From: a virus
Strand: one strand, 5' to 3'
Length of the DNA stretch: 64,000 nucleotides
Virus record (IMG/VR): IMGVR_UViG_3300005530_000004
Location: 10,873 to 74,872 of that record
Part shown: piece after piece, positions 1 to 64,000 of the stretch
How the letters are laid out: every line of letters starts with the position of its first letter
Position numbering within the stretch: position 1 is the stretch's first letter
Position numbers and translations under genes: made by a program
Notes under the pieces: model-generated
The model's database searches: none
What the model was told of the DNA's origin: nothing
The model's input: only the letters and a program-made list of their open reading frames with translations

Positions 1-1
1 A

Positions 2-2002
2 CAGCTTAAAGATCGAACAAAGTTCGGTCCTTGGTTTTTTGGTCAAAGAAATTATCATGCAACTGCAATAGCAAGTAGTTTTGCATACGGTAGAATAAGT
101 ATACTGCAAGGGAAGTCGTCTAAAGGAATTTCTCAGTCAGAGTCAACCGCACAAGAATCAATTGCAAAACATTTATCTAGTACAGTATATGTACAATCAG
201 AATCTAATAGTAATTTCTATCTTGCCAATTTACTTTTATTAAAAAGTACGTCGATATGTCAGAGCTTTGCCGGTGGAACTGAAACAGATGTAACTAAAGT
301 GCAGCAATTAAAAGGATCTACTAAATCTTATTCTATATCATTATGCACACCTATATATTATGTAAATTTTGCTAGTGCATTTGTATCACAATCATATTTC
401 TTTGAAAATACAAAATCTAAGGTAGTAAATCTTCAAAGTAAAACAATATCTAACAATAGATTCTTTGCTGCACCGGCTGGACCTTTTGCTAAGCTACTAA
501 AATTAACTAGTATATCAATATGTCAGTCTAAATCATTAGCTGAGATAACTAGAGCATTCAATTTATATTCTACGATTATTTCACAATCTTTAAGTAAGGC
601 ATCTGATTCAATAACCAGAAAGTTGTCCAGTAATATAATTGCTCAAAGTATATCTAAGCCAAATAAAAATCTAAAAATAAACTTAACATCTAATGCTAAT
701 TCTATTTCTAAGTTATCTGCACCAAAAAGTATAAAACAAGGTTTGCACAGCAGATTTTATAGTGAAAGTATTATTGGTGGATCAGGAATAATAACTAGAC
801 CGTTATCTGCTAAATCAAATTCTCAATCATTCCCTAAACAAACTACAACTCTGTCCAAGAAAATAAATATTAATAGTAAAATGGTAAGTCAAAGTATATC
901 TCGTGCTGGAGAAACAGTAACTAGACTAGTCAACGGTGTTGCTGAAAGTATTTCTATTGCTCAAAGATCATTTGGTTCAGTGCATAGATTATTTGTAAGT
1001 AATTCAGTTTCTCCAAGCTTTAGCAAAGCTACTGGCGGGTATATTACAAAGAATATACACTCCTCTATGTATTCACAAGTATTAGTACATGGTAGTGAAA
1101 CAGTTACTAGACCGCTTGCAGCAAAGAGTGCTTCACAAAATCCTTTTCATGGTAATCAATCGGTTCTACTTGAATTAAATAGTAAAGCTGCGGCAGCTAC
1201 AATATCTTCTGGACAAGAGAATATATCTAAGCCTTTAGCTGCAAAAGGTATATCACAGAATCCATTTCATTCTAATCCAAATATATTTAGGCAATTGCAA
1301 GCTAAAGCACAAGCAGAGTCTTTTGCAAAAGCTAATGGTATAAATAAGAAATTAGGGTTAAGTGCTAAATCTATTTCTCAAAGTGAAGCACACACTCAAG
1401 AAATAGTATCTCGTCCATTGGCTTCTAAAATAATTGCTCAAGAATATTCAGATGCAGATATACGTATAGCTAGACATGTTAATAGTGTATCAGTAACTCA
1501 AAGCAATTCTAATGTACAAGAAAAAGTACTTAGACCAATGCAGTCTAAAACTGTTGTACAATCAGTGTCAATTAAAAGCAATCAAACAATAAAAAGATTA
1601 CTTGCTAGTACAACACAAATTGATACACATTCTCTTGCTCAAAATCCAAATAAGAAGATTAATTTACTAACTAAAGCTATTTCTAAATCAGATGCTTCTG
1701 GAAATGAGATAGTAAGTAGAAAGTTATCTTCTAAGAGTGTAGACCAATCTCAATTACATTCAAATGGATTGAACATATTAGTTAATATGTATGGATCAGC
1801 AATATCTACAAGTAGTGCTAGATCTGATTTAATGAATAAGAGAATAGACTTACACTCAGAGATAATTATTCAAAGCTATATTGCTGCGACTGATAATTAT
1901 CTAGGTAATAAGGAATCGGAAGTCACGTTTGCAGAACCGCGAGTAGATCAAGACGCAATTAATCTTGCACCGTTTAATTATGGGACGAATAAGCAGATAT
2001 AA
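2..2002 (+). CDS. Ser/Ala/Lys-rich repeat virion protein, 5'-truncated by window edge
   Basis: Frame of ORF 299..2002 is open back to base 2. Repeated units like RPLAAKSASQ..; similar units end ORF 2788..3945; lies in the virion module. Confidence 0.6.
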   Translation, partial: QLKDRTKFGPWFFGQRNYHATAIASSFAYGRISILQGKSSKGISQSESTAQESIAKHLSSTVYVQSESNSNFYLANLLLLKSTSICQSFAGGTETDVTKVQQLKGSTKSYSISLCTPIYYVNFASAFVSQSYFFENTKSKVVNLQSKTISNNRFFAAPAGPFAKLLKLTSISICQSKSLAEITRAFNLYSTIISQSLSKASDSITRKLSSNIIAQSISKPNKNLKINLTSNANSISKLSAPKSIKQGLHSRFYSESIIGGSGIITRPLSAKSNSQSFPKQTTTLSKKININSKMVSQSISRAGETVTRLVNGVAESISIAQRSFGSVHRLFVSNSVSPSFSKATGGYITKNIHSSMYSQVLVHGSETVTRPLAAKSASQNPFHGNQSVLLELNSKAAAATISSGQENISKPLAAKGISQNPFHSNPNIFRQLQAKAQAESFAKANGINKKLGLSAKSISQSEAHTQEIVSRPLASKIIAQEYSDADIRIARHVNSVSVTQSNSNVQEKVLRPMQSKTVVQSVSIKSNQTIKRLLASTTQIDTHSLAQNPNKKINLLTKAISKSDASGNEIVSRKLSSKSVDQSQLHSNGLNILVNMYGSAISTSSARSDLMNKRIDLHSEIIIQSYIAATDNYLGNKESEVTFAEPRVDQDAINLAPFNYGTNKQI

Positions 2003-2019
2003 GAAACAAGGAAATAGAA

Positions 2020-2382
2020 ATGGCAGTAAATCCTAGACAACAGTTTTGTTTAGATAGTGCAAATAATTATAAGTCATTCGCTGCTAATCTGGAAGCATTA
2101 GTTTTACAAGCTCAAACTTTACAATCTCGTGCATCAAAAGAAGGGGCATCTAATTTACTGCAAAATCAACAAACTGCTCCAATTGGTCCTGATGGCGTTA
2201 TTTCTGCAACTCCTGATGGAACGCCAAATACAGCGCATCCAATTGTGGCATTAGGAATTTCATGGACAGCATATAATGGAATAGATATTGCAATTACCCA
2301 ACTATTAAACTTATGGAATAATCAAGTTGTCGGACAAATTGATATGAAGCAATATTGTCTTGATATTCAAACAGGTAAATAG
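2020..2382 (+). CDS. hypothetical virion-associated protein
   Basis: AAGGA RBS, tightly packed in structural operon. Confidence 0.5.
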   Translation: MAVNPRQQFCLDSANNYKSFAANLEALVLQAQTLQSRASKEGASNLLQNQQTAPIGPDGVISATPDGTPNTAHPIVALGISWTAYNGIDIAITQLLNLWNNQVVGQIDMKQYCLDIQTGK

Positions 2383-2385
2383 TCA

Positions 2386-2775
2386 ATGGGTATAGCACGA
2401 ACATCTGGATTTCTAATAGGTACTAGTAGTACTGTTGGCGATACAATTGCTAATGGTGCTTCTGATACTGGATTAGGTATTGTTGATTTATTAGGTAATG
2501 ATACATCAATAGGTGAAGCAGATTTATATTTATATGCAACATCTACTGTAACTGTTGGTACAATTGATGTTTATTTTAATAAACAACAAGAATCTGGCGG
2601 TACAGTATTAAATGCTACACCCGACTTGCAAATTACACCTATAAATGGAACTGTTAAATACTTTCTTGGACGAATATCTGTAGGAAGATATTTTGGTGCT
2701 AAAATTATTAATAATGCAACAGGTGCATCTTTAACTAATGTTTCTCTTGGATATGATTTGTATAAAGCAAGCTAA
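2386..2775 (+). CDS. beta-rich hypothetical virion protein
   Basis: G/T/V-rich alternating beta-strand pattern, structural context. Confidence 0.5.
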   Translation: MGIARTSGFLIGTSSTVGDTIANGASDTGLGIVDLLGNDTSIGEADLYLYATSTVTVGTIDVYFNKQQESGGTVLNATPDLQITPINGTVKYFLGRISVGRYFGAKIINNATGASLTNVSLGYDLYKAS

Positions 2776-2787
2776 ATATAAAGTGTA

Positions 2788-3945
2788 ATGATTACAGCAA
2801 GTTATCAAAATACCCCAACTGCATTATCAGAGTTAGACTCTGATTTTGTTAAGTATTTTGGTATGCCTGCTTTATTAACTATTCCATGCAAAGGTCCAGA
2901 AAAGAAAGCGTATGATTTTAGTAGGAATAAATCGGGTAGAAATACTGGAACATTAAATGGTGGCGTTACCGTCGTGCCGGCGAGTGCGGGGATTTTCGGA
3001 GCGGGGTGGAAGTTAAATGGTACGAATCAGTATCTTTTAATGCCCGACATGAAGCTTACTTCCGCATGGGTCTCAATGACCATCGTGCCGACGACAGTGA
3101 CGGGCGACCTGCGCATCTTATCGCAAGCCAGCGGCGCAACGAATCAGGGTGGCGCGTTGGCAATCAACCAATCGAGCGGAGAACACGGATCGGTCTGGGT
3201 TTGGACGGGTGGTGCGATGCTGCGACTTTGCGCAGATGCGACTCTCGTTGCCGGCCAGCGGAATCATCTCGATTTCCTCTTTTTCGGGGGAACTTGCACG
3301 ATGTATTTCAACGGGCAGGTTCAAATGACTCAGACGAGCGGATTCGCTTTCAACGGCGTGCCATTGACGTTTTTCGGTAAATATGTGGGCAGCTTCGGAA
3401 ATACTTTCCCAGGGGTGGCGTACCAAGTTTCGCTTTTCAAAACGCAGCCGACAGCCGCCCAAGTATCTACATTATATAATTCATTAAAATATGGTAAACC
3501 ATTCAAATTGTTTGCTACACCTAGAATAAGAAGATTATATTCTTTTGGTACATCTAATATACCTTTAGCATTAACTGGAAAATCATTATCATATTCTTTT
3601 AGTGAATCAAGAATATCTACAGCAAGAAAGTTGTCTGCACAATCTGAATCTCAAAGTCTATTAAGTGCAAGACAAGCAATACTGCAAGGCTTATATTCAC
3701 AATCTATAGATCAATCAATAAATCATGCTTCGGAAAATATAGGTAAAGCTTTATCATCTAAAGCACTTGAATATTCTATTGGCCAGGGCAATACAAATGT
3801 TTTACGTAAGCTCCATGCTGAATCAACTTCTCAAACATCATTGATAGCAAGCTATGCAAGTACAAAATTTGAACTATTAAGTATGAGAAGATACTCTTCT
3901 CAATACTTCGTACAAAGTGGTTCAGCGGAAGATACAGGACAATAA
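2788..3945 (+). CDS. LamG/concanavalin-A-like lectin-fold virion protein with Ser-rich C-terminal repeats
   Basis: AYDFSRN..NTGTLNGG, LNGTNQYL, MYFNGQ, FPG..YQVSLF..PTAAQVSTLY match the LamG-like jellyroll pattern. Confidence 0.75.
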   Translation: MITASYQNTPTALSELDSDFVKYFGMPALLTIPCKGPEKKAYDFSRNKSGRNTGTLNGGVTVVPASAGIFGAGWKLNGTNQYLLMPDMKLTSAWVSMTIVPTTVTGDLRILSQASGATNQGGALAINQSSGEHGSVWVWTGGAMLRLCADATLVAGQRNHLDFLFFGGTCTMYFNGQVQMTQTSGFAFNGVPLTFFGKYVGSFGNTFPGVAYQVSLFKTQPTAAQVSTLYNSLKYGKPFKLFATPRIRRLYSFGTSNIPLALTGKSLSYSFSESRISTARKLSAQSESQSLLSARQAILQGLYSQSIDQSINHASENIGKALSSKALEYSIGQGNTNVLRKLHAESTSQTSLIASYASTKFELLSMRRYSSQYFVQSGSAEDTGQ

Positions 3946-4514
3946 TGTTAACAGAAGTTGTTGAACATCTTAGTAAAGAATATAATTGGGATGTTGAGGT
4001 ATACGAAGATGAAGAGTTTAGAGATATTATAGTAGATAGTATAGATTATACAGGTATTTATCAAGTATCTAATTATGGTAGAGTCTGGAGTATAAAAAGA
4101 CAGTCGTTTTTAAAAGAAGGTAGAAGTTCTAATGGATACTTACATGTAACATTATGCAAAAATAAAATACATAAAACTTATTCAATACATAAATTAGTTT
4201 TAACAGCTTTTAAAAGACCTAAAAAATGGTTTGAAGAATGTCGTCATTTAGATAGAGATAGACAAAACAATCATATAGATAATCTTGAGTGGGGTAGTAA
4301 TTGTGACAACTATAAAGATAGAATAAGGCATGGAACGGACAATAAAAGAAATGAAGACCACCATATGGCAATCTTGACAAATGAACAAGTAATAGAAATA
4401 AGGGATAAATATAAAACTGGAAAATATTCTCAAAGAGACTTAGCAAAAGAATACTCAGTTACACAAGTTAATATTTGGTATATTGTTAATTATATTACAT
4501 TTGAGGATATTTAA
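3945..4514 (+). CDS. NUMOD4-HNH homing endonuclease
   Basis: YQVSNYGRVWS (NUMOD4), IHKLVLTAF, CRHLDRDRQNNHIDNLEW (HNH), C-terminal HTH (SQRDLAKEYSV). Confidence 0.9.
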   Translation: MLTEVVEHLSKEYNWDVEVYEDEEFRDIIVDSIDYTGIYQVSNYGRVWSIKRQSFLKEGRSSNGYLHVTLCKNKIHKTYSIHKLVLTAFKRPKKWFEECRHLDRDRQNNHIDNLEWGSNCDNYKDRIRHGTDNKRNEDHHMAILTNEQVIEIRDKYKTGKYSQRDLAKEYSVTQVNIWYIVNYITFEDI

Positions 4515-5300
4515 GTGGCTAACATTCTAGTCGTTGGTTCTGATAATTTATTAACTATAGATAAATTGATGCAACCTAACAGTGATCCACCCAATTATAT
4601 AAATAATGCTACAATAATTTGGACATTAATAGATCAAAGTAATAATACTGTAGGAACCGGCAGTTATACATATGTAAATGGAAGCAACGGTGAATATCAA
4701 GCAGTAATTCCTGCATCATTAAGTACAACATTAGTTGCTAATAATACTTATACATTAAATCAAAATGTGACTGCAACAGGATTTGTTTCATTATTCAAAG
4801 ATACTTATCTTGCAAGAACCCCACAATCTGCGCAGTTTACTTACTGCGTAAGAAAAGATATAGAGAATATATTCGGCTCAGTAAATGTTAAAAAATGGGC
4901 GGATATTGATGCTGATGGAGACCCACAAAAGATAGATGCAAAAATAAATTGGGCGCTACAATTAAGTTATGATTATGTGAACTCTAAATTATCTGGTGGC
5001 CCATATGTAATACCATTAGCAGGTAAGTATCCCGTTATAATAACTTGCCAAGCAAAGCTTGCAGCAGTAGAAATATATGAAGCAAGGGGCTTGCAAAATT
5101 TTGATGAGCAAGGAAAACCTATTCATCAATTGCAAAACTCTAAATCTTGGGCAGATAATATATTGGCCCAAATAAGGGCTGGAATATTACGATTGCCAAA
5201 TGCTTTACCACAAGATATTGGCGGAACAATAGTACCACAAGCAGTTAGAATATCAAGATCAAGACTATCTGGATGTGGTTATCCGTTTATAAATTGGTAG
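4515..5300 (+). CDS. Mu gp36-like head-tail adaptor with N-terminal beta-sandwich extension
   Basis: YCVRKDIENIFG, YVNSKL..YVIPL, KLAAVEIY, LAQIRAGILRL resemble DUF1320/Mu gp36. Confidence 0.7.
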   Translation: MANILVVGSDNLLTIDKLMQPNSDPPNYINNATIIWTLIDQSNNTVGTGSYTYVNGSNGEYQAVIPASLSTTLVANNTYTLNQNVTATGFVSLFKDTYLARTPQSAQFTYCVRKDIENIFGSVNVKKWADIDADGDPQKIDAKINWALQLSYDYVNSKLSGGPYVIPLAGKYPVIITCQAKLAAVEIYEARGLQNFDEQGKPIHQLQNSKSWADNILAQIRAGILRLPNALPQDIGGTIVPQAVRISRSRLSGCGYPFINW

Positions 5301-5430
5301 ACTGATAATGATATTTCCAATATACTTGGCAAATAATAAAGTAGCAGTATTAGATCTAAAAATAGTTTCAACTTAATAAAAGAGCAACTAGAATTTTATA
5401 CTAAAATAATTGATCAAATAAGTATAATAG

Positions 5431-7356
5431 ATGAGGAACAAACAATATCATGAAATAGATAAGATAGAACTTCATGGAACAAGAATAGCTGTTCGTACGA
5501 CAAGTAGAATAAGAGCGAAGTTAATAGAAGCATTTAAGCAACATAAGTTTGCTGACATATCCAATGATCTGTTCAATGATATATTTCTACCGTTAATGAC
5601 TGCAAGTCTGCTTGCAGACTTGCGTGGAAGAAAAAGAAGTTTTCTATTCGCGGATACATCATTTAATGCAGGTAAATCAGTATTACCAGAGCTACAACTA
5701 GCATTCGGCAAAAAGGCAAAAAAGACACTTAAGCGAGTAGTTAAATTACCTGTTAAAAAGATAATTAAGAAGGGTATTATAAATGTATCTGTTGAAAATA
5801 TACCAGAAGATGTAACAAGTACTTATAAGAAGGCTAAAAAAATATACAAAGGTGGTAAGAGCTTACATAAAAAAATAAAATCCACACCCATACAAGAAGT
5901 CGGCAAAAAAGCAAAAATAAAGCCAGTACCAGAACGTGTACCAGTAACAAAAAAGAATAAACGACAAAGATTTAAAGAAGTATTAATAGAAGAAAATGAA
6001 AGAGTTAAACAAGAAGTTAAGCAAAAGATAAAGCATGAAAAGAAGTATATCTATGATGAAATAATTCGGCATCTTCGAGTGTTATTAAAAGATGTAGCGG
6101 TAGAAACAGTTAAAGTTGTTAATTGGGAGGAAGTATTAGATAGATTAAATAATGATGAGAGAAATGTTAAAGATATAAAGAATATTTTTAACAGAAAGCA
6201 GGTTACCCGATCTACTGATAAAATAATAACTAAGCTAATAAATAAAGTAGAGAGAAAGATAAGAGATAAAAAAGATCGTGCAAAAGCAGAGATTAAAGAG
6301 AAGATAACTAAAGAGTCATTACGAGCAGGTAAAAAATATGCTGCTCAACCGATTAAAAAATCAATAGGTCAAAAAATATCTGAAAAGATATTTGGTCAAC
6401 CTAGAAGAAGTGGTTCTCATAGACAATATAGAAGTAGTTATTACTATATTGCCAAGACTTTACAAGAGCTAGAAAAAGGTCAACGTAGACGAAGACAATA
6501 CGAAACTGCTAAGCATACATTAAGTGCAATAGGTGGAATAGCTGATTTAATAGGTTTCTTATCTCAGTATAATATACAAGACTTATTTGTATTCTTAACT
6601 GAATTAGGTGGAGCAAAGTTTTTTCCTGAAACATATAAAATTGGTGGTGTAGTAAAAGCAGCTAATTATATAGGTGAAGTAGGAAAGACATTAGAATTTG
6701 TTACGGAAGATGATGAGTTTAATAAAGTAAAAGAATATGAAATTAAACGTGTTCTTCGTTTAATTCAAGAACTACAAACGATAAAGAAGTTATTTACTAA
6801 ATATCATCCGCCAGTTTTTAATATATTAAAGAATGCAAGTCAAAAAACAAATGATAATCTTCGACAAGTAGTAAATGATCTAATATTGCAAGGAACACCG
6901 ATAAAAGAGGGTAGTAAAATATTAGCTGAGGCATTTGCCGCTAATGGTTTATCTATCAAAGAACCTTTTAAAATAGAAACAATATTTAGAACGCAATCCG
7001 CTTTAGCATACTCTGCTGGAAGATGGCAAAGCGATCAACACCCTGCGATACAAGAAATATTATGGGGTTATAGATATGTAACAGTAGGGGATTCTCGTGT
7101 AAGACCAGCACATAGAATACTTGATGGTGTAACTTTACCTAAAGGCTCTGAATTTTGGCTATATTTTTGGCCACCAAATGGTTGGAATTGTAGATGTTCA
7201 GTAATAAGCTTGTTTGAAGAACCAGAAACAGGGATAGTTTTACCACCATCAGACTGGAAAGGACTTGCAGAGATAGACAAAGATTTTACATTTAATTCTG
7301 GTGTTTTGTTTATGGAATCTTCTGCACGTTTCGCTGGTTTACAGACTCAAGTATAA
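5431..7356 (+). CDS. MuF-family minor head protein with long Lys-rich insertion
   Basis: ETIFRTQSALAYSAGRW, YVTVGDSRVRPAH, PPNGWNCRCSV are Phage_Mu_F motifs. Confidence 0.9.
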   Translation: MRNKQYHEIDKIELHGTRIAVRTTSRIRAKLIEAFKQHKFADISNDLFNDIFLPLMTASLLADLRGRKRSFLFADTSFNAGKSVLPELQLAFGKKAKKTLKRVVKLPVKKIIKKGIINVSVENIPEDVTSTYKKAKKIYKGGKSLHKKIKSTPIQEVGKKAKIKPVPERVPVTKKNKRQRFKEVLIEENERVKQEVKQKIKHEKKYIYDEIIRHLRVLLKDVAVETVKVVNWEEVLDRLNNDERNVKDIKNIFNRKQVTRSTDKIITKLINKVERKIRDKKDRAKAEIKEKITKESLRAGKKYAAQPIKKSIGQKISEKIFGQPRRSGSHRQYRSSYYYIAKTLQELEKGQRRRRQYETAKHTLSAIGGIADLIGFLSQYNIQDLFVFLTELGGAKFFPETYKIGGVVKAANYIGEVGKTLEFVTEDDEFNKVKEYEIKRVLRLIQELQTIKKLFTKYHPPVFNILKNASQKTNDNLRQVVNDLILQGTPIKEGSKILAEAFAANGLSIKEPFKIETIFRTQSALAYSAGRWQSDQHPAIQEILWGYRYVTVGDSRVRPAHRILDGVTLPKGSEFWLYFWPPNGWNCRCSVISLFEEPETGIVLPPSDWKGLAEIDKDFTFNSGVLFMESSARFAGLQTQV

Positions 7357-7370
7357 GGTAATATGTTAAT

Positions 7371-8651
7371 ATGTACAATCCATTAGTAAACCCTATTGTA
7401 TATTGCTCTCCAAAGAGACAAGCTTTAAAATTATCTAATGGACTATATAAAATAGAGACAATTCCTGTAGGTGCATTTGTTAAAGATAATGCAAAAGCAG
7501 GCGATGAACATGAAAGGATACCATTTGAAGTAGATTTAAATACTTTAAAGCATTGGAAAAATACATTTAAAGCCATGATGTTTAATGGTATAGAAGTTCC
7601 TATGCCATTAAATCATACGGAAGACCCGGAAGCACGTCGCGCAACTGTTGTAGATTTTGAAATAGATAAAAACGAGAGAGGGGAAGATTCTTTATTCACT
7701 ATCTTTAAATTTAAAGATAAAGAAGCAGAAAAGTCTTTAAAAGATACTCGGGTAAGTGTATTTGTCCCACCTAAATTTGTAGATGGAAGAGATAATGAAT
7801 ATATTTATCCAATCCGTCATGTTGCGTTTACAGATTATCCAGTAATTCCTGGGTTATCTAAAATGCAACCTTTAGCTATTGCTGCAAGTTACGTAGAAAG
7901 TAAATCAGAAAGTAAATCAGAAAGTAAAAACGACAAGGAGAAAAAGAAAATGCCATTCCCTCCGAAAAAGAAAGATGGTGAAGGTAATGAGGAAAAAGAA
8001 TTAGAAGGAAAAGAAAAGAAAGTAGAAGGTGGAGAAGAAGAAACTGCAACAGTAACGATTGAAGATTTTCGAAATATTGCTGACAAGCTAGGATTAGAAG
8101 GCATTCCTGATAATAAACTAGTTGAAGCAATTAATCATGTTATTGATGCAATTTTAGAAGAGAGTGGAGATGATGAAGAAGATAATGAATTAGATAATGA
8201 ATTAGACGAGGAAGGTAAAAAGAAAGGAACTGGTCCAGTGGCACATAGAATTAAGCACGAAGAGGAACATTATCACGCACCTAATGGTGCAGCTAATCAG
8301 CCACCTATTGCTGCTGGATTTATTTCTTTAGGTCGAAAGCAAAGATTGACTGAAATTCAAGCTTTAGCAAAAGACGGGTATGTAACCCCCGCTACAGCTA
8401 AAAATTTAGTTGGTCAATTTTGTACTGATGATGCTTTACAATTGGCATTTTCAAAGGATGGTGATGTTCTTGATAATTTTGACAAGACTGTTGAATTATT
8501 AAAGACTAATGGAAAAGTTGTAAGCTTAGATAAGGAAAAGTCTCAAAATGACGCTTTAGAATTAAGCTACTCAGACGTTTTTAATAATGAAACGTCTAAT
8601 CCTTTAATGAAAGATGCTTCTCGTCGAGCTAAAGCTGCTGGTCAAGCTTAA
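7371..8651 (+). CDS. Mu I-like prohead protease/scaffold
   Basis: VPMPLNHT, RVSVFV, IRHVAFTDYPVIPGL; acidic/helical C-terminal half; sits between MuF and capsid genes. Confidence 0.8.
   Translation: MYNPLVNPIVYCSPKRQALKLSNGLYKIETIPVGAFVKDNAKAGDEHERIPFEVDLNTLKHWKNTFKAMMFNGIEVPMPLNHTEDPEARRATVVDFEIDKNERGEDSLFTIFKFKDKEAEKSLKDTRVSVFVPPKFVDGRDNEYIYPIRHVAFTDYPVIPGLSKMQPLAIAASYVESKSESKSESKNDKEKKKMPFPPKKKDGEGNEEKELEGKEKKVEGGEEETATVTIEDFRNIADKLGLEGIPDNKLVEAINHVIDAILEESGDDEEDNELDNELDEEGKKKGTGPVAHRIKHEEEHYHAPNGAANQPPIAAGFISLGRKQRLTEIQALAKDGYVTPATAKNLVGQFCTDDALQLAFSKDGDVLDNFDKTVELLKTNGKVVSLDKEKSQNDALELSYSDVFNNETSNPLMKDASRRAKAAGQA
7950..8651 (+). CDS. probable internally initiated scaffold protein (Mu gpZ-like)
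   Basis: In-frame ATG at 7950 (MPFPPKKK) with AAGGAG at 7935-7940. Confidence 0.55.
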   Translation: MPFPPKKKDGEGNEEKELEGKEKKVEGGEEETATVTIEDFRNIADKLGLEGIPDNKLVEAINHVIDAILEESGDDEEDNELDNELDEEGKKKGTGPVAHRIKHEEEHYHAPNGAANQPPIAAGFISLGRKQRLTEIQALAKDGYVTPATAKNLVGQFCTDDALQLAFSKDGDVLDNFDKTVELLKTNGKVVSLDKEKSQNDALELSYSDVFNNETSNPLMKDASRRAKAAGQA

Positions 8652-8776
8652 ATAAAATGTTAAAAACAGAATATTTAAGATTGTGTATATTACTGAACAA
8701 AAAATTTGGTTGGACATTTAACGATATAAGAAAAATGTCCTTAAAGCAACTTAAAGTAATGGAGACAATGTAAAAC

Positions 8777-9223
8777 ATGACTGCTACTTATCCAATTCAA
8801 AATCAGCCGCGTCGTTTAGGTGATCTTTTAATCTTTGAACTTCACCCTGGTTATCAGCGTGTAAGTGCTGTAGTTAAAAATGGGAGTGGTTCTGCTGTAG
8901 ATATTACTGATCCTGTTGGTTATCCAGTTAAAACTGATGGCGCCGGTGGATATGCTTTAGCTTTTGCTGGTGACGAAGCTGGAGTATTAGGATTATTACT
9001 TTGGATGCACGAATTATCTATTGCGGCCGGAGTTGCTACAACTTATCAAGTACCAATTCTTGTTCGTGGCCCGGCAATTTTAGATTATACTGGTGGAATT
9101 CCCGCACTTGATGCTGCTGGTGCAGCATTTACTATTTCTACAATATTAACTACTTTGAAAGCATTAAGTCCTCCGATGGTCCCGCTTGCTGAACCGACGA
9201 TTTCTGTTACTCAAACTAGCTAA
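8777..9223 (+). CDS. head decoration protein (lambda gpD-like)
   Basis: RLGDLLIFE..Y.R and ILVRGPAI; immediately upstream of capsid gene; GGAGA RBS. Confidence 0.7.
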   Translation: MTATYPIQNQPRRLGDLLIFELHPGYQRVSAVVKNGSGSAVDITDPVGYPVKTDGAGGYALAFAGDEAGVLGLLLWMHELSIAAGVATTYQVPILVRGPAILDYTGGIPALDAAGAAFTISTILTTLKALSPPMVPLAEPTISVTQTS

Positions 9224-9285
9224 TAATTCAATTTAACAACAATTTAAATTCAAATTAGAAGGAAAGATTAGGAGACAATTTAATT

Positions 9286-10728
9286 ATGGGTGCCATTCTT
9301 GACATTTTTCGTAAGGACGCTTTTAATGTAGTTAATTTAACTGCTGCAATAAATAAGCTTCCTTATAAACCAACTAGAATTACCGACATGGGTTTATTCC
9401 AAGAAAAAGGAATAAACACTACTATGGCGGCTGTTGAAGAACGAGATGGAAAGTTAGGGCTATTAACTTCTCGCGCTCGTGGCGTAATGACAGAAATTAA
9501 TACCATTGGTTTGCGAAAAGTTCGTGCGTTCCAAGTTCCTCATATTCCCATCAATGAATCTGTGCTTGCAGATCAAGTGCAAAATTTACGCGCATTTGGT
9601 TCTGCAAATCAAATGGAAACAGTTGCTACTGCAATTAATGAACGATTGCAAAGCATGAAAGATTGGATTGACACGACAAAAGAATATTATCGTGTTAGTT
9701 CTCTGCAAGGCAATTTGTTGGATGGGGATACTACTACTGTTCTTTTTAATTGGTTCAGTGAATTTGGACTTACTCAAACCAGTTATAATGTAGATTTTAC
9801 TTCGTTTAATTCTTTTACTGCACCTGGAGCATTAACTGCTGCCGATGGTGGTGGTAGCGGCTTATTATCTGCTGGTGCATATACTTATAAAGTAACTTTT
9901 GTTACTAGTGCTGGTGAAACTCAAGCTAGTGTTGCAAGTAACTCTATTACTTTAGCAGCTTCTCACAAAATGACTTTAACGGCAATTCCTGTTGGTCCCG
10001 CAGGGACTTTATATAGGAATCTTTATCGTACTACTGCTGGTGGTTCTAGCTATTTATTCTTGACACAAATTTCAGATAATACTACTGTTGGTTATACTGA
10101 TAATATTGCGGATGCAAGTTTGGGTAGCAATGTTGCACCGACTGTTACTAATATTCCTAGCGCTCGTGATCCATATACTTCTGTAATGGACATGAAAAAG
10201 GATGTAGCAACGAAAATTATTCGAGCAATCGAAGATGCTTTGGGCGTTACAATGTATCGTAGCATTCGAGTTCTTTGTGGAAATGCTTTCTGGGATAATT
10301 TTATTAATCATCCAACCGTTATTCATTCTTATGAACGATGGTTGCAAGCTGGTGATACTGGAACTGGTGGAAGCTTTTTCCGAAATCAACAGCGTCAACA
10401 ATTAAATCGTCAGGGAGATTCTGTTGCTCCTGGTGGTTTTGAATTTGCTGGAATGTATTGGGAAAATTATCGTGGCCATATTGGAACAAATTTCTTTGTT
10501 CCTGATAAGGGTGCAATTGCATTTCCTGAAGGCTGTCCAGATTTATTTATTGAACATATTGCTCCTGCACCGTTTATTGAAACGGTCAATACTATTGGTT
10601 TACCGTATTATGCAAAACAAGAACTTATGCGATTTGGTTTAGGTATTGAATTGCACGCAGAGGCTAATCCTTTGCCTATGTGTACTCGCCCCGGTGCTTT
10701 AATTAAATTAACTCAAACTGCACCGTAA
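9286..10728 (+). CDS. major capsid protein (lambda gpE-like) with ~125-aa inserted beta-sandwich
   Basis: DAFNVVNLTAAINKLPYKP, FQVPHIP, APAPFIETVNTIGLPYYAK, EANPLPMCTRP are Phage_cap_E motifs. Confidence 0.9.
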   Translation: MGAILDIFRKDAFNVVNLTAAINKLPYKPTRITDMGLFQEKGINTTMAAVEERDGKLGLLTSRARGVMTEINTIGLRKVRAFQVPHIPINESVLADQVQNLRAFGSANQMETVATAINERLQSMKDWIDTTKEYYRVSSLQGNLLDGDTTTVLFNWFSEFGLTQTSYNVDFTSFNSFTAPGALTAADGGGSGLLSAGAYTYKVTFVTSAGETQASVASNSITLAASHKMTLTAIPVGPAGTLYRNLYRTTAGGSSYLFLTQISDNTTVGYTDNIADASLGSNVAPTVTNIPSARDPYTSVMDMKKDVATKIIRAIEDALGVTMYRSIRVLCGNAFWDNFINHPTVIHSYERWLQAGDTGTGGSFFRNQQRQQLNRQGDSVAPGGFEFAGMYWENYRGHIGTNFFVPDKGAIAFPEGCPDLFIEHIAPAPFIETVNTIGLPYYAKQELMRFGLGIELHAEANPLPMCTRPGALIKLTQTAP

Positions 10729-10781
10729 TATTTATCTAAGGTTTATTTTGACGGAATGTTTATAAGCAGGCGAGGCGATGG

Positions 10782-10855
10782 GTCGGATATGCGGGTATAT
10801 TAATATAAATTAGTTGGGTCCGATTTATATTAATCCCTGCCCGCATATTCTTTTA
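10782..10855 (+). terminator. long hairpin plus U-tract after capsid gene
   Basis: GGATATGCGGG..ATTAATATAAATT / GATTTATATTAAT..CCCGCATATTC followed by TTTT. Confidence 0.55.
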
Positions 10856-10873
10856 TATAAAGAAAAACTAAAA

Positions 10874-11482
10874 ATGCCAAATAAGACTCCTGAGTTTGAA
10901 TTAAAATTATCAGAAGCATTGCATTTTGATAATAAAGATAAAATGCGAAGAACAATAGTAAAATCTATAAATAACATACGAACAAAAAATGGACTGGCTG
11001 AATTATCTCTATCATTTTTTGAAGAAAGCAAGCATCCTAGAGATCATGGAAAATTTGCTTCAAAAGGTGGAAGTGGCGGTAGTGGAAGTGAAGAAAATAA
11101 TGGTGATGAGGCAACATTTAAAGGTGAAAGTTATAATCGTAAAGAAGTACGTAATAAAATAAAAGAAGGTGATGCTAAAGAAAGATTAAGTAAAATTTTA
11201 ACAGGGGCTAAGTGGGCTGGAATAATTGGTGGTGGCGCTGCTGCTGTTGCTACTGGACACCCAATTATTGCTGCCGCTTTATTTGGATATGGAGCAACTA
11301 AAATTGCTTCTAAAATGGCTGCTGCTGCAACTTATGCAACTGCAAAATATGGTACTAAAACTGTAATAGGTGCTAATATTGCTGCCACAAAAATAACGAC
11401 TGCGCCTAGTAGATTTATTTTAAGAAAAGCTGGACAAGGTATATCTGGTATTGTAGATGCAGTTAGTTCTGAATTTAAATAA
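10874..11482 (+). CDS. putative capsid-internal protein with KHPRD tag and hydrophobic Gly/Ala segment
   Basis: ATG 10874 preferred over the TTG inside the hairpin; ELSLSFFEESKHPRDHGKF. Confidence 0.55.
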   Translation: MPNKTPEFELKLSEALHFDNKDKMRRTIVKSINNIRTKNGLAELSLSFFEESKHPRDHGKFASKGGSGGSGSEENNGDEATFKGESYNRKEVRNKIKEGDAKERLSKILTGAKWAGIIGGGAAAVATGHPIIAAALFGYGATKIASKMAAAATYATAKYGTKTVIGANIAATKITTAPSRFILRKAGQGISGIVDAVSSEFK

Positions 11483-11492
11483 GGATATAACA

Positions 11493-12731
11493 ATGATAGA
11501 TAAACGAATATTGTCCAGAAAAAGATTAACAGAGATATCTTTATCATTTAATAATGATATATCTATCCTTGCTGCTTTTGAAGAAAGTAAACATCCTAGA
11601 GATCATGGAAAATTCACATTTAAAAATGGTGGAAAATCCAGTGGTTCTGGCGGTTCTGGAAGCGTTATAAGTTCTGGAAAAAGTAAAAAGAAAAGAAGTG
11701 TCAGAGAAGTTTCTCAACAAGTTTCTCAACAAGTTTCTCAACCTGTCCAGCAACCCAAACAGCAACCTAAGCAACAACAATCTAAGCACGAATTTAAGGA
11801 GTGGGAAAGCCAAATTCGTGCGGTTAGAAATGAAACAATAGCTCAGCAAGCTAGAGAAGGTGAATATCAACCCGAACATGCTGCAAAATCTTCTTTTGCA
11901 GAACATGCTGCAAAAGAAGCTGGAATAATTTATGGTTTAGGTGCAATAAAAAATGTAGGTAAAAAATTCTTTGGTGGAGCTAATAAGACTAAAGAAATAG
12001 TTACTGCGGAAATTGTTCCAGAATCTGCTGAAACAAGAAAAAAGGCTGTTGCTGCTGCAAAAGCTGCTGCTGGACCTAAATTAAAAAAAGCAAGGAAGCT
12101 TACTAATGCTACAGCTAGAAGTGCAGGAATTAAAAATGCTCAAAAAGCTGCTAATGCTGCATATAAAGCTACAATTAAAGATTTAGCAGGAAAAGTTGGT
12201 GCATCTGCTACAGTAGAAGAAGGTGCTACATTAGCTTCAAAAGCTGTTGGTGGTAGTAGATTAAAAAAGGCTGCTAGTGCAATATTTGGAATTGGAACAT
12301 TAATTCCAAGATTAAGTGTTCCTCATTTAGCTATAGCTACAGCTGTTGCTGCTGCTGGATATTATGGATATAAAAAATATCAACAAAAGCAACGACAGCA
12401 TGAAATAATGCAACATGAACGAGAATTAATGAAGGAAGAATCTGAGTCAGCATATAATTCTGATGATGATAGACAATTTAATAAAGAAGTTAGAGAGAAA
12501 ACAGCTAGAGAAGTTGCTAGACAAGCAAGTGTTTATGCCGCCAAGCAATATTCTCAGCAACAAGTTAGTTATCAAAAACAAGCTATTGATGAAGAATTAA
12601 GTACAGGAAGAGTTCAAAGAAAAATGCGTAGATCGGCACGTATTACTGCTTATGCTGCTGCTAAAGAATACGCAAGACAAGAACGTACTCAAGCATATAA
12701 AACTAGAGAGTCAGATAGTTTTCTATACTAA
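11493..12731 (+). CDS. putative capsid-internal/ejected protein with KHPRD tag
   Basis: AAGGA RBS; EISLSF..AAFEESKHPRDHGKF; Ala/Lys-rich body with TM-like LAIATAVAAAGYYGY. Confidence 0.55.
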   Translation: MIDKRILSRKRLTEISLSFNNDISILAAFEESKHPRDHGKFTFKNGGKSSGSGGSGSVISSGKSKKKRSVREVSQQVSQQVSQPVQQPKQQPKQQQSKHEFKEWESQIRAVRNETIAQQAREGEYQPEHAAKSSFAEHAAKEAGIIYGLGAIKNVGKKFFGGANKTKEIVTAEIVPESAETRKKAVAAAKAAAGPKLKKARKLTNATARSAGIKNAQKAANAAYKATIKDLAGKVGASATVEEGATLASKAVGGSRLKKAASAIFGIGTLIPRLSVPHLAIATAVAAAGYYGYKKYQQKQRQHEIMQHERELMKEESESAYNSDDDRQFNKEVREKTAREVARQASVYAAKQYSQQQVSYQKQAIDEELSTGRVQRKMRRSARITAYAAAKEYARQERTQAYKTRESDSFLY

Positions 12732-12734
12732 TAT

Positions 12735-13286
12735 ATGATAACAGTCACAGTAAAAATAGACCTTAAAAAACTTAAAAAATTTCAAGGTCTATTAAAAAGA
12801 GATTTAAGAGCTGGTGGACAAACTTCTGGTGGTTCACCAATTAATAATGCTTTTAAGCAATGGGGTGTTCGTGTAAGAAGTTATTTACAACAAAGATTTG
12901 TATTATATTCTCGTGGTGGTGGAGATTGGGCACCATTAAAACCATCTACAATTAGAGCTAGAAGAGGTTCCAAAAAAGGTAAACGTAACTCAGTAGCAAT
13001 ATTAAGAGATACTGGAACTTTATATAATGCACTTTCACCAGAATTTACTGGAAAACCTGGTGCGATAGAAGAAAAAATACCTTATGGAGTAAGAATAGGG
13101 TATGGTGGTCCAGGAAGATACACTAATAAATATGGTGGAGTAGCTACCATTGCAGATATTGCTAGTTTTCATCAAGTGGGTGCTGGGTATTTACCAAAAC
13201 GTGAAATTATTGTATTACCAGACGATCATACTTTAGAGTTAATGTCAGAGGATATGTTAAGAGCTTTAGATAAGATGAATAGATAA
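12735..13286 (+). CDS. Mu gpG-like virion morphogenesis/tail completion protein
   Basis: WAPLKPSTIRARR, ILRDTGTL, ASFHQVG..LPKREII. Confidence 0.8.
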   Translation: MITVTVKIDLKKLKKFQGLLKRDLRAGGQTSGGSPINNAFKQWGVRVRSYLQQRFVLYSRGGGDWAPLKPSTIRARRGSKKGKRNSVAILRDTGTLYNALSPEFTGKPGAIEEKIPYGVRIGYGGPGRYTNKYGGVATIADIASFHQVGAGYLPKREIIVLPDDHTLELMSEDMLRALDKMNR

Positions 13287-13843
13287 TGCCACCTACTCCT
13301 GCAAATAACGACGGCTTTATTGTAAATCCATTTACTTTGGTATTTGATGCTCTTTGGAGCATATTAGAAAATTCTCCACAATTTACGGCTGATGTAAAAG
13401 CCGGTAATAGAATACATTTAAATAGGACTAATGATCCTAATGCTTTAAAACCAGAAATACAAGATAGTGATCTTCCAGAAGTAATATTAACATCTGCTGG
13501 TTCAGGAACAATAGGATTATTTGTAACATCATCTACAAGTAAAATAATAAAACGATATCAGTTTTTAATTTCTACTGGAGATCAGAGAGTTCAGAATTAC
13601 TTAAATCAGGTTCAGTTCGACATATTTGCAGCATTCACTGGTTGGCAAGATTTATTGGGGCAATTAATTTGGCCAGTAAATTCCGGTAGAAATTTTGTAA
13701 AGCGTGGAGATTTAGTAGATTGTGAAGAGGGCTTATCTAATTCTGAAAGAAATCGTGGAATAGTTGGCTGGTCATCAATTTGGTCCGCAGAAGTCGAAAT
13801 GCACTTTGCAACAAGTGATTTAAAGGCATATCGTGGTTATTAA
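13286..13843 (+). CDS. probable tail terminator
   Basis: Position between tail completion and tail tube genes; size; SDLPEVIL. Confidence 0.5.
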   Translation: MPPTPANNDGFIVNPFTLVFDALWSILENSPQFTADVKAGNRIHLNRTNDPNALKPEIQDSDLPEVILTSAGSGTIGLFVTSSTSKIIKRYQFLISTGDQRVQNYLNQVQFDIFAAFTGWQDLLGQLIWPVNSGRNFVKRGDLVDCEEGLSNSERNRGIVGWSSIWSAEVEMHFATSDLKAYRGY

Positions 13844-13847
13844 ATAT

Positions 13848-14243
13848 ATGGATATACCTCTATTTGAACATGAAATTTCTTTGGTCTTATCATTTGATGA
13901 AAACAAACACCCAAGAGATAAAGAAGGTAAGTTTAAGACATATTATCACGGATCACCTAATCCAAATATTGAAGTATTAAAAGCTGGTAGCTATGTAACT
14001 AAGCATTTATATATTGCTAAGATAATGGGTATACATAATAAAAGAAACAAAAAAGTTTGGAATGATAAAGATTTAACGAAGCCATATAAATTTGGTAGTA
14101 AAATAAAATTTAAAAGTAAAAATAAATTTTCTGGTAAGCCAATTATTTATAAATTAGAAGTTAAAGATGAAGATATTGATTTTTTAAACAATCCTTTTGA
14201 GCATACAATTAAAGTACCAATTAAAGTTATTAAATTAATCTAA
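13848..14243 (+). CDS. ADP-ribosyltransferase-like protein with KHPRD tag
   Basis: LVLSFDENKHPRDKEGKF then YYHGS..SYVTK..IA..IYKLEV..FEH, the H-G-S / Y-x-T / terminal E pattern of Arr/PARP-like ARTs. Confidence 0.55.
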   Translation: MDIPLFEHEISLVLSFDENKHPRDKEGKFKTYYHGSPNPNIEVLKAGSYVTKHLYIAKIMGIHNKRNKKVWNDKDLTKPYKFGSKIKFKSKNKFSGKPIIYKLEVKDEDIDFLNNPFEHTIKVPIKVIKLI

Positions 14244-14265
14244 GGTAATAGGAGATTGAAAATCT

Positions 14266-15165
14266 ATGGGATATCATTCTGGAAAGTTCGGTGTTATCAA
14301 CAATGTTCCTGCAATGATTAGCTGGAGCATTGAAGATGATTCTGATACAAAAGAAGCTGTTAATTCACAAACTTATTCAATGCCAATGCAGCTTCCCGGT
14401 GTAAATCATTGGTCGGGAAGTATTGAACAAAACGGTGCAAATCCGGTTGCAGGATTAATGCCTGGAGCCATATTTGCATTTCAAGGATATACTGCACCAG
14501 ATAATGATACTGCTTCTGGAACTGGGAGCATATATTCTGGAAATATAATGGTCGAAAGAATGACGTTAGCACTTAATTGGGAAACAGGTGACGTAGAAAA
14601 GATTTCTTATGAATTCCAAGGTGCATTAGGTTTAACTTTTGCTACTGGACAAGCAGCATTAACAGATGTTACTACGCCAAATTATTACGGAACAAAACAA
14701 TTACCTACACCGCAAGTTGCAGTAGCAAATGCAGCTGGAAGTTGGATTCCGGGATCTTTTGTTGCTTGGCCAAATGTTTCGCAATTATCTATATCTATTT
14801 CAAATGAAGTTCAATCAGTAGTCAATTCATCTACTGGTGGAAATACAGATAAAAAAGCTGGTCCTTGGAAAATGGAAGTTACTGCGACTGAGCAAGAAAT
14901 ATTGCGAGCATTATTTGAAAAAGATAATATTCTTCATTTAAAGGTGTTCACTAAGCCGGATTCCTCCCAATTTTGGGACATTAAATGGCTGCACGTAAAG
15001 AATTTTACCGGCATTCAAATTAGCCGTGAAAGCGGAGCTATTATTACTAGAAATGTTAGCTTACCTTTCCAAGCTTACGATAATGAAGCTACTCCAATTT
15101 TAGGTGCAATAACTTTACCTGGCGCCGGTAGTGATTGGTGGCCATCTGTTGCTGGTGGTGCGTAA
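14266..15165 (+). CDS. major tail tube protein
   Basis: GYHSGKFG, SWSIE, HWSGSIE, ISYEFQG; precedes chaperone and TMP; GGAGA RBS. Confidence 0.75.
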   Translation: MGYHSGKFGVINNVPAMISWSIEDDSDTKEAVNSQTYSMPMQLPGVNHWSGSIEQNGANPVAGLMPGAIFAFQGYTAPDNDTASGTGSIYSGNIMVERMTLALNWETGDVEKISYEFQGALGLTFATGQAALTDVTTPNYYGTKQLPTPQVAVANAAGSWIPGSFVAWPNVSQLSISISNEVQSVVNSSTGGNTDKKAGPWKMEVTATEQEILRALFEKDNILHLKVFTKPDSSQFWDIKWLHVKNFTGIQISRESGAIITRNVSLPFQAYDNEATPILGAITLPGAGSDWWPSVAGGA

Positions 15166-15210
15166 TATTTTCACGTATTTCTTTTTCAACCTTTAAGTAG
15201 ATAACTTAAT

Positions 15211-15693
15211 ATGGATAGTGCAAATATAAATGATTCAACTATAACTGGTGCTGCTAGGCCACTTATATTTGCAGATGGAACGCAAATACTTCTTAGTCCA
15301 TTAGGCGATAAAGATGTAACAGAATTAGATAATTGGGTTAAAGCCAAATATCTACATGATGCACGCTCAACCATTCCAGAAAATGCAACAGAAGAACAAA
15401 AGGATCGTATAGAAAGAATTGCGCAACAAACTGCAACAACTTTATGTTGGTGGATGGGGCACGGCGCATCTATTATGGCAAGCATAGATGGAATGACACA
15501 AGTCATTTATCAATCTGCCAAAAAGAATAATCCTAATATTACTTACGATGAAATTCACTCTAAATTATTTGTCCACGAAAATTTAGATTTGGCAAATGAG
15601 GCAATTTCTAAGACAAATAACTTAAACACTGAATTGAAAAAAAAGAAGGTGGCAGTACAAGTAAAATATCTGAAGAAAAAAGGTTCAAGATAA
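15211..15693 (+). CDS. tail assembly chaperone (gpG-like)
   Basis: Between tail tube and TMP; carries slippery A AAA AAG at 15639-15645. Confidence 0.75.
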   Translation: MDSANINDSTITGAARPLIFADGTQILLSPLGDKDVTELDNWVKAKYLHDARSTIPENATEEQKDRIERIAQQTATTLCWWMGHGASIMASIDGMTQVIYQSAKKNNPNITYDEIHSKLFVHENLDLANEAISKTNNLNTELKKKKVAVQVKYLKKKGSR

Positions 15694-15908
15694 AAAAGAG
15701 GAGATATAGAACATTAGCTAAATTATATGGATGGACATTTGATGTAATAGCAAATATGACAGAGGAACAGCAAGACATAGCTTTAGAGGAAGACAAAGAA
15801 GAGGAAGGTTCTAACAACACTGACCCAAATATTTTATCATTCAAAGATGATAGAGAATATCAAGCATATTTAGCTAATATATCTAATTCAAATGCCAATA
15901 AAAGATAA
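15633..15908 (+). CDS. -1 frameshift extension of tail chaperone (gpGT-like), missing from ORF track
   Basis: -1 frame open 15633-15908: ..RYRTLAKLYGWTFDVIANMTEEQQDIAL..; opens just before the slippery site. Confidence 0.8.
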   Translation: MEKKEGGSTSKISEEKRFKIKKRRYRTLAKLYGWTFDVIANMTEEQQDIALEEDKEEEGSNNTDPNILSFKDDREYQAYLANISNSNANKR

Positions 15909-18441
15909 AAACAAAGTCCAGATAGATATAACTGGTAATGAGGCACAACTTAATGAATCTTTAAAAGATTCAGAAAGTGTTATTGCCAGTTTTGGAAAAA
16001 AGATTACTAGCTCTTTTAGTAAAATAATTTCTATATCTAATGATTTAAAAAATGGAGTTGTTGATACTTTTACTAGAGGGTCACAAGCAGTAATAGATTT
16101 CACTAATAACCTAAAAGATTCATCTATCGCTGCTGGTTCTCTTAGAAGTGTTTGGCAAAGAACACAATCATATTTAGCAAACTATATATTAGATGTACGA
16201 GAAGTAATAATCTTACATAAAGATTTAGCAAAGGTAAATCAATTAGTTGATAAGTCTACAGGATACTCCACCAAATCTCTGCAAATATATGCTGAACATT
16301 TAGAAAAGATAACAAAATTCTCCGCTGAGACTACAAAAAGTGCAATGCAATTAATAATGCACTTTCGTAATATTCACGGAGACGACTTCCTTGCAGCAAC
16401 TCGCGCAGCACAAGATTTAGCCACTGAATTGCGAACAGATTTAAATTCTGCTGCGCAATTAGTTGGAGAATCTTTAAATGATCCAGTAGCAGCCTTGCAG
16501 AAATTGGCTTCTGCAAACATATTCTTTACTGAAAGCGAAGAAAAAGCTGTTAAAAGAGCTATGGAGGCTAATAATGTATTATTAGCCCAAAATTTAATAC
16601 TAGGAAAATTAAATAAATCTTTTGGTGGTGCTGCAAAAGCTGCTGGTGATACATTCTATGGGAAGCTGGATAGACTTAAAAATGTATTGCATACTATAGG
16701 AACTAAAATAGGTGAGACTGTATATAATAGATTTAATCAAATATTTAATGAGATGTATAAGGGTAGTAGAATATTTGATACAATAATACAAAAAATAACT
16801 GACTGGGGCAATATAACTATAGCAACTATTGACACCTTACTACCTAAAATATTTGATTTTATTGGTAGTTTTAAACTCAATTTCGAAATAATATATGACT
16901 GGTTGATAGATGCAACGATAAATACTTTTACTGTTGTCCAAACTATTATTTCTCATGCTAGTGAAATAATACATGAATTAAATCTGTTTCTTTTCTCATC
17001 TTTTTCTAAGATATGGTCAGGTATTGCAGAAATATTTACTGTGATACTACCTAAATCATATCAATACATGGCAGAGGTATTTTCTAATGTTATAAACAAT
17101 ATAATAAAAGGCGCAGAATCATTTTGGTACAAAATGAAATTGTTTTCTATTGTTGCTTTTAATAATATATCATTGGAGATAGTGAAGTTCTTTATAAAAG
17201 TTGAAAAATGGCTAATTCAATTAGGGTCAATGTTAATTCCTTGGGTTCGTTCTTTATCAATACCTTTAAGACTTTTATTTGGTGTTACACTTAGTGATAT
17301 ACTAAATAAAGCAGAAAAGGCATTAGATGATTTCGTTGATAAATCAAAACAAGCATACCCAGAATTATTTTCAGGATATAATTTTGAGAACCCGTTCAAA
17401 AATGTTGATATTCCTGATTTTAGTGAGTCTGTTGATGATATAAAAGCCAGTATGAATTTGACAACTGAATGGGGTAAGTTATTAGATAATATATCTAATA
17501 ATTTTGGTGATGAATTTAAAGATAATGTTGAAAAGAATAAAAAACAATTTAATTCACTAATAAATGATATTAAAAATAAGGCAAAAGGACAAAAACTTCT
17601 CGAAGACCCTAGACTTAAAATAGAACAAGATAGACGTAAAGATGATTTGAAAAAAGAAAAAGGTTTTGTGTCTAAAATGGTTTCTGGCTTAGAGGAGTTT
17701 TGGTATAAAGGTGCCAGCGAACAATCTAAAAATACGTCTGCTATTAAAGAAAATACAGCAGCTCTTAAGAATGAAAAGAAAAAAACTCCAGCCGAGCTAA
17801 AAAAAGAAAATGTAGAGAAAAAAGAAAATAAAGCAAAGAATGCAGATGAAGATAAGGCTGCAAAACGTCGAGAGCAACAAGAAAAGAGGTTTAATTATCT
17901 ACGTAAGCAAGGGAGAGTAAAAGAGGTTTTATCCGAAGAAGAAACCCAGAAAAAAGAAAATGAAAAACTAGATCGCACTCATGCCATGCAAGTAAGACTT
18001 CATGGAATGAGTGACAAAGAAATAAAAGAATTAAATGAGCTTTCAGATAAAGCTCGTGATGGCAATGCGTCTACTAATGAAATAGATAGAATGTTTGAAT
18101 TAAACCAGAAAGAGATGGATAGAGCAGAGAAGATTTCTAGGATGAAGAAGAAAAGTGAATCTGGACGTGAGGAACTTATAGCCAGGGCTAAGCAAAATAG
18201 AGAGCGTCAAGAATTATTATCTGGTATGGGAAGCAAAACTAATAATTTTGCTATTGATAAAAATACAAAAGCATCTAAAGCTAGTGCAAGCAATAGGGGC
18301 GATTCTAAAAAAGAATTGTCGCAAGATAATGTTAAAGTAGCAATGAGAGATGCTAATAGAGATTTGATATCTGAATTAAGACAAGTTACTAAGAATACAA
18401 AAGAAGCTGCCGATAATTTAAAGAAAATTGGATCAGCCTGA
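15892..18441 (+). CDS. tail tape measure protein
   Basis: 849 aa helical; AAQDLAT, LVGESLNDPVAALQKL, SFGGAAKAAGDT. Confidence 0.9.
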   Translation: MPIKDKNKVQIDITGNEAQLNESLKDSESVIASFGKKITSSFSKIISISNDLKNGVVDTFTRGSQAVIDFTNNLKDSSIAAGSLRSVWQRTQSYLANYILDVREVIILHKDLAKVNQLVDKSTGYSTKSLQIYAEHLEKITKFSAETTKSAMQLIMHFRNIHGDDFLAATRAAQDLATELRTDLNSAAQLVGESLNDPVAALQKLASANIFFTESEEKAVKRAMEANNVLLAQNLILGKLNKSFGGAAKAAGDTFYGKLDRLKNVLHTIGTKIGETVYNRFNQIFNEMYKGSRIFDTIIQKITDWGNITIATIDTLLPKIFDFIGSFKLNFEIIYDWLIDATINTFTVVQTIISHASEIIHELNLFLFSSFSKIWSGIAEIFTVILPKSYQYMAEVFSNVINNIIKGAESFWYKMKLFSIVAFNNISLEIVKFFIKVEKWLIQLGSMLIPWVRSLSIPLRLLFGVTLSDILNKAEKALDDFVDKSKQAYPELFSGYNFENPFKNVDIPDFSESVDDIKASMNLTTEWGKLLDNISNNFGDEFKDNVEKNKKQFNSLINDIKNKAKGQKLLEDPRLKIEQDRRKDDLKKEKGFVSKMVSGLEEFWYKGASEQSKNTSAIKENTAALKNEKKKTPAELKKENVEKKENKAKNADEDKAAKRREQQEKRFNYLRKQGRVKEVLSEEETQKKENEKLDRTHAMQVRLHGMSDKEIKELNELSDKARDGNASTNEIDRMFELNQKEMDRAEKISRMKKKSESGREELIARAKQNRERQELLSGMGSKTNNFAIDKNTKASKASASNRGDSKKELSQDNVKVAMRDANRDLISELRQVTKNTKEAADNLKKIGSA

Positions 18442-18442
18442 T

Positions 18443-19243
18443 ATGTACAGCATAATCCCATGCGCTGAAAAGCATGACAGTTTAGAAGAAAATTTTTCTA
18501 TACTTGAAGCTCCAGAAGCTAGAGTCACTTTACAATGTGCATATGCAGATAGATATGCTTTGGTTTCTGATTTATTATTAAATCGTAGACCGTGGCCGTA
18601 TTATACTGCGCCGTTCATGCCATTGGCCACAACTTGCAGTATTACAAATATTCCAGGAAAATATACTACTGATGCTACAAAGCAAGCAATATTTTATGAA
18701 ACAAGTGAAGTTACTGTAAATTACACAAGTAAATTTCAAGATTTATATTCTGAAGAAATAGAGCCAACATCTGAATTTCAAACTATAGACAATAAGTTAT
18801 TTAGATGGGTAAGTGGTGGACCGTTATCGGAAGATACAGAAGTAGGGTTTCTACGCAGAGGTTTAATGTTATCTAAAACATATTTTGATGTTTTAGATCC
18901 TTTACCAGACTTTCTAATAAGTTATGTAGGATTTGTAAATTCTGATACTGTTGTAAATTCAATGGGATTTGTATTTACACCAGAAACATTACTTTTTGTG
19001 CCGCCGCATTTATCAAGAACTGTAAGATTTGATTCTACAAATGCTTGGCAAGTAGGTACAAAATTTATGTATAAAAGACCATTTCCATCTGACGACCCAA
19101 ATCCAGGATGGAATACATTTTGGAACCCAAGCACACAATTGCATGAAAGAATGGTTGTAAAAGAAAATATGTTTGGTTTTGGTACACCATCAGAACCATA
19201 TTATCAATATCCATTAGCACCGTTTACAAGTGTATTTTTCTAA
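18443..19243 (+). CDS. distal tail/hub protein (putative)
   Basis: Directly after TMP; ATG 18443 just past the TMP stop. Confidence 0.45.
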   Translation: MYSIIPCAEKHDSLEENFSILEAPEARVTLQCAYADRYALVSDLLLNRRPWPYYTAPFMPLATTCSITNIPGKYTTDATKQAIFYETSEVTVNYTSKFQDLYSEEIEPTSEFQTIDNKLFRWVSGGPLSEDTEVGFLRRGLMLSKTYFDVLDPLPDFLISYVGFVNSDTVVNSMGFVFTPETLLFVPPHLSRTVRFDSTNAWQVGTKFMYKRPFPSDDPNPGWNTFWNPSTQLHERMVVKENMFGFGTPSEPYYQYPLAPFTSVFF

Positions 19244-19281
19244 ACTGGTGTATTTTTCTAAGCAGATAAGCAGATAAATTT

Positions 19282-21000
19282 ATGCCTCTTGCAGAAGACC
19301 TAAAAAAACTGTCTGGTCAAAATAAAAATAATTACATAAAGACAGAGACATTCAATGCGATAGTAGATGCTTTAAAAGAAAATACATTAAATCAACCCGG
19401 ATATGGATATTCAGGAAATAAAGCTGCCACCAGACAAAAGTCTAAAGGTAGAAGCTATTTCTTTTTTACTGCCGATGAAAGTCTACCTTTTAGAAGTATA
19501 TTTGGAGCAGGGGAATTTTTTGAGTTCAATGATCCACCTATAATAAATGCAATAAATATAGGTGATTATGGTATCACATTTAATTTATTTACAAATATTC
19601 TACCATTTAATTTAACCGATATATATGGATTATGCAGGCCAATAGGCTATTATGAACCAGTATTATTAAATGTAACTGATGAAGAACATTTTCCTACTGT
19701 TGGAATGCCTTGCGGGCCAGATAGAAACCCTGAACAATGGGGAATATCTGCTGCGTCTTTCGGTTTAATTTGTATTTCTCCGCCAGGAGTTGATCCTGAT
19801 AATGAAAATAATGTTTGGTGTGTAAGAACAAATGATCCTGCAAGCGTGATAGGGACAATATTTGAAACAGACGTTCCTGCTTTTGATCCAGCATCCGATC
19901 TTCTTGGTCAAGGAAGCATAATATTACAATATAGAAATAGTTCAGGACAACTAGAAAATGCCACTGGACCTGATGGTGAACAATTAACTCTTCCTGTTTA
20001 CAATGCTTCTGCAAGCTCTGTATTCAAAGCAAATACGCTCGTTAAATGTATTTGCGTAATAGGTGTTGGATTAGTAATAATTGATTCTAGCAACCTTGTT
20101 TGGGGTAGAGCAGATGATAACATACCACATTTTTCATCTGGAAAAGTAAATGTATATAGAGGAATTCCTGGAAATGAATCATTAGATGGGGAAGCAACAC
20201 CATATATGTCTTTTAACCACCTTGCAGAAGTGGTTAAAGATGAATGGTGTTTTTTAACATCTACTGGAGATAAAAACATACCATATTATATTGTTCAAAA
20301 CGAATATAATGGTATGGTGCTTGGTAAAATAAATACAGATGCTAGGGCACCAGATGATGTTTCTTCCGAAACAGTAAATATTTATGGTGGACAACCGGGA
20401 GCAGAAGTAAGTTTTTCTACAAGTGTTAAAGCAAGACTTAAAAATATATTTGGTGCGATAACAAAAAATTCTTGGACAATATCAACTTTTCTTGGCCCTG
20501 ATGCAGAAGCAAATCATGGTGGATGGTATATAACTGCAGCGCAGCGTGGTAATCTTTATACCGGAAAAATAAAAACTGGTCAAGCAGATCAGTCAACTCA
20601 ATGGCTAAATGTTGGAACTAAAATAAAAGTAAGATTATATACTGGAGACAAAAATCAAACAGATTCAGGATTAGATGTTGATGCTTTAGTTTGGTTTGCA
20701 CCATTATTAGAAAATGAATGGGTGCAATTAGAATGGAACGGAGATATATTTGTAATAACTAAAGCAGAACTAGATGGTGGATTTTATGCTAAAGTAGTAT
20801 TTGACATAGAAAAACAAGGAGTTGGATATATTAATGTTACACAAGCAACAATAAGTCAAGGGCAAGGGGTTGGTCATGGTACTTCTGTAAACGTAGATGG
20901 ATTACAAGTATTTTCTGCTTTAGGTAAAGTAAAAACCGATAAATTAGTGTGGATAAGTAGAAATAGTTGTGGATTCTTTTTAATCTCTTCTGAATGCTAA
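19282..21000 (+). CDS. tail tip/fiber-like protein with repeated ~75-aa modules
   Basis: Recurring G(K/R)..V.(V/I/L)Y.G..E..W..(Y/F)I units; ends ISSEC. Confidence 0.5.
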   Translation: MPLAEDLKKLSGQNKNNYIKTETFNAIVDALKENTLNQPGYGYSGNKAATRQKSKGRSYFFFTADESLPFRSIFGAGEFFEFNDPPIINAINIGDYGITFNLFTNILPFNLTDIYGLCRPIGYYEPVLLNVTDEEHFPTVGMPCGPDRNPEQWGISAASFGLICISPPGVDPDNENNVWCVRTNDPASVIGTIFETDVPAFDPASDLLGQGSIILQYRNSSGQLENATGPDGEQLTLPVYNASASSVFKANTLVKCICVIGVGLVIIDSSNLVWGRADDNIPHFSSGKVNVYRGIPGNESLDGEATPYMSFNHLAEVVKDEWCFLTSTGDKNIPYYIVQNEYNGMVLGKINTDARAPDDVSSETVNIYGGQPGAEVSFSTSVKARLKNIFGAITKNSWTISTFLGPDAEANHGGWYITAAQRGNLYTGKIKTGQADQSTQWLNVGTKIKVRLYTGDKNQTDSGLDVDALVWFAPLLENEWVQLEWNGDIFVITKAELDGGFYAKVVFDIEKQGVGYINVTQATISQGQGVGHGTSVNVDGLQVFSALGKVKTDKLVWISRNSCGFFLISSEC

Positions 21001-21012
21001 AATATAAATAAA

Positions 21013-21495
21013 ATGGGAATACGCTTTTCTCCAGGATGTGAATGTTGTTATTCATACGTGGCATATGTTAAAGGTATAAATATATTTGGTGGAACAATAA
21101 CTTTCGGTATTGCTGGGTTTATTCCTCTTGAATTTGTGTTTGTGACGGGCAATGGAACGTATGGGGTACTAGTTAGTAACGAAGATTTATCTTTTGACGT
21201 AGCGACAAACCCTGTATTTACTCCAAATAATCTCGGGTTGCCAATAATTGCACCAAATCAGGTACAAATAAAAGGATATAATCAATTTCTTCCATCATTG
21301 GATACTCCTGGAACATATAAATTAGTTTTTGGTGGGACTATTGGATTTACTGCCACTGTAGATTTTGGACTATATCTTTTGAGCGGAAGTCGTGGCTCGT
21401 GGAATATTATCGGACATAAAATAAAAACAGTTACAGATGTCTATGAAAATATGAACGCAACATTCAATATTGATGCAAACGGTGTGATAACTTAG
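21013..21495 (+). CDS. tail-tip/receptor-binding protein with N-terminal GCECC motif
   Basis: Last gene of virion module; beta-rich. Confidence 0.4.
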   Translation: MGIRFSPGCECCYSYVAYVKGINIFGGTITFGIAGFIPLEFVFVTGNGTYGVLVSNEDLSFDVATNPVFTPNNLGLPIIAPNQVQIKGYNQFLPSLDTPGTYKLVFGGTIGFTATVDFGLYLLSGSRGSWNIIGHKIKTVTDVYENMNATFNIDANGVIT

Positions 21496-21650
21496 TACAA
21501 TAATTTAATTATTAAAATGCCAATAAATAATAATTATTTAGCTCCTACTGTCCATCCGTCCACCTATCGCCGTCGTCGCCTAGGACGTTCGCCTAGGCGT
21601 CGATCCGATGGACACCTAACCATCGGCCCTACCTAGACTTAGCTCGCCTA

Positions 21651-21688
21651 TTGACGCCGTAGGGACTGACAGTATATACTGTCAGTCC
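21651..21688 (+). promoter_or_regulatory. sigma70-like promoter overlapped by 26-bp perfect palindrome
   Basis: TTGACG(21651)-N18-TATACT(21675); GGACTGACAGTATATACTGTCAGTCC at 21663-21688. Confidence 0.6.
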
Positions 21689-21850
21689 GCCGAGCCATGC
21701 GGACTGCCCCCTAGGCCGACCAGCACAGCGCAGCAAGGCAAAACAATAAATATCTAACAATAAAATAACCTTCTCAACTCTTTTCTCTCGATTTCCCCAT
21801 TGCTTCTTTTTCACCGCAGAAATATCTAATAAATTTTCTGCCACAATAAA

Positions 21851-24061
21851 ATGATTGAACCACTCTCTGAAAAAACTGCTTTAATTTTTTCTCCGATTGA
21901 ATTCTTGGAGACTGATCGTTTAGCAATTTCACTATCCAATAAACCAGATAAAGATGGATATGCAAATTTTGTCGTAAATATCTACGGAGCAACAATCTCC
22001 GAAGAAGAGTTTAGATCAAATTATAAAAACCATTATTCAAATCAATGGTTGCCGAACGAAAAAACATATCTATATTATGCTCGACCATCGTATGCCGCAA
22101 TTCACGATTTTCCGTTAAGAATTCCTGAAAGAAAGAAACTTTCCGATGCTGCAAATTATCGCGGCGAAAGATATGAGTTTGCAGCAACAGATATTACTGC
22201 AAGCATCATTTATAAGCTGTGGAAACCAGAACAACTAGCATTCAAAGATAATGACGCCAAGATTCTATATCAATATTTACTGGCATCATCTGCAAGGATG
22301 TCAGAAAATGCTAAGATTTCCGCAAACTATAAAACCGTTAAAGAGGAGATGGACAAGGAATTAGAAAAAGTAAAACTAGAAAATCCTGGGCTTGTTAATG
22401 GTGAACTTCATAAAGTAAAAGAAGAGTTGCAAAATAAATATTTTGATAGATTGGTTCCAAAGTCGAATAAACAAGATTCTAAGCCGCTGCAATTCTGCGC
22501 GGAACGTCCATTAGCCCCTTATCAACAAGTTGTTCTTTATTTGAACAATAATAATGAAGGCTTTGGAAGTTTCATGGAGCAAGGGACTGGAAAAACTCCG
22601 CCGTCCATTGCAAATATTGATAATCTTGCCTTAGAAAAATGGGAAAAAGAAGGTAAGATTCTCAAAGTCCTTATTTGCTGCCCAAATAATGTTAGGGCAA
22701 ATTGGCAAAATGAATTTCAAAATTTCAGTACAGTAGATGGTCGCGTTACAATTTTGCGCGGCGATGAAATGAATCGCATTAAATGTTTCTTTGAAGCATT
22801 TATGCACATTAAAGAAGAAAAGTATACTGTACTGATTGCTGGATATGATATTGTGCAAAGATTCAGTGCATTATTTGACTTTCCACAATTCATGGATGGC
22901 GATGATAAATGGGATGTAGTTATCTGCGACGAAGCCCATTATTTCAAAGACCCAAAAACAAAGAGATGGGAAAAAGGTTTAATCAAAGTACGCGACCGCG
23001 CAAAAAGAAGATATGTATTAACCGGAACTCCGGTTTGCAATAGTGTAAATGATCTTTGGTCGCAATTGGAATTCATCAGAAAAGGTGGAAGTGGTTTTGT
23101 TAATTTTAAGAATTTCCAAGACTTCTATTCTGTTTATGATGAATTTTCAAGAACTGTAGAATATCAAAACCTTCCGTTCATTCAGGAAAGATTGGCAATG
23201 ATGTCTTTCTTTATTTCTAAGAAAGAAGCGCTGCCAGATTTACCTGAAAAGGTTTATGATATTATCGAAGTTGAAATGACAAGTAAGCAAGCTTTGGTTT
23301 ATCAAAAGATTGAAACCGAACTTCAATATAAGATCGAACAAGAGCTTGCAGCGTCTGCTAATTCAGATGGTAAAAATGATGCAATGACTGTCAATAATAT
23401 TTTGACACAATTGCTTAGACTTGCTCAAATTACTTCTGGTTTTATTACATATGATGAAGTGTGCGATTTCGACGGTACAGTAATTAAACCGAAAAGAATT
23501 GAAAGGTTTAATGAACAACCTAAAATCGACGCTACAATGGAATTGCTTGCAGCAAGAAAGCCGGAAGAGAAAACTTTAATTTGGGCTTGCTTTCAATCAG
23601 ATATTCATGCTCTGCAAGATGCTGTAGAACAAGCTGGTTATAAATATGTAATGTTTTATGGTGAGACAAGCGAATCACAAAGAACAGAGGCAGAATATTT
23701 ATTTAACCACAATGATGAATACACTGTATTTATTGGAAATGCTGCTGCTGGTGGAACTGGATTAAATCTTCTTGGCTATCCGCCACAACATCCAGAAGAA
23801 TCTGAGTCTAATGTAACAATGGAAATATTCTTTTCACAAAATTGGTCAGCAGTTTATCGTGCGCAAGCGGAAGATCGTGCGCATCGTCGCGGAACTAGAA
23901 CAAATGTAAGAATTGTAGACTTACAAGTTCCAGCAACTATTGACCAAGAAATTCGCAAAAGAGTAATTGATAAGCGGCAATCAGCTTATGAAATTGCAGA
24001 CCTAAAAGAAGTGTTGAGAGGAATATTGAATCCGAATTCTATTGCTGGATTGTTGACATGA
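21851..24061 (+). CDS. SNF2-family (SF2) helicase
   Basis: MEQGTGKT, CDEAH, LTGTP, GGTGLNL, QAEDRAHRRG. Confidence 0.92.
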   Translation: MIEPLSEKTALIFSPIEFLETDRLAISLSNKPDKDGYANFVVNIYGATISEEEFRSNYKNHYSNQWLPNEKTYLYYARPSYAAIHDFPLRIPERKKLSDAANYRGERYEFAATDITASIIYKLWKPEQLAFKDNDAKILYQYLLASSARMSENAKISANYKTVKEEMDKELEKVKLENPGLVNGELHKVKEELQNKYFDRLVPKSNKQDSKPLQFCAERPLAPYQQVVLYLNNNNEGFGSFMEQGTGKTPPSIANIDNLALEKWEKEGKILKVLICCPNNVRANWQNEFQNFSTVDGRVTILRGDEMNRIKCFFEAFMHIKEEKYTVLIAGYDIVQRFSALFDFPQFMDGDDKWDVVICDEAHYFKDPKTKRWEKGLIKVRDRAKRRYVLTGTPVCNSVNDLWSQLEFIRKGGSGFVNFKNFQDFYSVYDEFSRTVEYQNLPFIQERLAMMSFFISKKEALPDLPEKVYDIIEVEMTSKQALVYQKIETELQYKIEQELAASANSDGKNDAMTVNNILTQLLRLAQITSGFITYDEVCDFDGTVIKPKRIERFNEQPKIDATMELLAARKPEEKTLIWACFQSDIHALQDAVEQAGYKYVMFYGETSESQRTEAEYLFNHNDEYTVFIGNAAAGGTGLNLLGYPPQHPEESESNVTMEIFFSQNWSAVYRAQAEDRAHRRGTRTNVRIVDLQVPATIDQEIRKRVIDKRQSAYEIADLKEVLRGILNPNSIAGLLT

Positions 24062-24294
24062 ATAAAACACCATTCTTGAAATTTATACTGGATGGTACTA
24101 GTGAAAGTGGTAAAACAAATAGATACCATGTTTATTCAAATATAAACAGTTCTTTTCTTGGAACAATTAAATGGTATTCTAATTGGCGAAGATATATATT
24201 TTGTTCTGATATGGGTACTGTATTTGATGCAACTTGCTTAGATGAAATATCGGATTTCCTAAAGAAATTGATGTGTGAAAGAAATAAGAGATAA
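24058..24294 (+). CDS. hypothetical protein
   Basis: Start overlaps helicase stop. Confidence 0.55.
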   Translation: MNKTPFLKFILDGTSESGKTNRYHVYSNINSSFLGTIKWYSNWRRYIFCSDMGTVFDATCLDEISDFLKKLMCERNKR

Positions 24295-24299
24295 ATAAA

Positions 24300-24731
24300 A
24301 TGGGATGCGACATACATCTACATATCGAAATTAAAATAAATAACGAATGGCATCATTATAATCATCCAAATGGATTATATGCCGGAACAGAAAATAGAAG
24401 AAACTATAAGTTATTTGCTAAGATGGCTGGCGTAAGAAATTATGAACCACTAGTTCCAATTTGTCAACCTAAAGGTTTACCAGAAGATATAACATTTATT
24501 ACAAGGTTTGATTGGTCTAAAGATAATTATCACGATGAAAGTTGGTTCAATTTAGAAGAAATAAGAGAATTAAATGAATGGTGGGAAGAACAGCCAGAAT
24601 TCAATCCACAAAATCCAGAATCTCATTTTGAAGAATATTTTGGGTACTTATTTGGAAATGTGCACTGCGAAGAAACTTTAAAATTAAATAATATTCAAGA
24701 TGTAAGATTTGTGTTCTGGTTTGATAATTAA
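24300..24731 (+). CDS. conserved phage hypothetical protein
   Basis: MGCDIH..RNYKLFA..GVRN..KGLPED..RFVFWFDN, a pattern common in phages. Confidence 0.65.
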   Translation: MGCDIHLHIEIKINNEWHHYNHPNGLYAGTENRRNYKLFAKMAGVRNYEPLVPICQPKGLPEDITFITRFDWSKDNYHDESWFNLEEIRELNEWWEEQPEFNPQNPESHFEEYFGYLFGNVHCEETLKLNNIQDVRFVFWFDN

Positions 24732-24742
24732 GATGTATTCTT

Positions 24743-24816
24743 GGAGCCGTAACTCAATTGGTTAGAGTAGGAAACTCATAATTTCTTAGTTGCAGGTTCG
24801 AGTCCTGCCGGCTCTA
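24743..24816 (+). tRNA. tRNA with CAT anticodon (Ile2-lysidine or elongator Met)
   Basis: GGAGCCG/CGGCTCT acceptor, GGAAA-CTCATAA-TTTCT anticodon arm, GCAGG-TTCGAGT-CCTGC T arm; no encoded CCA. Confidence 0.9.
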
Positions 24817-24845
24817 TTTAACGTGTTAACCAGAAAAGCAGAGAA

Positions 24846-25283
24846 GTGGTAAATAAAATGTCAACTGATAATATGGCCAATCAACCAGATAATCTGGAGC
24901 AACAGCAGCAACAAATACAGCAATCAATACCAAAACATTCTAGCCGTGTATTTATGCTGGAACAATCTCAAAATGTAGATGTAGTGCCAGCATTTCAATA
25001 CGGACCAATAATTCCATTATTTAAAAGTACAACAATTGATAGGAACAATAAAAGTGAAAAGAAAATAGATCGACCATCAATGTGGCATACAGAGGAATTT
25101 GCCGATGAAATAATAAAGAAACTAGAAGAACACAACTATAATCCAGAAACTGATTATCTACTAGTAGCTGGTCACGTTGTACCATTAATAATATTTACTT
25201 GTACAGTAGTTTCTCAATGGGAGAATGTACAAGTATTATTTTGGTCCAGCGGCTTTCAGAAGTATGTTGTTCGTAGATTGTAG
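24846..25283 (+). CDS. hypothetical protein
   Basis: Packed ORF in replication module. Confidence 0.55.
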   Translation: MVNKMSTDNMANQPDNLEQQQQQIQQSIPKHSSRVFMLEQSQNVDVVPAFQYGPIIPLFKSTTIDRNNKSEKKIDRPSMWHTEEFADEIIKKLEEHNYNPETDYLLVAGHVVPLIIFTCTVVSQWENVQVLFWSSGFQKYVVRRL

Positions 25284-25338
25284 TGTTTGTTGTTTACGTT
25301 TTGTCTACTTTCGTTCACCTTTTGTTGGAGAAATAAAA

Positions 25339-25806
25339 ATGGCTAAAAATCGCGATGAAGTTAAAAGTATCGTAGATGAATTCTTCAATTTGCTTTACAA
25401 TCTAAATGATCTTCCAAATATCAGAAGCATTAGCTGCCTTGTTTCTGATATTGCAGACGTTGAATCAAAAGAAGAATTTCAAGACTTAATCAATGAATCA
25501 ATTACATTACTATTAGATGAAGATGAATTAGACGATGAAGATGAAGATGAAGATGAAGATGAAGAATTAGACGATGAAGATGAAGATGAAGATGAAGATG
25601 AAGATGAAGATGAAGATGAAGAATTAGACGATGAAGAATTAGACGATGAAGATGAAGAATTAGACGATGAAGATGAAGATGAAGATGAAGATGAAGATGA
25701 AGATGATGAATTAGAAGACGACGAAGATGATAGTCTCGATGTAGATAATCTTGATAAACTTGACGAAGAACTAACTCAACTTGAAGATGTAAATAAGAAA
25801 CTGTAG
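25339..25806 (+). CDS. highly acidic protein with poly-D/E tract
   Basis: ATG 25339 after GGAG; about 75 nearly contiguous D/E residues from GATGAA repeats. Confidence 0.7.
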   Translation: MAKNRDEVKSIVDEFFNLLYNLNDLPNIRSISCLVSDIADVESKEEFQDLINESITLLLDEDELDDEDEDEDEDEELDDEDEDEDEDEDEDEDEELDDEELDDEDEELDDEDEDEDEDEDEDDELEDDEDDSLDVDNLDKLDEELTQLEDVNKKL

Positions 25807-25846
25807 TAAATAAGAGGTTACTACATAACAAACTGGATACAATAAA

Positions 25847-26494
25847 ATGAAAGAGTCTGCAAAAACATTATTTAGGAATGTAAAAGAATCCCATGAGATA
25901 ATCTATAAATGCATGTCTGAACTCAGACAAGAAGTGGAGAAATGCAATAACTATGTAGAATTGTGTGATTATGCTTTTGCAGTAGATCAATCACACGAAT
26001 ATGTACAAGATTTAAAAGTAGAATTATGGAAATTTCGTGAATTCTTGAATAAAAAAGTGGATGAACTTTGGCTGCAAGCCGCCGTAAACGGTGGCTGTAG
26101 TTTTCCAAGAAGTATCCACACAGATTATGTAACTGCTACACCAGATATTAAACAAGCACCAAATATTCCATCACAAAAATCTGATCCAGAAGCATATAAA
26201 AAGCTTATGGATTATTTAAACATTGATGTTTCAAATTGGCCCGTAAAAGAAGATGGTGGGTTAAGTGAAGTAGTAAAAATTCATTGGCCCGGACTCTGTA
26301 ACTTAGTTACAGAAAAAATGGCTAAAGGTTTATCTGCCCCACCAGGAATAGACATTTCTAAATTAACTCCAGTCTTTAAGTTAACACTAAGAAAAAAGAA
26401 AGATATATTAGACAAAACCGATTCAGAGACTTCTGTTGAAGAGATGAAAGCAGAATTAACAAAATTAGAGAAAGAAATGGAGGACAGATTTTAA
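25847..26494 (+). CDS. hypothetical replication-module protein
   Basis: Coiled-coil N-terminus, context. Confidence 0.55.
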   Translation: MKESAKTLFRNVKESHEIIYKCMSELRQEVEKCNNYVELCDYAFAVDQSHEYVQDLKVELWKFREFLNKKVDELWLQAAVNGGCSFPRSIHTDYVTATPDIKQAPNIPSQKSDPEAYKKLMDYLNIDVSNWPVKEDGGLSEVVKIHWPGLCNLVTEKMAKGLSAPPGIDISKLTPVFKLTLRKKKDILDKTDSETSVEEMKAELTKLEKEMEDRF

Positions 26495-26618
26495 AAATGG
26501 AAAGACGTTGATTAAACGGAAATGCAATCGCAACCCGTCAATTTGTTAAGTTGTTAAGTTGTTAAGTTGTTAAGTTGTTACGTTGTTTGAACTTTGAACT
26601 TTGAACAAGGAAATTGAA

Positions 26619-27569
26619 ATGTCTAAAGCATCTAATGTTGACAATGTTGAAAGCAATCTCGGATCGGAAAGTCGTGTTGAATCGGCCAATAATGCCAATA
26701 CTTCTAACACTAATCTTGCGCAAGCATCTACGCAAAATCTTCCTGCATACTTGCAAAAGCGGCTTGCAGAATCTTCCGGGCAAGCAACAGGAATTCAAAA
26801 TCTTCAACAATATTGGGTTCCGCCAAGATTAAAGATTGTTCAAGCGCAATCTGGGGATCAATATAGAAATGCAGGATTTAAACCTGGAGATATTTTACTG
26901 GTTCCAGAAATGTCTTTAATCGCACATTCTGGAGAACCACTTTGGATTACTCCAATTTTTATGTATACGGATTTTGCTAAATGGAGTCCGTATGGAATGA
27001 AAGGTCAAATGCCTGTCATTCAAGAAAGAACAGTAGATATTGATTCGTATATTGCAAAACGTGCAAGGTCAAAAAAAGAAGAAGATTGGTATGAAATTTG
27101 TCCTGATGCACCAAAAGCAAAACAAGGGGATCAACAATATCAATATAGGTATTGTGAGCATATCAATTTCTTGTGCGTTTTGCGTTTAAACAACAAGTTT
27201 CCGGAACATCCTGCAAACAGAAATATTAACAATCCGTTCTTGCTTTCTTTTCATCATGCAGGATTTCATGAAGGAAAACAACTTTCAACTCTGATTGTTA
27301 ATCGGAGAATTGATATTTTTACTGGACAATATGAGTTGAAAACGACTGATAAAACAAATAAGAAAGGAACATGGAAAGGATTTGCTGTTACTAATCCAAG
27401 TTTTGAATCAGGAATGTCTGGATTCGTAGAATCTGAACAAGATGCTTTAAATTATGAAGCAATGTACAAAAAGATTCAGGATAAGTTTGCTGCCGATGAA
27501 ATTCGTCCAGATTACGAAGACGATTCATTGGAAGGTGAAGTTGTTTCTGATTCCAAAGGGAAGTTTTAA
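26619..27569 (+). CDS. putative ssDNA-binding/annealing protein
   Basis: AAGGA RBS; PPRLKIVQAQS; acidic tail ending in Phe; between helicase and primase/PolA. Confidence 0.5.
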   Translation: MSKASNVDNVESNLGSESRVESANNANTSNTNLAQASTQNLPAYLQKRLAESSGQATGIQNLQQYWVPPRLKIVQAQSGDQYRNAGFKPGDILLVPEMSLIAHSGEPLWITPIFMYTDFAKWSPYGMKGQMPVIQERTVDIDSYIAKRARSKKEEDWYEICPDAPKAKQGDQQYQYRYCEHINFLCVLRLNNKFPEHPANRNINNPFLLSFHHAGFHEGKQLSTLIVNRRIDIFTGQYELKTTDKTNKKGTWKGFAVTNPSFESGMSGFVESEQDALNYEAMYKKIQDKFAADEIRPDYEDDSLEGEVVSDSKGKF

Positions 27570-27587
27570 GCTGTATTGATACCCTTA

Positions 27588-27660
27588 GCAATTCCTAGAT
27601 CAATGTTAATAATACATCTTAGAGGTGGGCTGTATTTTAACCTCTTGGTCTAGGAATTGT
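27588..27660 (+). ncRNA. structured RNA copy 1 (CAAUGUUAA/UUAACCUCUUG core)
   Basis: About 27-bp stem with 1x3 internal loop, shared with copy 2. Confidence 0.55.
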
Positions 27661-27679
27661 CCTTTTATTTTTTGACTTT

Positions 27680-27759
27680 AGATTTTCTAGGCCAATGTTA
27701 AGCTATTTTAATGCTAGCGCACATATAAAAATATCTTAACCTCTTGAGCCTAGAAATCT
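27680..27759 (+). ncRNA. structured RNA copy 2, abutting tRNA-Leu
   Basis: Same core, different but complementary flanking stems. Confidence 0.55.
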
Positions 27760-27845
27760 GCCGGTGTGGTGGAATTGGAATACACGACAGACTTAAAATC
27801 TGTTTGAAGGTAACTTCAATATCGGTTCGAGTCCGATCATCGGCA
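27760..27845 (+). tRNA. tRNA-Leu(TAA)
   Basis: GCCGGTG/CATCGGC-A acceptor, ACAGA-CTTAAAA-TCTGT anticodon arm, long variable arm TGAAG-GTAA-CTTCA, ATCGG-TTCGAGT-CCGAT. Confidence 0.93.
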
Positions 27846-27913
27846 TTTGATTACTTGTCGCAAATTAGATTACTTGTCGCCAATCAGTAGACTAGCAATG
27901 AAACAAATGTATA

Positions 27914-30790
27914 ATGTCCTCAATAAATCTTGAGAATGTAAATGTACTCGCAGAATTTGAGCATTATAAAATAAAATTTGAATTTACTGGTGACTCCGAT
28001 GAGTTAAAGACTACTTGTCCATTTCATTTGGATGAAAATCCTTCTTGCTTTGTTAATATAAGCAAGAAATCTTTTTGCTGCCATACCGCCGGGTGTGAAA
28101 AGCACGGCGAGATTATATCATTTCTTGCAGCAAAGACCAAAATATCTCGTGCGCAAATTGTAATTGAATTAGCACAGAGATATTCTCTTGATGGCGAAGA
28201 ACAACAAGTAATTGATTTTCGTACTGTAGAAAGATTCTACGCTACGGAAATGCCAGAGATATTGCGCAATGAACTCTATAAAAGAGGAATCACAGACGAA
28301 GATATTAAGTTTCATAGAATAGGTTATGATATATCAACAAAAAGAATTACAATACCTATTCGCAATCGTGAAGGTTTATTTGTTAATGTTCGCAAATATT
28401 TACCTGGCGCACCTGGAGCAGAAAAATTCAAAAATAGCAAAGGGCACGGTAAAGTAAGATTATGTCCTGTAGAACAATTAAAATATGAAACACTAATACT
28501 TTGTGGGGGAGAAATAAAAGCATTTGTTGCTGCAAGGCTAGCTAATCCACATAATGTTGGCGCAATTAGTGCAACTTGCGGAGAAGATAATTGGTCCAAA
28601 GAACTTACTGAAAACTTTATTGGTAAGCATATAATTATATGCTTTGATATTGATGAGGCAGGTAAAAATGCTGCTTTGTTACGTGCAAGAATATTGTACA
28701 AAGTAGCTGCAAGCGTTAGAATTCTAACGCTGCCGTTAAGCAGAGATAAATATCCAAAAGGCGATATAAATGATTACGTAGGACAAGAAGGCAAAACTGA
28801 TATAATCGAATTATTATCTAATGAAGAACTGTGCAAAGTATATGCACCAGTATTTACTAAGATATTAGATAATACAGAAGAGCCAGTTAAACTGCACTTA
28901 TCGGAAGCTATTGCAGCCAAGAATGTTGGAAGTAGAATACAAATAAGCTCTGTTTTATCTAGCATAGATACAGCACCATTTGTTATTCCTAAAAATACAT
29001 TTGCTTCGTGCGATCGCTCTCAAAAAGTATGTAATATTTGTTCTATCTTTAGAAATAAAGAGAATGATTTATATGACCTAAATCCAGAAAGTAGTAATCT
29101 ACTAGAGCTTGTGCATTCGAGAAAAAATGCACATAGAGATGCTTTAATGGAATCATTGGGCATACCTAAAAAATGTCCGATTGTTGAATTCCATACAAAC
29201 AATTTCTATAATTATGAAGATGCAAGAATCTCTCCGCAGCTTGAAATTACAGATCGAGCTACAGATAGATTCTTACAGCCAAGTTTAATATTGTCTGATG
29301 ATACAAATAAACTTGAACTAAATGAATCTTATGAACTTACCGGCAGAAATTGGCCGCATCCTCATTCACAACAATCTACGTTAATATTGTCTGAATATAA
29401 ACAGACTACAGATGCTCTTAGTAATTATAAACTAACGGATGAATATAAAGAAAAGCTAAAAATATTTCAGCCAGAGAACGACATTAATGACAAGTTAAAT
29501 TCCATATATGCAGATTTATCCAGCAATGTAACAAGAATATTTGCTAGAGAACCTTTGCATTTAGCTGTTGACTTAGCATTTCATTCACCATTATTCTTGA
29601 ACTTCGATAAAGAGCAAGTAAAAGGTTGGCTTGAAATATTAATTCTCGGAGATTCTGCGCAAGGTAAATCAAAAGTAAGTACAGGTCTTCGAGAATTTTA
29701 TGGTCTCGGTGAAAAAATAGAAAGTAAAAATGCAACTATTGCTGGATTACTAGGTGGACTTCAAAAAACCGGCGATAGATGGTTTGTTACTTGGGGAATA
29801 TTCCCTAACATGGATAAAAGACTTGTTATCCTTGAAGAATTAAAAGGGATGCCGCAAGAAACATTTGCTAAATTAACGGATATGCGAAGTAGTGGGCTTG
29901 CAGAAATACCAAAAATTGAAAAACGAAGAACTCACGCAAGAACTAGACTAATTGCAATATCAAATACTAGATCAGGAAGAGAGTTAGCTGGATATGTTTA
30001 TGGAGTTAAAGCTGTAGAAGAGTTAATTGGAAGTATAGAAGATGTAAGAAGGTTTGACTTAGCATTAATATTGTCTAATAAAGATGTTCCTCAAGAATTA
30101 ATCAATATACCTTCTGAAAAACGAGAGAACATCGAGCATAAATATACAAGTGATTTATGCAGAAATTTAATATTGTGGGCATGGACCGCAGAATGTAATT
30201 TTGACTTAGAAGCAGTAGAATTAATATTCAGTGCTGCAAATGAACTACCAAACTTATTTCACGATTCTATACCATTAATAGATAAAGGCTCAACTAGACA
30301 TAAAATAGCCAGACTCGCAGCGGCATTGGCTGCAAGGTTATTTTCACATTGTGAAACTGGAAACTACAATATACTTGTCAAGAAGATTCATGTTGAGCAT
30401 ATAATTAAGTTTATAAAAGAAGTATACTCTACAGCATCTTTTGGCTACGATAAATACACCGAAGCAATAATAGAGTCTGGTAGACTGCTTGACGAGAAAC
30501 AAATCATCCATGAATTTACAAATATGGATGATCCAAAAGCTTTCTGTAGAAAATTACTTAACACTAATAGTATGGATCAAGTTGATGTTGCAGATTTCTC
30601 CGGATCAGATAGAGAAACAGCAAATAATCTTGTAGGTATGTTAGTAAGAAAGAATGCAATATTTAGAGCTGGTGGAAGATATTTCAAAAATCCAGAGTTC
30701 ATTACCAAATTAAGATATTGGGAAGGTAACGGCGTCTTAAATACTAAACCAGACTACCTAAAGAAAAAGAAACCAGAGGAGAAATTCTGA
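27914..30790 (+). CDS. DnaG-type primase (zf-CHC2 + TOPRIM) fused to MCM-family AAA+ helicase
   Basis: CPFH.DENPS..CHTAGC; CGGEIK, CFDIDEAG, KGDINDY; Walker A GDSAQGKS, ATIAGLLGG, VILEE, RTRLIAISN, RRFDL. Confidence 0.85.
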   Translation: MSSINLENVNVLAEFEHYKIKFEFTGDSDELKTTCPFHLDENPSCFVNISKKSFCCHTAGCEKHGEIISFLAAKTKISRAQIVIELAQRYSLDGEEQQVIDFRTVERFYATEMPEILRNELYKRGITDEDIKFHRIGYDISTKRITIPIRNREGLFVNVRKYLPGAPGAEKFKNSKGHGKVRLCPVEQLKYETLILCGGEIKAFVAARLANPHNVGAISATCGEDNWSKELTENFIGKHIIICFDIDEAGKNAALLRARILYKVAASVRILTLPLSRDKYPKGDINDYVGQEGKTDIIELLSNEELCKVYAPVFTKILDNTEEPVKLHLSEAIAAKNVGSRIQISSVLSSIDTAPFVIPKNTFASCDRSQKVCNICSIFRNKENDLYDLNPESSNLLELVHSRKNAHRDALMESLGIPKKCPIVEFHTNNFYNYEDARISPQLEITDRATDRFLQPSLILSDDTNKLELNESYELTGRNWPHPHSQQSTLILSEYKQTTDALSNYKLTDEYKEKLKIFQPENDINDKLNSIYADLSSNVTRIFAREPLHLAVDLAFHSPLFLNFDKEQVKGWLEILILGDSAQGKSKVSTGLREFYGLGEKIESKNATIAGLLGGLQKTGDRWFVTWGIFPNMDKRLVILEELKGMPQETFAKLTDMRSSGLAEIPKIEKRRTHARTRLIAISNTRSGRELAGYVYGVKAVEELIGSIEDVRRFDLALILSNKDVPQELINIPSEKRENIEHKYTSDLCRNLILWAWTAECNFDLEAVELIFSAANELPNLFHDSIPLIDKGSTRHKIARLAAALAARLFSHCETGNYNILVKKIHVEHIIKFIKEVYSTASFGYDKYTEAIIESGRLLDEKQIIHEFTNMDDPKAFCRKLLNTNSMDQVDVADFSGSDRETANNLVGMLVRKNAIFRAGGRYFKNPEFITKLRYWEGNGVLNTKPDYLKKKKPEEKF

Positions 30791-31300
30791 TGCCAAGGTC
30801 AGAAAGTTTAACATTTACTGATGTATCAGAATTTGAAATGAATTCAATTCGTTCGTGGGTTGGTAGAAAAGAACAATCATTATTTATGGGCGAGCTACAT
30901 CGTGAACGACTACTAAAAGAAATTGATCGTTTAAATAATTTACTTGAAGAAGTGTCTACTGTCTATAAGGATTAAATTCTGATGGGATTCTATATTAATC
31001 CACCAAATGAAACTAAAGAATCTTTCTTAAAAAGAGAAGGTCTACCTATTGAATATCCATTCACTTGGGATGATATTTTAGATGATTATCTTCCTGTAAT
31101 ATTAATAAATAATGGTGTATTTAATGCTGCTGGAATTGCATATTGTGAAGATAAATTAAATGTTTTTTGTGATCCACGTGATCCTAGACCAAAAAAATAT
31201 TTTGTTGTTAAAATAGATAAACTATATGATGTTTCGCCAATACCAACGGATTTTGTATCTAAAAATTCAATAATGAAAAAGAAACCAGAGGAGAAATTCT
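30763..31300. repeat. 26-bp direct repeat flanking two small ORFs
   Basis: GAAAAAGAAACCAGAGGAGAAATTCT at 30763-30788 and 31275-31300. Confidence 0.9.
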
Positions 31301-32533
31301 AATGAAGATGTTAATTGATGCTGTTCGTTATCAACGTGAAAAAGGTCTGAACACTAATCGACATATTATCCGTAAATTTAAAGATGATTCAGAAGCTTTA
31401 AAAGAAGCTGCCGAGATAATTCGCACAGTAGTATCTGAATGTATAGAAAGAAATCTGCCCATAGACGATGCACTTGCAGTAATGCACATTGCTACTTTAA
31501 ATAATAGAACTTTAACTATCGAAGAATACACTAGAATAATTGAAGCATCGAAAGAGAATGTAGGCCCATCATTGAATAAAATTAGACAACATGATCGAGG
31601 CAACTCTGCAAGCCTCTATAAGAAAATAGACGAGCAACATAAAACAGAATTAAATACATTACGAGAGAATCTTACGGAGAACCATAGAAAAGAGCTTGAA
31701 GCACTTAAAGATCAGCATAGAAGAGATTTGGAGAAACATATATGAACAGCATATATCTAATAAGAAATAAATCTTTTCTTGATACAAATAGATATATTGC
31801 AATCTGCGCAAAAGATAGAGTTGATGCAGTTAGAATATTGCTGGAAACTTGTGGTTTAATAGTCAAAAATTGTCCTCATCCAGATATAGAAAGACTAGAA
31901 GGATTGAATTCTGGTTCGCATACAATTTATCGTGTATACTTGAATGATTCAAACCATACACAATTAGAGTTTCTGGTGACAGGATAATAGCTATGAACGA
32001 ATACATCCTTAGTCTATATTGTTATGGCAAGTTAAGACCAAATCAAGAATTACATATAAGGAATGATAGGGCATCAAATTCAAAGGATATAATTCTTGAA
32101 ATATATGATTATGATTATAAAACATATAGATCATATAGAGCCTTTAGACGTGTACCAATAGAACAATTAAAGCTGTCTACTATTGATCTTATTGAATATA
32201 CAATAAACAATATGCTTGAAGAGATAGAAAAAGAATATGAAAAACGCTAAAAACAACAAACATAAAAATAATGCTAAAAACAACGCTAAAAACAACGCTA
32301 AAAACATTCGTCAAGCCTATAACGAACTAGAAAATCGTTATAGGCTTCTTGCAGATGCACATTTAATTCTGCAACGCACAATGAAGCTGATACTAATATC
32401 TCAGAAACAAAGTCCGCCTATGCTTTCTTATTCAAATAAAGAAGCAGAATATTACACTCTCCATGAATTAGATGATATGCGATTACAAGTAAGAGAAAAT
32501 GAAGAATTAAATAGAATGGAGATAAGTATTTAA
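30790..32533 (+). other. cluster of six small hypothetical CDSs (30790-30975, 30982-31302, 31302-31745, 31742-31987, 31993-32250, 32237-32533)
   Basis: Overlapping start/stop codons, SD-like motifs. Confidence 0.6.
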
Positions 32534-32534
32534 T

Positions 32535-34793
32535 ATGAGCGAGCCAGCACAGCAGCAATCCTTATCAGATATATTTGAAGAATTTGATAATATATTTGAG
32601 AAGAAAAAACGAAAGAAAAAAGATGTATTCACTAAAACAATATCTGTAAAAGAAATGGAGGCTTCGCATGATATTAGATTTGCACAAGCTGCTTCTACTT
32701 CTACTTCTACTTCTACTTCTACTTCTATTCCTAAAAGCAACGGAGGTTTAATTTGTTACAACGATTCTTATGAACGAGTTCTTCGAGGAATAATTGGTGC
32801 TGAGACAATATTTCTCGATTTAGAAACTGGCAGCTATGATCCTAAAATAACTTCATTAGATCCTTGGAAAAATTGTTGGCCAATAGGTGTAGCAATTTGT
32901 GTAGAAGAATATGGGCCAGCTTACTATATTCCAATAAATAAAGACAACGAAAATAAAGTCTATGATCTAATATTTGCAATATTTCACCATCCAAACTGCA
33001 AGCGGTGGGTAAATCACAACGTAAAATATGATGCTCACGTATTAAAGAATTCTGGTGGAATTACACTACCGTATTCGGTGCAGTTAATCGACACTGTAAC
33101 ATTGTCTAAACTTATTGATTCAGATAGATTTAGATATGGCTTGGATATATTATCAAAAGATTGGTTAGACGAAGATATATCACAATATGAACTTGCATTC
33201 AAACCATACTTACATAAAAATAAAGACTACTCTGTAATACCAGTAGATATTATTGGGCCATATGCTTGTCAAGATGTTATTACAAATAGGAAGTTATATA
33301 AATATATTTGTGAGAATCTCCCAGAAGAGTGCTATTTTGTTCGTGATATAGAAATAGAATTGACAAGAGTTCTATTTGATATTGAACAAAATGGAATGCG
33401 AATAGATCCAGACAGTTTGCAGATAACAGAGGTTCTTAACTATAAAAAACTAATAGAAATAGAAGAAGAACTAGAACGCATTACGGGCAGGATTTTCCGT
33501 CCGCATACAAATGCAGATTGCTTTGACATTATATGTAACTTTTATGGTTTACCAGTTCTTAAATGGACAAATCAATCTGATGATGAAGAAGTAGAAGTAG
33601 ATGAAGCGGAAAATGAAGATGAAGGAAAAAAAGGAAAAGGTGGTCCAAGTTTCGACAAGTTTGCTTTAACAGCATATTTATCTCATCCGACTGTACTAAC
33701 AAACCCAAATATAAGACGGGTAATAGAATTAATATCTGAATACAGGAAGAAAAATACATTCAACAATCTATTTGTTAAAAAATATAGGGAATTGGCAAGT
33801 GGAAATTTGTTACATCCATCTTACAATCAATGTGTACGATCTGGAAGATTGTCCTGCAAGCATCCAAATGCGCAGCAATTAAATGAAGAAGCTAAAGAGT
33901 TGATATTGCCGTATGGTAATGAAGGTAATGAAGTATTCGTATCGTATGACTTTTCGCAAATTGAATATAGGACAATTGCACATTATATTGAAAGTCCATT
34001 ATTATTAGATAAATATAATAATGATCCAGACGTTGATTTCCATGAGTTCGTTGCTGAATTAGTTAGAGAACAAACTGGCCTTGAAGGAATGACAAGAAAG
34101 GGTGGTAAAACTTTAAACTTCGGTTTAGGTTTTAATATGGGGAAGGCAAAGCTATTAAAATCTTTGCGTGGCGTTAAAGATTTAATGGACAGTTTATCAA
34201 AAGAAATAGATGAAGCCGGGGTTCCTGAAAACGAAAAAGAATCTGTATTTGCACGAGAATCAGAAAAACGCGCAGAGGCAGTATTCAATGCTTATCATAG
34301 AACTTTTCCAGAAATGAAAAGAACGTCTCGACAAGCACAAGCAGTTTGCGAACAACGTGGATACATCAGAAATCTATACAATAGACGAAGACACTTAAAT
34401 AAGCAATTTGCATATAAAGCTTTCAATACAATAAATCAAGCCAGTGCTGCTGATTTGATGAAGGCAGCTATGGTTAAAATTGGTAAATTACTTAGAGATT
34501 GTAATGAAAATAGCAGCAAAATCCGTATTGTTGCTGATGTTCACGATGAAATATTATTCTCCATGCCAAAGCAGCTTGCAGAAGATGAACGAATTACACA
34601 TACTATTGCATATATTCTTGAACATCCTACTTTACCGAATAATATAGATGGAACAGAAAAGAAGTTGCTTGTTCCAATTCGTGTCTCAATGGGGATAGGT
34701 AATAATTGGAAAGAAGCCAGTAAATCTGCCAGAGTTTACAATTACGATAAAGCAGTAAGCGTTGAAGAGTTTAAGGAGATAATCAATGGATAA
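32535..34793 (+). CDS. polA: family A DNA polymerase with 3'-5' exonuclease
   Basis: FLDLET, NHNVKYD, YACQD; SGRLSCKHPNAQQ, DFSQIEYR, KTLNFG, VHDE. Confidence 0.93.
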   Translation: MSEPAQQQSLSDIFEEFDNIFEKKKRKKKDVFTKTISVKEMEASHDIRFAQAASTSTSTSTSTSIPKSNGGLICYNDSYERVLRGIIGAETIFLDLETGSYDPKITSLDPWKNCWPIGVAICVEEYGPAYYIPINKDNENKVYDLIFAIFHHPNCKRWVNHNVKYDAHVLKNSGGITLPYSVQLIDTVTLSKLIDSDRFRYGLDILSKDWLDEDISQYELAFKPYLHKNKDYSVIPVDIIGPYACQDVITNRKLYKYICENLPEECYFVRDIEIELTRVLFDIEQNGMRIDPDSLQITEVLNYKKLIEIEEELERITGRIFRPHTNADCFDIICNFYGLPVLKWTNQSDDEEVEVDEAENEDEGKKGKGGPSFDKFALTAYLSHPTVLTNPNIRRVIELISEYRKKNTFNNLFVKKYRELASGNLLHPSYNQCVRSGRLSCKHPNAQQLNEEAKELILPYGNEGNEVFVSYDFSQIEYRTIAHYIESPLLLDKYNNDPDVDFHEFVAELVREQTGLEGMTRKGGKTLNFGLGFNMGKAKLLKSLRGVKDLMDSLSKEIDEAGVPENEKESVFARESEKRAEAVFNAYHRTFPEMKRTSRQAQAVCEQRGYIRNLYNRRRHLNKQFAYKAFNTINQASAADLMKAAMVKIGKLLRDCNENSSKIRIVADVHDEILFSMPKQLAEDERITHTIAYILEHPTLPNNIDGTEKKLLVPIRVSMGIGNNWKEASKSARVYNYDKAVSVEEFKEIING

Positions 34794-34983
34794 ACAAAAT
34801 CAGCAATATAAAGCATATCTCGGCGATAGCGTCTACATAGATTTCGATGGATATGGTTTAGTATTAACGACTGAAAATGGTATAGAAACAACAAATAGAA
34901 TTTATCTTGAACCAGAAGTATTCAATAAATTAGAAGTGTATGTTAAAGAATTAAAGAAACAATTATTAGATGCGAGAGATTAA
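34786..34983 (+). CDS. conserved phage hypothetical protein
   Basis: YLGDSVY..FDGY..IYLEPEV; AAGGAG RBS. Confidence 0.6.
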   Translation: MDKQNQQYKAYLGDSVYIDFDGYGLVLTTENGIETTNRIYLEPEVFNKLEVYVKELKKQLLDARD

Positions 34984-35235
34984 ATAATGTATTTTTAAGT
35001 TTTTGGGGAAAGCTAGGGAATTAGCCGATATATGTACACTATATGTACATTTGTACACTATTTTACTGTACATTTGTCTATCTATCAAGAAAATAATATT
35101 TGGAAAATAAGAAAAATTTCCTGCTAAACAAAGTCAATTTTCTCGGGATTTTCAACAAAATATATTTGACAACGCAAGTATCATACCGGGAATGGTATTT
35201 GCGTCGCGGGCGCGGCCGCGCGAAGTAACACTGTC

Positions 35236-35329
35236 TCGGCGGATCGTCGGGCGACCGACGATCCGCCGACGATCCGCCGACGATCCGCCGACGATTCGGC
35301 CCGCTGCGCTCGATTAAATCGAGCGCAGC
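35236..35329 (+). repeat. GC-rich hairpin with GCGA tetraloop, 4x 11-bp tandem repeat, and second hairpin
   Basis: TCGGCGGATCGTCGG-GCGA-CCGACGATCCGCCGA; CCGACGATCCG x4 (35255-35298, last with one mismatch); GCTGCGCTCGAT-TAA-ATCGAGCGCAGC. Confidence 0.85.
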
Positions 35330-35368
35330 ACTTGCAAAAGATTCCTCAAAATAATCGTGGCAAGAGTA

Positions 35369-35397
35369 TTGACTTGCCGAATGAATCATGGAATACT
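35369..35397 (+). promoter_or_regulatory. sigma70-like early promoter
   Basis: TTGACT-N17-AATACT; GGCAAG..CTTGCC dyad over the -35; another TTGACA at about 35166. Confidence 0.5.
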
Positions 35398-35416
35398 TCA
35401 CCTAGTTGATTGATTG

Positions 35417-35430
35417 TGCTCTTTGAAAAC
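35417..35430 (+). promoter_or_regulatory. rrn-type boxA antitermination element
   Basis: TGCTCTTTGAAAAC about 20 nt downstream of the -10; matches the GYTCTTT(G/A)A boxA consensus. Confidence 0.65.
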
Positions 35431-35503
35431 TTGGTTAGCGCGGCAACGGTTCGACGGAGCTAGCTCCGTCCCTGCCTAATCAAGCTTGCAAGCCGCGTAC
35501 ACA

Positions 35504-35890
35504 ACCACTAGGCGTTTTATTGTGCGGCGTCGTGTTCAACAGGGCAACAGGGCAATGGTCGCCAAACAACACGACAACCACAATAAAACGGAGAGAACAA
35601 AGTGAACAAATACTTTGTAATTTGGACCTACGTTGCGAATTACGGAAACTTGGAAGTCTTCGCCGATAGTGCGGAAGAAGCTTCCAAGATCGTGCTTAGC
35701 TCTTTCAGCACTGATTTCTCGGAACGCGGAACGGTCTATGTTTTTTCCGAGCCGGAGTACATTTACAACGGCCGCGAAGAAACGAAAAAGCGGAAGCAAC
35801 AGAAAATCCAACAGGATATTGATAACAGACTCAGCCGATAAGCAACACGACAACACGACATGGACGCCGCACAATAAAACGCCTAGTGGT
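35504..35890. repeat. 28-bp perfect inverted repeat enclosing CDS 35602-35841
   Basis: ACCACTAGGCGTTTTATTGTGCGGCGTC (35504-35531) / GACGCCGCACAATAAAACGCCTAGTGGT (35863-35890). Confidence 0.95.
35602..35841 (+). CDS. small early hypothetical protein
   Basis: GGAGAG RBS, GTG start, GC-richer codons. Confidence 0.7.
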   Translation: MNKYFVIWTYVANYGNLEVFADSAEEASKIVLSSFSTDFSERGTVYVFSEPEYIYNGREETKKRKQQKIQQDIDNRLSR

Positions 35891-35896
35891 AACAAG

Positions 35897-36261
35897 TAGC
35901 TCACCAGTGATTTAATCCTGCCCTGTTGATTGTGTATCAAACGCCAAACAACACGACAACACGACAACACGAAGGATACAATAAAATGACATTGGCTAAA
36001 AAGCGTTTCGACGACAATGAAATCGTGAAAGAACACGAGCTGCCCTATCGACCATTCCGTGTCTCAGCCTCTTTGGAGAGTTTTTTTCTGCGGCTTGATG
36101 CCGCACAAATGACGCGCGAGAAATTAGAGTCTATCCAGACTCTAATCTGGCAAAAGCGCAAGGTAGAACACGATCTATGTTCCGCCGTGCAAAATGTTTT
36201 GAGGGGGCAATCTCGATAACAGGGCAACATAACAGGGCAGGATTAAATCACTGATGAGCTA
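35897..36261. repeat. 32-bp near-perfect inverted repeat enclosing CDS 35986-36219
   Basis: TAGCTCACCAGTGATTTAATCCTGCCCTGTTG (35897-35928) / TAACAGGGCAGGATTAAATCACTGATGAGCTA (36230-36261). Confidence 0.95.
35986..36219 (+). CDS. small early hypothetical protein
   Basis: AAGGA RBS, ACAATAAA immediately before ATG. Confidence 0.65.
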   Translation: MTLAKKRFDDNEIVKEHELPYRPFRVSASLESFFLRLDAAQMTREKLESIQTLIWQKRKVEHDLCSAVQNVLRGQSR

Positions 36262-36347
36262 GCAATCGTGCAACTAATTCGGTAAATTCTCGCGCCGAAT
36301 AAACTAACAATAAATGCGAGAAAACACTTTGTTTTGGAGACTGTACA

Positions 36348-37037
36348 GTGTCAACCACCCACAAGAATGCCCCCGCCAATCGTGACTCCGCGAAAGTTTC
36401 TGATCGGCCAGCCGAACAGAAAACCGAAACGGCCACGACGACGGAAAAGAGGCGTGGTCGTCCGGCCGGAAACGGCGAGAAAAAGCAAACCGGGAAAATC
36501 AAATATCCCGGAGTTGCGAACGGGGAAAAACTCTCCGTCGTGCCGACGGATTTCGACCCCGCCAAACACAAGCGATTATCTGCGGACAATTTCACTTCAC
36601 CCGCGCTTTTTGACGCGCACAAGGCGAAGCATTCCAAGCCGCGAAATTTCCACCCATTGCTTTTGAATGAGGCGGGCGAACCGGAAAACAAATTGTCGGA
36701 ATTCCCTTCTGATGTTTCGGTCGAAGTGAGTTACGATTATTCGCTTAACGGCGAAAAGATCGTCGCTTTCCGCCCGCGTCATTTTTCGGATCGTCGTGCG
36801 CTTGCAAAAGCTCTGGTTCCCGCGCTGCAAAAGCAAATCGCCGCGCTGGAAAAAATCAGCACGATGACGGACGATCAAATCGAAAAACTCGGCCGCAAGG
36901 AAGAGTTGAAGCGCGGCATCGAGAAGAAAATCAAGGAAGCGACCGGATCGACAATCAGCATGGAGATGCTCGAAAAGATGCTCGCAACTCTTCCGCCGGA
37001 GATGCAAGAAAAGTATGCTGCGGCGACGGCGGGCTAG
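36348..37037 (+). CDS. GC-rich early protein with AT-hook-like KRRGRP
   Basis: GGAGA RBS, GTG start, terminator downstream. Confidence 0.7.
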   Translation: MSTTHKNAPANRDSAKVSDRPAEQKTETATTTEKRRGRPAGNGEKKQTGKIKYPGVANGEKLSVVPTDFDPAKHKRLSADNFTSPALFDAHKAKHSKPRNFHPLLLNEAGEPENKLSEFPSDVSVEVSYDYSLNGEKIVAFRPRHFSDRRALAKALVPALQKQIAALEKISTMTDDQIEKLGRKEELKRGIEKKIKEATGSTISMEMLEKMLATLPPEMQEKYAAATAG

Positions 37038-37076
37038 TTGCTTGCGAATTACTTGTTTGGCGACAAGTTTTCTCGA

Positions 37077-37110
37077 CCCCTACGAAACAATTGTTTCGTA
37101 GGGGTTTTTT
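37077..37110 (+). terminator. Rho-independent terminator
   Basis: CCCCTACGAAAC-AATT-GTTTCGTAGGGG-TTTTTT. Confidence 0.85.
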
Positions 37111-37130
37111 CGTGCGCTGAAATAATACTT

Positions 37131-37236
37131 GCGTCGTCCAGGGAGCGAGCCAGCGTCGTCCAGGGAGCGAGCCAGCGTCGTCCAGGGAGCGAGCCAGCGT
37201 CGTCCAGGGAGCGAGCCAGCGTCGTCCAGGGAGCGA
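37131..37236. repeat. 22-bp tandem repeat x4.8 (iteron-like)
   Basis: GCGTCGTCCAGGGAGCGAGCCA x4 plus 18 bp, no spacers. Confidence 0.95.
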
Positions 37237-37601
37237 ATCCTAACAGCAGCTTGACGCGCTGCCGCGCTGTAGTTACACTGGCCGCACCGGGGCAATAGGC
37301 GCACCATGCGTCAAATAAAAATATTTATTTTCTCATTTAGCGGCGAGAAAAATAGATACAGTGAACAATAAAATGCCGCTTTTTCCACTGCACACTTCTA
37401 CTCCTCTTTTTTGGAGAAAATATAATCAAGCAATAATCCGACAATCCGACAATCCGACAATTCGACAATTATTTTTTTCTCTGAACAATAAAACATGCTG
37501 TAACATTGGAGTTGCTGCAAGCCGATCGGATCGACCAAAATAAATCATTCACGCAAATAATTCCTACGTAGGAATTAAAAATTGAAGGGATACAAAAGAC
37601 A

Positions 37602-38048
37602 ATGGAAATTACAGTAGAAAAAATTGCCAATTTACTCTTAAATCCAGAAAATCGTGATAAGATGCGAGAAACGAAAAATAGGGCTTGTGTAGAAATAGAA
37701 GAAGCCGCTAAGCAAATAGCTTTCCAGCGTAAAAAAATCGACGATGGTTTGATGCGACTCGCAGCCGCGAAAACGGACAAGGAAAATCCTAAGCATATCG
37801 AATCATATATAAAAAGCTTCAAGGAACGTCTTGAACGTGCTAAAAAAGAAATTGCAGAATGTCAAAAGCAAATTGAGATTCTGCAAGCTAGACTACCATC
37901 GGAAGCGCGGGCCGCTAAGGTAGAAAGTATCGAGCAAGAGCTAAAGCAATATGAAAGCAATGTTAATGCGCTGATTTCGCAAAAGGGAGAATGGACTAGG
38001 TTGCGAGATTTAATTTCGCAAGCCGAAGAATTAAGAAAATTGTCTTGA
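37602..38048 (+). CDS. coiled-coil hypothetical protein
   Basis: AAGGGA RBS, heptad pattern. Confidence 0.65.
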   Translation: MEITVEKIANLLLNPENRDKMRETKNRACVEIEEAAKQIAFQRKKIDDGLMRLAAAKTDKENPKHIESYIKSFKERLERAKKEIAECQKQIEILQARLPSEARAAKVESIEQELKQYESNVNALISQKGEWTRLRDLISQAEELRKLS

Positions 38049-38201
38049 ATATCTTGAAAACAGAAACAAAAACAAAATTCGAGAACCCGACATAATTCCG
38101 TACAGTAGTGTACAAAATTGGTACGGAATTTTGCCGCGTTTTCTGTCGAGTGGTATCGACGGCGCAGCACAATAAAACTTGTTTTGAAGAAAAGGAAGAA
38201 G

Positions 38202-38369
38202 ATGACATACAATCAATTACTAGATTGCATTGAAGCAATGACATTAGAGCAAAGAGAGTGTGATGTTACAGTAGAAATAGACGATGAATGCTATCCAGCT
38301 ACACTATATATTTCTGACGATAACCACGACTCTTTAGAAAAGGATCACCCTGTTTTGAAAGCAATGTAA
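38202..38369 (+). CDS. small acidic hypothetical protein
   Basis: AAGGA RBS before ATG 38202 (MTYNQLLD). Confidence 0.6.
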   Translation: MTYNQLLDCIEAMTLEQRECDVTVEIDDECYPATLYISDDNHDSLEKDHPVLKAM

Positions 38370-38371
38370 AT

Positions 38372-38424
38372 AACAGCCATGTTTCCGCCGCAACATAAAT
38401 GTTGCGGCGGTGGCGTAGGTTGTT
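38372..38424 (+). ncRNA. intergenic hairpin element copy A
   Basis: AACAGCCATGTTT-CCG[stem]CGG-TGGCGTAGGTTGTT. Confidence 0.75.
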
Positions 38425-38517
38425 TGCTATTTATGTTGTACTAGCAAGCCTACAATTCCGGCAAGTTGGAATTAAAAGAATACTTGCAATGAATCTTTTC
38501 CAATGAGGGAAGTTGTG

Positions 38518-38973
38518 ATGATCGCAACAAAAAAGACGAATGGACGTTTCTCACGTTTCTCGGAACAGGATGCAAATGATCTAGCAACGAATCTTGCTAA
38601 ATCTCTTTCGCATCAATTCTCTTTCCGCGAAAGCAAAGCTCTCGAAAAGAGAGTTGCAGCGTCTCCAGAGACGACAACAAAAAAGCTTCGATCTGGAAGC
38701 AAACTCTTTCAAATGCGGACAATTCTTTCGTCCGCCAAACGCGATAAATCTTTTCGCGTGAATCTGCAAGCCACAGAGCTTGCAGTAAAACTGTTCTCTC
38801 GCATGTTTTCTCGAAAACTTTGGCGAGAGAATATTGTTTATTCTCGTCGCGCCTGGTTGAACGGTTTTCCGGTCAACTATGACCAGCAAGATTTAATGCT
38901 GATTTGTCGTCGCGTTGCGAGAAGAATTGCGAGAAGAGTTGCTTCTAGCAATTGCTATGAAAATAGCAAATAG
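38518..38973 (+). CDS. basic hypothetical protein
   Basis: GAGGGA RBS, Arg-rich. Confidence 0.55.
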   Translation: MIATKKTNGRFSRFSEQDANDLATNLAKSLSHQFSFRESKALEKRVAASPETTTKKLRSGSKLFQMRTILSSAKRDKSFRVNLQATELAVKLFSRMFSRKLWRENIVYSRRAWLNGFPVNYDQQDLMLICRRVARRIARRVASSNCYENSK

Positions 38974-38983
38974 CTGATTCTGC

Positions 38984-39047
38984 AGACAGTCATGTCTCCG
39001 TGCTGTTATTTAACAGATAAATAACAGCACGGTGCCGTAGATTGTTT
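38984..39047 (+). ncRNA. intergenic hairpin element copy B
   Basis: AGACAGTCATGTCT-CCG[stem]CGG-TGCCGTAGATTGTTT. Confidence 0.75.
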
Positions 39048-39089
39048 TCTAGTTTCTGACACAATAAATTGAAGAAGGAGAGAAAGAAA

Positions 39090-39848
39090 ATGCAATTCGA
39101 CAATGAAAAATTAAAAAAGATTATTGAGAAGCATCGAAAATATTATCTTAATGAAGAAGGTGGAGAACGTGCAGATTTGTCCGGTGCAAATTTGTTTGGT
39201 GCAGATTTGTCACGTGCAAATTTGTCCGGTGCAGATTTGTCCGGTGCAAATTTGTCGCGTGCAAATTTGTTTGGTGCAAATTTGTTTGGTGCAGATTTGT
39301 TTGGTGCAAATTTGTCTGGTGCAGATTTGTCGCGCGCAAATTTGTCTGATGCAAATTTGTCGCGTGCAATTTTGTCCGGTGCAAATTTGTCGCGTGCAAA
39401 TTTGTTTGGTGCAAATTTGTCCGGTGCAGATTTGTCGCGTGCAAATTTGTTTGGTGCAAATTTGTCCGGTGCAGATTTGTTTGGTGCAAATTTGTTTGGT
39501 GCAAATTTGTTTGGTGCAGATTTGTCCGGTGCAAATTTGTTTGGTGCAAACTTATCCAGTGCAAAATTAAATGAAGAAACCAATATTACAGGAGAGTCTT
39601 GGAAGGAATATTTAGAAAAAGTTGTTCCGGCTTTACTGACAGCTGGCGGAAAAACAATCCAAGAAATTGTAGAATCTGGCTGTTGGAATTGCCATGAATG
39701 GCAAAATTGTCCAATGCACATCGCATTTGGAATTAATAATAAAGAGGACGGGCCAATTTTATTAAGGCCTAGGATCAAACAATTTATTCAATTATTTGAT
39801 TTTAATTTGATCCCATGTCCGGTTGTTCCATTTACTTCTGTTAATTAA
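39090..39848 (+). CDS. pentapeptide repeat protein
   Basis: About 26 A(D/N)L(S/F)(G/R) repeats; AAGGAG RBS. Confidence 0.92.
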
Positions 39849-39849
39849 C

Positions 39850-39910
39850 AAACAATCATGTTTCCGCGCCACGATATTTTTATATCGTGGCGCGATGACG
39901 TAGATTGTTT
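39850..39910 (+). ncRNA. intergenic hairpin element copy C
   Basis: AAACAATCATGTTTC-CG[stem]CG-ATGACGTAGATTGTTT. Confidence 0.75.
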
Positions 39911-39972
39911 TCTGGTTCTAGTTTCTAGTGGTTTCTGATTTCTGGCACAATAAAAGAAATGGAGATTGACAA

Positions 39973-40209
39973 ATGAAAGAAAAGATTGAATGTTTACTTC
40001 CGGATGATGGAAAAACTTGCGTCCGGCTACGCGGAAAGAATGGTAACTTTGTTACCATTTTGCCTTGTGGAACCGACGTAAATGGAAATGTTACAAATGT
40101 CGATTTGTGCAAACCGAATGGAGAAGTGTTGTATTGTGGAGTAGATATTGAACTGGTCAATATCTTTTGTGAAGAACTCGGATTGGAAAGAATCTTGCAG
40201 GAGAAGTGA
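39973..40209 (+). CDS. small hypothetical protein
   Basis: GGAGA RBS. Confidence 0.6.
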   Translation: MKEKIECLLPDDGKTCVRLRGKNGNFVTILPCGTDVNGNVTNVDLCKPNGEVLYCGVDIELVNIFCEELGLERILQEK

Positions 40210-40214
40210 AATAA

Positions 40215-40916
40215 ATGAATCGCGATGAATTGCTTGACACAATAAAAAGATTGCTTGCGCTTTCTAGCTCATCAAATGAGAATGAAAGCGCTTCGGCGCT
40301 TGCGCGAGCAAATAAATTGATGATGGAACATAATATTTCCATGTTTGATGTTAATAATGAAACATCAACATCAAATTATGATGAAATAGATGTTTATACC
40401 GCCGGGCGAGCATCATCAAAAGATCCGTATTTGTGCAGTATTCTGCAAGATTACTTCTTTGTGAAAGCGATTTATATTCCATCCGACGGTTATCAACGAA
40501 AAACCACGTTGAAATTTTTCGGTGATAAAGTAAATATTCAAATTGCTGTATATGTCTATAAAGTATTGGATATACTTTTTAGTGTTTACGCAGATGTAAA
40601 CAAGATTCAAGTAAAACATCGGCGAGCATATTATCAAGGATTATGCCACGGATTTAAGCGAAAACTTAAAGAAGAACGTGATGCAATGAATAGAAACATT
40701 GCAAGTAGTGGAACAGCACTTGTCTTAATTGATAAGGCGCTTGTCAAAGCATATAATAACAGATTTCCGACCACTAAAACAAAATCTGTTTCTAAAATGA
40801 CAATGAATGACCGTGCTTACAATCAAGGAATTGTTGACGCAAAAGAAATAAACTTGCGTCAAGGTATAGAAGGTACAAAAGGCACCACACAACCAAAGAT
40901 TCAAGATTGGAGTTGA
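40215..40916 (+). CDS. DUF2786-domain protein
   Basis: IKRLLALSSSSNENESASALARANKLMMEHNI; AYNQG..AKEINL. Confidence 0.8.
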   Translation: MNRDELLDTIKRLLALSSSSNENESASALARANKLMMEHNISMFDVNNETSTSNYDEIDVYTAGRASSKDPYLCSILQDYFFVKAIYIPSDGYQRKTTLKFFGDKVNIQIAVYVYKVLDILFSVYADVNKIQVKHRRAYYQGLCHGFKRKLKEERDAMNRNIASSGTALVLIDKALVKAYNNRFPTTKTKSVSKMTMNDRAYNQGIVDAKEINLRQGIEGTKGTTQPKIQDWS

Positions 40917-40918
40917 TA

Positions 40919-40975
40919 AAACAATCATGTCTCCGCCGTGCAGAATATTCTGCACGGCGACGGCGTAGGTTGTTT
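40919..40975 (+). ncRNA. intergenic hairpin element copy D
   Basis: AAACAATCATGTCTC-CGCCGTGCAGAATATTCTGCACGGCG-ACGGCGTAGGTTGTTT. Confidence 0.75.
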
Positions 40976-41008
40976 CTGGTTTCTGACACAATAAATGTAA
41001 GGGAGAAG

Positions 41009-42555
41009 ATGGTTATGTCTAATTCAATTCATTATTTCGGAATAACAATTAACAGAGAGGGTGATATAGTAGTAGATGATATTACTATATTTAGTCATAT
41101 AAGAGAAACAGCAAAATATTTAGGGTATCGAACACAAGATATACACCGAGATTCTCGTCTCCCTCAACTTGTAATTCTAATTGGCAATCAAAAAGATGCG
41201 ATCGCCTTTATTGAATTGATATAGGGGTGTAGAATTTCGCGGATTATGGCTAAAAAGATATTGCGTTATAGTTTCTGGTTTCTGATACAATAAATTGGAG
41301 AAGTGAAACAAATGGAAGAAAAAGAAAAATCAAGATTAGCAATTGGATTCAATTGTGAACAAAATTACACTCGTTCAATTTGGACTTTCAGCACTGATCC
41401 ACAAGAAGTTGCTAATCAATTTTCTATTGATGGTAATTCTACCACGTTAGATCAAATTCTACTTGTTTCTAATTCACAAGACAAAAATAATGGACCGATT
41501 GTAGTTAAGCATTGGAATCTCGACAAGGACTATAAATAATGGCAATTAAAACCCCATATTTAATTCAAAGATGCACAATACAGAAATTTAGTGGTAATCA
41601 AAAAGTTAGTGAATTTTTACAGTTTGATTACATGGGGTCGGCTGAATTTGAATTTGGTGCATTACCTAAATGTCTTCGAGAAATATTTTCTATTAAAAAT
41701 GACTTAAAAATCTTTAGAGTATTATATCTTAAAGATCTATATGTTCTTTGCACCGAGAGTAATATAAGAGAAATTGAAGTTTATTTATCAAGATTATGTG
41801 GATTAGGAGATATCCTAATCTTAAAAGAGCCAATCAGTATAGAAAAACTATTAAAAAAAGAAAAACCATATAGACGAGATAATTTTTGGATTGATATTGA
41901 AAATTATTTTTGTTTCTCTTTTGATAAAAAAGCTCTGCAAAATTTTAGAATTGCATTAGACAATTCCATTTCTTATATGGATAAGAATAAGTAGACAACA
42001 TGCACATTCGCGCTGTAATTGGCGGAAGATATACTAATGTTGTTTTCGATATTCCTGTTCCCATTGTAGATTGGCTATGGGAAGACTTACGCGAGAAGAT
42101 GTTGCAGAAAAGACGAATAAATGAAGATGCAATAAAACTAAAATTGGCAAGAGAAACATATGAAAAAGCTGCAAAGCTGCAAGCTGAAATTGCTGCCGAT
42201 TGTGCAGTAAAGTTTGCAGAGTATTCAGAAATTGATTCTGGATTGAAAGAAGCAGAAAAAGCGATGGGCGGAAGAGGAAAAAAACCGCGAGTGCGGTCGA
42301 GAAAAACTAATTACAAAAAGAAGTCAATGTATAAATTGAACGGAGAGAATTGAGATGTCTAAGATGATACTAACTGAATCAGACTTGAAATTACTTGAAA
42401 AATACAATGTTACACTTGATGGCGCAATAACTGAAGCCCCAGCACATTTTCAAAATAGTGATGCAGCGCTCGCTGGATATTGGTATGCAATGTACAAACA
42501 ACTCAAAAAAGAGTTTGATTATTACAAAAAGTTAATTGAAGATGGTAGAAAATAG
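41009..42555 (+). other. five small early hypothetical CDSs (41009-41224, 41303-41539, 41539-41994, 42000-42353, 42355-42555)
   Basis: GGAG-type RBSs, tight packing. Confidence 0.6.
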
Positions 42556-42591
42556 TCGATGATTTGAAATAACAATAAACAAATTTAATTT

Positions 42592-42640
42592 AATTCCCTA
42601 GATAATTATTATCTAGGGAATTATTTTTATTTTTATTTTT
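42592..42640 (+). terminator. terminator closing the early region
   Basis: AATTCCCTAGATAA-TTA-TTATCTAGGGAATT followed by U-rich tract. Confidence 0.75.
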
Positions 42641-42712
42641 GGACTAGTGTACAAGAAATTTTGCCGCTTTTGAAGGTGTGGAACGATGGTCATTTATAGT
42701 GAGGGTTTAACG

Positions 42713-43009
42713 ATGGTCGTTTGGAAATATGATATTTTATTAAAGTCTGGAATTCAAAAGATAAGGATGCCTAAAGGTGCAAAAGTATTAACAGCACAAG
42801 TGCAAAGAGAAAATGATGGTTATGACGATATTAAAATCTGGTGCTTAATTGATAATGGACAAGCAGAATTAGAATTAGTAGATCGACATTTTATTTTACG
42901 TGGAACTGGTCATTCATTCGCAGTTTCAAATAGTTATCCATTAAATTATATTGGAACAGTGCAAATTGATTATAGTGTTTGGCATATATTTGAAATTATA
43001 GGGGTGTGA
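42713..43009 (+). CDS. conserved phage hypothetical protein
   Basis: VWKY..MPKGA..GTGH..YIGTVQ..VWHIFE. Confidence 0.65.
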   Translation: MVVWKYDILLKSGIQKIRMPKGAKVLTAQVQRENDGYDDIKIWCLIDNGQAELELVDRHFILRGTGHSFAVSNSYPLNYIGTVQIDYSVWHIFEIIGV

Positions 43010-43032
43010 GGAATATCAGCAGGAATATCAAT

Positions 43033-44040
43033 ATGAAAATTAAATCAGAAATATGGGATGGCATTACACCATCTTTATATGCACACCTAAAAATAGACGG
43101 TGCATTTTTAAGGATAAAAAAGGATGAACAAGGTGAGATTAAATGTTTATCCAGTATTGACACAGATTTAACTACGGCGATTACTAACTGCAAGCCTAGG
43201 TGGTTAGTTAATTTATACAAGAATATGCCGTTCAATTCTTGTATACTAGGCGAATTATTTTACTATGATACAGTAAATAGAAAAGGGCTTCCTGCAAGCT
43301 ATATAAAGACCGGCTTAGCAAACGGTGAAAATTATTATGATGAAAACTCAACAGATATAACAGTAAGTAAGAAGTTAATGAAGGGGCAAGGACAACAGCA
43401 ACAGGAACAGCAACAATATCAATTATGTTTCAGTGGATTTGCAATTGAATATGGATTTCCTGGAATAGATCACAATAGTGAATTAGACCAAGTAGAAATT
43501 AAATTAATGGCTCTAGGAATAGATGTTCCGCCAGCAATATCATTTAGATATAGTGAAGAATTTCCTAGCAAAGAAGAATTACTTGATAAGTATCTACAGA
43601 GAGATTATTTCAAAAATCGAACAAAATTTGATTATTCTACTCTTGCAGAAGGGTGGATGCTTAAAAGTGGTAATTTGACTGGTTGGAAAAAAGTTAAAAA
43701 AGAAAATACAATAGATTGTTTCATTGCTGGTTATATTCCAGGAAAAGGAAAATATTATGGAAAAGTAGGCAGCTTAATTTGTTGTGTATATAATGCCGCT
43801 GGTGCAGCTATGCAAATAGCTACGGCTGGTGGATTTAATGATGAGATAAGGGACTGGTTGACAGAACAATTTAAGAGCAATAAAGACGAATTGATTGGAC
43901 AAGTAATAGAAATTCAATATCAATTTGTTGCAACGCAAGGTAGGTTGCGACACCCAAGATTTAAAAATTGGCGAGATGATAAGCTTGCAGAAGAATGCTT
44001 AACTTCGCAAGATGAAGAATTGGTCAAATATTGGGGGTGA
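43033..44040 (+). CDS. lig: ATP-dependent DNA ligase
   Basis: KIDG (motif I), ILGELF, EGWMLK, WKKVKK, OB-fold RLRHPRF..WRDDK. Confidence 0.88.
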   Translation: MKIKSEIWDGITPSLYAHLKIDGAFLRIKKDEQGEIKCLSSIDTDLTTAITNCKPRWLVNLYKNMPFNSCILGELFYYDTVNRKGLPASYIKTGLANGENYYDENSTDITVSKKLMKGQGQQQQEQQQYQLCFSGFAIEYGFPGIDHNSELDQVEIKLMALGIDVPPAISFRYSEEFPSKEELLDKYLQRDYFKNRTKFDYSTLAEGWMLKSGNLTGWKKVKKENTIDCFIAGYIPGKGKYYGKVGSLICCVYNAAGAAMQIATAGGFNDEIRDWLTEQFKSNKDELIGQVIEIQYQFVATQGRLRHPRFKNWRDDKLAEECLTSQDEELVKYWG

Positions 44041-44059
44041 TGAGGATAATGGAGATAAA

Positions 44060-44870
44060 ATGAACAGCAACAACAACATTATTGTTAAACATTGGCTAAA
44101 CAATAAATTTGCATGTCTTGAAGACGGTGGATATTGTGGACATGATATTCAAAACAATATTGATATTTATGTATTTAAAATTATCGGTGTAAAGATACAA
44201 TCCAGTTTCAAAGAATCTAACATCTACATTCGTGGAGAACATACTTGTTGGTTTAATATAAATGGATGTTTGATTTATGCAGATGAGGATGAGCTGCAAG
44301 ATTATGTTGAGATTCGTGCTAGAGAAAAATTGCTGAAAACAGAAACGTATATTATCAATATAAATCCAAGTCAAGAATTTTAAGGAATAAAACATGCTTC
44401 AATGGATACTTAGAACAATTATTTGTGGAGAATTTGAAAAGAAGTTTAGAGGGCCGGAAAACAATACAGTAAATAATACTGCAATGCTAATGATTTTTGA
44501 CAGCGATCCCAAGCCAAGATTTCAATTAAAAGAAGTTCACCACCATACAGATTTGTTAATATATCAAGAACCGAATTCCAGATTCGTTGCAGTATATGAA
44601 AGAGATTGGTGGACGCCTTATTACGGTAAAGGTGAAAAGTTTAGTGGAGTGACAGAATATAAATGTGTAGCTTACCATGATTCTTGTTGGAGAGAAGACG
44701 GTGTTGGAAGATTTATTCTGTTTAATTCAGAAAAATTAACAGGCTTAAATTATGTTAATATGCTCAGTGGAATGGGTGGAAACGGATGGTACAAAACTAT
44801 TATAATTGATCAAGCAATGAGGAAAAACTTAAGGAACATAAGGAATTTGAAGTATGACTTCTCGAATTAG
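44060..44870 (+). other. two hypothetical CDSs (44060-44383, 44394-44870)
   Basis: RBS and packing. Confidence 0.55.
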
Positions 44871-45747
44871 TTCACCCGTCAAATATTTTGGTGGAAAATA
44901 TTATATTGCAAAAGATATTGTTAGATTGTTTCCAAGCAAGAGTACATACCTTAATTATGTAGAACCTTATTGTGGCGGAGCAAGTGTATTCTTTGCTGCA
45001 AGCGATTTACACGTTGGGCGATGTAGTGAAGTATTAAATGATAAGTATGAAACATTGATAAATTTCTTTAAAGTATTACAAGATAAGTTTTTATTTGAAG
45101 AATTTCACAGAATAATTAGCTTGCAGCCGTTTGCAGAACAATCATTTGAAGAGTGGTGGACACACTTAGAAAATCTACTAGACATTAATAAATCACTAAC
45201 TTTAACATCTCAATACCATGAAGGAAATATGCTTGATGAAGCTATTGCATTTTTTATTGTAAATAGAATGTCTTGGGCTGGCAGAATGACAGATTTTGCC
45301 GCTATAACTAAGAAAAGATTACGCGGCGGAAAGAATGAACAAGTTAATGCGTGGCTAGGTGCAATAGATAAATTACCTGAAATCGCAATGCGCTTACAAC
45401 ATGCTTTAATATTAAACCGTGATGCTCTGCAAGTAATCAATAACTTCAATGATCCAAAAACTTTATTTTATCTTGATCCGCCATATTTATTGGGCGATAC
45501 TGGAGTACGAACTAATAAAGATGGTGGAGAATATAAACATGAAATGACTTATGAACAACATGAAGCAATGTTAAGTATAATTTCTTTAGATAGTTTCAAG
45601 GCTAAGTTTTTGCTTAGCTGTTATGATAATAAACTGTATAATGATTATGCGCATGATTACCGATGGAAAAGACATGAAATAAAGTGCGTGGAAAGATCGA
45701 GCGGTGCCGCAAACGAAAGAATCGAGGTGGTTTATGCAAACTACTGA
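44854..45747 (+). CDS. dam: DNA N6-adenine methyltransferase (Dam/D12 class)
   Basis: KYFGGKY, YVEPYCGGASVFF, FYLDPPY. Confidence 0.9.
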   Translation: MTSRISSPVKYFGGKYYIAKDIVRLFPSKSTYLNYVEPYCGGASVFFAASDLHVGRCSEVLNDKYETLINFFKVLQDKFLFEEFHRIISLQPFAEQSFEEWWTHLENLLDINKSLTLTSQYHEGNMLDEAIAFFIVNRMSWAGRMTDFAAITKKRLRGGKNEQVNAWLGAIDKLPEIAMRLQHALILNRDALQVINNFNDPKTLFYLDPPYLLGDTGVRTNKDGGEYKHEMTYEQHEAMLSIISLDSFKAKFLLSCYDNKLYNDYAHDYRWKRHEIKCVERSSGAANERIEVVYANY

Positions 45748-46123
45748 AAAACAATTGTATGATGTAAATAAACAGGTTGCTAATTTTATTAATGATTCTA
45801 AGCTACGAATCAATTCAAGATCATGGATATCAAATGATCTAATGCAAGTATATGTTAGAGTAGCATATAGATATATTAATAATATAGGCTACAGAACATT
45901 CGAAATAGCCAGTGTTCAGGTTTATAATCCTGGAAAGGGTACATTCACAGCGTTTTTAAAAGAAGTCTTATTACTGTGCTTTGAAGATAATTATATACAA
46001 GTAATTTATATTGAAAATGTTTTAAATGAAAGATTTGCTTCATTTTTTGATAAATTAGGTTTTGAGAAAAGATTAGACCTAGCAGAAGTTCCGTCTTTTT
46101 ATAAGATGCTAAAAAGGTGCTAA
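45734..46123 (+). CDS. GNAT-like acetyltransferase
   Basis: FEIASVQV..PGKGTFTAFL, IENVLNERFASFFDKLGF. Confidence 0.6.
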   Translation: MQTTEKQLYDVNKQVANFINDSKLRINSRSWISNDLMQVYVRVAYRYINNIGYRTFEIASVQVYNPGKGTFTAFLKEVLLLCFEDNYIQVIYIENVLNERFASFFDKLGFEKRLDLAEVPSFYKMLKRC

Positions 46124-46813
46124 GGAGAAGATGGATGAATGACAGCAACGATAATATTATTGCAATATGTCACCATTATTTAAAGCATAAATGGATAAGT
46201 TTCAATTGTAGAACATTAAGTGAATTAAATAGTCATATTAATATTTGTAGAGGTAAATTAGGTCCACACTCTAAAACACCGTGGTTTATTGAATGGGTGA
46301 ATAATGAATGATTTAATCAATATTCTATTGATATACGAAATTCGCGGCGACGGTGCAGATGAACATAGCATAACTGCATATAAAGGCAAAGCCACACGCG
46401 AAGAATTTGCTAAATTAATTAAATCTCACGGAAAACTTTACACTCCAGAAGAAGTTGATAGTAATTTAAATTTTATATTTTTATGTACATGGTTAAATAG
46501 AGAAGATGTAGCGCCTCTATATAATGAAGCCATTGTAAAAAATATACATCTTGAAGGAATCTACAAGGTTATAATTACAGGAGAATTGTAAATGCACAGT
46601 AGCACCACAATTAAAACATTTCTTCGTACATACGGAGACATGAATAAATTTGACTTAATAACGGAGTTAATGAATAAATATAATAATGAAGGATATTTCG
46701 GGCAAAGAAAGTCTTGGATTAAAAGAACATTCGGAGAATTACTGGTTGTTCTTTATGAAATAGAGATAGAATTAGAAAAAGAAGAAAAAGATGGACTTGA
46801 ATTTGATAACTAA
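46117..46813 (+). other. three small hypothetical CDSs (46117-46311, 46304-46591, 46592-46813)
   Basis: Tight packing. Confidence 0.5.
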
Positions 46814-46837
46814 CGAGAAGAGGAGCAATAAACTACG

Positions 46838-47176
46838 ATGCTTTCACTAACTGCTCATTGCGGTGATATAATTACAATCGGCAGGTCTATCATTAAAATT
46901 GACAGAAAAAATACCGGCAATGGTCTGCAAATCCTAATTGAGGCAGATAGGACAGAAAAAATATTGCGTGGTTATTTGGTTGAACAACTTATTAAAGAGA
47001 GTGGGTATCAATTTGTTGGGCAGGAAGCACGAGTTAGAAAATATAAAAGGCTAAGCGACGGGGCTATTGTTACAGATTTTATGGCATTGAAAGAAATATT
47101 GCGACAGAATTTAGAAGACAAAGACGAGGGGAATATAGAAAGCGAAGGTGGGGAGAACAACGATAATGGTGAATAA
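46838..47176 (+). CDS. CsrA/RsmA-like RNA-binding protein with C-terminal extension
   Basis: MLSLTAHCGDIITIG..GLQILIEADRTEKILRG aligns with CsrA MLILTRRVGETLMIG..QVRIGVNAPKEVSVHRE. Confidence 0.6.
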   Translation: MLSLTAHCGDIITIGRSIIKIDRKNTGNGLQILIEADRTEKILRGYLVEQLIKESGYQFVGQEARVRKYKRLSDGAIVTDFMALKEILRQNLEDKDEGNIESEGGENNDNGE

Positions 47177-47558
47177 AGGCCCGGAAGGAAAATTTCGTAC
47201 AAAGACTGTAAATGAGTTAAAAAAATATAATGCAAAGGTTATAAATAATGTACAATACATGGGAGAAACAAAATCTGGAATGATATTAAGCCCTGAACCT
47301 GGTGTTTCGGATATTACATTAATTCATCCATATACAGGAATCATATTTCTTGAATTTAAGTCAATAAATGGTAAATTAAGCGCCGTACAGAAAAGATTCC
47401 TTGAAGAAATTAATTTGCGAGTACCATATTCTGGATTTGTTGCTTGGGAAGATTTAATACAAGGGGGGATATTGAGATGCTCTGATGGAATATCTTATGG
47501 AAGTTTCAATAATGGTGGTGAGTTGATTGACATTATTCGTTCGTTGAGAAATTTGTAA
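47166..47558 (+). CDS. VRR-NUC/PD-(D/E)xK nuclease
   Basis: PGVSDITL..FLEFKSINGKLSAVQKRF. Confidence 0.8.
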   Translation: MVNKGPEGKFRTKTVNELKKYNAKVINNVQYMGETKSGMILSPEPGVSDITLIHPYTGIIFLEFKSINGKLSAVQKRFLEEINLRVPYSGFVAWEDLIQGGILRCSDGISYGSFNNGGELIDIIRSLRNL

Positions 47559-47583
47559 GGTTATTTTTGTAAGGAGAGTTGTA

Positions 47584-48432
47584 ATGCCGCGTCAAGTTGA
47601 GATTAATATTTTTAACATTGCAAGAACTGCTGTTGATGTTAAAGAAGTACAAAAGTGGATGGATTTTCTTGGTGCAAATGAATTCTTTGAGGAACAATTT
47701 AATAATAGCTCGGAGAAGCCTTGCAGCGACGGAGCACTTTTAGTTGCTATGGCTGCAAAACGGTGTTATAAATCTTTTCAAGTTGGGATGAATCCAAATA
47801 TTACGAAAGTTCGCAAAGATTTATGTGAATATTTGGATAATATTCTTGCAAGTGGGCACGGTAGTGTATTAGAGCATGCGGTCTATTCTTTTGCAATTGA
47901 AAATATTAGTAGAGTATTCACAGGAGAAATGAATAGACATAGAGCTGGTTGGTCAATAAGTGAAGGTTCAATGCGATATATTAGATATGATGAAATCCCT
48001 TATTGGTTGCCAACTAGTTTGCGACTCGATTTAGCAAATGATAATGTAGAGTTAGCTTATAAGAAAGGTGCATCTGTAAAGATATTTGATGATATCTTTA
48101 CAAAAATCGAAGATGCTTACAAAAAATTAATGAAGATATGGGAAATGGATGAATCAGATAAGAATTTTAGTTATAAAAAGAAAATGACTAGCTGTTTAAG
48201 AAGAATTATTCCTATGGGAATTGCAACTGGTGGTGTTTGGACTGGAAATCTTAGAGCGTTGCGTCATGTTATTGCTTTGAGAACAGAACCAGCAGCCGAA
48301 GAAGAAATTTTTTATGTTTTCAGTCGAATTGCAGGGATTATGATTGAAAAGGAGAATTTTGTATTTAAAGATTTTGAGAAAAGAGACGCTGGACATAGCG
48401 GCGGATTCGTTCCGAAGTATCCGAAGGTGTAG
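47584..48432 (+). CDS. thyX: flavin-dependent thymidylate synthase
   Basis: GHGSVLEH, ISRVFTGEMNRHR..SEGSMRY, TGNLRALRH..R..AEEEI. Confidence 0.93.
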   Translation: MPRQVEINIFNIARTAVDVKEVQKWMDFLGANEFFEEQFNNSSEKPCSDGALLVAMAAKRCYKSFQVGMNPNITKVRKDLCEYLDNILASGHGSVLEHAVYSFAIENISRVFTGEMNRHRAGWSISEGSMRYIRYDEIPYWLPTSLRLDLANDNVELAYKKGASVKIFDDIFTKIEDAYKKLMKIWEMDESDKNFSYKKKMTSCLRRIIPMGIATGGVWTGNLRALRHVIALRTEPAAEEEIFYVFSRIAGIMIEKENFVFKDFEKRDAGHSGGFVPKYPKV

Positions 48433-48489
48433 TTAAGATTTAACTGTTTAACTGTTTAACTGTTTAACCACTTTGTAAGGAGATTTGAC

Positions 48490-49203
48490 ATGTTGTATTT
48501 TAAGAAAAATAACGATCTTAGAGTTGTTTTTTCTGATAAGCATTATCGAGGAGAAGCAATTGAAGCTCTGCAAGCTATGTGCAATACCTTACGATCAAAG
48601 TTGGGTACTAGGACTAATTATCCTGTTGTAGATAGCTGTGCAACAGAAATACCCATTATTTTAATTAGAGAGGATGATTTTGAAACTCGAATTCTACTAT
48701 TTGAATTAGGTGTTAGGGTAGATCAAGATGGTAGTAAATATTCTGCGGCACTACTTGAACAAGGGATTAATAAACCTGTAGATAAATCACACCATAATTC
48801 GCTTGCGCAATATGTAAAAGATGCTTGCAGAACTGAGTGTGAATATACCGATGGATTAAAGTCGCGAGTTATAGCAAAAATTGATTTACTTCATGGTGCA
48901 ATTGGACTTTGTACGGAGGTGGGTGAACTGCAAGACCAAGTTAAACGACATATGTTTTATGGTAAACCATTAGATGTTGTAAACATTGAAGAAGAACTTG
49001 GCGATATAATGTGGTTTTGTGCCATAATCTGCAAGTCGCTTGATTTGAGCTTAGATGTAATACTTCAGAAGAATATTGCTAAGCTAAGGGCTAGATATCC
49101 AGAGAAGTTTACGGAAGAAAAAGCAGATATGGCAAACCGTAATTTGAAAGAAGAGAGAAAGGTGCTGGAGAGAGAAAGGTGCTGGAAGACAGGAAGCATG
49201 TAA
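48490..49203 (+). CDS. MazG-like NTP pyrophosphohydrolase with N-terminal extension
   Basis: GLCTEVGELQD, EEELGDIMWF, NIAKLRARYP. Confidence 0.85.
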   Translation: MLYFKKNNDLRVVFSDKHYRGEAIEALQAMCNTLRSKLGTRTNYPVVDSCATEIPIILIREDDFETRILLFELGVRVDQDGSKYSAALLEQGINKPVDKSHHNSLAQYVKDACRTECEYTDGLKSRVIAKIDLLHGAIGLCTEVGELQDQVKRHMFYGKPLDVVNIEEELGDIMWFCAIICKSLDLSLDVILQKNIAKLRARYPEKFTEEKADMANRNLKEERKVLERERCWKTGSM

Positions 49204-49345
49204 AGATTCTTTAATTAAATCAATCAAGAAACAAATTAATAGCCAGGATATACCCATTGAAAGATCTGAATATGAATTGATGGTTCAAGAATTAGAAGGT
49301 GGCGTTTATGATAAAGAATTGCCGCTTGGTTAGGATTGATGTAGC

Positions 49346-49660
49346 ATGAAGAAAAGTAACACAAAAGATTACAAAAGTTATTTGTCTGATGAGGATTTGG
49401 ATAAACTAGACTTAGGGAATTCAAATGAAGATTTATGTAGATTTAAAGAAGAATATCGCACACTTCGCAAAAACTTTATTAAGATTATCGGTAAGCTGCA
49501 AGGCCGTGTAGAGTTGGAGCGAGCAAAAGATATTGTTATGGACCATTTTAAATGTACTGCTGATGGAGCAATGAAACATTTATCTAAAGTTGCCAGTAGT
49601 AAAAATATAACAATCGAAGAAGTTGCTAAAATGATTGTTACATCGCTCTGCAAGGATTGA
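49346..49660 (+). CDS. ANTAR-domain RNA-binding protein
   Basis: LQGRVELERAKDIVM..CTADGAMKHLSKVASSKNITIEEVAKMIV fits the ANTAR pattern; preceded by a coiled coil. Confidence 0.75.
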   Translation: MKKSNTKDYKSYLSDEDLDKLDLGNSNEDLCRFKEEYRTLRKNFIKIIGKLQGRVELERAKDIVMDHFKCTADGAMKHLSKVASSKNITIEEVAKMIVTSLCKD

Positions 49661-49670
49661 AGGATTAATT

Positions 49671-49886
49671 ATGAATATTGATGTACATGACTTAGGTAAT
49701 AGTATTAGAGGGTTTTTGATAGGTAAGTATGGAGATAAATTTGAAAGGTCTGAAACTGCTGGTAAACAAAATATTCTCTGTGCGAGCAATTATACACCGA
49801 AAAAATGTTCACACTGTTATGAAGTGCTTAAATCTACATTAAGTGTATTACTAGAAGATCTTGAAGAAGCTGTGCAGCATAATTGA
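49671..49886 (+). CDS. hypothetical protein
   Basis: AAGGA RBS; CxxC. Confidence 0.5.
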   Translation: MNIDVHDLGNSIRGFLIGKYGDKFERSETAGKQNILCASNYTPKKCSHCYEVLKSTLSVLLEDLEEAVQHN

Positions 49887-49889
49887 AGA

Positions 49890-50606
49890 GTGGAGGAACA
49901 ACTAGATATGAAAAGCGGACAATTTAAAGATTTAACTGGTAATAGATACGGATATTTAAAAGTAATAAGTTATCATGGAAGAATTAATAAACAAACATAC
50001 TGGAACTGCAAGTGCCTTCTGTGTGGTAATATAAATAAATATACCATTGCTAATTTAACCAGAGTTGATAGGAAGGCAATTAAATGCCTTCCTTGCTCCA
50101 GAAAATTACGCAGGAAGTACGATGATATAATTAAAAGTGGTGAAGGAAGTAAAAGTAAAATATACGCAACATGGAGACATTATAGATCTAAGGGTATATT
50201 ATGCAAAGAGTGGTCTGAGTCGTCTGAATCTTTTAAAGAGTTTTATAGAGTTGTTGGAGATCCGCCGAAATACAAGGCTAATAGTAATGTTAAGGTTAAA
50301 AGATGGTATCTAATACGACTAGATAGAGATAGGTTGATGGGATCAGATAATTTTTGTTGGACACATATTCCTGCGGCTGCGTTAAGACTTAAAGAAAACT
50401 GTAGGCGAGAGTTCTTTCATGGCGAGCTATTAACTATATCTGAAATTGCAAAGAAACTTGGTGTATCAAAACAAGCACTGTATTTGAGATTGTCGAGATT
50501 GCCGAGATTGCAGACAGGTAAATCAGATAAATCAGATAAATCAGATAAATCAGTGCAGGAGATTATTAAGTATTATGAGCAGAAAAAACAGCAGAAGCAG
50601 CAGTAA
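49890..50606 (+). CDS. homing-endonuclease-related DNA-binding protein (degenerate HNH, C-terminal HTH)
   Basis: FKDLTGNRYGYLKVI..WNCKC..CGN; LCKEW..F..F; DNFCW; TISEIAKKLGVSKQALYLRL. Confidence 0.6.
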   Translation: MEEQLDMKSGQFKDLTGNRYGYLKVISYHGRINKQTYWNCKCLLCGNINKYTIANLTRVDRKAIKCLPCSRKLRRKYDDIIKSGEGSKSKIYATWRHYRSKGILCKEWSESSESFKEFYRVVGDPPKYKANSNVKVKRWYLIRLDRDRLMGSDNFCWTHIPAAALRLKENCRREFFHGELLTISEIAKKLGVSKQALYLRLSRLPRLQTGKSDKSDKSDKSVQEIIKYYEQKKQQKQQ

Positions 50607-50856
50607 AAACAAACTACCACGCGGCAATTGGTCAAAAGATCTTTGGTATTCATATCAAAGCAAGAAAGATGACTTGATTGATATGATATTCACTAAAGCG
50701 GATAATTTAAGCATTTCAAATTATGAACTTGCAAGGATTTCTGGATTGTCTTATAGTACAATACAGAAATTGGAGGATTACACTACACAACAACCATTCG
50801 ATACAACTCTTTTTAAATTGTGCAACGCATTAGATATTGAGGTTAAGTATATATGA
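50575..50856 (+). CDS. XRE-family HTH regulator
   Basis: ELARISGLSYSTIQKLE..P..TLFKLCNALD. Confidence 0.8.
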   Translation: MSRKNSRSSSKNKLPRGNWSKDLWYSYQSKKDDLIDMIFTKADNLSISNYELARISGLSYSTIQKLEDYTTQQPFDTTLFKLCNALDIEVKYI

Positions 50857-52244
50857 GCAGTAATCTACATCCAGACTTTATTAATCATGGTCCAGATGGA
50901 TATGTAACTACGCACGAATTCCATTACACACCATTAAAATTTCCTGAAATCTCTTTAAATAAAATGGGTGCTATGACATATATTTGTCATGGTATGCCAC
51001 CAGTATATTTAAAAAGTCCTGCTTATAGGCTGCAAGCTTTAAGAAGCTTGTGGATGGGAAAAGCTGGTGCATTAGCATTAGTTGTTGGAGAAGTGTGGAG
51101 AAAGGTGGAGAAAGGTGAAGTGACTGATCTATTATGGACATTCAGTAACGACTGTGTAATTAATTGGACAAAACCTGGAGCAGTTAAAATTGATCGGAGA
51201 CACTTTATTAAATTTCAAGTTATGACTGCACCAGAAGTATTCGCTGGGAGTACAAAAATAGAATTGGACGGAGAAGTTGCTTTAGCATATATTGTAGACA
51301 ATACTAGGGGTACTGTTAGTAGGTAAGGATAGAAGGTTATGGACACTGAAATATTAAAAAGATTGTACATTGTTGAAGATCAAAGTAAATTCTATGAATA
51401 TGGATTTTTTGCACCGGAATGTATTCCAGTTGAGGGCATATTAATATCTAGTGCTTTGACAAGAGAACAAGCTATTGAAGATTTACGTGAATTTACTTAC
51501 CATGTATTAAACTATTCACTAGATGGAGCATCAAGATTAAAGAAATATTTTAGTGTTGATAGAAATGTTTATTTACTATGTAAAGAGTATCAAATTAGAG
51601 GTAAGAATATTCCTGTTCTAAGCGATATGGAGGAATTTAAAAAGATAGTTGATAGACAGAAATTTGATGCCGGTGATGGTGAGAAACAAAATATTAAAAA
51701 TCTTAAGGATCTTATTTATAGGTTGAGATTTGTATTAGGTTTAACAAATACATTTGATACAGATATAATTGGTATAATTGATAGAAATATAACGGAGATT
51801 TGTGAGGTAACTGAAAAAGAGCTAAATAAATTGCTAGAAGAACAGAAAAGACAAATGTTATTCACTAGTGGAATATTTAGTAAAGGATAAAGGATAAAGA
51901 ATATGGCATGTCCAACGTGCGATCATACGATGCAGAATTTGGGTGTTGATAGTGGTGTTGATAAACATAAAAAAATATTCTGGTGCCCAAGATGTGGTAC
52001 AATTAAAGAGGTGGTGAAAGATCACGAACAAATTGAACAAACTATATGGTCAAGATTAATTATTAATGAAGTGAAATTTCAACCATTAGTTGAATGTGAA
52101 GAACCTCTTATCTGTAAAATATCTACGAGATTTATTGCTTATTTAAGTTATAATTCTGCCGGTAATAATACTGGTAATAAAAGTAATGTAAAATTAATGC
52201 TAGGTAATATAAAATTAGCATTAGAAGAAGTTAATAAAGAATGA
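50853..52244 (+). other. three hypothetical CDSs (50853-51326, 51339-51890, 51903-52244; last has a Zn ribbon CPTC..CPRC)
   Basis: RBS and packing. Confidence 0.55.
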
Positions 52245-52297
52245 TTTAGCATATTATTAGTGTGATTTTGCCGGTTTTGCCCAGTCTCGGCCACCCG

Positions 52298-52345
52298 ATC
52301 TCGCCGCAAGTGTCTGCCAGCACAGCACTTGCGGCGAGATTTTTT
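52298..52345 (+). terminator. Rho-independent terminator
   Basis: ATCTCGCCGCAAGTG-N13-CACTTGCGGCGAGAT-TTTTT. Confidence 0.75.
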
Positions 52346-52516
52346 CGCTCACCCCTCGCTAGGCTGCAAGCTACTCTACGTACCTACGAGTTCTCTTTCT
52401 CTTGTTTTCCTCTCTTAGTAAGAGTAGTAGTAGTAAGTAAGTAATAATGTAAGTAAGTTAGTTGGAAAATTACTAGGTAGGTAGGTTACTTACCTGATCG
52501 CTCCCATATAAAGAGC

Positions 52517-52546
52517 TTGACAAGTGCTTGGCCGGTCTGCTATGCT
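52517..52546 (+). promoter_or_regulatory. sigma70-like promoter with extended -10
   Basis: TTGACA-N18-TATGCT with TG one base upstream of the -10. Confidence 0.6.
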
Positions 52547-52652
52547 GGCCTAGGGTGGGCCGAGCGGGTCTAATAGGTAGACTAATGCTCAGTGTACGGG
52601 TGTACAGCCACATAATTTAATATAATTTTATTTTAATAGATTATAAATTATA

Positions 52653-53189
52653 ATGAACAAAGTAGAGGAATTATATTGCCAATTAAATATTATTCTTTCT
52701 GAATTAAAGAGAGAAGCTTCAAAACTACCTTTCATTGAGTCTGAATTATTTTTAAGTAATTTAAGACTTTATATTTATAATTTAGGTGGTTTTATTTTAC
52801 ACAAAGATGAAGTGTTTATAAAAGTATTGGATTATAAAGAGAAATTTGAATTTGATGAATATCTTATATCTAATTATGGCAAGATATTTGATACTAGGGA
52901 GGGTGTATTATTAAATCTTACAGTTCCAGAGGAACGAAAATATACACTTATAAATTTAAGATATAAGGATAATAAAAAATATAAATTTGCATTAAGGAAA
53001 GTTCATCAATTGGTAGCTTTTAGCTTCATGGATAAATTTGAAGAAATACCTCTTGTAAGACATTTGCATAGTTTAGACGGTGTCAGAGAAAGAAGAAAGA
53101 AGAGAAAAGTAGAGATAAATGAGTTTTGTGAGATTCATTCAGAGGAGAGGTTTATTAAGGATAAGATAAATGAAAAAAGAAAAAATTAA
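52653..53189 (+). CDS. degenerate NUMOD4/HNH-like protein
   Basis: YLISNYGKI, KVHQLVAFSF, VRHL, but no N..NL.W. Confidence 0.55.
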   Translation: MNKVEELYCQLNIILSELKREASKLPFIESELFLSNLRLYIYNLGGFILHKDEVFIKVLDYKEKFEFDEYLISNYGKIFDTREGVLLNLTVPEERKYTLINLRYKDNKKYKFALRKVHQLVAFSFMDKFEEIPLVRHLHSLDGVRERRKKRKVEINEFCEIHSEERFIKDKINEKRKN

Positions 53190-54426
53190 TTGGAGGGAAA
53201 TTTTTGATGGGCGAGAACATTTATTAATAGAAGGTGTTCATTATACAAGAACATTTTCGTTTAGTAAATATATTTATCAAAAGGCTAGAGAGTATAATAT
53301 AAAAGTTAGACAGAAGGTGGCAGTAGATAATAGATCTATATTAGTACAATTAAGGCAAAATGAGCTTGCAGAGATAAAGACTGGTGCTAATAAAATAGTG
53401 AATGCAGAAGTAGTTGCACCATCATTTGTAAATTCTTACGACAAGTATCCATTTGATGAATGGTTTGGCAAGCTAGTTTGTGGTGGACAAAAAGAAGTTG
53501 AAGTAAATAAACTTGATGAATTTGGAAACCCAATTCCTATAATGAGAGAATTTGAAGGTGGGTTCAAAGCTCCAACAGGAAAATATGAAACAGAAAAGAA
53601 GATAGTAAGATTTGAACCTAAATATGTTCTTGAATTAAAATATCCACAGGATTTTACTTGCACTCCAAGGAAGATGGCGGCAATATTTTGTGAGGCTGCT
53701 AAAGCTACAAATTTAGAAGTCTTAGATGTAAATAAAATACATTTTGATTATAGAAAGAAGGATAGGTTAATTATACGAGCTGGACATATTGCAGAAGCAT
53801 ATTTTTCAAGAGAGGAAACACCAGATCAATATAATCTTTGGATAAACTTTAATAAAAACGAAAGAATACCATTACCTAGGTCAAAAGCCGAAGAATGGAT
53901 GGATAAACTATTACATGATGGACAATTGTTACTATATAAAGGTAGAGATTATAGTGGCGATGGATATGATCTTGCAGTATTACTGCGATCTAATTTTCCT
54001 GACATAGATTTTTATCCAAAAGAAGAAGTTGATAATAAAGGAAAAGATGGTACTGGTTGGACAACATTGTTATTAACAGTTAGATTACCGATGTTGGCTA
54101 GAATGCCAAAGGATATGACGCTTAAACAATGGGAAGAAGCCCCAGAAGGTAAAAGATTAGAACAAGAAAGAGATTCATTAAGGTTGGAGTTTAAAAATAA
54201 GAACTTACTTGAAAATATAGGTTATGCTAGACTAGACTATGTTAAACAAATGGAGATGTTTACACATGATTTAAATAGCACTAAAGATGATATTGTTAAA
54301 AATATAATTAAGAAGAAAATACAATCTCTTAGGCAAGACTTTGTTGGGTTGATAGGTGAAGAAGAAGTTAAACAACTTGAACAGTCAGCAGATCAAAAAA
54401 GGATAGGGAGCGATAGTGATGAATAA
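53170..54426 (+). CDS. hypothetical protein with repeated L.(Y/E)(G/P).(H/D)(Y/F) modules
   Basis: LIEGVHY, LKYPQDF, LYKGRDY. Confidence 0.55.
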   Translation: MKKEKINWREIFDGREHLLIEGVHYTRTFSFSKYIYQKAREYNIKVRQKVAVDNRSILVQLRQNELAEIKTGANKIVNAEVVAPSFVNSYDKYPFDEWFGKLVCGGQKEVEVNKLDEFGNPIPIMREFEGGFKAPTGKYETEKKIVRFEPKYVLELKYPQDFTCTPRKMAAIFCEAAKATNLEVLDVNKIHFDYRKKDRLIIRAGHIAEAYFSREETPDQYNLWINFNKNERIPLPRSKAEEWMDKLLHDGQLLLYKGRDYSGDGYDLAVLLRSNFPDIDFYPKEEVDNKGKDGTGWTTLLLTVRLPMLARMPKDMTLKQWEEAPEGKRLEQERDSLRLEFKNKNLLENIGYARLDYVKQMEMFTHDLNSTKDDIVKNIIKKKIQSLRQDFVGLIGEEEVKQLEQSADQKRIGSDSDE

Positions 54427-55462
54427 CTGGTTTAAAGAAGAAAAGTGTGCAGATATAGTTGAAAGTGAAGTTGAAAAGAATGTGTGTAAAAAATATAATA
54501 TTAATTTGAATGAAATTATAAAAAGAGAGCATGAGTATTGGAAGAACAGATGTGTTTTGCAAGAAAGGGGTAGGATACTTGAGAAGTTAAATGCTGCACA
54601 TGGAGATGGTAGATATAATGATGAAATAGATGAGTGTATTGATGAAATAATGGCTTTAGATAAAGTTGAAGGAAAATATAGTGAAGACAATATTAAGCTA
54701 ATAGGCAGCAACACAATTCAATGTTCTCGTCTAGCACGTAGGAGAACTGGTCAAACAAGTATAATGTTTGAAAATCCAGATGGAACATTGTGTTGGATGA
54801 GCTATTCGGAAAGTAAAGCCAGTAAGGAAGAGAAGATTGATTATTACAGTAAGGAATACTTAGCTAAATCTGATGAAATACATAAAGATAGAATTGAAGC
54901 AGCTAAGAAGAAGCAAGAAATGGAAGTTAAGAAGCCTTATGCTGAAAGATTAGAAGATCATGCAAATATTCTTGATAAGGCAAATAGAAGACTAGAAGAT
55001 TCAGAAGAAATAAGTAATTTATTAGATTATTGGAAGATATGTAAGCTTAGTCAGTTGTTTGCAGGAGTAGAAGGAGATACTATAACATGTTTCAAAGCAG
55101 ATCTAAATAAGATAAAGAAGGCAGGTGTGGATAAGGTAAAAGTTGATACAAATGCTGATACAATACTTGTTCCAGATGAATTACAAAGAGTGATGGAAGA
55201 AGTAAATAAATTAAGAAATGATAAACCAAAAGCAAAATATGAAGATGAAGTAAAAGCAAAAAGAGCTAATAATATATGTTCTTGTGGTCGTGGACCAATA
55301 GGATATATTATTCAAAATACTAAACGTGTTTGTTTGAATTGTGCTAAGGAAAGTAAAATTAAAATGAGTTTCAAATGTGCTAAAGGTCCACACATAGTTG
55401 ATAATGCAAAGTATGCAATTATTGGTGATGATAATGAAGTATACTGTGAGGAACATGTATAA
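54416..55462 (+). CDS. hypothetical protein with C-terminal Cys/His clusters
   Basis: CSCG..CLNC, C..H..YCEEH. Confidence 0.55.
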   Translation: MMNNWFKEEKCADIVESEVEKNVCKKYNINLNEIIKREHEYWKNRCVLQERGRILEKLNAAHGDGRYNDEIDECIDEIMALDKVEGKYSEDNIKLIGSNTIQCSRLARRRTGQTSIMFENPDGTLCWMSYSESKASKEEKIDYYSKEYLAKSDEIHKDRIEAAKKKQEMEVKKPYAERLEDHANILDKANRRLEDSEEISNLLDYWKICKLSQLFAGVEGDTITCFKADLNKIKKAGVDKVKVDTNADTILVPDELQRVMEEVNKLRNDKPKAKYEDEVKAKRANNICSCGRGPIGYIIQNTKRVCLNCAKESKIKMSFKCAKGPHIVDNAKYAIIGDDNEVYCEEHV

Positions 55463-56067
55463 TGAAGAGTAGTGATTTTTATTTCTATAGGCATAAAACT
55501 GATAAACATATTGTTGTTGCTCAGTTATGTAGTAACGCTGAAGAATACAGAGTATATGATAAAAATGTATTTTATATGCAGCTTTATGCGGTAAAATCAT
55601 TTATTGACGCATATGAACAAATTGATGGGACACCAGTATATTTTACTTGTAATAAAGATTTTTGGGGTCAAATTGAATTGAAGGCGAAAAGTATGGAGAA
55701 TAAGATGGTAGAGATGATTGAGCACGAAACAGGTGCTAAAAGAAGCTCTGATGCAGATAATGTTCGTTATGATTTAATTACACCAGTTGGATTGCGGCGT
55801 CTTGCAGAAACATATGCTGAGGGGGCAGAAAAGTATGGTACAGATAATTGGAAGAAAGGATTTAAGATAAGTGGTTTAATTAATCATGCAATGAGGCATA
55901 TTGAATTGTATAAAGATAATGATAAATCAGAAGATCATTTGGCCCATGCAGTTTGGAATCTTATGACTGCAATGCACTTTGAAGAAAGAATGAAGAGTAT
56001 GCAGGATGTTCAGGATGTTCAGGATGTTCAGGATGTGCAAAATGACAGTACAAATGACAAAACTTGA
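55462..56067 (+). CDS. dATP/dGTP diphosphohydrolase-like (DUF5664) protein
   Basis: RYDLI, GAEKYG.DNWKKG, HAMRHI, EDHLAHAVWNL. Confidence 0.85.
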   Translation: MKSSDFYFYRHKTDKHIVVAQLCSNAEEYRVYDKNVFYMQLYAVKSFIDAYEQIDGTPVYFTCNKDFWGQIELKAKSMENKMVEMIEHETGAKRSSDADNVRYDLITPVGLRRLAETYAEGAEKYGTDNWKKGFKISGLINHAMRHIELYKDNDKSEDHLAHAVWNLMTAMHFEERMKSMQDVQDVQDVQDVQNDSTNDKT

Positions 56068-56748
56068 ATATGAACAAATGCTATTTAATGCAGTTCAATC
56101 ATGGCTTATAGATCAAAATCAAGGAGATGGTATAGAAGATCATCATGCAGTATTTGATGTTAAGAATATGCTAGGTGAATTTTGTTCAAATGAATATGCA
56201 AAAGAATTGGTTGCTGTTATTGCAAGCAGAACGAAAGGCTTGATTGTTGATACAGGGATGAAACTAGGGTAAATTATTGTGTTTAAGTAACGTAGTAATG
56301 TAGTAACGTAGTAATGTAGTAACGTAGTAAAGGAGAAATGAAGATGAAGATGAAGATGAAAACAGTGGAGATTGAATGGTACATGCAATATATTTTAATC
56401 CTAATTGTAATGGTAGCTACAATGGGATTTGTGTATGCAGTAAGTGGGGCAGAAGACAGGGCAGAAGACAATACTGACAATACTGAGCTTATCGACATTA
56501 CATCAATAAGATATATAGGGTTCTGTAATATAAGAAAATCAGGAACTTATACATCTTTGTTCTTAGATAAACCACAAGCAACTCAACTGGTAAAAATATT
56601 ACAAGAATTGATTAAGAATAAAAACTATAAGCATATTAATTTATCTTCTAAGTTCGAGTTACGTGATATAGATGAAGATGAAGCAGTTTATTTAGCTAAA
56701 CATTTAGACATTAAAGTTGAAAAGGAGTTGAAGAAAAGTAAAAGATAG
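56054..56748 (+). other. two hypothetical CDSs (56054-56272; 56338-56748 with N-terminal TM)
   Basis: RBS, TM segment. Confidence 0.5.
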
Positions 56749-56841
56749 ATGTGTTGAATGTGTTGAATGTGGCAGACTGTGGTGGCAGATATAATTCTGT
56801 ATTAATTTGCAATGGATTGCTGAAACGAACCTTTGTGAGAA

Positions 56842-57603
56842 ATGTTGAATTATGTAAATGAAGTAAAAACAAACGAATCTGCTGAATTTGTTGAATTTGT
56901 TGAAGAGTCTGAGCCTGATTGTGATGCTCTCGATATTATTTCCAGCGTAATTAATACGCCGGTGGAAATAAAACGAGAGCATTATGACCAGGCTCTTTCT
57001 TTTTACTTTGACGACCACCCTATATGCAGAAAGAAAAGTGAAAATGGCAGAATGGTAGATAAAATATTACGAAAGTATGGATATAGAACTGATTCATTAG
57101 AGTTTCAAGAAATGTGGAATGATAATATATTAAGAGATACATCGAGATATTTTGCTAGATATGTAGGTAGAACGCTCGAAGATATGGAAAGATACATTTT
57201 ATTTAGTATTAAAAGGCAGATTTTGAAGAAAACGATTAGAAAGAGACGGTTTAATCAACGTTTTGAAAATTTAAATGGTTTTTTAGAGAAAATCGAGGAA
57301 AATTGCCCTTCCCTAGAGGGGGAGCCTAACATGACCCCCAATGGAGGGGATTGCCCCAACGGAGGAGTAGAAAAATTTATTTTTAATTATTTAGAGAAAA
57401 AAGTAAGCCCGATACATATTAAAATATACGAATTAAGTTATAAAAATGGCATGGCAGACAAAGAAATAATGCAGATTATAAAAATACCTCTGTATTCATT
57501 ACTGAATATGAGACGCGGAATCAGAAAAATACTTAGTGACAATAAGTTCGATATACTTACTGAGTTAAATATAACAGAAGATTATTTCAATAGACCAGAT
57601 TAA
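56842..57603 (+). CDS. phage sigma70/ECF-like factor
   Basis: Region-4-like IYELSYKNGMADKEIMQIIKIP..RRGIRKIL; region-2-like central helices. Confidence 0.5.
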   Translation: MLNYVNEVKTNESAEFVEFVEESEPDCDALDIISSVINTPVEIKREHYDQALSFYFDDHPICRKKSENGRMVDKILRKYGYRTDSLEFQEMWNDNILRDTSRYFARYVGRTLEDMERYILFSIKRQILKKTIRKRRFNQRFENLNGFLEKIEENCPSLEGEPNMTPNGGDCPNGGVEKFIFNYLEKKVSPIHIKIYELSYKNGMADKEIMQIIKIPLYSLLNMRRGIRKILSDNKFDILTELNITEDYFNRPD

Positions 57604-57635
57604 AATCAATAAAATGATACAAGATGTAACAAGAC

Positions 57636-58415
57636 GTGACAAGACTTCCTAGAAATAAAAGACTAAGCGAGCTTCAACAAAAGCTCGGTGCAAAAGACTA
57701 TAAGATACGAAATCATTATTACTGCGATGATATTTGCGAGCATCCAGTTGTTGAACATCTCATGCCTTTTTATAAACGAGTATTATGTGTAACATTGCAG
57801 AAAGCAGTAGAGGACAATTTATCTGCACCAGTTACAACACAATTATCATTGCTAGAAGAATTAGCAATTACTCGTGAAATCGCATGTGAACCACTTGCAG
57901 AGTATAGTGAGATAGTTAATAAGATCGAGAAGATTCAAATAACATTAGATGGACTAAATGGAAGTGAAGAAGAAGCAAGTAGCAGAGAAACATTACTTAA
58001 AGCACTTGATCTTAGTAAGCAATTAAAAGCTAACACTGGTGCTAAAGCAATAAAAGCTTTAGAAACGGTTAGAGATTTTTGTGAGAAGGCGGCAAGGATT
58101 GATGCTTTATGTAGGGATAAGTTTTCTATACATACATTGAATTCAGTTGTTGCACAGATAACAAATATAATTAGTAGGAAGCTCCACGATAACAACTTAG
58201 ACCATATTGCATTAGAAGTTAATGATGCAATTCAGAAAGATTTAGTAATTCCGCTTCCTGAAACTGCAAGCAGCGGAGATAATTCTGGTGGCAATGCTTC
58301 CGCCAGTGTTAGATTGACGCCAGATAAAGTCTTGCAGGATTTATTAGATATGGATGATATGGTTCCTAGCAACAGTAACACTGATGCTATATTAAATGAA
58401 ACTGATTCGGAATAA
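57636..58415 (+). CDS. possible terminase small subunit
   Basis: FYKRVL..SLLEELAITR helical pattern; late-region position. Confidence 0.3.
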   Translation: MTRLPRNKRLSELQQKLGAKDYKIRNHYYCDDICEHPVVEHLMPFYKRVLCVTLQKAVEDNLSAPVTTQLSLLEELAITREIACEPLAEYSEIVNKIEKIQITLDGLNGSEEEASSRETLLKALDLSKQLKANTGAKAIKALETVRDFCEKAARIDALCRDKFSIHTLNSVVAQITNIISRKLHDNNLDHIALEVNDAIQKDLVIPLPETASSGDNSGGNASASVRLTPDKVLQDLLDMDDMVPSNSNTDAILNETDSE

Positions 58416-58421
58416 TATAGA

Positions 58422-58643
58422 ATGCTAGCAACAATAAAATTTCGTGGTGAAGAAAGAGAAGTACAATTTACAAATTATGGATATGAGCCAGACACAAATT
58501 CACAGAGTATTGATTGGTATTTTGTTGACGAGGATAATAATGTAGTAGAATTGGAACCAGAATTAACTGATAAAGAGTATGCAGATATTTTCTATCAATT
58601 AAGTCAAATAGCATATGAGGATGAAGGATACGATGAAGATTAA
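58422..58643 (+). CDS. small acidic hypothetical protein
   Basis: Packed ORF. Confidence 0.5.
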   Translation: MLATIKFRGEEREVQFTNYGYEPDTNSQSIDWYFVDEDNNVVELEPELTDKEYADIFYQLSQIAYEDEGYDED

Positions 58644-59061
58644 GTTGGTTGCTCTATTGATTACTATATTATTAATTTGTTGTGCAATCTGCAATATATG
58701 TAGTGCAGATCAAAATGGTTTAGCAGAAGTAAATAAGCATCGTGCAAGGCGAGGATTGCGCCCATTTATTCAGGATAATAATTTGGCAATTGCGGCCCAA
58801 GCTTGCAGCAAATATCGTGCAAGATATAGAATTGCTGGTCATGTTGCAATAAATGGTGGTGACTTTGCATTTGTTCCTCGATGTTATCGAGATAGTTACC
58901 CTGCAAGGGCCGCCGGCTGTGGTGCGTGGCATATATCTACTGTCACAACAAGCGGCGATCGTTGGGGAACTTGCTGTATGTATGACAATTATACTTATGC
59001 GGGCGCATGGTCGCATGTTGGGCCAGATGGTATAAGATATATGCACTTGTTTGTTAGATAG
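58633..59061 (+). CDS. secreted CAP/SCP-like protein
   Basis: Signal peptide; EVNKHRARRGLRPF..D.NL..AAQ. Confidence 0.65.
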   Translation: MKIKLVALLITILLICCAICNICSADQNGLAEVNKHRARRGLRPFIQDNNLAIAAQACSKYRARYRIAGHVAINGGDFAFVPRCYRDSYPARAAGCGAWHISTVTTSGDRWGTCCMYDNYTYAGAWSHVGPDGIRYMHLFVR

Positions 59062-59106
59062 GTGTACGTTAAAGTTAGATAGGTGTGCGTTAAAGAGTGA
59101 ATTGCA

Positions 59107-59831
59107 ATGAATTATATAGATAATAATATTATCTTTGGACCAAGCAATAAATTACCATCTACAGAAGAAATTAAAAAACAAGCGAGTAATATTCTTACAA
59201 TAATGGAAGAATATGAAACTGAAATGGAACAAGAGGGAATACCTCAAATTATTAATGATGTTAAACGACGACAGCAATTAGCTTGCGAAGCACGAACAAG
59301 ATATTTAAATAAGGAGAATTAAAATGCACTATCGAAATGGACGTGAAGCTAAGAATGGCGATAAGATAGTTAAATTAGAAGGTGGAAAGATTGTTGCCTA
59401 TGGAGTATTACATAGTGCTGTTCCCGGCAATGATTATTGTAATGGAAATATTGCTGTAGTTCAGCCGCACAATGATTATGCTTGTATGTGCGATTGTTTG
59501 CATGTAGACGATGTTGCAGAAGTGTTGAAAGAAAAAGAATTGGATAAGCGACCAGCAAGTAAATAGCATGTCTCAACTTCTCAAATTAATTCAGAATGAT
59601 GAGATGAATAAAGAAATATACGAACATATTATTAATCGAATAGTAACAATCAATGAATACTTAACGAGTGAATATAGTGAATGTTCAACAACAGAAAGAT
59701 TAAGGGATGAAGCAGCAAGAGATGAATTAATAAACATTGCACAAAAGTTCTTCGGTGCAGATAGAAATAAATTACTAACAATGCGAAAGATATACGTAGG
59801 TTCTACAACAAATGCCTTACTCAATCCGTAA
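59107..59831 (+). other. three small hypothetical CDSs (59107-59322, 59324-59566, 59568-59831)
   Basis: RBS and packing. Confidence 0.55.
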
Positions 59832-59976
59832 GTTATCAAAGCCTACCAAGAATACTAAGAATGAAGTATGTACTTACGAAGTAATAAAGAAAGATACAGG
59901 AGAATCAGTAGGAAAAGTTCCTAGTAAACAAGCTGCAATAAGAATGCTTGCAGCGTTACATGCTAATGCTGATTGA
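59812..59976 (+). CDS. 54-aa protein missing from ORF track (MPYSIRK..YEVIKKDTGESVG..SKQAAIRMLAALHANAD)
   Basis: Fills the gap between ORFs; pattern I recall from small domains in phage head genes. Confidence 0.55.
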   Translation: MPYSIRKLSKPTKNTKNEVCTYEVIKKDTGESVGKVPSKQAAIRMLAALHANAD

Positions 59977-59991
59977 ATTGGAGACGTAAAC

Positions 59992-60324
59992 ATGAATCTC
60001 CCAACAAAAATTCGTGCTAATCCTGCAACAACAATTAGCGCACCTGTAATAAACACATTATACGATGCAGTAGAAGCTGAATTAGCTAACATAATAAATA
60101 TAATATTAGATATACAAATAACGGAAGATAATAAAGATCAGTATCTTTACGCTTCAATGATTTCGTCTGTAGAAATACTGATGGACCTAGAAGAAAGGTT
60201 TCCTGATAAGTTTTTGCACCATATCAATGGCATTCATTGTGGCAAATCAAAGATAGACGATGATGAGTTTGAACAATGCAAAACATTCAATCAAATGATG
60301 CAGCTAATTCGTCGCAGCATATAA
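59992..60324 (+). CDS. acyl carrier protein homolog lacking the conserved Ser
   Basis: LYASMISSVEILMDLEERF vs ACP LGADSLDTVELVMALEEEF; IDDDEFEQCKTFNQMMQLI vs IPDEEAEKITTVQAAIDYI. Confidence 0.65.
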   Translation: MNLPTKIRANPATTISAPVINTLYDAVEAELANIINIILDIQITEDNKDQYLYASMISSVEILMDLEERFPDKFLHHINGIHCGKSKIDDDEFEQCKTFNQMMQLIRRSI

Positions 60325-61742
60325 ACATACATGAAATTGACTTAGACTTAATTCACTGTGTTAACCGAATATTAGGAAAGTTAAAAAAGAATAATCCCGA
60401 TAGAATTATTCTAGCGAGAACACTTGAACAATACGAGAACGCTTGCAGCTTATCACGCGGTCCAGATCAATCTCGTTCAATGTATTGGAGTAATAAAGCA
60501 CGGCATTACTGGAATAATTTAGCGAAGATGGAATTGAAGTTGTGCAATTTAACAACAGAATAGTATACTGAATAACAGATTAACAAGAAATACACTGGAG
60601 ATACAATGCACGAACATGAAAATAATAAACTGAAGTTTGTTCTTCGCAAATTAACTACTGACGAAGATTACAACAATTGGGAACTAGTTGTAGAAAAATT
60701 AGAAGCTCGCGGAATGTCAGTAGGTATGGCAGAAGGTGCTGTAATTATTATATCTAATAATCAGCATCCAATAGATGATATGAATTATGCTAAGGCATTA
60801 GTGTTGCCATATATGAACACTACTATTGGTGTTAGTTCACATAATGCAGATAATGCAGATAATGCAGATAATGCAGATAATGCAGATAATGCAGATAATG
60901 CAGATTTAGATTTAAAATCTGAGGTTGAACAACAGCAAGAAGCTGAATTAGCTAAAGAAGGTTTAGGTGAAGAAGAATTTAAGGGCAGTAGTAATGGCTA
61001 AATTAATAGCTAAACCTAAATTAGATTTAAATGTTGCTTTAGAATTAAATGAAGAAGAAATAAAAGCACTTGAAGCTTTAGTATGTTATGGTACAGACCC
61101 ATTCTTAGAAGTTTTCTATAAGAATATGGGTTCTGCTTATCTTAAACCACATGAAAAGGGTCTTAGAAGCTTATTTGAATCAATAAAGTCAAATCTTCCT
61201 TCAATCATTGAGAGAATAAATACTGCAAGGACAGCATTTAATAAAGATGAATAAGCTACTAATCATCATATCTGCATTGCTGTTTGCAGTTGGTAGATTT
61301 TTTATCACACCAAGATTAAATCTTCCAACTGTAGAAGGAAGCTACGAAGCTTTTTCGCATTTGTATGTTGGATATTTATTCGGTGCTGCTGTACATTGGC
61401 AAATGAATAACCCTAAAGCAAAGTATTATTCTTATATAAGATTCGCTATAGAAAAGAATCTATACTTTCAAGTGGCCATTTTGTTGTCCTTACTAGAACT
61501 AGTAATGTTCATGGTGCAGAAGAGTCCAGGATAATTAACATATTATGAATCGACGAATCTTCAACAGTTTGATGCTGGGCTTATTACCAATATTAAATTT
61601 GGTACAACTTATAAAACCATGTAAACATAAATTTAATTCAGTCAATATTTGTGAAAACTGTGGTACCACTTTAGAGAAAGTAATATTTCCAACTACTTAT
61701 ACATCTTATAAGTATAAAATAACATATTTAACTCGTACATAG
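60276..61742 (+). other. five small hypothetical CDSs (60276-60563, 60606-61001 with NAD repeat, 60994-61254, 61247-61534 membrane protein, 61545-61742)
   Basis: Packing, RBS, TM segments. Confidence 0.5.
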
Positions 61743-61754
61743 GTAAGCATAATT

Positions 61755-62075
61755 ATGAATCTAAAACATGCCAATATGAATCCTGGATTATGGATAAATA
61801 TAATATCCTTAATTCTAGGATTAATTGCTGTTGCAGTTAATGATGAATGGGTAAAACAGAATGCAAGTGTTATTACAATACTTGGCATGGCTAATTTTAT
61901 CTTAACAGCGGCCTTGCAGTATCTTAGAGACGTAAATAAACCGCAACCTATTATAGAACATATTGAAGAACAAAAGAAAATTGTATCTACAATAAACACT
62001 GTTACAAAACAGGAGGTTGATAAACCGGAAGTATCAGAAATTAAAGCACCAGAAGTTAAATTAGAAGTTAAGTAA
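61755..62075 (+). CDS. holin-like membrane protein
   Basis: Two TM helices, charged C-terminal tail. Confidence 0.55.
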   Translation: MNLKHANMNPGLWINIISLILGLIAVAVNDEWVKQNASVITILGMANFILTAALQYLRDVNKPQPIIEHIEEQKKIVSTINTVTKQEVDKPEVSEIKAPEVKLEVK

Positions 62076-62114
62076 GTTTTCTTGTTTCTTTGTTCAATCA
62101 AGAAGGTAGATAAA

Positions 62115-62924
62115 ATGTATAGTATGTATCGTGTTAATCAAAAAAATGTTGGGTTAAGTTTATCAGTATTTGGTTTAATTGCATGTTTTTGTTTTGCCTT
62201 AGTATTTGCTGATGATCCTGTTCCTGTTCCTGTTCCTAATCCTGTTGTTGTAGTTCCTGTTGTTGAACAGCCAACTATTTCTATTCCAAAAGAATTACAG
62301 GCAGATGTTGGTGCATTTGTAGAAGTTGCTGCAACTACTAATGGTTCACAAGTAAAATGGATTGTCCTTAATCAACAAGGATTAAATCTATTTCCTATGG
62401 ACTTATTGAAAGATAGTAAAACTGCTGTAGCTGTTGCAGCAAAAGACGGAGTTTATTATCTTCATGCTTGGACTGCATTAAACAATATTCCAAGCGATTT
62501 AGTAACGTGTAAGATTACTATTGGTAATCCAGTTCCTCCAGTTCCTCCAGTTCCTCCAGTTCCTCCAGTTCCTACGCCAACTAAATTATCTGTATTATTT
62601 CTTGAAGAGTCAATGGATTTAGGAACAGCTAATTATAAGCCGTATTTAGAAGCCCTTAATTCTGGAAAAGTGCGAGCATATCTTAATTCGCATACTGCAA
62701 TGGAGAATATTGGGACTATTACCTTACCTTCTTGGCGTAGGTGGGATAAAGATACTGATGTATCGCATGAATCTGCTAAGTGGCAGAGTTTAATTAAGGT
62801 ACATTATGATTCTTTGCCTTGGTTAGTTATTGCTAATGAGGATGGCAGTAAAATATTATCTTCTTCTCCGATCCCTGGAAATGAATCTTCTACATTGGAT
62901 TTGTTGAAGAAATATGGCGGTTAA
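62115..62924 (+). CDS. exported Pro-rich protein (Ig-like domain, PVP linker, alpha/beta domain)
   Basis: Signal/TM segment; PVPVP and PPVPPV tracts. Confidence 0.6.
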   Translation: MYSMYRVNQKNVGLSLSVFGLIACFCFALVFADDPVPVPVPNPVVVVPVVEQPTISIPKELQADVGAFVEVAATTNGSQVKWIVLNQQGLNLFPMDLLKDSKTAVAVAAKDGVYYLHAWTALNNIPSDLVTCKITIGNPVPPVPPVPPVPPVPTPTKLSVLFLEESMDLGTANYKPYLEALNSGKVRAYLNSHTAMENIGTITLPSWRRWDKDTDVSHESAKWQSLIKVHYDSLPWLVIANEDGSKILSSSPIPGNESSTLDLLKKYGG

Positions 62925-62973
62925 TAAATTTCTTTTGTATTAAAACCTAAAGTAAAAATATAAGGTAAATAAC

Positions 62974-63783
62974 ATGGGTTATACTTCTAAACTATATCCT
63001 GGTGAAGTAGTTGTTACTGAGAGTAATGCTTTAGATCATTGTCAACCTATTCAAGGTGGACAACGAAGATTCTTCGGAAGAGTTCCTAGACCAAAAGGTA
63101 TTGAATATTCTTGTGAAAAACCTTTCAGTGATCTAGGAATTGATATTGTTCCAGTAAGTGAATATGATGATCGTATTAAAGAGATGGAAGATACACAAAC
63201 ACGTATCTCCGATTTGCTCTTGCAGAGTAATATTCCATCTTTAGATCAAAATGGAACTAATTATTGTTGGTGCAATGCTGTAACTGGCGCAGTTCAAGCA
63301 ATTCGAGCACAACAAAATCAAGCATTTGTTAAATTATCACCTGCTTCTGTTGCTGCACCATTGAAGAATTATAGTAATCAAGGTGGCTGGGGCGCGGAAG
63401 CATTAGATTATATGGTTGCAAATGGAATTGCAAGCGTAGATCAATGGCCTGCAAATGCTATTTCTAAGCAGTATTATGCTGCTTCTCGTGATAATGCTGC
63501 ACTTCACAAAGTTTCTGAATTTGTGAAGTTAAATAGCAGAGACTTTTCCCAGTTAATGTCTTTGTTATTTGCTAGAATTCCTACTGCAATAGGCTTAAAT
63601 TGGTGGAGTCATGAAGTATTAGCTTGTGATCCAGTTGCATTAGGAAGTGGACAATATGGAGTCCGTTTCCGTAATTCCTGGTCTGATACTTATGGAACAA
63701 AAGGCTTTAATACTTTAACGCAAGCAAAAGCAACTCCTGACGACGCTTGCAGTCCAACAGTAACTATTGCATCGAATAATTAG
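62974..63783 (+). CDS. papain-like (C1) cysteine peptidase
   Basis: DQNGTNYCW (Gln and catalytic Cys), WWSHEV (His), RNSW (Asn). Confidence 0.85.
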   Translation: MGYTSKLYPGEVVVTESNALDHCQPIQGGQRRFFGRVPRPKGIEYSCEKPFSDLGIDIVPVSEYDDRIKEMEDTQTRISDLLLQSNIPSLDQNGTNYCWCNAVTGAVQAIRAQQNQAFVKLSPASVAAPLKNYSNQGGWGAEALDYMVANGIASVDQWPANAISKQYYAASRDNAALHKVSEFVKLNSRDFSQLMSLLFARIPTAIGLNWWSHEVLACDPVALGSGQYGVRFRNSWSDTYGTKGFNTLTQAKATPDDACSPTVTIASNN

Positions 63784-63815
63784 TGATAATTAGTGATAAT
63801 TAGGACAAATTAAGT

Positions 63816-64000
63816 ATGGACAAATCAAGCCTAAATATATTAAAAAGATTAGAACATTGTCATGGTAAGACAGTACAAGCCACAGAAGTAAATGAAGATT
63901 TTCCTAACGAAGTGAATATAATCTTCTCTGATGGAAGTATATTAATATTTCCTGATGTGTTGCTTCAAGATGAAGAAGAGGAACAGCATATTCCCGAAGA
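63816..64000 (+). CDS. hypothetical protein, 3'-truncated
   Basis: AGGA RBS, open to window end. Confidence 0.45.
   Translation, partial: MDKSSLNILKRLEHCHGKTVQATEVNEDFPNEVNIIFSDGSILIFPDVLLQDEEEEQHIPE

Follow-up and report, generated by a model that had tools for sequence, protein, structure and literature searches.

The genome of the soil phage analysed here carries an asymmetric heptamer, CTGCAAG (reverse complement CTTGCAG), which is several-fold enriched, independent of coding frame, laid out at random and enriched again in several distantly related phages. In the window, i.e. the whole 64,000-nucleotide stretch of DNA under study, an exact search finds 74 copies between positions 104 and 63752 (38 on the + strand and 36 on the − strand), in agreement with the number and positions given in a preliminary description of this DNA. 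Our tentative reading, held at clearly less than even confidence, is that the word is a selected signature that serves as a Chi-like private mark of self, with a trans-acting enzyme on the phage side as its putative reader.

The complete phage genome (74,772 bp once the 100-bp terminal overlap is removed) contains 86 sites (45+/41−), 12 of which lie upstream of the window in the other 10.9 kb; the density is about one copy per 870 bp. Dinucleotide shuffles of the window give 7.1 copies (maximum 12) and Markov models of order 2 and 3 predict 13 and 17, compared to 74 observed. For the whole genome, codon shuffles predict 10.4 copies vs 86, and synonymous-codon shuffles, in which all proteins and the per-gene codon usage are held fixed, yield 15.5 ± 3.4 (maximum 25; z ~20), which places the word ~5.5- to 6-fold above the protein-preserving null. 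Whichever null model is used, CTGCAAG ranks first among all heptamers. The preliminary description had proposed a selected cis-signal and had named two ways in which the word could prove trivial, namely codon usage and a similar abundance of other NTGCANN heptamers. Counts in codon-preserving shuffles stay far below the observed one, and the proposal comes through both checks because the other NTGCANN words are well below CTGCAAG in abundance. As a selected DNA-level signal, the word persists against protein-preserving shuffles and has been built up independently in seven phages.

All seven positions of the word are specific. Its 21 one-base variants occur 0–33 times each in the window, and the only ones that depart from the protein-preserving shuffle are those containing CTGCAG, which are depleted. 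CTGCAG is avoided separately and is under-represented in all seven CTGCAAG-positive phages. Position +8 prefers C (37 of the 74 window sites), and CTGCAAGC is found 43 times in the genome vs 4.2 expected. No information was found in the flanks past +8.

The layout of the sites is largely featureless. All six frame/orientation classes are occupied, as the preliminary description had noted for the frames, and only two sites are intergenic. Spacing averages 1.7 kb per strand and is Poisson-like (gap CV 0.76–1.11, i.e. ~1, vs ~0.95 under the null), with the largest per-strand gaps in this phage reaching about 6.7–10.1 kb. Runs tests in five phages detect no orientation polarity or domain structure (z −0.8 to 1.3). 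This phage uses 34% of its synonymous opportunities to form CTGCAAG; across four phages the figure is 25–37%, vs 4–17% for control words. Closely facing copies form unstranded inverted pairs in two places, CTGCAAG-tctg-CTTGCAG at 5600–5617 and CTGCAAG-N8-CTTGCAG at 38764–38785. The gap noticed earlier at ~9.7–16.4 kb is present, with no site in either orientation from 9710 to 16389 (major capsid to tape-measure genes), and is marginal under random placement (P = 0.03). This stretch offers 16 synonymous opportunities, of which 0–1 are realised (P ~1e-3, uncorrected), and its third codon positions are AT-richer than elsewhere in the genome.

CTGCAAG is also enriched in six other phages (G001, G208, G210, L040, L074 and L077), which are distantly related to the window's phage and share its SNF2/DnaG–MCM/PolA replication module. 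In the window, the module common to word-bearing phages is encoded on the + strand and opens with an SNF2-family helicase (21851–24061), which is followed by a Pam3_gp32-like small protein (24846–25283), a 215-residue protein with no family assignment (25847–26494), a Pam3_gp34-like protein (26601–27569), a fusion of DnaG (zinc ribbon and Toprim) with an MCM-type helicase (27914–30790) and a Family A DNA polymerase with a 3′–5′ exonuclease (32535–34793). The latter was used to collect relatives. The same word is present in seven of the 85 non-redundant phages of the module group. Most relatives have no iterated word, and some carry variants: CAGCGAG (G209) and CTCGAAG (L065) match CTGCAAG at 5 of 7 positions, and CTGCGG of the cultured Bacillus phage BSP7 matches at 4 of 7 when read as CTGCGGA. 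The CTGCAAG-positive phages vary widely in GC content (0.34–0.53) and Shine-Dalgarno use (0.14–0.53). In genes that they share, the sites occupy non-homologous positions, and therefore each lineage accumulates its own. Of 118 IMG/VR loci chosen because two CTGCAAG copies lie close together, none is word-rich, a result of low power that bounds word-rich contigs in IMG/VR only to a few hundred. Taken with the seven of 85, it indicates that the trait is concentrated in this group.

Random placement and orientation, unsaturated opportunities and turnover of sites between lineages are also what a functionless process would produce, in which mutational or biased repair drive (very-short-patch-like) turns near-cognate sequences into CTGCAAG. 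Such a neutral origin is highly improbable. Drive should deplete the one-base neighbours, but the only depleted ones contain the separately avoided CTGCAG; seven lineages would have had to arrive at one and the same word; and for a drive to be specific at all seven positions, a sequence-specific enzyme would be required in any case, and none is shared.

Comparisons of trees, residue columns and shared proteins yielded no reader protein for CTGCAAG. When the word is mapped as a label onto the primase-helicase and PolA trees, it requires seven changes for seven rows, equal to shuffled labels. Positives and negatives cannot be told apart by any alignment column in five core proteins (P 0.31–0.81), and no extra protein is common to the CTGCAAG-positive phages, including in phmmer searches of ORFs of at least 35 residues. 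The preliminary description had also listed a phage DNA-coating or packaging protein as a candidate, but the comparison turned up nothing that only the CTGCAAG phages encode. The SNF2-family helicase, a candidate reader, lacks residues specific to the word. The Pam3_gp32-like protein occurs in each of the five larger genomes that carry the word and also in 41 of 78 word-free sequences; it is missing from the word-free G211 and G212.

The preliminary description had suggested the DnaG–MCM fusion, for which the word would be a priming site with Okazaki-like spacing. Lagging-strand primers would then start at the CTG of CTGCAAG, and CTG is the initiation triplet of E. coli DnaG. The fusion protein is present in every phage of the group, primases are the only component of the module known to read short template words, both strands are occupied at the mean spacing given above, and C-N-G-C is retained in the variant words. 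Known primase recognition sites, however, are 3–5 nt long (5′-CTG for DnaG, 5′-GTC with flanks for T7 gp4) and need no enrichment, whereas CTGCAAG is 7 nt long, is spaced irregularly rather than evenly, with per-strand gaps of up to ~10 kb and no polarity, and uses only one third of its possible sites. Nor does it correlate with primase sequence: relatives with a 44–49% identical primase-helicase have no such word, the primase-helicase tree is incongruent with it, and no zinc-ribbon or Toprim residue separates positives from negatives (the best column falls inside the permutation null, P = 0.73). A role in priming is thus very unlikely, and the Okazaki-like claim is not borne out.

The other enzyme suggested earlier is the D12-class N6-adenine DNA methyltransferase (44854–45747, + strand), with CTGCAAG as its target. 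Neither BLAST nor phmmer detects a homologue of it in the other CTGCAAG phages, and the methyltransferase families PF02086, PF01555 and PF02384 have no match in G208, G210, G001 or G209. Highly iterated words of cyanobacteria, such as HIP1 (GCGATCGC), are thought to be methyltransferase-linked. Similar to CTGCAAG, HIP1 is enriched genome-wide on both strands, is frame-independent and has lineage-specific variants, but it is palindromic and belongs to a cellular genome, while CTGCAAG lacks that symmetry and is carried by phages. A link to a methyltransferase does not hold here, since the complete CTGCAAG phage G208 has the word but no member of the three adenine methyltransferase families searched.

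In a broader form of this idea, the word would be the motif of the phage's post-replicative DNA modifier, with a 5-hmdU DNA kinase acting in relatives and the D12 enzyme in the window's phage; a genome would become enriched in the motif of its own modifier, an idea put forward for methyltransferase-linked HIP words. We consider this quite unlikely. Six of the 85 sequences encode the kinase (PF18723) together with a dUMP hydroxymethylase, and none of these six is without an iterated word. CTGCAAG is the word of G001, G208 and G210 and is borderline in L042, G209 has CAGCGAG and L032 has GCCCCTA; for CTGCAAG alone, Fisher P = 0.006. Hydroxymethylase and MazG genes, but no kinase, are found in the word-free G211 and G212. 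BSP7 combines its word with a 7-deazaguanine module, and the cultured phage M6 has a moderate word, GAGACGG (36 vs 7.3). Thymidine hypermodification is reported to be sequence-specific, with motifs unknown (PMC5889632). The full pathway, as in M6, ViI, SP10 and PhiW-14, is found in the CTGCAAG-bearing G208, G210 and G001. The window's phage, in contrast, has neither a PF18723 match nor a hydroxymethylase; it encodes ThyX and not a ThyA-like enzyme. Since the window's phage has no kinase and G208 no adenine methyltransferase from the families searched, two unrelated enzymes would have to share one heptamer. Furthermore, up to half of the thymidines in M6 and ViI are reported to be modified (PMC8989533), a fraction much too high to be set by a heptamer. 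In SP10 and PhiW-14 the kinase is present and a word is not, and kinase sequences cluster only weakly by word. There is also no known reason for a genome to enrich its modification sites.

An identical word in unrelated lineages with no specific gene in common would be explained more simply by a reader outside the phage. A host-encoded RecBCD, AddAB or mobile defence system could treat CTGCAAG as a Chi-like or protective signal, and phages meeting this enzyme would converge on it. Chi is read by a host enzyme, is enriched and strand-skewed in the host chromosome and accumulates in some lambdoid phages; it is GCTGGTGG in E. coli and 5–7 nt long in AddAB hosts. CTGCAAG resembles it in being a short asymmetric word that runs through coding sequence, is several-fold enriched and would act in trans as a self signal, and its length and asymmetry are like those of known AddAB Chi sites. 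The occurrence of one heptamer in seven unrelated lineages, with no shared accessory gene and no specificity residues in core proteins, fits a host reader, and the under-representation of CTGCAG in all seven positives hints at a common host restriction pressure. Chi-type polarity toward replication or DNA ends is not seen, but a permuted headful genome would not need it, and random orientation fits the headful, circularly permuted genome to which the Mu-F-type head protein and the terminal overlap of this phage point.

The bacterial genomes sampled speak against this explanation, and we regard it as unlikely. None of 502 sampled bacterial genomes (201 Bacteroidota and 301 Pseudomonadota, which may not include the host) is enriched in CTGCAAG beyond composition; the maximum is ~450 per Mb vs 1,150–1,630 per Mb in the phages, and composition accounts for the counts in the two Bacteroidota outliers examined. 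The BSP7 word differs from the Chi of B. subtilis (AGCGG) and shows no enrichment across the 41 Bacillaceae genomes sampled (≤171 per Mb vs 580 per Mb in the phage). The spread of GC content and Shine-Dalgarno use points to diverse hosts, the absence of word-rich members among the 118 pair-ascertained IMG/VR loci indicates that phages in general are without the word, and one- or two-letter variants in relatives suit a diverging phage reader better. DNA uptake sequences (USS/DUS) are set apart by the same lack of host enrichment and by the uninformative flanks past +8.

Nick-associated consensus sequences, found in phages with interrupted genomes (T5 and Pseudomonas phages tf and phiKMV), are likewise short, phage-private and spread over the genome, and the window's phage encodes its own ATP-dependent DNA ligase (43006–44040, + strand). 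These motifs, however, are few (~4–15 per genome), longer and often confined to one strand, unlike CTGCAAG with its 86 copies distributed over both strands, and a nickase could not be identified in this phage.

We return to the Chi-like self mark and infer that a phage-side factor reads CTGCAAG. Most likely, one of the phage's own enzymes for replication, recombination or modification would recognise the word or load onto the DNA there, and by Chi-like logic the word would tell a tracking enzyme that the DNA is phage DNA. Selection would then act on copy number and not on place, orientation or frame. The trait belongs to a subset of the large phage group defined by the SNF2/gp32-like/gp34-like/DnaG–MCM/PolA module. 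A wider version is doubtful: the module group, including BSP7, may mark its DNA with private 6–7-nt self words, and an as yet undescribed phage system would read them and discriminate self from host, with the words (CTGCAAG, CAGCGAG, CTCGAAG and CTGCGG) diversifying like a specificity code and coupled in many members to post-replicative hypermodification.

Cultured phages with analogous words, BSP7 (CTGCGG) and M6 (GAGACGG), provide practical handles. All kinase-bearing relatives carry a word and therefore supply explicit candidate motifs against which to test the sequence selectivity of thymidine hypermodification. In metagenomes, the word may also be useful for recognising or binning these phages. 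Genome-wide iterated words such as Chi, uptake sequences, KOPS and HIP1 have each led to the discovery of a machine that tracks DNA. A phage-private word that recurs in unrelated lineages and shifts by one or two letters among relatives implies a reader not yet described, and such a reader would be relevant to the way in which phages label DNA as their own.

The heptamer CTGCAAG and its reverse complement CTTGCAG (together, the word) occur 74 times in the window, 38 times on the plus strand and 36 times on the minus strand, compared to 7.1 copies in dinucleotide shuffles. These exact counts agree with the number and the strand balance given in the preliminary description. The whole genome contains 86 copies. 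The preliminary description had proposed a codon-preserving shuffle as a check, and the observed count lies far above this null: synonymous shuffling within each gene, which leaves the proteins and the per-gene codon usage unchanged, yields 15.5 ± 3.4 copies per genome (maximum 25), and a codon shuffle yields 10.4, which rules out a codon or dipeptide artefact. The word ranks first among all heptamers, and the next ranks are occupied by its own overlapping fragments. Its one-base variants have 0–33 copies each in the window, and under a protein-preserving null only those that contain CTGCAG deviate. As had been noticed earlier, all reading frames are used: the sites fill all six frame/orientation classes and encode many different peptides. 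The flanks are uninformative except for a preference for C at position +8, and a longer repeat or mobile element is ruled out. Nothing relevant came from searching the literature for the motif string or for words that are over-represented in phages. The enrichment of CTGCAAG is a strong and genuine signal that coding does not explain.

The two ends of the 74,872-bp contig from which the 64-kb window is taken share a 100-bp overlap, and the phage genome is therefore complete. The phage is tailed: it has a tape-measure gene, its capsid is of the lambda-E type and one head protein is of the Mu-F type. Almost all of its genes are on the plus strand. Other products include an SNF2 helicase, a DnaG-MCM primase-helicase, a family A polymerase (PolA), an ATP-dependent ligase, ThyX, MazG, a D12 adenine methyltransferase and a protein with a MazZ-like pyrophosphohydrolase domain. 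PHROGs and Pfam searches with about 40 ORFs found no nickase, DpdA or second methyltransferase. The phage has no close relatives among GenBank or deposited phages, and alignment of its PolA against named bacterial assemblies gave no match; Logan holds PolA relatives at 60–75% identity. The phage DNA is present in rhizosphere and soil metagenome runs. The same strain is present in read sets X3 and X4; those named X5 and X6 contain relatives diverged by 3–7%. The strain comparison gave about 510 differences in all; among the 40 listed, none lies in a word site.

Several other features of the window deserve description. Positions 47584–49203 and 55462–56067 encode ThyX, a MazG-like pyrophosphatase and a PF18909 protein (dATP/dGTP diphosphohydrolase N-terminal domain, MazZ-like), which are adjoined by two large ORFans (53170–54426 and 54416–55462). 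This group may function in non-canonical nucleotide metabolism. A PurZ-like match was looked for and not found, and a protein atlas search with the 348-residue product of 54416–55462 gave no lead. The major capsid protein (Phage_cap_E, 9286–10728) is interrupted by an insertion of about 140 residues, a domain that matches PHROGs of the esterase/lipase-like and internal-virion-protein type. The sequence GATGAAGATG and overlapping words, with 22–28 copies on the coding (plus) strand only, are probably Asp/Glu-rich coding repeats. A GC-rich element with about five copies contains words such as CCAGGGAGCG and GCGTCGTCCAGGG; its copies are probably located in the region at about 36000–41000, where the GC content is 0.43 compared to 0.34 elsewhere.

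In this phage and three others, the coefficient of variation of gap lengths is near 1, as under random placement, and the order of plus and minus sites passes a runs test. About 34% of the synonymous opportunities to spell the word are used in this phage, compared to 4–15% for control words. The word-free gap noted in the preliminary description is present as a stretch of 6.7 kb that covers capsid and tail genes. It offers few opportunities (16), its third positions are more AT-rich, and its significance is only marginal. The layout of the sites suggests that only the number of copies is under pressure. A neutral drive towards the word is considered highly improbable.

Relatives were collected as 137 loci around PolA relatives in IMG/VR and JGI metagenomes, with several whole records added later. 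CTGCAAG ranks first or near the top among heptamers in G001 (56 copies in 34 kb), G210 (52 in 52.9 kb), the complete genome G208 (49 in 61.7 kb) and L040/G002 (18 in 15 kb), and its enrichment is significant in L074 and L077. The CTGCAAG phages have a GC content of 0.34–0.53 and come from different samples. Other relatives carry variants. The high-GC 72-kb record G209 (loci L304–L307) has 106 copies of CAGCGAG/CTCGCTG (42 plus, 64 minus; 20 expected), a word identical to CTGCAAG at five of seven positions, and L065 has CTCGAAG on both strands (14 vs. 1.7 expected). Significant both-strand words are also found in L004 (TATGCCA, 33 vs. 4.7), L032 (GCCCCTA, 12 vs. 0.8) and L061 (GGTGACA, 32 vs. 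7.5). The cultured Bacillus subtilis phage BSP7 (MH707430), which carries the same primase-helicase and a QueC/D/E-FolE 7-deazaguanine module, is enriched on both strands in CTGCGG/CCGCAG (50 vs. 10.8) and in its extended form TCCGCAG (29 vs. 3.5). Most relatives have no iterated word. In shared genes, most word sites occupy codons that are not homologous, and where sites do coincide, some are oppositely oriented; therefore, each lineage wrote the word in separately. None of 118 IMG/VR loci chosen for two close copies of CTGCAAG is word-rich, so that by this low-power test phages in general lack the enrichment. The trait thus recurs in seven phages or more within a single replication-module group, with one or two letters differing in relatives.

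The preliminary description had proposed, among other candidates, the product of 44854–45747, an adenine methyltransferase, or that of 27914–30790, the primase-helicase, as the protein that recognizes the word. None of the other CTGCAAG phages encodes a counterpart of the methyltransferase, and G208, whose genome is complete, lacks adenine methyltransferases of the three main families. The seven CTGCAAG phages require seven changes of the word label on both the primase-helicase tree (67 rows) and the PolA tree (80 rows), equal to shuffled labels, and well-supported branches force at least six. Alignments of the primase-helicase, PolA, SNF2, gp34-like protein and ligase have no columns that separate positives from negatives beyond the permutation null. 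BLAST clustering, and phmmer with ORFs down to 35 residues, found no protein common to the positives beyond the core module (SNF2 helicase, Pam3_gp32-like, Pam3_gp34-like, primase-helicase and PolA), which is also present in word-free relatives. The tree, column and gene-content results therefore do not support the methyltransferase and primase readings, and a primase site is very unlikely. Two candidate correlates were rejected: the Pam3_gp32-like family occurs in 71 loci, many of them word-free, and the likeness of a 229-residue protein (36348–37037) to one in G208 is limited to a short widespread motif.

Alternatively, the word could be read by the host, as Chi is. Named bacterial genomes were obtained through a universal 16S pattern, and CTGCAAG was counted in two phyla, with 201 Bacteroidota and 301 Pseudomonadota. 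Its density is typically 100–200 per Mb and reaches about 450, compared to 1,150–1,630 per Mb in the phages. Composition accounts for the density in the two Bacteroidota outliers that were examined, and strand runs in the listed bacterial positions were taken as a listing artefact and not as strand skew. The word of BSP7, CTGCGG, differs from the Chi of its host B. subtilis, AGCGG, of which BSP7 has only 26 copies in 50 kb; in 41 Bacillaceae the BSP7 word reaches at most 171 per Mb, compared to 580 per Mb in BSP7. Shine–Dalgarno use varies between 0.14 and 0.53 among the CTGCAAG phages, a spread suggestive of diverse hosts. A host-side Chi-like reader is unlikely.

The word could also be a motif for DNA modification. 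Post-replicative hypermodification of thymidine begins with the 5-hmdU DNA kinase (PF18723); Pseudomonas phage M6 is a model for its 5-NedU form. The kinase is found in six of 85 non-redundant phage sequences of the module group, and all six have an iterated word, which is borderline in L042; the word-free relatives G211 and G212 lack the kinase but do have the nucleotide-level genes. G208 encodes the complete pathway (L295, 2512–19916): a MazG-like protein, a ThyA-like putative dUMP hydroxymethylase, a nucleotide kinase, a dCMP deaminase, the 5-hmdU DNA kinase, a flap endonuclease and a radical-SAM/SPASM enzyme. However, both the kinase and the hydroxymethylase are missing from the window's phage, and kinases from phages with the same word cluster only weakly. 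Among cultured kinase phages, a comparable word is found only in M6 (L320–L322; GAGACGG/CCGTCTC on both strands, moderately enriched, 36 vs. 7.3; core CGTCTC, 67 vs. 20); ViI has a weak word, and SP10 and PhiW-14 have none. Thymidine hypermodification is sequence-specific, with motifs that are unknown (PMC5889632). PMC8989533 puts the modified fraction in M6 and ViI at up to half of thymidines, which on that figure is too high for a heptamer to specify. Such a role for the word is thus distinctly doubtful, more so than one for a host reader.

The related hexamer CTGCAG (PstI/BsuBI site) occurs twice (20534 and 38980) compared to 21.5 expected from the protein-preserving shuffle; of CTGCAGG, for which 7.9 copies are expected, there is none. 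The observed/expected ratio of CTGCAG is at most 0.45 in all seven CTGCAAG phages, and the site is under-represented in about one third of word-free relatives as well. This avoidance is a restriction-avoidance signal separate from the enrichment of CTGCAAG: as its by-product, the word could reach at most about 8–20 copies, and other CTGCAAN words have no comparable rise. A very strong avoidance of another site, GATC, is seen in G210, with two sites in 52.9 kb compared to 158–480 in its relatives.

The reading that we favour, tentatively and at less than even confidence, is that the word may serve as a self mark used by a phage-side reader. BSP7, with its related word, is an analogue open to experiment.

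Follow-up and report, generated by a model that had tools for sequence, protein, structure and literature searches.

Three hypothetical proteins encoded in the head-tail region of an uncultured soil/rhizosphere phage carry a common short N-terminal tag, and this tag is a very widespread and apparently undescribed phage label that stands before enzyme and toxin modules on head proteins. On balance we favour the view that it serves to address or process cargo carried inside the head and injected with the DNA, a view drawn from sequence comparison and held with a little more confidence than doubt. The genome is complete (74,872 bp; 74.9 kb), and positions below refer to the window, i.e. the whole stretch of 64,000 nucleotides that was analysed (positions 10,873 to 74,872 of the record).

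The window and the entire 74,872-bp genome were scanned in six frames, and the pattern HPR-x(2-3)-GKF was found three times only, always on the + strand, in frame and near the N-terminus of a long late-operon ORF. The KHPRD codon pattern has three matches where 0.03 are expected, and none of 100 shuffles reaches three. The tag that the sequence-only reading had proposed for three proteins is thus real. The ORFs and their tags are as follows.

10874..11482, + strand: ORF A, 202 aa; no Pfam, PHROG or NCBIfam family
11000..11056, + strand: tag of A, ELSLSF and core FEESKHPRD-H-GKF (six-frame scan, DNA comparison)
11493..12731, + strand: ORF B, 412 aa; sub-threshold matches to pilin-like TM helices only
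11532..11615, + strand: tag of B, EISLSF, a 9-residue insert and core FEESKHPRD-H-GKF (scan, DNA comparison)
13848..14243, + strand: ORF C, 131 aa; no Pfam, PHROG or NCBIfam family
13872..13934, + strand: tag of C, EISLVLSF and core (F)DENKHPRDKEGKF with canonical spacing (scan, DNA comparison)

The tagged stretches read AELSLSFFEESKHPRDHGKF in A (HPR at 11033), TEISLSFNNDISILAAFEESKHPRDHGKF in B (HPR at 11592) and MDIPLFEHEISLVLSFDENKHPRDKEGKF in C (HPR at 13908). As had been noticed earlier, the tag DNA of A and B is near-identical (TTTTGAAGAAAG[C/T]AA[G/A]CATCCTAGAGATCATGGAAAATT, 2 mismatches in 39 nt). The core of both is KHPRD-H-GKF, one residue short of the HPRD-xx-GKF consensus and rare outside A and B (one example is KHPREKGKF), while C has KHPRDKEGKF with exact canonical spacing. 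The aromatic, acidic and Glu residues at positions −5, −4 and −3 from the His are FEE in A, FEE in B and FDE in C. Counted from the N-terminus, this His is number 54 in A (202 aa), 34 in B (412 aa) and 21 in C (131 aa); a GGSGGSGS-type linker follows the tag in A and B and none follows it in C. The element before the tag reads E[IL]SL..SF in this phage. It had been written as LxLSF at the head of the tag; the element is there, but in B nine residues separate the LSLSF element from the tag.

The bodies behind the tags are unrelated, as was claimed, and the BLASTP alignment of A with B is confined to the tag region. ORF A consists of a 42-aa leader, ELSLSF, the tag FEESKHPRDHGKF, a Gly/Ser linker and a body rich in Lys, Ala and Gly, in which residues about 108–141 form one hydrophobic Gly/Ala segment. 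ORF B has a 13-aa leader, EISLSF, NNDISILAA, the tag FEESKHPRDHGKF and a Gly/Ser linker, followed by a Q-rich repeat and then by a body that is charged and rich in Ala, in which residues about 263–289 form one hydrophobic segment. The description of both as Gly/Ala-rich suits A (14% Ala, 11% Gly) and fits B less well (15% Ala, 7% Gly). ORF C has an 8-aa leader, EISLVLSF, the canonical tag DENKHPRDKEGKF and a Lys-rich body of roughly 100 aa. It had been called an enzyme, which finds no support: C has no detectable enzyme family, and its AF2 model made without an alignment has a pLDDT of 45, too low for a fold search. Nor did C match the profile or fold of an H-Y-E-type ADP-ribosyltransferase (no family at E<=0.1; AF2 pLDDT 45). 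The sole ART hint is one Atlas cluster at 0.84, 16% of whose members have PARP, together with a YHGS motif. Profiles of Pfam, PHROG and NCBIfam detected no effector domain in A, B or C.

The starts at 10874, 11493 and 13848 are plausible, since an AAGGA Shine-Dalgarno sequence lies 7 nt before 11493 and position 13848 lies 4 nt past the upstream stop codon. No significant promoter or terminator signals were found within 10650–14350. Read mapping gave no joints and no cassette replacements, uncovered parts and small-share runs being left out as evidence. In a related soil strain of about 96% identity the tag of B is kept, and the Q-rich region of B has a 12-nt insertion of a repeat unit. Contigs from an RNA library span the capsid gene and the start of C, not A/B, and may derive from DNA in the library. 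No IMG/VR relatives of B were found.

A, B and C lie among the genes for TerL, Portal_Mu, MuF, capsid, neck and tape measure. The neighbours that matter here are the following.

5431..7356, + strand: MuF-family minor head protein, Phage_Mu_F domain at residues 477–592
7371..8651, + strand: putative Mu gpI-type prohead protease (residues 1 to about 185; ESM Atlas, gene position)
9286..10728, + strand: major capsid protein of the Phage_cap_E family, inserted domain at about residues 167–310
12735..13286, + strand: tail-completion/Neck1-like protein between B and C (phrog_222, phrog_26; weak Phage_tail_S match)

The phage has a Mu-type head module, made up of Portal_Mu, MuF and a likely Mu-like protease. 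The protease assignment of ORF 7371–8651 comes from the Atlas, where its features score 0.93–0.94 to Mu-like_Pro clusters, 19 of 30 matches are Mu-like_Pro, and structural TM values to Mu-like_Pro, S78 and S77 clusters are 0.57–0.67. Its place between MuF and the capsid gene fits a Mu-type prohead protease (PF10123); an acidic scaffold-like C-terminal part is fused to it, with ELSYS near the C-terminus. Direct searches of Pfam, PHROG and NCBIfam gave no match, and hhalign against a DUF2213 alignment built from the loci found no similarity.

In our searches the same tag turned up far beyond this phage, to which it is not specific. The tag matches 4,460 protein clusters (50% identity), with a maximum of 19 copies in one protein of 7,334 aa, and its core is present in more than 114 IMG/VR contigs and in prophages of many bacterial phyla, with the upstream signature [WFY]xE in 48 of 69 genome matches. 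It is carried by phages of Firmicutes, Proteobacteria, Bacteroidota, Actinobacteria, Verrucomicrobia, Melainabacteria and CPR. Among its carriers are the cultured Pseudomonas phage Orimi01, in which the order is portal, tag, module, and Burkholderia phages like phiE131 and phiE058. Defined from 110 non-redundant instances, the consensus is [WF][DE]E.KHPRD..GKF, usually followed by a Gly/Ser linker; W or F stands at −5 in 108, D or E at −4 in 80 and E at −3 in 100 of the 110. The tags of A, B and C are all part of the tag alignment, and phmmer joins A and C to tagged proteins via the tag region. Searches with this phage's own sequences gave less: tblastn of its tag against phages returned noise only, and in word-indexed protein searches neither C nor the tag region of B matched anything but itself. 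A degenerate IPRDKNGKF in gene 7 of Gordonia phage Zany (E=7) was not counted. The tag is described in no Pfam model, PDB chain or literature that we searched: a profile search of the PDB gave a chance match only (cyclin-Y, E=2.1), and a literature search for KHPRD and HPRxxxG-type strings found nothing relevant.

It is important to note where the tag stands in other proteins. In fusions the order is portal, MuF, DUF2213 or S78 protease, then the tag, then ART, NUDIX, Top1B, Cupin or LPD3. Small proteins tagged at the N-terminus include PBECR RNases, Zeta kinases, ART, M23, GH108 and MuF_C and, in one case, a Mu-like protease; the genes upstream of them include those for portals, MuF/gp7 proteins and terminases. 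The tag is found with at least five portal Pfam families, also beside SPP1-type portal and gp7 genes. Cataloguing the fused domains, a check proposed earlier, yielded ART, NUDIX, topoisomerase IB, RNase, Zeta-kinase and cell-wall hydrolase modules, and the idea of interchangeable effectors behind a tag is supported by these fusions to portal, MuF and prohead protease.

Among the 147 top proteins the median tag-to-tag spacing is 277 aa, fewer than 40 residues follow the last tag in none, and the first tag lies within 60 residues of the N-terminus in 56. The modules between tags are mostly unrelated. Judging by these positions, the tag is part of the module downstream of it. Identity in the tag region drops to background past −13 and +12, and within-protein identity exceeds between-protein identity only at −12 to −6 and at variable core positions, which by alignment makes the conserved unit a discrete one. 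AF2 with a 113-sequence alignment models the tag with a pLDDT of 79 overall and 88 in the core, as a tight turn bridging the R of HPR and the F of GKF.

The same tag in front of interchangeable effectors on portal, MuF and prohead protease is strong comparative evidence that these modules belong inside the head. For phi24B, proteomics has detected a large polyvalent protein in virions (bioRxiv 10.64898/2026.04.10.717836). From the comparison we infer packaging, a binding partner, cleavage and ejection of the tagged proteins along the following lines. A, B and C would be phage-head cargo with an N-terminal label of roughly 24 residues, made up of the phage-specific E[IL]SL(VL)SF, the universal core with its predicted compact turn and, in A and B, a Gly/Ser tether. 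The core would be recognised by a conserved component of the procapsid interior, our preferred candidate being the assemblin-fold prohead protease/scaffold core (here ORF 7371–8651), and this recognition would draw the tagged proteins into the head. The maturation protease would then trim the leader at the phage-specific element just upstream of the core, and in the fused polyproteins of other phages the same site would separate modules, each of which would then start with a tag. The cargo would be ejected together with the DNA, and A and B, with one hydrophobic Gly/Ala helix each, may act at the host envelope. Three counterpoints to the cargo reading come from this phage itself, namely the shortened core in A/B, the lack of a recognisable effector domain in A, B and C, and the RNA-library contigs, which reach the capsid gene and C but not A/B and may derive from DNA.

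A first alternative concerns the cleavage step. The tag may be a pure processing signal, the place where a protease (that of the prohead, or a peptidase lying within the polyvalent proteins) cuts polyproteins into modules; addressing would have no part in it, and incorporation would depend on something else, e.g. fusion, leader or cargo body. Residues −12 to −6 are conserved inside one phage and not between phages, so that a lineage-specific stretch lies directly upstream of the tag, as a processing site would lead one to expect. In this phage the pre-tag element is preceded by LAE|L and LTE|I, and by LPE|L in MuF, where ELQLAF at window position 5689 resembles it with differences at two positions; in C, EHE rather than LxE stands there. 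The head protease of SPN3US cuts after AXE (PMC10052503), and cutting after Glu is a habit of T4-type and giant-phage proteases. The junctions LAE|L, LTE|I and LPE|L fit this habit, which speaks for the cut assumed in our favoured reading, and E[IL]SL..SF may, on a post hoc reading, be the cut site for a Mu-type head protease. In giant proteins the tag marks each border between modules, in up to 19 copies, and it is retained in portal, MuF and protease fusions although these need no addressing. Both facts suit processing alone, and Iyer et al. (PMC5512222) have discussed how packaged polyvalent proteins may be processed by proteolysis. However, about one third of the instances lie 1–10 residues past the Met of small single-module proteins, which have nothing to release, a near-invariant core of 14 residues far exceeds what known head-protease sites (AXE, LxE) need, and the tag also occurs beside SPP1-type head genes. 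We regard processing without addressing as improbable, though the likeliest of the alternatives. In most small tagged proteins the tag starts 1–5 residues past the Met, so the cleavable leader of the sequence-only reading is not a general feature. A sliding-clamp-binding motif (QLxLF-like) was also considered for E[IL]SLSF and dropped because the pre-tag element differs in every phage lineage.

The breadth of the distribution invites a second alternative, in which the tag acts inside the host after injection, as a short linear motif. It would engage a factor conserved in all bacteria and so help each delivered module to refold, to reach its place or to become active. A universal host partner would explain more easily why the tag is conserved across phyla while head proteins have diverged beyond recognition, and why every module has one even in fusions. 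Two further points count against our own cargo reading. Since the tag occurs with at least five portal families, also in SPP1-type/gp7 phages that may be without a head protease, it is not obvious which conserved partner all these phages could have in common. A targeting-only role would make the tag dispensable in portal fusions; that it is kept even there points to a role probably beyond head entry. Against the host factor, the tag is strongly enriched in viruses, its association is with head genes and not with free toxins, it matches no known bacterial peptide-binding motif, and the profile search found no PDB chain with it. Conjugative polyvalent proteins face similar needs, yet a consensus-like tag had no tblastn match in 72,556 plasmids, a weak test with so short a query. 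We consider this explanation unlikely.

A third alternative makes A, B and C ordinary proteins of virion structure or assembly (e.g. head-completion, tape-measure-associated or chaperone-like) with a duplicated N-terminus and nothing to deliver. It would agree with their location among head-tail joining genes, their lack of effector domains and the clearly paralogous tags of A and B, but it is quite improbable. The tag of C is of the canonical form and differs from those of A/B, so one local duplication does not account for all three; thousands of other phage proteins carry the same tag on genuine toxin and enzyme modules; and phages with related capsid genes do without tagged genes (none within 8 kb in 80 loci with capsids of 40–49% identity). 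Those loci also bear on the claim that A, B and C interrupt a conserved gene order: the lack of tags in them agrees with it, but they share no other recognisable gene with this phage and are too diverged to compare, so the claim is only weakly checkable.

Several known systems resemble the one favoured here, a tag for head-internal cargo. The T4 capsid targeting sequence of IPII/IPIII (Mullaney & Black 1996; review PMC9958956, which describes how it brings GFP into the core) is likewise a short N-terminal peptide common to unrelated proteins of one phage. It suffices to load foreign proteins, is tied to prohead-protease processing, and its cargo is injected with the DNA. It has about 10 residues, is restricted to T4-like phages and is removed by gp21; our tag is cross-phylum, occurs across head types and recurs inside polyproteins, and if the plausible cut lies upstream it would stay on the mature module, unlike in T4. 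We take the two sequences to be unrelated. As far as head-internal modules are concerned, the functional analogy drawn earlier is reasonable, given the head-protein fusions.

A close precedent is the polyvalent and portal/MuF-fused effectors of Iyer, Burroughs, Anand, de Souza and Aravind (2017, PMC5512222). They have the same portal/MuF anchors, their repertoire matches the tagged modules (ART, PBECR, NUDIX, Zeta, Top1B, LPD domains, ddrB-ParB), and they too are predicted to be packaged and injected. It is at the junctions of exactly these proteins that the tag stands, and since the string "HPR" is absent from the text of that paper, the tag is apparently not described there. A, B and C have the genomic context of polyvalent proteins, i.e. 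they are encoded with head and packaging genes of a portal-terminase phage; they differ in being stand-alone single modules of 131–412 aa without recognisable effector domains, where a polyvalent protein has at least two. In the MuF polymorphic toxins of temperate phages (Jamet et al. 2017, PMC5576092) variable C-terminal toxins follow a head-protein domain and are encoded in the packaging module, whereas in our phage MuF is without an extension and each tagged protein has a gene of its own. Neither a search of the paper's main text by words nor its section on domain architectures turned up a junction element. In giant phages the prohead protease takes N-terminal propeptides off head and ejection proteins after a Glu, in SPN3US gp245 after A-X-E (PMC10052503). 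Those propeptides have Glu before the cut, like the LAE|L, LTE|I and LPE|L predicted here from sequence, but no common conserved tag.

The tag may also be set beside boundary and loading motifs outside phages. VENN in CdiA and DPxGL in Rhs mark the exchange boundary of variable toxin cassettes, and DPxGL is also a cleavage site; the tag is a boundary motif as well, with another sequence and with delivery by a capsid instead of a secretion system. Encapsulin cargo-loading peptides, short and conserved with a Gly-rich tether, bring diverse enzymes into an HK97-fold shell. They differ from the tag in being C-terminal, in sequence and in having a known pocket on the shell protein.

To our knowledge, the selection of head-internal proteins is known in detail for very few tailed phages, e.g. 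T4 and P1. A label readable from sequence would expose the injected effector repertoire of uncultured phages (4,460 clusters, many without a known domain), including proteins like A and B with a membrane-active look. It would also mark module borders inside polyvalent polyproteins, and could provide a short, portable peptide with which capsids might be loaded with foreign proteins. Three hypothetical genes in the head-tail region of this phage are, on this view, predicted to encode delivered cargo and not structural parts. A bolder possibility, which we put forward tentatively and believe less than the cargo reading itself, is that the core is a universal, portable capsid-loading and processing signal, and that some conserved fold inside the procapsid, e.g. 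an assemblin-type protease, reads it whatever the host phylum or head type. If this is true, the tag would be the phage counterpart of encapsulin cargo-loading peptides, its addition to any protein would lead to head loading and co-injection, and it would index thousands of unknown injected effectors.

ORFs A, B and C, three late-operon proteins of this uncultured soil phage, carry a common tag with the core [WF][DE]E.KHPRD..GKF. A six-frame scan of the complete genome locates HPR-x(2-3)-GKF at three places, once near the N-terminus of each protein, and the KHPRD codon pattern has 3 matches compared with 0.03 expected. The proteins are unrelated outside the tag by sequence comparison, and the sequence-only reading of a shared tag on three unrelated proteins is thus borne out. 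It had also described the A and B tags as nearly identical at the DNA level, and indeed FEESKHPRDHGKF is common to both with 2 nucleotide differences in 39. Since the core is moreover one residue short in A and B alike (the spacing in ORF C is canonical), these two tags are paralogous. Directly upstream lies a pre-tag element, E[IL]SL(VL)SF, common to A, B and C and separated from the core in ORF B by a 9-residue insert.

Late operon in gene order (window positions)
TerL, then Portal_Mu: head of the operon
2788-5300: Laminin_G_3/ConA-like lectin-fold protein, NUMOD4-HNH homing endonuclease and Mu gp36-like protein
5431-7356: MuF
7371-8651: probable prohead protease/scaffold
Small ORF, before the capsid gene
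9286-10728: major capsid protein, Phage_cap_E family
10874-11482: ORF A
11493-12731: ORF B
12735-13286: tail-completion/Neck1-like gene
13286-13843: ORF directly before ORF C
13848-14243: ORF C
Probable tail tube gene, then tape measure gene

The genes at 2788-5300 are three extra genes inserted in the portal-MuF interval of a Mu-like head module. ORF 7371-8651 has no Pfam match. Its first 185 residues score 0.93-0.94 in language-model features to Mu-like_Pro (gpI) clusters, and their predicted structure has a TM of 0.57-0.67 to Mu-like_Pro, S78 and S77 protease clusters; the C-terminal half is acidic and scaffold-like. It is probably the prohead protease/scaffold. The capsid protein is ~150 residues longer than its relatives (~330 aa), and the extra part (residues ~167-310) matches PHROG families named esterase/lipase and internal virion protein, which makes it look like an inserted domain, probably a surface-exposed one. 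An AT-rich long inverted repeat (10790-10844) lies in the stretch that separates ORF A from the capsid gene; its arms, 12 nt long and perfect, are at 10799-10810 and 10823-10834, with GCGGG...CCCGC flanking them. It was not called in a terminator scan and may attenuate transcription downstream of the highly expressed capsid gene.

Regarding the bodies of the tagged proteins, A and B are Lys/Ala-rich with one hydrophobic Gly/Ala segment each. No protein family was found for either, and these features are compatible with envelope-active ejection proteins. The ORF C body is Lys-rich, about 100 residues long, and had been called an enzyme. This is unsupported, as there is no family match, the structure model is unusable and the PARP-like hint is faint. 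ORF B has a Q-rich repeat, VSQQVSQQVSQPVQQPKQQPKQQ, at 11690-11720. A related strain, ~96% identical, from a 2022 soil study has one additional 12-nt unit inserted behind 11705, so the repeat number differs between strains; no cassette replacement was seen in that strain. Metatranscriptome contigs from one library, in which DNA carry-over is possible, span the capsid gene, a portion of ORF 13286-13843, the 5' part of ORF C with its tag, and the tube gene; A and B are not covered.

The source contig is 74,872 bp long (the window being bases 10873-74872) and has a 100-bp terminal repeat at its ends, so the phage genome is complete. Near-identical DNA is present in rhizosphere and soil metagenome runs of several studies; a search for a cultured relative found none. 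Elsewhere in the window, GC content rises to 0.47 at 35000-38400, compared with ~0.33 outside. This region has no convincing long ORF or Rfam match. Several short tandem repeats lie in it, all perfect: one of 22 bp x 4.8 (37131-37236), one of 11 bp x 3.7 (35255-35295) and two arrays with an 8-bp unit. Candidate explanations are a foreign insertion, an origin or some other non-coding element. A 15-bp unit, GTGCAAATTTGTCTG, is repeated in ~22 copies (82% match) at 39169-39500. Because the array overlaps ORF 39069-39848, it is either iteron-like or encodes a repeat protein. There are two phage tRNA genes, tRNA-Met(CAT) at 24742-24817 and tRNA-Leu(TAA) at 27759-27846.

The tag occurs widely. More than 114 IMG/VR contigs matched a degenerate DNA pattern for KHPRDxxGKF, and the in-frame context was always [WF][DE]E.KHPRD..GKF with a Gly/Ser run behind it; looser variants raised the count to several copies per locus. 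The profile search proposed earlier for cataloguing fused domains, made with 113 instances, yielded 4,460 matches among 1.84 billion cluster representatives (E<=0.001). The E-value is 1e-10 or lower for 487 of them, owing to several tag copies in each, the maximum being 19 in a 7,334-aa protein. The strict pattern, run against 596 Gb of prokaryotic genome sequence, has 69 matches in 68 DNA stretches (~17 expected by chance). The full tag signature is present in 48 of the 69, and most lie in surroundings that resemble a prophage, in Clostridia, Flavobacteriales, Alphaproteobacteria, Verrucomicrobia, Melainabacteria and others. The tag is also present in cultured phages of Pseudomonas syringae, Xanthomonas, Burkholderia and Gordonia, where the annotation of the genes that carry it is hypothetical or portal.

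Pfam scans assigned no family to the tag itself. Upstream of it are head-anchored domains, most commonly Phage_portal_3, then Phage_portal, Phage_portal_2, Portal_Mu, Phage_Mu_F, DUF2213 and Peptidase_S78. Downstream are effector modules: ADP-ribosyltransferases (ARTs), NUDIX, topoisomerase IB, Cupin, LPD3/LPD13, ddrB-ParB and PI3/4-kinase-like domains. In small proteins the tag straight after Met precedes PBECR1/3 RNases, Zeta-toxin kinases, ARTs, MuF_C, Peptidase_M23, GH108 lysozyme, glutamine deamidase and, once, a Mu-like protease; roughly half of this group, like A, B and C, lack a known domain. Among the genes directly upstream of stand-alone tagged genes are SPP1-type and HK97-type portals, gp7/MuF proteins and terminases. 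A very clear polyprotein example is a 1,354-aa protein of an IMG/VR contig (L008:955-5016), in which six tags, five of them with the same [LIV]W[VI][AIV]D[AV]E sequence in front, separate six mutually unrelated modules of 131-359 aa.

Among the 150 best-matching proteins, tag-to-tag spacing has a median of 277 residues (interquartile range 204-460). The search pattern found the tag in 147: all have at least 40 residues after the last tag, and in 56 the first tag lies no more than 60 residues from the N-terminus. Hence the tag belongs to the module after it; exceptions are rare (3/122 IMG/VR instances with <=22 residues behind the tag). In 26 proteins with at least four tags, copy identity at positions -12 to -6 (relative to the His of HPR) is higher within than between proteins (e.g. 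0.37 vs 0.12 at -7) and falls to background beyond -13 and +12. Inter-tag modules are mostly unrelated. The tag unit is thus a discrete segment of ~24 residues in which a lineage-specific part comes first, then the universal core, then a flexible linker. With a 113-sequence alignment, AF2 confidently predicted a compact turn (core pLDDT 88) in which R of HPR is bridged to F of GKF.

Effectors that are packaged and injected, and peptides that target proteins to the capsid, are already known as concepts. Polyvalent proteins and MuF- or portal-fused effectors have been predicted to be packaged and injected (Iyer et al., PMC5512222; Jamet et al., PMC5576092), and their domain vocabulary is the same as that flanking the tag; neither text mentions the tag motif. 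A large polyvalent protein is carried in phi24B particles according to virion proteomics (bioRxiv 10.64898/2026.04.10.717836), and the T4 CTS is a short N-terminal peptide able to address cargo to the prohead core (PMC9958956). A literature search for KHPRD or HPRxxxG-type strings returned no paper containing either, and no PDB chain has the motif. A sequence-conserved, cross-phylum tag on such modules appears undescribed in Pfam, PDB and the literature searched.

The fusions with portal, MuF and protease domains speak strongly for a location of tagged modules inside the phage head, and on balance we lean towards a head cargo tag. T4-type and giant-phage head proteases cut after Glu (AXE in SPN3US; PMC10052503). 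If the maturation protease of each phage cuts just upstream of the tag, a lineage-specific stretch before a universal core is expected. In this phage the pre-tag element is preceded by LAE/L (A), LTE/I (B) and EHE/I (C), the slash following the Glu, and similar elements are LPE/LQLAF in MuF and ALE/LSYS near the end of the protease/scaffold protein. The element may be a cut site after Glu for the head protease, a post hoc proposal that these residues only suggest. A pure processing signal we consider unlikely, and a host-directed motif acting post-injection is more doubtful still. That A, B and C are ordinary structural paralogues is very improbable. Returning to the head cargo tag, the fact that it is retained even where portals are fused to it argues for a role beyond import. 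The core could dock onto a conserved component of the procapsid, perhaps the protease. Docking would recruit free tagged cargo into the head and, in fusions, would position the adjoining junction for cleavage. If this is true, a single docking mechanism would cover both free cargo and portal-type fusions.

Follow-up and report, generated by a model that had tools for sequence, protein, structure and literature searches.

Introduction

In the early operon of phage T7, the transcript is made by the host RNA polymerase, and RNase III cuts between the cistrons at local hairpins. Bacterial ribosomal RNA (rrn) transcripts contain leader-trailer helices of 27-44 bp, which are cut by RNase III (PMC10250234). 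According to the model for the 16S leader and trailer, the Nus complex tethers boxA to the polymerase so that the two arms meet (PMC4807359, PMC10250234). boxA acts on mRNAs, too (PMC5725501). In Bacillus subtilis, long-range intramolecular duplexes in mRNAs are substrates of RNase III, which cuts both strands (PMC11780869). In the B. subtilis hbs mRNA the two UTRs pair over 14 bp, controlling the access of RNase Y and J1 (PMC5737220).

Here we describe a unit in the genome of an uncultured soil phage, in which two small protein genes follow an rrn-type boxA and are each enclosed by a long inverted repeat of their own. The stretch of DNA analysed (the window, 64 kb) comprises positions 10873-74872 of IMG/VR record IMGVR_UViG_3300005530_000004, and all coordinates are positions in this window. 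The record has a length of 74,872 bp and is classed by IMG/VR as complete with direct terminal repeats.

Results

Setting and genes of the unit

The phage genome has a GC content of 33%, and almost every long ORF lies on the plus strand. The unit (Table 1) follows shortly downstream of a gene for a family-A DNA polymerase (32535-34793) and is located at the start of a GC-rich island (approximately 35150-39000, 41-50% GC). No close relative was found among the GenBank phages, neither by a DNA match nor by a match to gene 3. The closest DNA polymerase of these phages shares 35% identity and is not syntenic. Viral contigs were scanned at the protein level with the DNA polymerase, with each of the three genes of the unit and with a gene 3 alignment, but no usable relative was returned, and the same was true for two metagenome scans. 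A 2258-bp contig with a 92% variant turned up in the search for relatives, and genes 1 and 2 also occur on 3.3-kb contigs.

Table 1. Features of the phage unit, with positions in the window
Feature	Position	Strand	Description
sigma-A-type promoter-like site	35369-35397	+	TTGACT, 17-nt spacer, TG-extended AATACT; 9/12 matches
H0 5' strand	35403-35417	+	predicted to pair with 36262-36276
rrn-type boxA	35417-35430	+	TGCTCTTTGAAAAC; exact 14-mer, unique in the window
leader hairpin	35432-35486	+	between boxA and the first long arm; predicted in full-length and nascent folds
IR1 / H1 core	35504-35531 with 35863-35890	+	28/28 complementary; 331-nt loop
H1 5' arm	35504-35536	+	28-nt perfect arm and 5-nt extension with 2 G.U; pair probability 0.96
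linker 1	35537-35601	+	A/C-rich, U-poor; two AACAGGGCA, CGCCAAACAACACGACAAC, ACAATAAA, GGAGAG ribosome site
gene 1	35602-35841	+	79 aa, GTG start, orphan
H1 3' arm with extension	35857-35890	+	carries a copy of the ACAATAAAAC leader motif
IR2 / H2	35897-35928 with 36230-36261	+	32 positions; 301-nt loop
H2 5' arm	35897-35928	+	begins 6 nt past H1
linker 2	35929-35985	+	A/C-rich; CGCCAAACAACACGACAAC, extra CACGACAA repeats, AAGGA ribosome site, ACAATAAA
gene 2	35986-36219	+	77 aa, ATG start, orphan
H2 3' arm	36230-36261	+	contains AACAGGGCA
H0 3' strand	36262-36276	+	directly abuts H2
gene 3	36348-37037	+	229 aa; third gene, outside the stems
intrinsic terminator, end of unit	37075-37112	+	14-bp stem, 4-nt loop, T run

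Searches for a function of the cargo proteins in Pfam, PHROGs and the Atlas and by fold comparison returned nothing significant. Gene 1 did not match any family in Pfam or PHROGs, lacks relatives among 5.8 billion proteins and gave no usable result in the Atlas. Weak similarities of its predicted model to T7 Gp2, the YkzG protein and Dmd (E ~1) are taken as a lead only. Likewise, gene 2 has no Pfam or PHROGs family, no match in the Atlas and no related locus in viral contigs. For gene 3, seven relatives were found at E values up to 0.001, four of them with 40-53% identity and three weaker. The six that were looked up occur only in Logan assemblies, where the contig is 1-1.7 kb long in five cases, and gene 3 had no match in 401 genomes of the class Bacilli. 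The gene 3 protein begins with a basic, disordered part that carries an RGRP motif, and its C-terminal half is helical; its model (pLDDT 72) had no significant fold match. A role of these small proteins in host takeover is a reasonable guess. Instead of a stable RNA, each loop holds an ORF (79 and 77 codons, respectively) with a ribosome site, and there was no Rfam match. No Rfam family was found between 34 and 40 kb.

The GC3 values of the three genes are 0.56, 0.50 and 0.61, respectively, compared to 0.18-0.29 in the backbone genes and 0.33-0.39 in the next three genes. Given the difference to the backbone, the unit from promoter to terminator is compositionally foreign. With this composition and what appear to be its own promoter and terminator, the unit looks moron-like.

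Two long helices each enclose one gene

IR1 and IR2 are the only long inverted repeats without low complexity in the window. By our estimate, chance would yield a perfect 28-mer within 3 kb ~1e-9 times. An earlier note on this DNA had pointed out a perfect 28-bp inverted repeat around a 79-aa gene, and both its coordinates and the pairing of all 28 positions were verified. The same note had placed a 32-bp repeat around a 77-aa gene 6 nt further on. Location and gene were found as described. Of the 32 positions, 30 form Watson-Crick pairs, the inner G35928.U36230 is a wobble pair and C35904.A36254 is a mismatch, which gives 31 pairs. H2 is composed of 7 + 24 bp on either side of the mismatch, with a pair probability of 0.96-0.97. 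Each of the helices encloses exactly one ORF together with its ribosome site. H1 and H2 dominate the predicted ensemble (probability 0.96; z = -11.7, plus strand), and both provide complementary flanks of more than 17 bp around a product, as a processing stalk does.

The arms had also been described as being extended by G-U pairs. This holds for the inner extensions: IR1 continues inwards with GUGUU/GACAU, including two G.U pairs, and IR2 is closed by G35928.U36230. These three G.U pairs lengthen the arms on the plus strand. It does not hold inside IR2, where the lone mismatch is C.A on the plus strand and would be G.U on the minus strand.

Other gene-enclosing helices were searched for between 35 and 43 kb. 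Only a 15-bp helix with three G.U pairs around a 156-aa gene was found, and it was not above background. The energy of flanking duplexes was uninformative, since its median across all genes is already -30 kcal/mol. A 17-nt repeat around the whole unit (35168-35184 / 37122-37138) was discarded, as it is at chance level (~0.3 expected).

A/C-rich linkers and shared leader modules

The segments between arm and ORF contain only 5-12% U. The inner segment 35532-35601 has fractions of A 0.44, C 0.24 and U 0.09, and linker 2 has A 0.49, C 0.25 and U 0.12. Being poor in U, the linkers have little capacity to pair. Linkers and ribosome sites are unpaired in the predicted full-length fold as well as in the nascent fold. 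The linkers look favourable for the binding of Rho, and boxA would then have a function to perform.

Both loops share sequence modules. The 19-mer CGCCAAACAACACGACAAC is located at 35560 and 35942, with an 84% copy at 35836. AACAGGGCA has four copies on the plus strand and one on the minus strand; it is found in the arms of H2 and also twice in loop 1. ACAATAAA precedes the starts of both gene 1 and gene 2, and its reverse complement lies inside the H1 5' arm. The positions of these repeats in both loops confirm that the linkers are shared, as had been claimed before.

Genes 1 and 2 are preceded by a CAACACGAC...ACAATAAAAC module, of which the H1 3' arm represents a variant; the 5' arm is the inverse of this copy. 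This relation might indicate that the repeats are functionless scars of recent inverted duplications of a leader module, or the ends of a small non-autonomous mobile cassette. The perfect arms would suggest such youth, and the GC3 values of the unit, foreign-looking next to those of the backbone, would suit a cassette. We consider this origin very unlikely, since the flanks (ACACA / AACAAG and AACAAG / GCAATC) do not contain target-site duplications and the arms have neither a further copy in the genome nor an exact match in IMG/VR. Thus the target-site duplication and the multiple copies by which a MITE or IS-like element is recognized are both absent. Moreover, two independent repeats, each around exactly one ORF and its ribosome site, with only 6 nt between them and a third helix directly adjoining, would hardly arise by accident.

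The nascent fold contains an alternative pairing. The H1 5' arm (35513-35524) is predicted to pair first with the leader of gene 1 (35579-35590). The resulting hairpin of 12 + 8 bp ends 1 nt before the ribosome site of gene 1 and is predicted to be displaced upon synthesis of the H1 3' arm. Such a fold would allow the helices to act uncut in the RNA, either as insulators, so that each cistron folds and is translated on its own, or as a timing switch operating via the H1 5' arm and the gene 1 leader. Pairing of the 5' and 3' ends of hbs mRNA modulates decay without RNase III (PMC5737220), and unpaired linkers and ribosome sites in both predicted states are in line with a role of this kind. However, RNase III, an enzyme present in most bacteria, generically accepts perfect RNA duplexes of 28-32 bp, so that an uncut duplex would need protection. 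A switch would also be without an obvious output, given that both states are predicted to leave the ribosome site accessible. Taken together, we regard an uncut function of the helices as rather unlikely.

DNA-level machinery

Inverted repeats with (near-)perfect arms of 28-32 bp around ~300 bp have the size of known invertible segments. If the repeats were DNA recombination sites, a host recombinase could flip each gene against the direction of transcription and thereby silence it, and recombination would maintain the identity of the arms. The complete genome encodes neither a serine resolvase/invertase (PF00239) nor a tyrosine recombinase (PF00589), which extends the previous statement that no recombinase is visible to all 74.9 kb. 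Joints indicating inversion, deletion or strand switching were absent from the contigs of two DNA and two RNA runs, which is weak evidence because contigs drop rare variants. IR1 and IR2 are unrelated, so inversion would require two specificities, and boxA, H0, the G.U extensions and the U-poor linkers would be left unexplained. Invertible cassettes are therefore highly improbable. A reverse transcriptase (PF00078), by which a retron would be recognized, is absent from the complete genome. A gene for RNase III was not found in the complete genome either, and cleavage of the helices would thus depend wholly on the host enzyme.

A Firmicute-type boxA behind a promoter-like site

The promoter proposed earlier corresponds to a promoter-like site, TTGACT-17-TGnAATACT. 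It would fit a Gram-positive extended -10 promoter and would place the transcription start near 35404. Promoter-like sites of this kind are no more frequent than in shuffles (9 found, 7.7 expected), so that the call is statistically unremarkable. The site ends 19 nt before boxA, which begins ~13 nt past the predicted start, and 73 nt separate the end of boxA from the start of the H1 arm. In between, the leader had been described as structured, and a hairpin is indeed predicted there.

The boxA 14-mer was scanned exactly in one genome per prokaryote species. This returned 120 stretches, with the organism listed for 80. At least 20 of the 120 stretches share the same rrn-leader context, consisting of a short hairpin, the 14-mer and TGAACAA, most of them at contig ends. 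The listed organisms with the 14-mer in an rrn leader belong to Bacillus, Peribacillus, Brevibacillus, Paenibacillus, Oceanobacillus, Virgibacillus, Cytobacillus, Tepidibacillus and Veillonella. In all four Bacillales genomes in which the contig continues, the 14-mer is located 76-146 nt upstream of the 16S 5' end (Rfam). Judged by its identity to the element before 16S in Bacillales leaders, the phage 14-mer is a genuine Firmicute-type 16S-leader boxA, and the earlier assignment of a boxA at 35417 was correct. Together with the strong GGAG ribosome sites, this boxA type suggests a host that probably belongs to the Bacillota. Beyond the 14-mer, the similarity to Bacillales rrn leaders extends to one T only, and the phage lacks the boxB-like hairpin upstream and the boxC of host leaders, in which TGAACAA follows the 14-mer. 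Hence, the phage leader is not a straightforward copy of that of a host. Among 118 IMG/VR stretches containing TGYTCTTTGAAAACT, none had a comparable gene-enclosing repeat downstream. One long repeat found in these stretches was rejected, as it represents the duplicated 5' region of divergent genes.

A third, weaker outer helix (H0) may tie the predicted 5' end of the transcript to the 15 nt after H2. H0 is predicted with 13 bp (6 + 7) including two G.U pairs, a pair probability of 0.95-0.99 and an energy of -14.6 kcal/mol. When all 21-nt windows of the unit were compared, the best partners of the 5' end were those at 36256-36262. As 20 of 2000 shuffles (1%) equalled H0, this helix is suggestive only.

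The unit is present in environmental RNA

The stretch was found in rhizosphere and soil metagenomes as well as in three metatranscriptome runs. Contigs of two RNA runs from different studies and of two DNA runs were aligned to the window, those from RNA over 31000-43000. RNA contigs cover loop 1 (35534-35851 and 35545-35868), loop 2 (35924-36237 and 35938-36218) and gene 3 toward the terminator (36258-37011 and 36263-37063), all with zero differences to the window. One of the RNA runs also contained contigs at 37865-38031 and 38147-38342. As silent control we used the 4.4 kb upstream of the unit and a stretch of 4.6 kb between ~38400 and 43000. These regions contained no RNA contigs save two poor short pieces, which fall on a low-complexity repeat (33582-33636). 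Since the control regions are nearly empty, the material is RNA and not carried-over phage DNA.

In the two RNA runs, which are of low depth, there was no contig over the leader or across any arm. The RNA contigs end at each arm or at most 8 nt from it; an adequately deep DNA run is also broken there, and the RNA depth is low. These contig breaks fit cleavage, a duplex that resists library preparation or low depth, and are not counted as evidence. The contig depth was 10-13 for gene 3 and 2-5 for the loops, a measure that cannot rank the genes.

The mRNAs of the two enclosed genes had also been proposed to be possibly circularisable units. A back-joined contig was not present in the RNA runs, and the 74.9-kb genome contains no RtcB gene. 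Circular RNA is thus unsupported.

Discussion

With moderate confidence, we favour the reading that 35369-37112 provides RNA-level leader-trailer helices on a boxA-modified host transcript, which are cut by host RNase III. The unit would thereby act like an rrn leader with its processing stalk. It does not itself belong to the rrn family, since its products are mRNAs and not rRNA. The earlier note had interpreted the locus as a mimic of an rRNA operon. Of this interpretation, the promoter-like site, boxA, the leader hairpin and the two gene-enclosing helices of stalk length are retained, while the circular RNA is not. The G.U extensions, H0 and the U-poor linkers would make sense only in plus-strand RNA, and fit a role at the RNA level.

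According to the favoured reading, host RNA polymerase would start near 35404, and the nascent boxA, being identical in sequence to that of rrn leaders, would recruit NusB/NusE and other Nus factors in an rrn-like manner. The modified polymerase would then resist Rho over the ~200-nt untranslated leader and the C/A-rich linkers, and boxA held at the RNA exit could help the upstream arm to meet its downstream partner. H1 (28 bp) and H2 (32 positions) would close genes 1 and 2 into separate loops, and the weaker H0 would link the 5' end to the sequence right after H2. Within each loop, the unpaired A/C-rich linker would keep the ribosome site open. Finally, host RNase III would sever the stems and give rise to monocistronic messages with paired ends, splitting off the message of gene 3. 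Nus binding, cleavage and an effect on stability are what we infer from this layout.

Several observations count against the favoured reading. Perfectly matching arms are found more typically in young duplications or at recombination sites, and less so in old RNA helices. The only mismatch of IR2 reads C.A on the plus strand, a boxB-like hairpin is lacking, and the promoter call is at chance. The unit is closed by a strong intrinsic terminator, and hence read-through of a terminator is not obviously needed.

It is quite improbable, by our estimate, that the rrn-mimic module is self-contained and was horizontally acquired, and that its RNase III processing doubles as the release of a leader fragment that regulates in trans by pairing with the leaders of later early genes. 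This idea is based on the H1 5' arm, which represents the only antisense ACAATAAA copy in the early region. The best candidate for a trans target (38159-38178) is complementary in 18 of 20 positions, and directly after it comes the ribosome site that belongs to the next small gene. If true, the first transcript would time the translation of the following ones.

Should the favoured reading prove right, phages would take over more from their hosts than the Nus/boxA elongation switch of lambda. The whole production line of rRNA, comprising boxA-tethered folding, leader-trailer helices and release by RNase III, would then be used to make mRNAs with clamped ends. The unit would represent a natural, compact design that insulates and stabilises single cistrons, and a boxA type matching the rrn leader of the host would be a handle for host prediction. 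As a short and easily mutated substrate, it would also serve to test the RNA-chaperone model of the Nus complex. The locus is already present in environmental RNA libraries, so that end-mapping on existing samples is feasible.

No description of phage protein genes singly enclosed in such helices behind an rrn boxA was found in the literature searched, in agreement with the earlier note, whose author knew of none. Since long-range RNase III sites in B. subtilis mRNAs have been published (PMC11780869), the phage unit varies a known principle. Like these targets, it has a duplex over hundreds of nucleotides, and boxA suggests a host of the same phylum. The B. subtilis targets differ in that they are cellular genes with imperfect duplexes, without boxA and without an array of one gene per helix. 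With hbs mRNA (PMC5737220) the unit shares the pairing of the ends of a short message, which modulates nuclease access. The hbs pairing, however, comprises 14 bp, serves the access of RNase Y/J1 and is not part of an rrn-like unit. In lambda nut and suhB, boxA-bound Nus factors act on protein-coding transcripts as well (PMC5725501). Lambda requires N and boxB, while the boxA of suhB represses translation, and neither has gene-enclosing helices.

The early operon of T7 resembles the unit as a phage operon read by the host polymerase, from which RNase III would yield single messages with structured ends. The T7 sites are local intergenic hairpins, whereas here long-range duplexes surround whole genes. 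The bacterial rrn leader has in common with the unit a Firmicute-type boxA just after the (predicted) start, a leader hairpin and an upstream arm near boxA. Both also have two consecutive long-range helices with one product each, of 28 and 32 in the phage and of 27-44 bp in rrn. Unlike rrn, the phage unit has neither a boxB-like hairpin before boxA nor a second boxA, and its products are protein ORFs of ~240 nt with ribosome sites instead of stable RNAs. Its arms are perfect, a third helix would close both cassettes, and the whole unit is carried by a phage.

Composition and flanking repeats of the boxA unit

The boxA-bearing unit of genes 1-3 is foreign by composition: GC3 of these genes ranges from 0.50 to 0.61 vs 0.18-0.29 in the phage backbone. 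A 17-nt inverted repeat, matching at 15/17 positions, flanks the entire unit from ahead of its promoter-like site to just past its terminator; the chance expectation for inverted repeats of this kind is ~0.3. Tandem repeats precede all three promoter-like sites of the GC-rich island, and these repeats could be regulator-binding sites or iterons.

Repeats, genes and leader features in the unit and the early region
Feature	Window position	Detail
Flanking inverted repeat	35168-35184 / 37122-37138	17 nt
Tandem repeat	35244-35298	11 nt x4
Tandem repeat	37131-37240	22 nt x5
Tandem repeat	37435-37466	8 nt x3
Promoter-like sites	35369, 37251, 37462	GC-rich island
Genes 1-3	35602-37037	GC3 span
ACAATAAA copies (examples)	35580, 35871, 35978, 36307, 37365, 37485, 38169, 39061, 39947, 40988, 41287	
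H1 5' arm segment / later leader	35514-35533 / 38159-38178	18/20 complementary
ATG of next small gene	38202	55 aa
Variable GC-rich hairpins	38380-38432, 38996-39060, ~39900-39946, ~40950-40987	after early genes
Potential helix	38418-38432 / 38961-38975	15 bp, 3 G.U
Gene within potential helix	38503-38973	156 aa
Pentapeptide-repeat gene	39069-39848	259 aa
Gene 1, modeled	35602-35838	

A leader motif shared by the early genes

Nearly every 5' leader of the early region carries ACAATAAA, located 0-35 nt upstream of the ribosome site or start. Across the whole genome, the + strand has 28 copies of the motif and the - strand three, and farther downstream it is frequently found in the combined form GTTTCTGAC-ACAATAAA. 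The 5' arm of H1, the long-range helix predicted around gene 1, is itself one of the antisense copies. In addition, the leader ahead of the next small gene is largely complementary to this arm, which would allow long-range or trans pairing. The true start of that small gene is likely the ATG giving a 55-aa product (PHROG 1057).

Downstream in the early region, each of the variable GC-rich hairpins is followed by a conserved CGTAGrTTGTTT stretch, and together these elements resemble leaky intrinsic terminators, or alternatively processing sites. The potential helix around the 156-aa gene did not rise above background level. The early genes also include a pentapeptide-repeat protein (Pfam PF00805, E 5e-40), which may be a DNA mimic.

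Database records and predicted structure of gene products

The protein clusters list the gene 1 and gene 2 products (79 and 77 aa) in exact form solely on ~3.3-kb contigs (3314 and 3344 bp), plus a copy truncated at its 5' end on a contig of 1053 bp. For gene 3 and the DNA polymerase, the recorded contigs are 74 kb long. The shorter contigs may have been assembled from transcripts of the island. A single-sequence model of the gene 1 product (pLDDT 71) predicts a beta-beta-alpha-beta fold with a long helix. Foldseek returned weak similarity of this model to T7 Gp2, the RNA-polymerase-binding protein YkzG and RB69 Dmd (E 0.7-1.8), a likeness that we treat as a lead only.

Follow-up and report, generated by a model that had tools for sequence, protein, structure and literature searches.

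The small accessory genes of one operon in an uncultured soil phage of ~75 kb are separated by four copies of an irregular hairpin, each lying a few nucleotides past a stop codon. On the analysis presented here, the hairpins are a new sequence family and most likely cut-and-protect signals of a kind already known from phages T7 and SP82; we give an even chance to the reading that, on the + strand mRNA, they direct a double-strand RNase (that of the host, RNase III) and also act as a 3′ stabiliser. The window is the whole 64,000-nt stretch of phage DNA that was analysed, to which all coordinates refer; hairpin copies were sought throughout the 74,872-bp genome. The four copies are as follows.

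38372–38425, + strand: hairpin copy A, 2 nt past the stop of the 55-aa gene
38985–39047, + strand: hairpin copy B, 11 nt past the stop codon that ends the 151-aa gene; upper stem of 15 bp, closed by an ACAGA loop
39851–39910, + strand: hairpin copy C, 2 nt past the stop codon that ends the pentapeptide-repeat gene; upper stem of 13 bp, closed by a UUUU loop
40920–40975, + strand: hairpin copy D, 3 nt past the stop codon that ends the DUF2786/DUF7168 gene; upper stem of 11 bp, closed by an AUAU loop

Each copy is framed by exact matches to a 5′ flank, RACARYCATGTYTCCG (at 38372, 38985, 39851 and 40920), and a 3′ flank, CGTAGRTTGTTT (at 38414, 39036, 39899 and 40964). A search with the combined flank pattern and a separate one with a covariance model returned the same four copies and no more in the genome. 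They start 2–11 nt after a stop codon, and their 3′ ends precede the next start by 39–92 nt. The upper stems (CCGCCGCAACA/UGUUGCGGCGG in copy A, closed by a UAAA loop) have no significant match elsewhere in the phage genome and are thus neither guides nor copies of other sites.

The fold is built in three tiers. A lower stem of 7–8 bp is followed by an invariant bulged A and a 5-bp middle stem, AUGUY:GVCGU, which includes an invariant U-G pair; above this, a 1×1 or 2×2 mismatch leads into an upper stem of 11–15 bp. The result is an irregular helix of 23–28 bp, broken by the mismatch and the bulged A. Predicted energies of the copies are −32 to −37 kcal/mol (z-scores of −6.0 to −8.4), and none of 200 shuffles folds as well. 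The known family has five members, four of them from one genome; in their alignment 94% of cells pair, and in 10 pairs both partners have changed. Among 500 shuffles, none attains the percentage of pairing seen here or the covariation score and 6 attain the number of doubly changed pairs; sliding the pairing partners lowers pairing to 31–58%. The + strand folds better, by 4.6–9.3 kcal/mol, because the conserved G-U pairs work on that strand only, and covariance model scores show the same preference (77–84 bits on the + strand; 33–44 bits or none on the − strand). Since the apical loops are not conserved (UAAA, ACAGA, UUUU, AUAU and GGCAGG), any recognition must use the helix base, where an invariant 9-nt word occurs together with invariant non-Watson–Crick features. 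The sole match in an Rfam search over 34800–43000 is a chance one to a microRNA (E = 0.21).

These results bear out the observation behind the first-pass annotation, a four-copy covarying hairpin at gene ends with a conserved lower stem, G-U pairs, an invariant bulged A and fully paired upper stems that differ each time, and they support its inference of a + strand RNA element: positions, fold, pairing controls, energies and model scores all agree with it. Two details require correction. The distance of 1–10 nt from the stop codons holds for copies A, C and D (2–3 nt) but not for copy B (11 nt), and the upper palindromes, said to be near-loopless, close with ordinary loops of 4–5 nt.

The hairpin is conserved beyond the genes that surround it. 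A fifth copy, with almost unchanged flanks, is found in a relative, L097, a 1.36-kb metagenome contig whose homologous proteins are 35–49% identical to those of the phage and whose genes align only in short pieces at ~75–77% DNA identity; between copy A and L097 the 3′ flank CGGTGGCGTAGGTTGTTT is identical at 18/18 positions. Gene content between shared anchor genes differs in L097, as does the downstream leader, so that the comparison across relatives proposed in the first-pass annotation gives, for this one relative, differing content at element junctions. One homologous junction in L097 is a hairpin-less scar, AACAATC/GTAGGTTGTTT. The hairpin-less scars keep CGTAGGTTG, a word that may have a role needing no helix. 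Because the hairpin base stays nearly letter-for-letter constant while flanking genes diverge or are replaced, it should be a useful marker of gene-cassette turnover in this phage group.

Of 21 matches to the exact-flank patterns in metagenomes, L097 is the only real one; 17 and 18 matches in IMG/VR and 9 in 185,579 bacterial and archaeal genomes are all due to chance. Among 50,697 phage records, megablast with 5 kb of the sequence returned nothing, and no close relatives emerged from IMG/VR scans seeded with the proteins of the DUF2786 gene, the 117-aa gene and DNA polymerase. A scan seeded with an alignment yielded 63 loci with DNA polymerases at most 45% identical, none of which contains the element or, with the window as positive control, any family of hairpins in which constant flanks frame a variable stem. 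The best relatives are contigs in Logan assemblies that encode DNA polymerases P0002–P0009 (60–75% identical), among them contigs of 68.5, 34 and 25 kb.

The hairpins punctuate a row of genes that is bordered by the following signals.

38202–42555, + strand: punctuated row of ten genes
37251–37279, + strand: sigma-70-like promoter match, TTGACG-17-TACACT, upstream of the row and after a terminator at 37075–37106
38081–38143, + strand: long, imperfect hairpin that belongs to another sequence family and separates the 148-aa gene from the 55-aa gene
42591–42623, + strand: canonical intrinsic terminator, a 15-bp stem then TTTTTATTTT, closing the gene row

The row runs from the 55-aa gene through copy A, a 151-aa gene, copy B, the 252-aa pentapeptide-repeat gene and copy C to a 78-aa gene and the 233-aa DUF2786/DUF7168 gene, and then through copy D, a 69-aa gene and a junction described below to genes of 75, 151, 117 and 66 aa. 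Neither Pfam nor PHROG gives a match for eight of the ten. The match at 37251–37279 is presumed to be the start of the row transcript. A promoter scan found no sigma-70 promoter between copies, in any copy or in any of the tails described below, and from this and the single canonical terminator at 42591 we infer that the row is co-transcribed. Profile searches of the genome detected no phage-encoded RNase III, integrase or Y1 transposase; a T7-like RNA polymerase was not found either, a weak negative given that the control genomes also lack that family.

On the preferred reading, one accessory-gene operon would be transcribed from the promoter near 37251 to the terminator at 42591. Recognition would depend on the fixed helix base, made up of the lower stem with the bulged A above it, the middle stem rich in G-U pairs and the small mismatch, leaving the top free to vary. 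A double-strand-specific endoribonuclease, most likely host RNase III, would cut the 3′ side near CGU-A-GR, and the cleaved hairpin would stay behind as a 3′ cap shielding the upstream message from 3′ exonucleases. The downstream message would be released with a defined 5′ end, GUAGRUUGUUU..., leading into its own leader and strong ribosome-binding site, and the operon would thereby be divided into separately stable messages. Since each junction repeats these short conserved flanks, crossovers that add or remove genes may also take place in them, with which L097 is consistent.

As at T7 RNase III sites, a single 3′-side cut would leave a protective 3′ hairpin. The T7 early-transcript signals R0.3 to R1.3 are likewise irregular helices of at least two helical turns, with upper and lower stems split by a helix defect, and they lie between genes of one early transcript as the present hairpins follow stop codons. 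Unlike the T7 signals, with their internal loops, the hairpins here have only minor defects (a 1×1 or 2×2 mismatch and a bulge of one base), much smaller than those of T7, and their upper stems are perfectly paired over a greater length; the two groups share no sequence similarity and probably belong to phages of different host groups. REP-type elements act as 3′ stabilisers in enterobacterial operons, for example at malE–malF, and carry GTAG beside the hairpin foot. The phage hairpins resemble them in being palindromes that lie within an operon just past a stop and could shield the message upstream of them, and in the GTAG at their foot; unlike REP elements, they are not spread genome-wide, have unrelated inner sequences and have been found in this phage lineage only.

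For T7 and SP82 substrates that carry internal loops, published work describes a single cut, made on the downstream side (PMC1935012). The Bs-RNase III sites of SP82 and SPO1 are repeated intercistronic hairpins of early accessory genes in which the base is conserved and the top varies more, as in the copies described here; in those of SPO1, an internal defect separates a lower stem of 7 bp from an upper stem of 10 bp. Like SP82 and SPO1, the present phage may have a low-GC Gram-positive-like host. Three intergenic copies of SPO1 gave the conserved words GUUGCUAGU...AUGGAGCC, which frame the upper stem; these are absent from the 64,000-nt window, and covariance model R1 has no significant match in the SPO1 terminal repeat; there is hence no sequence link to a proven substrate. 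The first-pass comparison with T7 early RNase III sites is supported as regards the two-tier geometry. Separately, an 8-mer, GUAGGUUG, is common to the SPO1 sites and the hairpins, on the opposite arm, probably by chance. Should RNase III or a similar enzyme cut the phage hairpins, they would represent a compact substrate with a fixed base (bulged A and G-U pairs) below a freely variable top, from a host group whose RNase III substrate rules are poorly known. Together with T7 and SP82, this would add to an emerging view that many phage lineages independently punctuate accessory operons by such hairpins.

Downstream of three of the hairpins, and at two further places, lies a second conserved sequence, the tail.

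39048–39089, + strand: leader after copy B, with GTTTCTR words, TTTCTGACACAATAAA (39053–39068) and a strong Shine-Dalgarno sequence; start at 39090
39911–39972, + strand: leader after copy C, with five GTTTCTR-like words, TTTCTGGCACAATAAA (39939–39954) and a Shine-Dalgarno sequence; start at 39973
40976–41014, + strand: leader after copy D, GTTTCTGGTTTCTGACACAATAAA (tail 40980–40995) and a Shine-Dalgarno sequence; start at 41015
41271–41311, + strand: tail-only junction without a hairpin, GTTTCTGGTTTCTGATACAATAAA and a Shine-Dalgarno sequence; start at 41312
21835–21850, + strand: remote copy of the tail, TTTCTGCCACAATAAA, immediately next to the ATG at which the SNF2 helicase gene starts

The tail TTTCTGRYACAATAAA occurs at 39053, 39939, 40980 and 41279, and with one mismatch at 21835, against a chance expectation of 0.5. 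Copies B–D were thus rightly read at first pass as running into tail, Shine-Dalgarno sequence and start, and 41271–41294 as the tail alone. Copy A has no TTTCTG..ACAATAAA tail downstream, nor has the L097 copy, and the spacing from hairpin to tail varies by more than 20 nt; hairpin and leader are separable modules in this phage lineage. At the tail-only junction UUUCUGAU is able to pair with AUUGGAGA of the ribosome-binding site, a pairing that is significant for this copy alone (z-score of −2.6) and not for B, C or D. The tail was also considered as a boxA-like sequence and rejected: a real phage boxA, TGCTCTTTGAAAA, lies at 35417, and the tail shares only scattered letters with it.

On a less likely reading, the hairpins are instead leaky intrinsic terminators or attenuators that lower transcription after each gene, with TGnCACAAT of the tail as a weak extended −10 element in a PeSL-like cassette. 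Some termination could occur at a very stable GC-rich stem followed by the U-rich strand GRUUGUUUUCU, and the TransTerm-like tail scores of the copies (−2.3 to −3.1) are borderline rather than hopeless for terminators. Yet the U-tract is poor, being broken by G, and forms part of the lower stem, a terminator scan calls none of the four copies, and clean terminators are in use at other places in the phage, namely 37075 and 42591; the region's two canonical terminators score −4.3 and −5.8. Nor would independent terminators have any reason to keep flanks of 16–18 nt, the bulged A and the G-U pairs at 35–49% protein identity. As for the promoter, TGATACAAT at 41284–41291 is a good extended −10 element, and PeSLs do join stem-loop, promoter and Shine-Dalgarno sequence (PMC2839356). 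Here, however, there is no −35 box, and a terminator–promoter unit is hard to reconcile with the variable spacing and with the tail-less copies A and L097; moreover ACAATAAA abuts ATG at four sites, which leaves no room for a transcription start.

Coverage from metatranscriptome runs X1–X3 is limited to 35534–37075 and 37865–38342, outside 38372–41294. Contigs from two runs span 38147–38338/38342, starting 4 nt past the 38081–38143 hairpin and stopping ~30 nt before copy A, with none downstream of it. Such a boundary fits termination at copy A; that the contigs are bounded by a hairpin on either side is likewise a weak hint of processing, contigs being unable to show RNA ends.

Another reading, which we judge unlikely, takes the helix base (mismatch, G-U middle stem, bulged A and CGUAGRUUG) as the operator of a phage or host RNA-binding protein that would set the stability or translation of flanking genes without RNase III cleavage. 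Protein sites typically show such invariant non-Watson–Crick features and an invariant word like the 9-nt one here, and the persistence of the word without the hairpin in L097 fits an operator. Against this, there are four sites only, no Rfam family match and no candidate binder linked to the element, and the hairpins have neither GGA loops nor ANTAR-type paired hexaloops. The antiterminator, ANTAR or CsrA binding suggested at first pass accordingly finds no pointer in the copies, whose loops are not conserved and show no dual-hexaloop or GGA pattern.

Readings at the DNA level fare worse. A two-layer recombination module, in which AACAAYC ... CGTAGRTTG marks cassette boundaries and the self-complementary inner segment is gained or lost between C and GTAG by an integron- or REP-like single-strand exchange without its own recombinase, is very improbable; the hairpin-less L097 junction and the different genes between anchors would then be its footprints. 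Also very improbable is that gene cassettes are moved by a single-strand recombination site in folded form, or by a small mobile palindrome, of the attC or REP type: the conserved base, extrahelical base, variable centre and location just past stops recall integron attC sites, the GTAG word beside the foot recalls REP, and the exact 'empty' junction of L097 with different genes between shared anchors would agree, but the genome has no match to tyrosine recombinase PF00589 or RAYT/Y1 transposase PF01797, no two copies have the same inner sequence, as those of a mobile element would, G-U pairs are mismatches in DNA and the − strand folds worse, no copies occur in the bacterial and archaeal genomes or IMG/VR, and simple deletion could equally explain the single scar. 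By inspection, the flanks AACAAYC/GRTTGTT do not fit the integron core sites RYYYAAC/GTTRRRY.

The first-pass annotation also compared the element with the PeSLs of T4-like phages, whose defining part is a sigma-70 early promoter of consensus type within the motif (PMC2839356). Between close relatives, PeSLs bound insertions, deletions and replacements of genes, and mini-circles form. The phage element has only TGnCACAAT, without a −35 box, and its hairpin and leader are separable; with no sigma-70 promoter inside, it is not a PeSL in the strict sense, and this part of the comparison is not supported. The gene content between PeSL copies varies among relatives, and in the one relative of the present phage, L097, different genes lie between two shared anchor genes. 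What the element does share with PeSLs is the stem-loop, the Shine-Dalgarno sequence and start, and the orphan neighbours: PeSLs likewise consist of a repeated stem-loop with a conserved leader and Shine-Dalgarno sequence beside orphan genes in a plastic region (PMC2839356, PMC4122927).

The virus record (74,872 bp in total, of which the window takes up 10873-74872; ~33% GC; direct terminal repeats of 100 bp) carries every gene on the + strand, with ten small genes in a row at 38.2-42.6 kb, two of which show a family match (a pentapeptide-repeat protein and a DUF2786/DUF7168 protein). No cultured relative was found among 50,697 phage records, the top DNA polymerase match being 35% identical. 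A Bacillota-like host is suggested by the strong ribosome-binding sites, which are of AGGAG type, and by a boxA-like TGCTCTTTGAAAA at 35417. Four hairpin copies punctuate the gene row, exact location confirming the positions proposed in the first-pass annotation, and the whole genome holds these copies only, as judged by sequence pattern and, independently, by a covariance model.

Features of the gene row
37251-37279: sigma-70-like promoter match (promoter scan), preceding the row
38372-38425, + strand: hairpin copy A
38985-39047, + strand: hairpin copy B
39851-39910, + strand: hairpin copy C
40920-40975, + strand: hairpin copy D
42591-42623: canonical terminator at the end of the row

A near-consensus sigma-70 promoter match (TTGATA-17-TATAAT, 11/12) also falls within the row, at 40729-40757; it sits towards the 3' end of the DUF2786/DUF7168 gene and precedes copy D by ~160 nt. 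At 39150-39560 the pentapeptide-repeat gene is made of very regular DNA units, GGTGCAAATTTGTC/GGTGCAGATTTGTC, that resemble tandem repeats of recent expansion.

Folding yields a single long helix for each copy (-32 to -37 kcal/mol; z -6.0 to -8.4). A lower stem, AACARYC/GRUUGUU, is followed by an invariant bulged A and by a middle stem, AUGUY/GVCGU, that includes an invariant U-G pair; above a 1x1 or 2x2 mismatch stands an upper stem of 11-15 bp, whose sequences are unrelated among copies and find no match elsewhere in the genome. The bulged A, the G-U pairs in the stem base and the variable, paired upper stem had all been described from the sequence and are seen on folding, but the upper stems are not near-loopless, each being closed by a loop of 4-5 nt. 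When aligned with a fifth copy from a relative, 94% of cells are paired and 10 pairs show both-sided changes; pairing is lost when the partners are slid, and none of 500 shuffles matched the observed pairing or the covariation score. The + strand is more stable than the - strand by 4.6-9.3 kcal/mol and scores 77-84 bits with the covariance model, versus 33-44 bits or none on the - strand, so that selection on the structure acts on the transcribed strand, in agreement with the earlier proposal of a + strand RNA element. No Rfam family matched the hairpin. A conserved AUG in the 5' flank (AUC-AUG-UYU-CCG; 38379, 38992, 39858 and 40927, and 757-755 on the minus strand of the relative) starts mini-frames of 8-26 codons (Met-Phe/Ser-Pro...) that read into the hairpin, with stops at varying positions and no Shine-Dalgarno sequence before the AUG; re-initiation there is conceivable, the upstream stop codon lying just 5-18 nt off.

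Extensive searches returned one true additional copy, on the minus strand of a 1,358-bp metagenome contig (L097), reading AATAATC-ATGTT-T-CCGGACTATT-GGCAGG-AATAGTCCGG-T-GGCGT-A-GGTTGTT. A C-to-U change in its lower stem converts C-G to U-G with pairing retained, and its 3' flank CGGTGGCGTAGGTTGTTT is identical to that of copy A (18/18). Since the contig's homologues of the 151-aa gene (between copies A and B) and the 117-aa gene (further 3') are 49% (over 61 residues) and 35% identical, with DNA similarity of ~75-77% in short pieces only, the hairpin base is far more conserved than the surrounding genes. Between these anchors the window holds six genes in ~3 kb and the contig three unrelated small genes in ~0.7 kb. 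After the 151-aa homologue, at the place of copy B, AACAATC is joined straight to GTAGGTTGTTT, lacking the inner 36-45 nt and with no additional base, and a third junction retains ACGTAGGTTG, whose TAG is the gene's stop codon; neither scar gives a significant fold. The proposal of PeSL-like cassette boundaries therefore stands in part: gene content between the anchors differs in one relative, but PeSLs centre on a consensus sigma-70 promoter (PMC2839356), which the promoter scan finds in none of the copies or tails, so that the label in its strict sense does not apply. By protein search, the closest relatives share 60-75% identity in DNA polymerase and lie on contigs reaching 68.5 kb. At 25272-25300, the end of ORF 24846-25283, CGTAGATTGTAG is followed by TGTTTGTTGTTT; this resembles the contig scar CGTAGGTTGTTTTGGTTGTTTG, and it may be what a similar junction has decayed to.

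We consider, with moderate confidence, that the copies are intercistronic mRNA hairpins working like the RNase III sites of T7 and SP82, in processing and 3' protection. According to published work, one cut on the downstream side is made both in T7 substrates that have an internal bubble and in SP82 substrates that have internal loops (PMC1935012); with a cut of this type the hairpin would stay attached to the upstream message. A fixed base under a variable top is expected where recognition by an enzyme or protein depends on geometry and on a few bases close to the scissile bond. The stop codon upstream falls inside the lower stem, or at a distance of 0-3 nt from it, in four of five copies, so that a terminating ribosome would open the conserved base, which suggests that the candidate processing is coupled to translation. 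Leaky termination at the copies, to which their U-rich 3' strand would lend itself, appears less likely: the U-tract is broken by G and lies inside the lower stem, the consensus terminator scan does not call the copies, and their tail scores (own TransTerm-like computation) are -2.3 to -3.1 versus -4.3 and -5.8 for the region's two canonical terminators. Moreover, independent terminators need no constant 16-18 nt flanks, bulged A and G-U pairs under freely changing tops, and here the constancy of all three spans lineages with proteins at 35-49% identity. A role as a protein operator, which a fixed base might also serve, is still less probable, and DNA-level recombination or a mobile element is very improbable. 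The genome has no genes for a tyrosine recombinase, Y1 transposase or RNase III, and apparently none for a T7-type RNA polymerase.

Three repeated intercistronic hairpins were located and aligned in the SPO1 terminal repeat, and show the same three-part layout. Membership of the SPO1/SP82 sequence family was rejected, as the window lacks the conserved SPO1 words GUUGCUAGU...AUGGAGCC and the covariance model has no match to the SPO1 hairpins. What is new is the hairpin's sequence family, the kind of element being already known. One 8-mer, GUAGGUUG, is shared between the gp57-gp56 hairpin of SPO1, as its 5' foot (11848-11855, minus strand), and the window element, as its 3' foot; lying on opposite arms, it is probably a chance match.

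Parts of the phage are present in three rhizosphere metatranscriptome runs, with contigs covering 35534-37075 and 37865-38342 only. The 148-aa and 55-aa genes are separated by a different long hairpin (38081-38143; 20 bp, imperfect, of another sequence family); in two runs a contig starts at 38147, 4 nt past it, the upstream contig ending at 38031. Contigs from 38147 stop at 38338/38342, ~30 nt short of copy A, with none downstream. As depth is only 2-3 and contigs cannot reveal true ends, this gives just a weak hint of an RNA species bounded by that hairpin and copy A.

As described earlier, a tail, TTTCTGRYACAATAAA, follows copies B, C and D and stands alone at 41279; it recurs at 21835. The contig leaders carry CCATTTAAGGAAAGG in place of the TTTCTG..ACAATAAA tail, which indicates that hairpin and tail are separate modules. 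The tail includes TGnCACAAT, an extended -10-like word, with no -35 box and with hairpin-to-tail spacing differing by >20 nt. ACAATAAA occurs 28 times (21843, 25839, 35978, 37365 and 24 more sites) against an expectation of 9.5, and 25 of these sites are on the + strand; it adjoins ATG at four sites without a Shine-Dalgarno sequence (ACAATAAAATG), and at six further sites lies 14-25 nt before the start, ahead of a Shine-Dalgarno sequence. Given its abutment on ATG, the variable spacing and the missing -35 box, ACAATAAA seems better read as a leader or translation word of the RNA than as a promoter. At the tail-only junction (41271-41305), UUUCUGAU pairs with AUUGGAGA of the ribosome-binding site around a loop ACAAUAA (z -2.6; 0/200 shuffles), the same pairing after B, C and D being weak and non-significant. 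At 35513-35590, CACAATAAAACG is perfectly complementary to CGTTTTATTGTG, 54 nt upstream, which makes ACAATAAA in this neighbouring operon an arm of a long helix.
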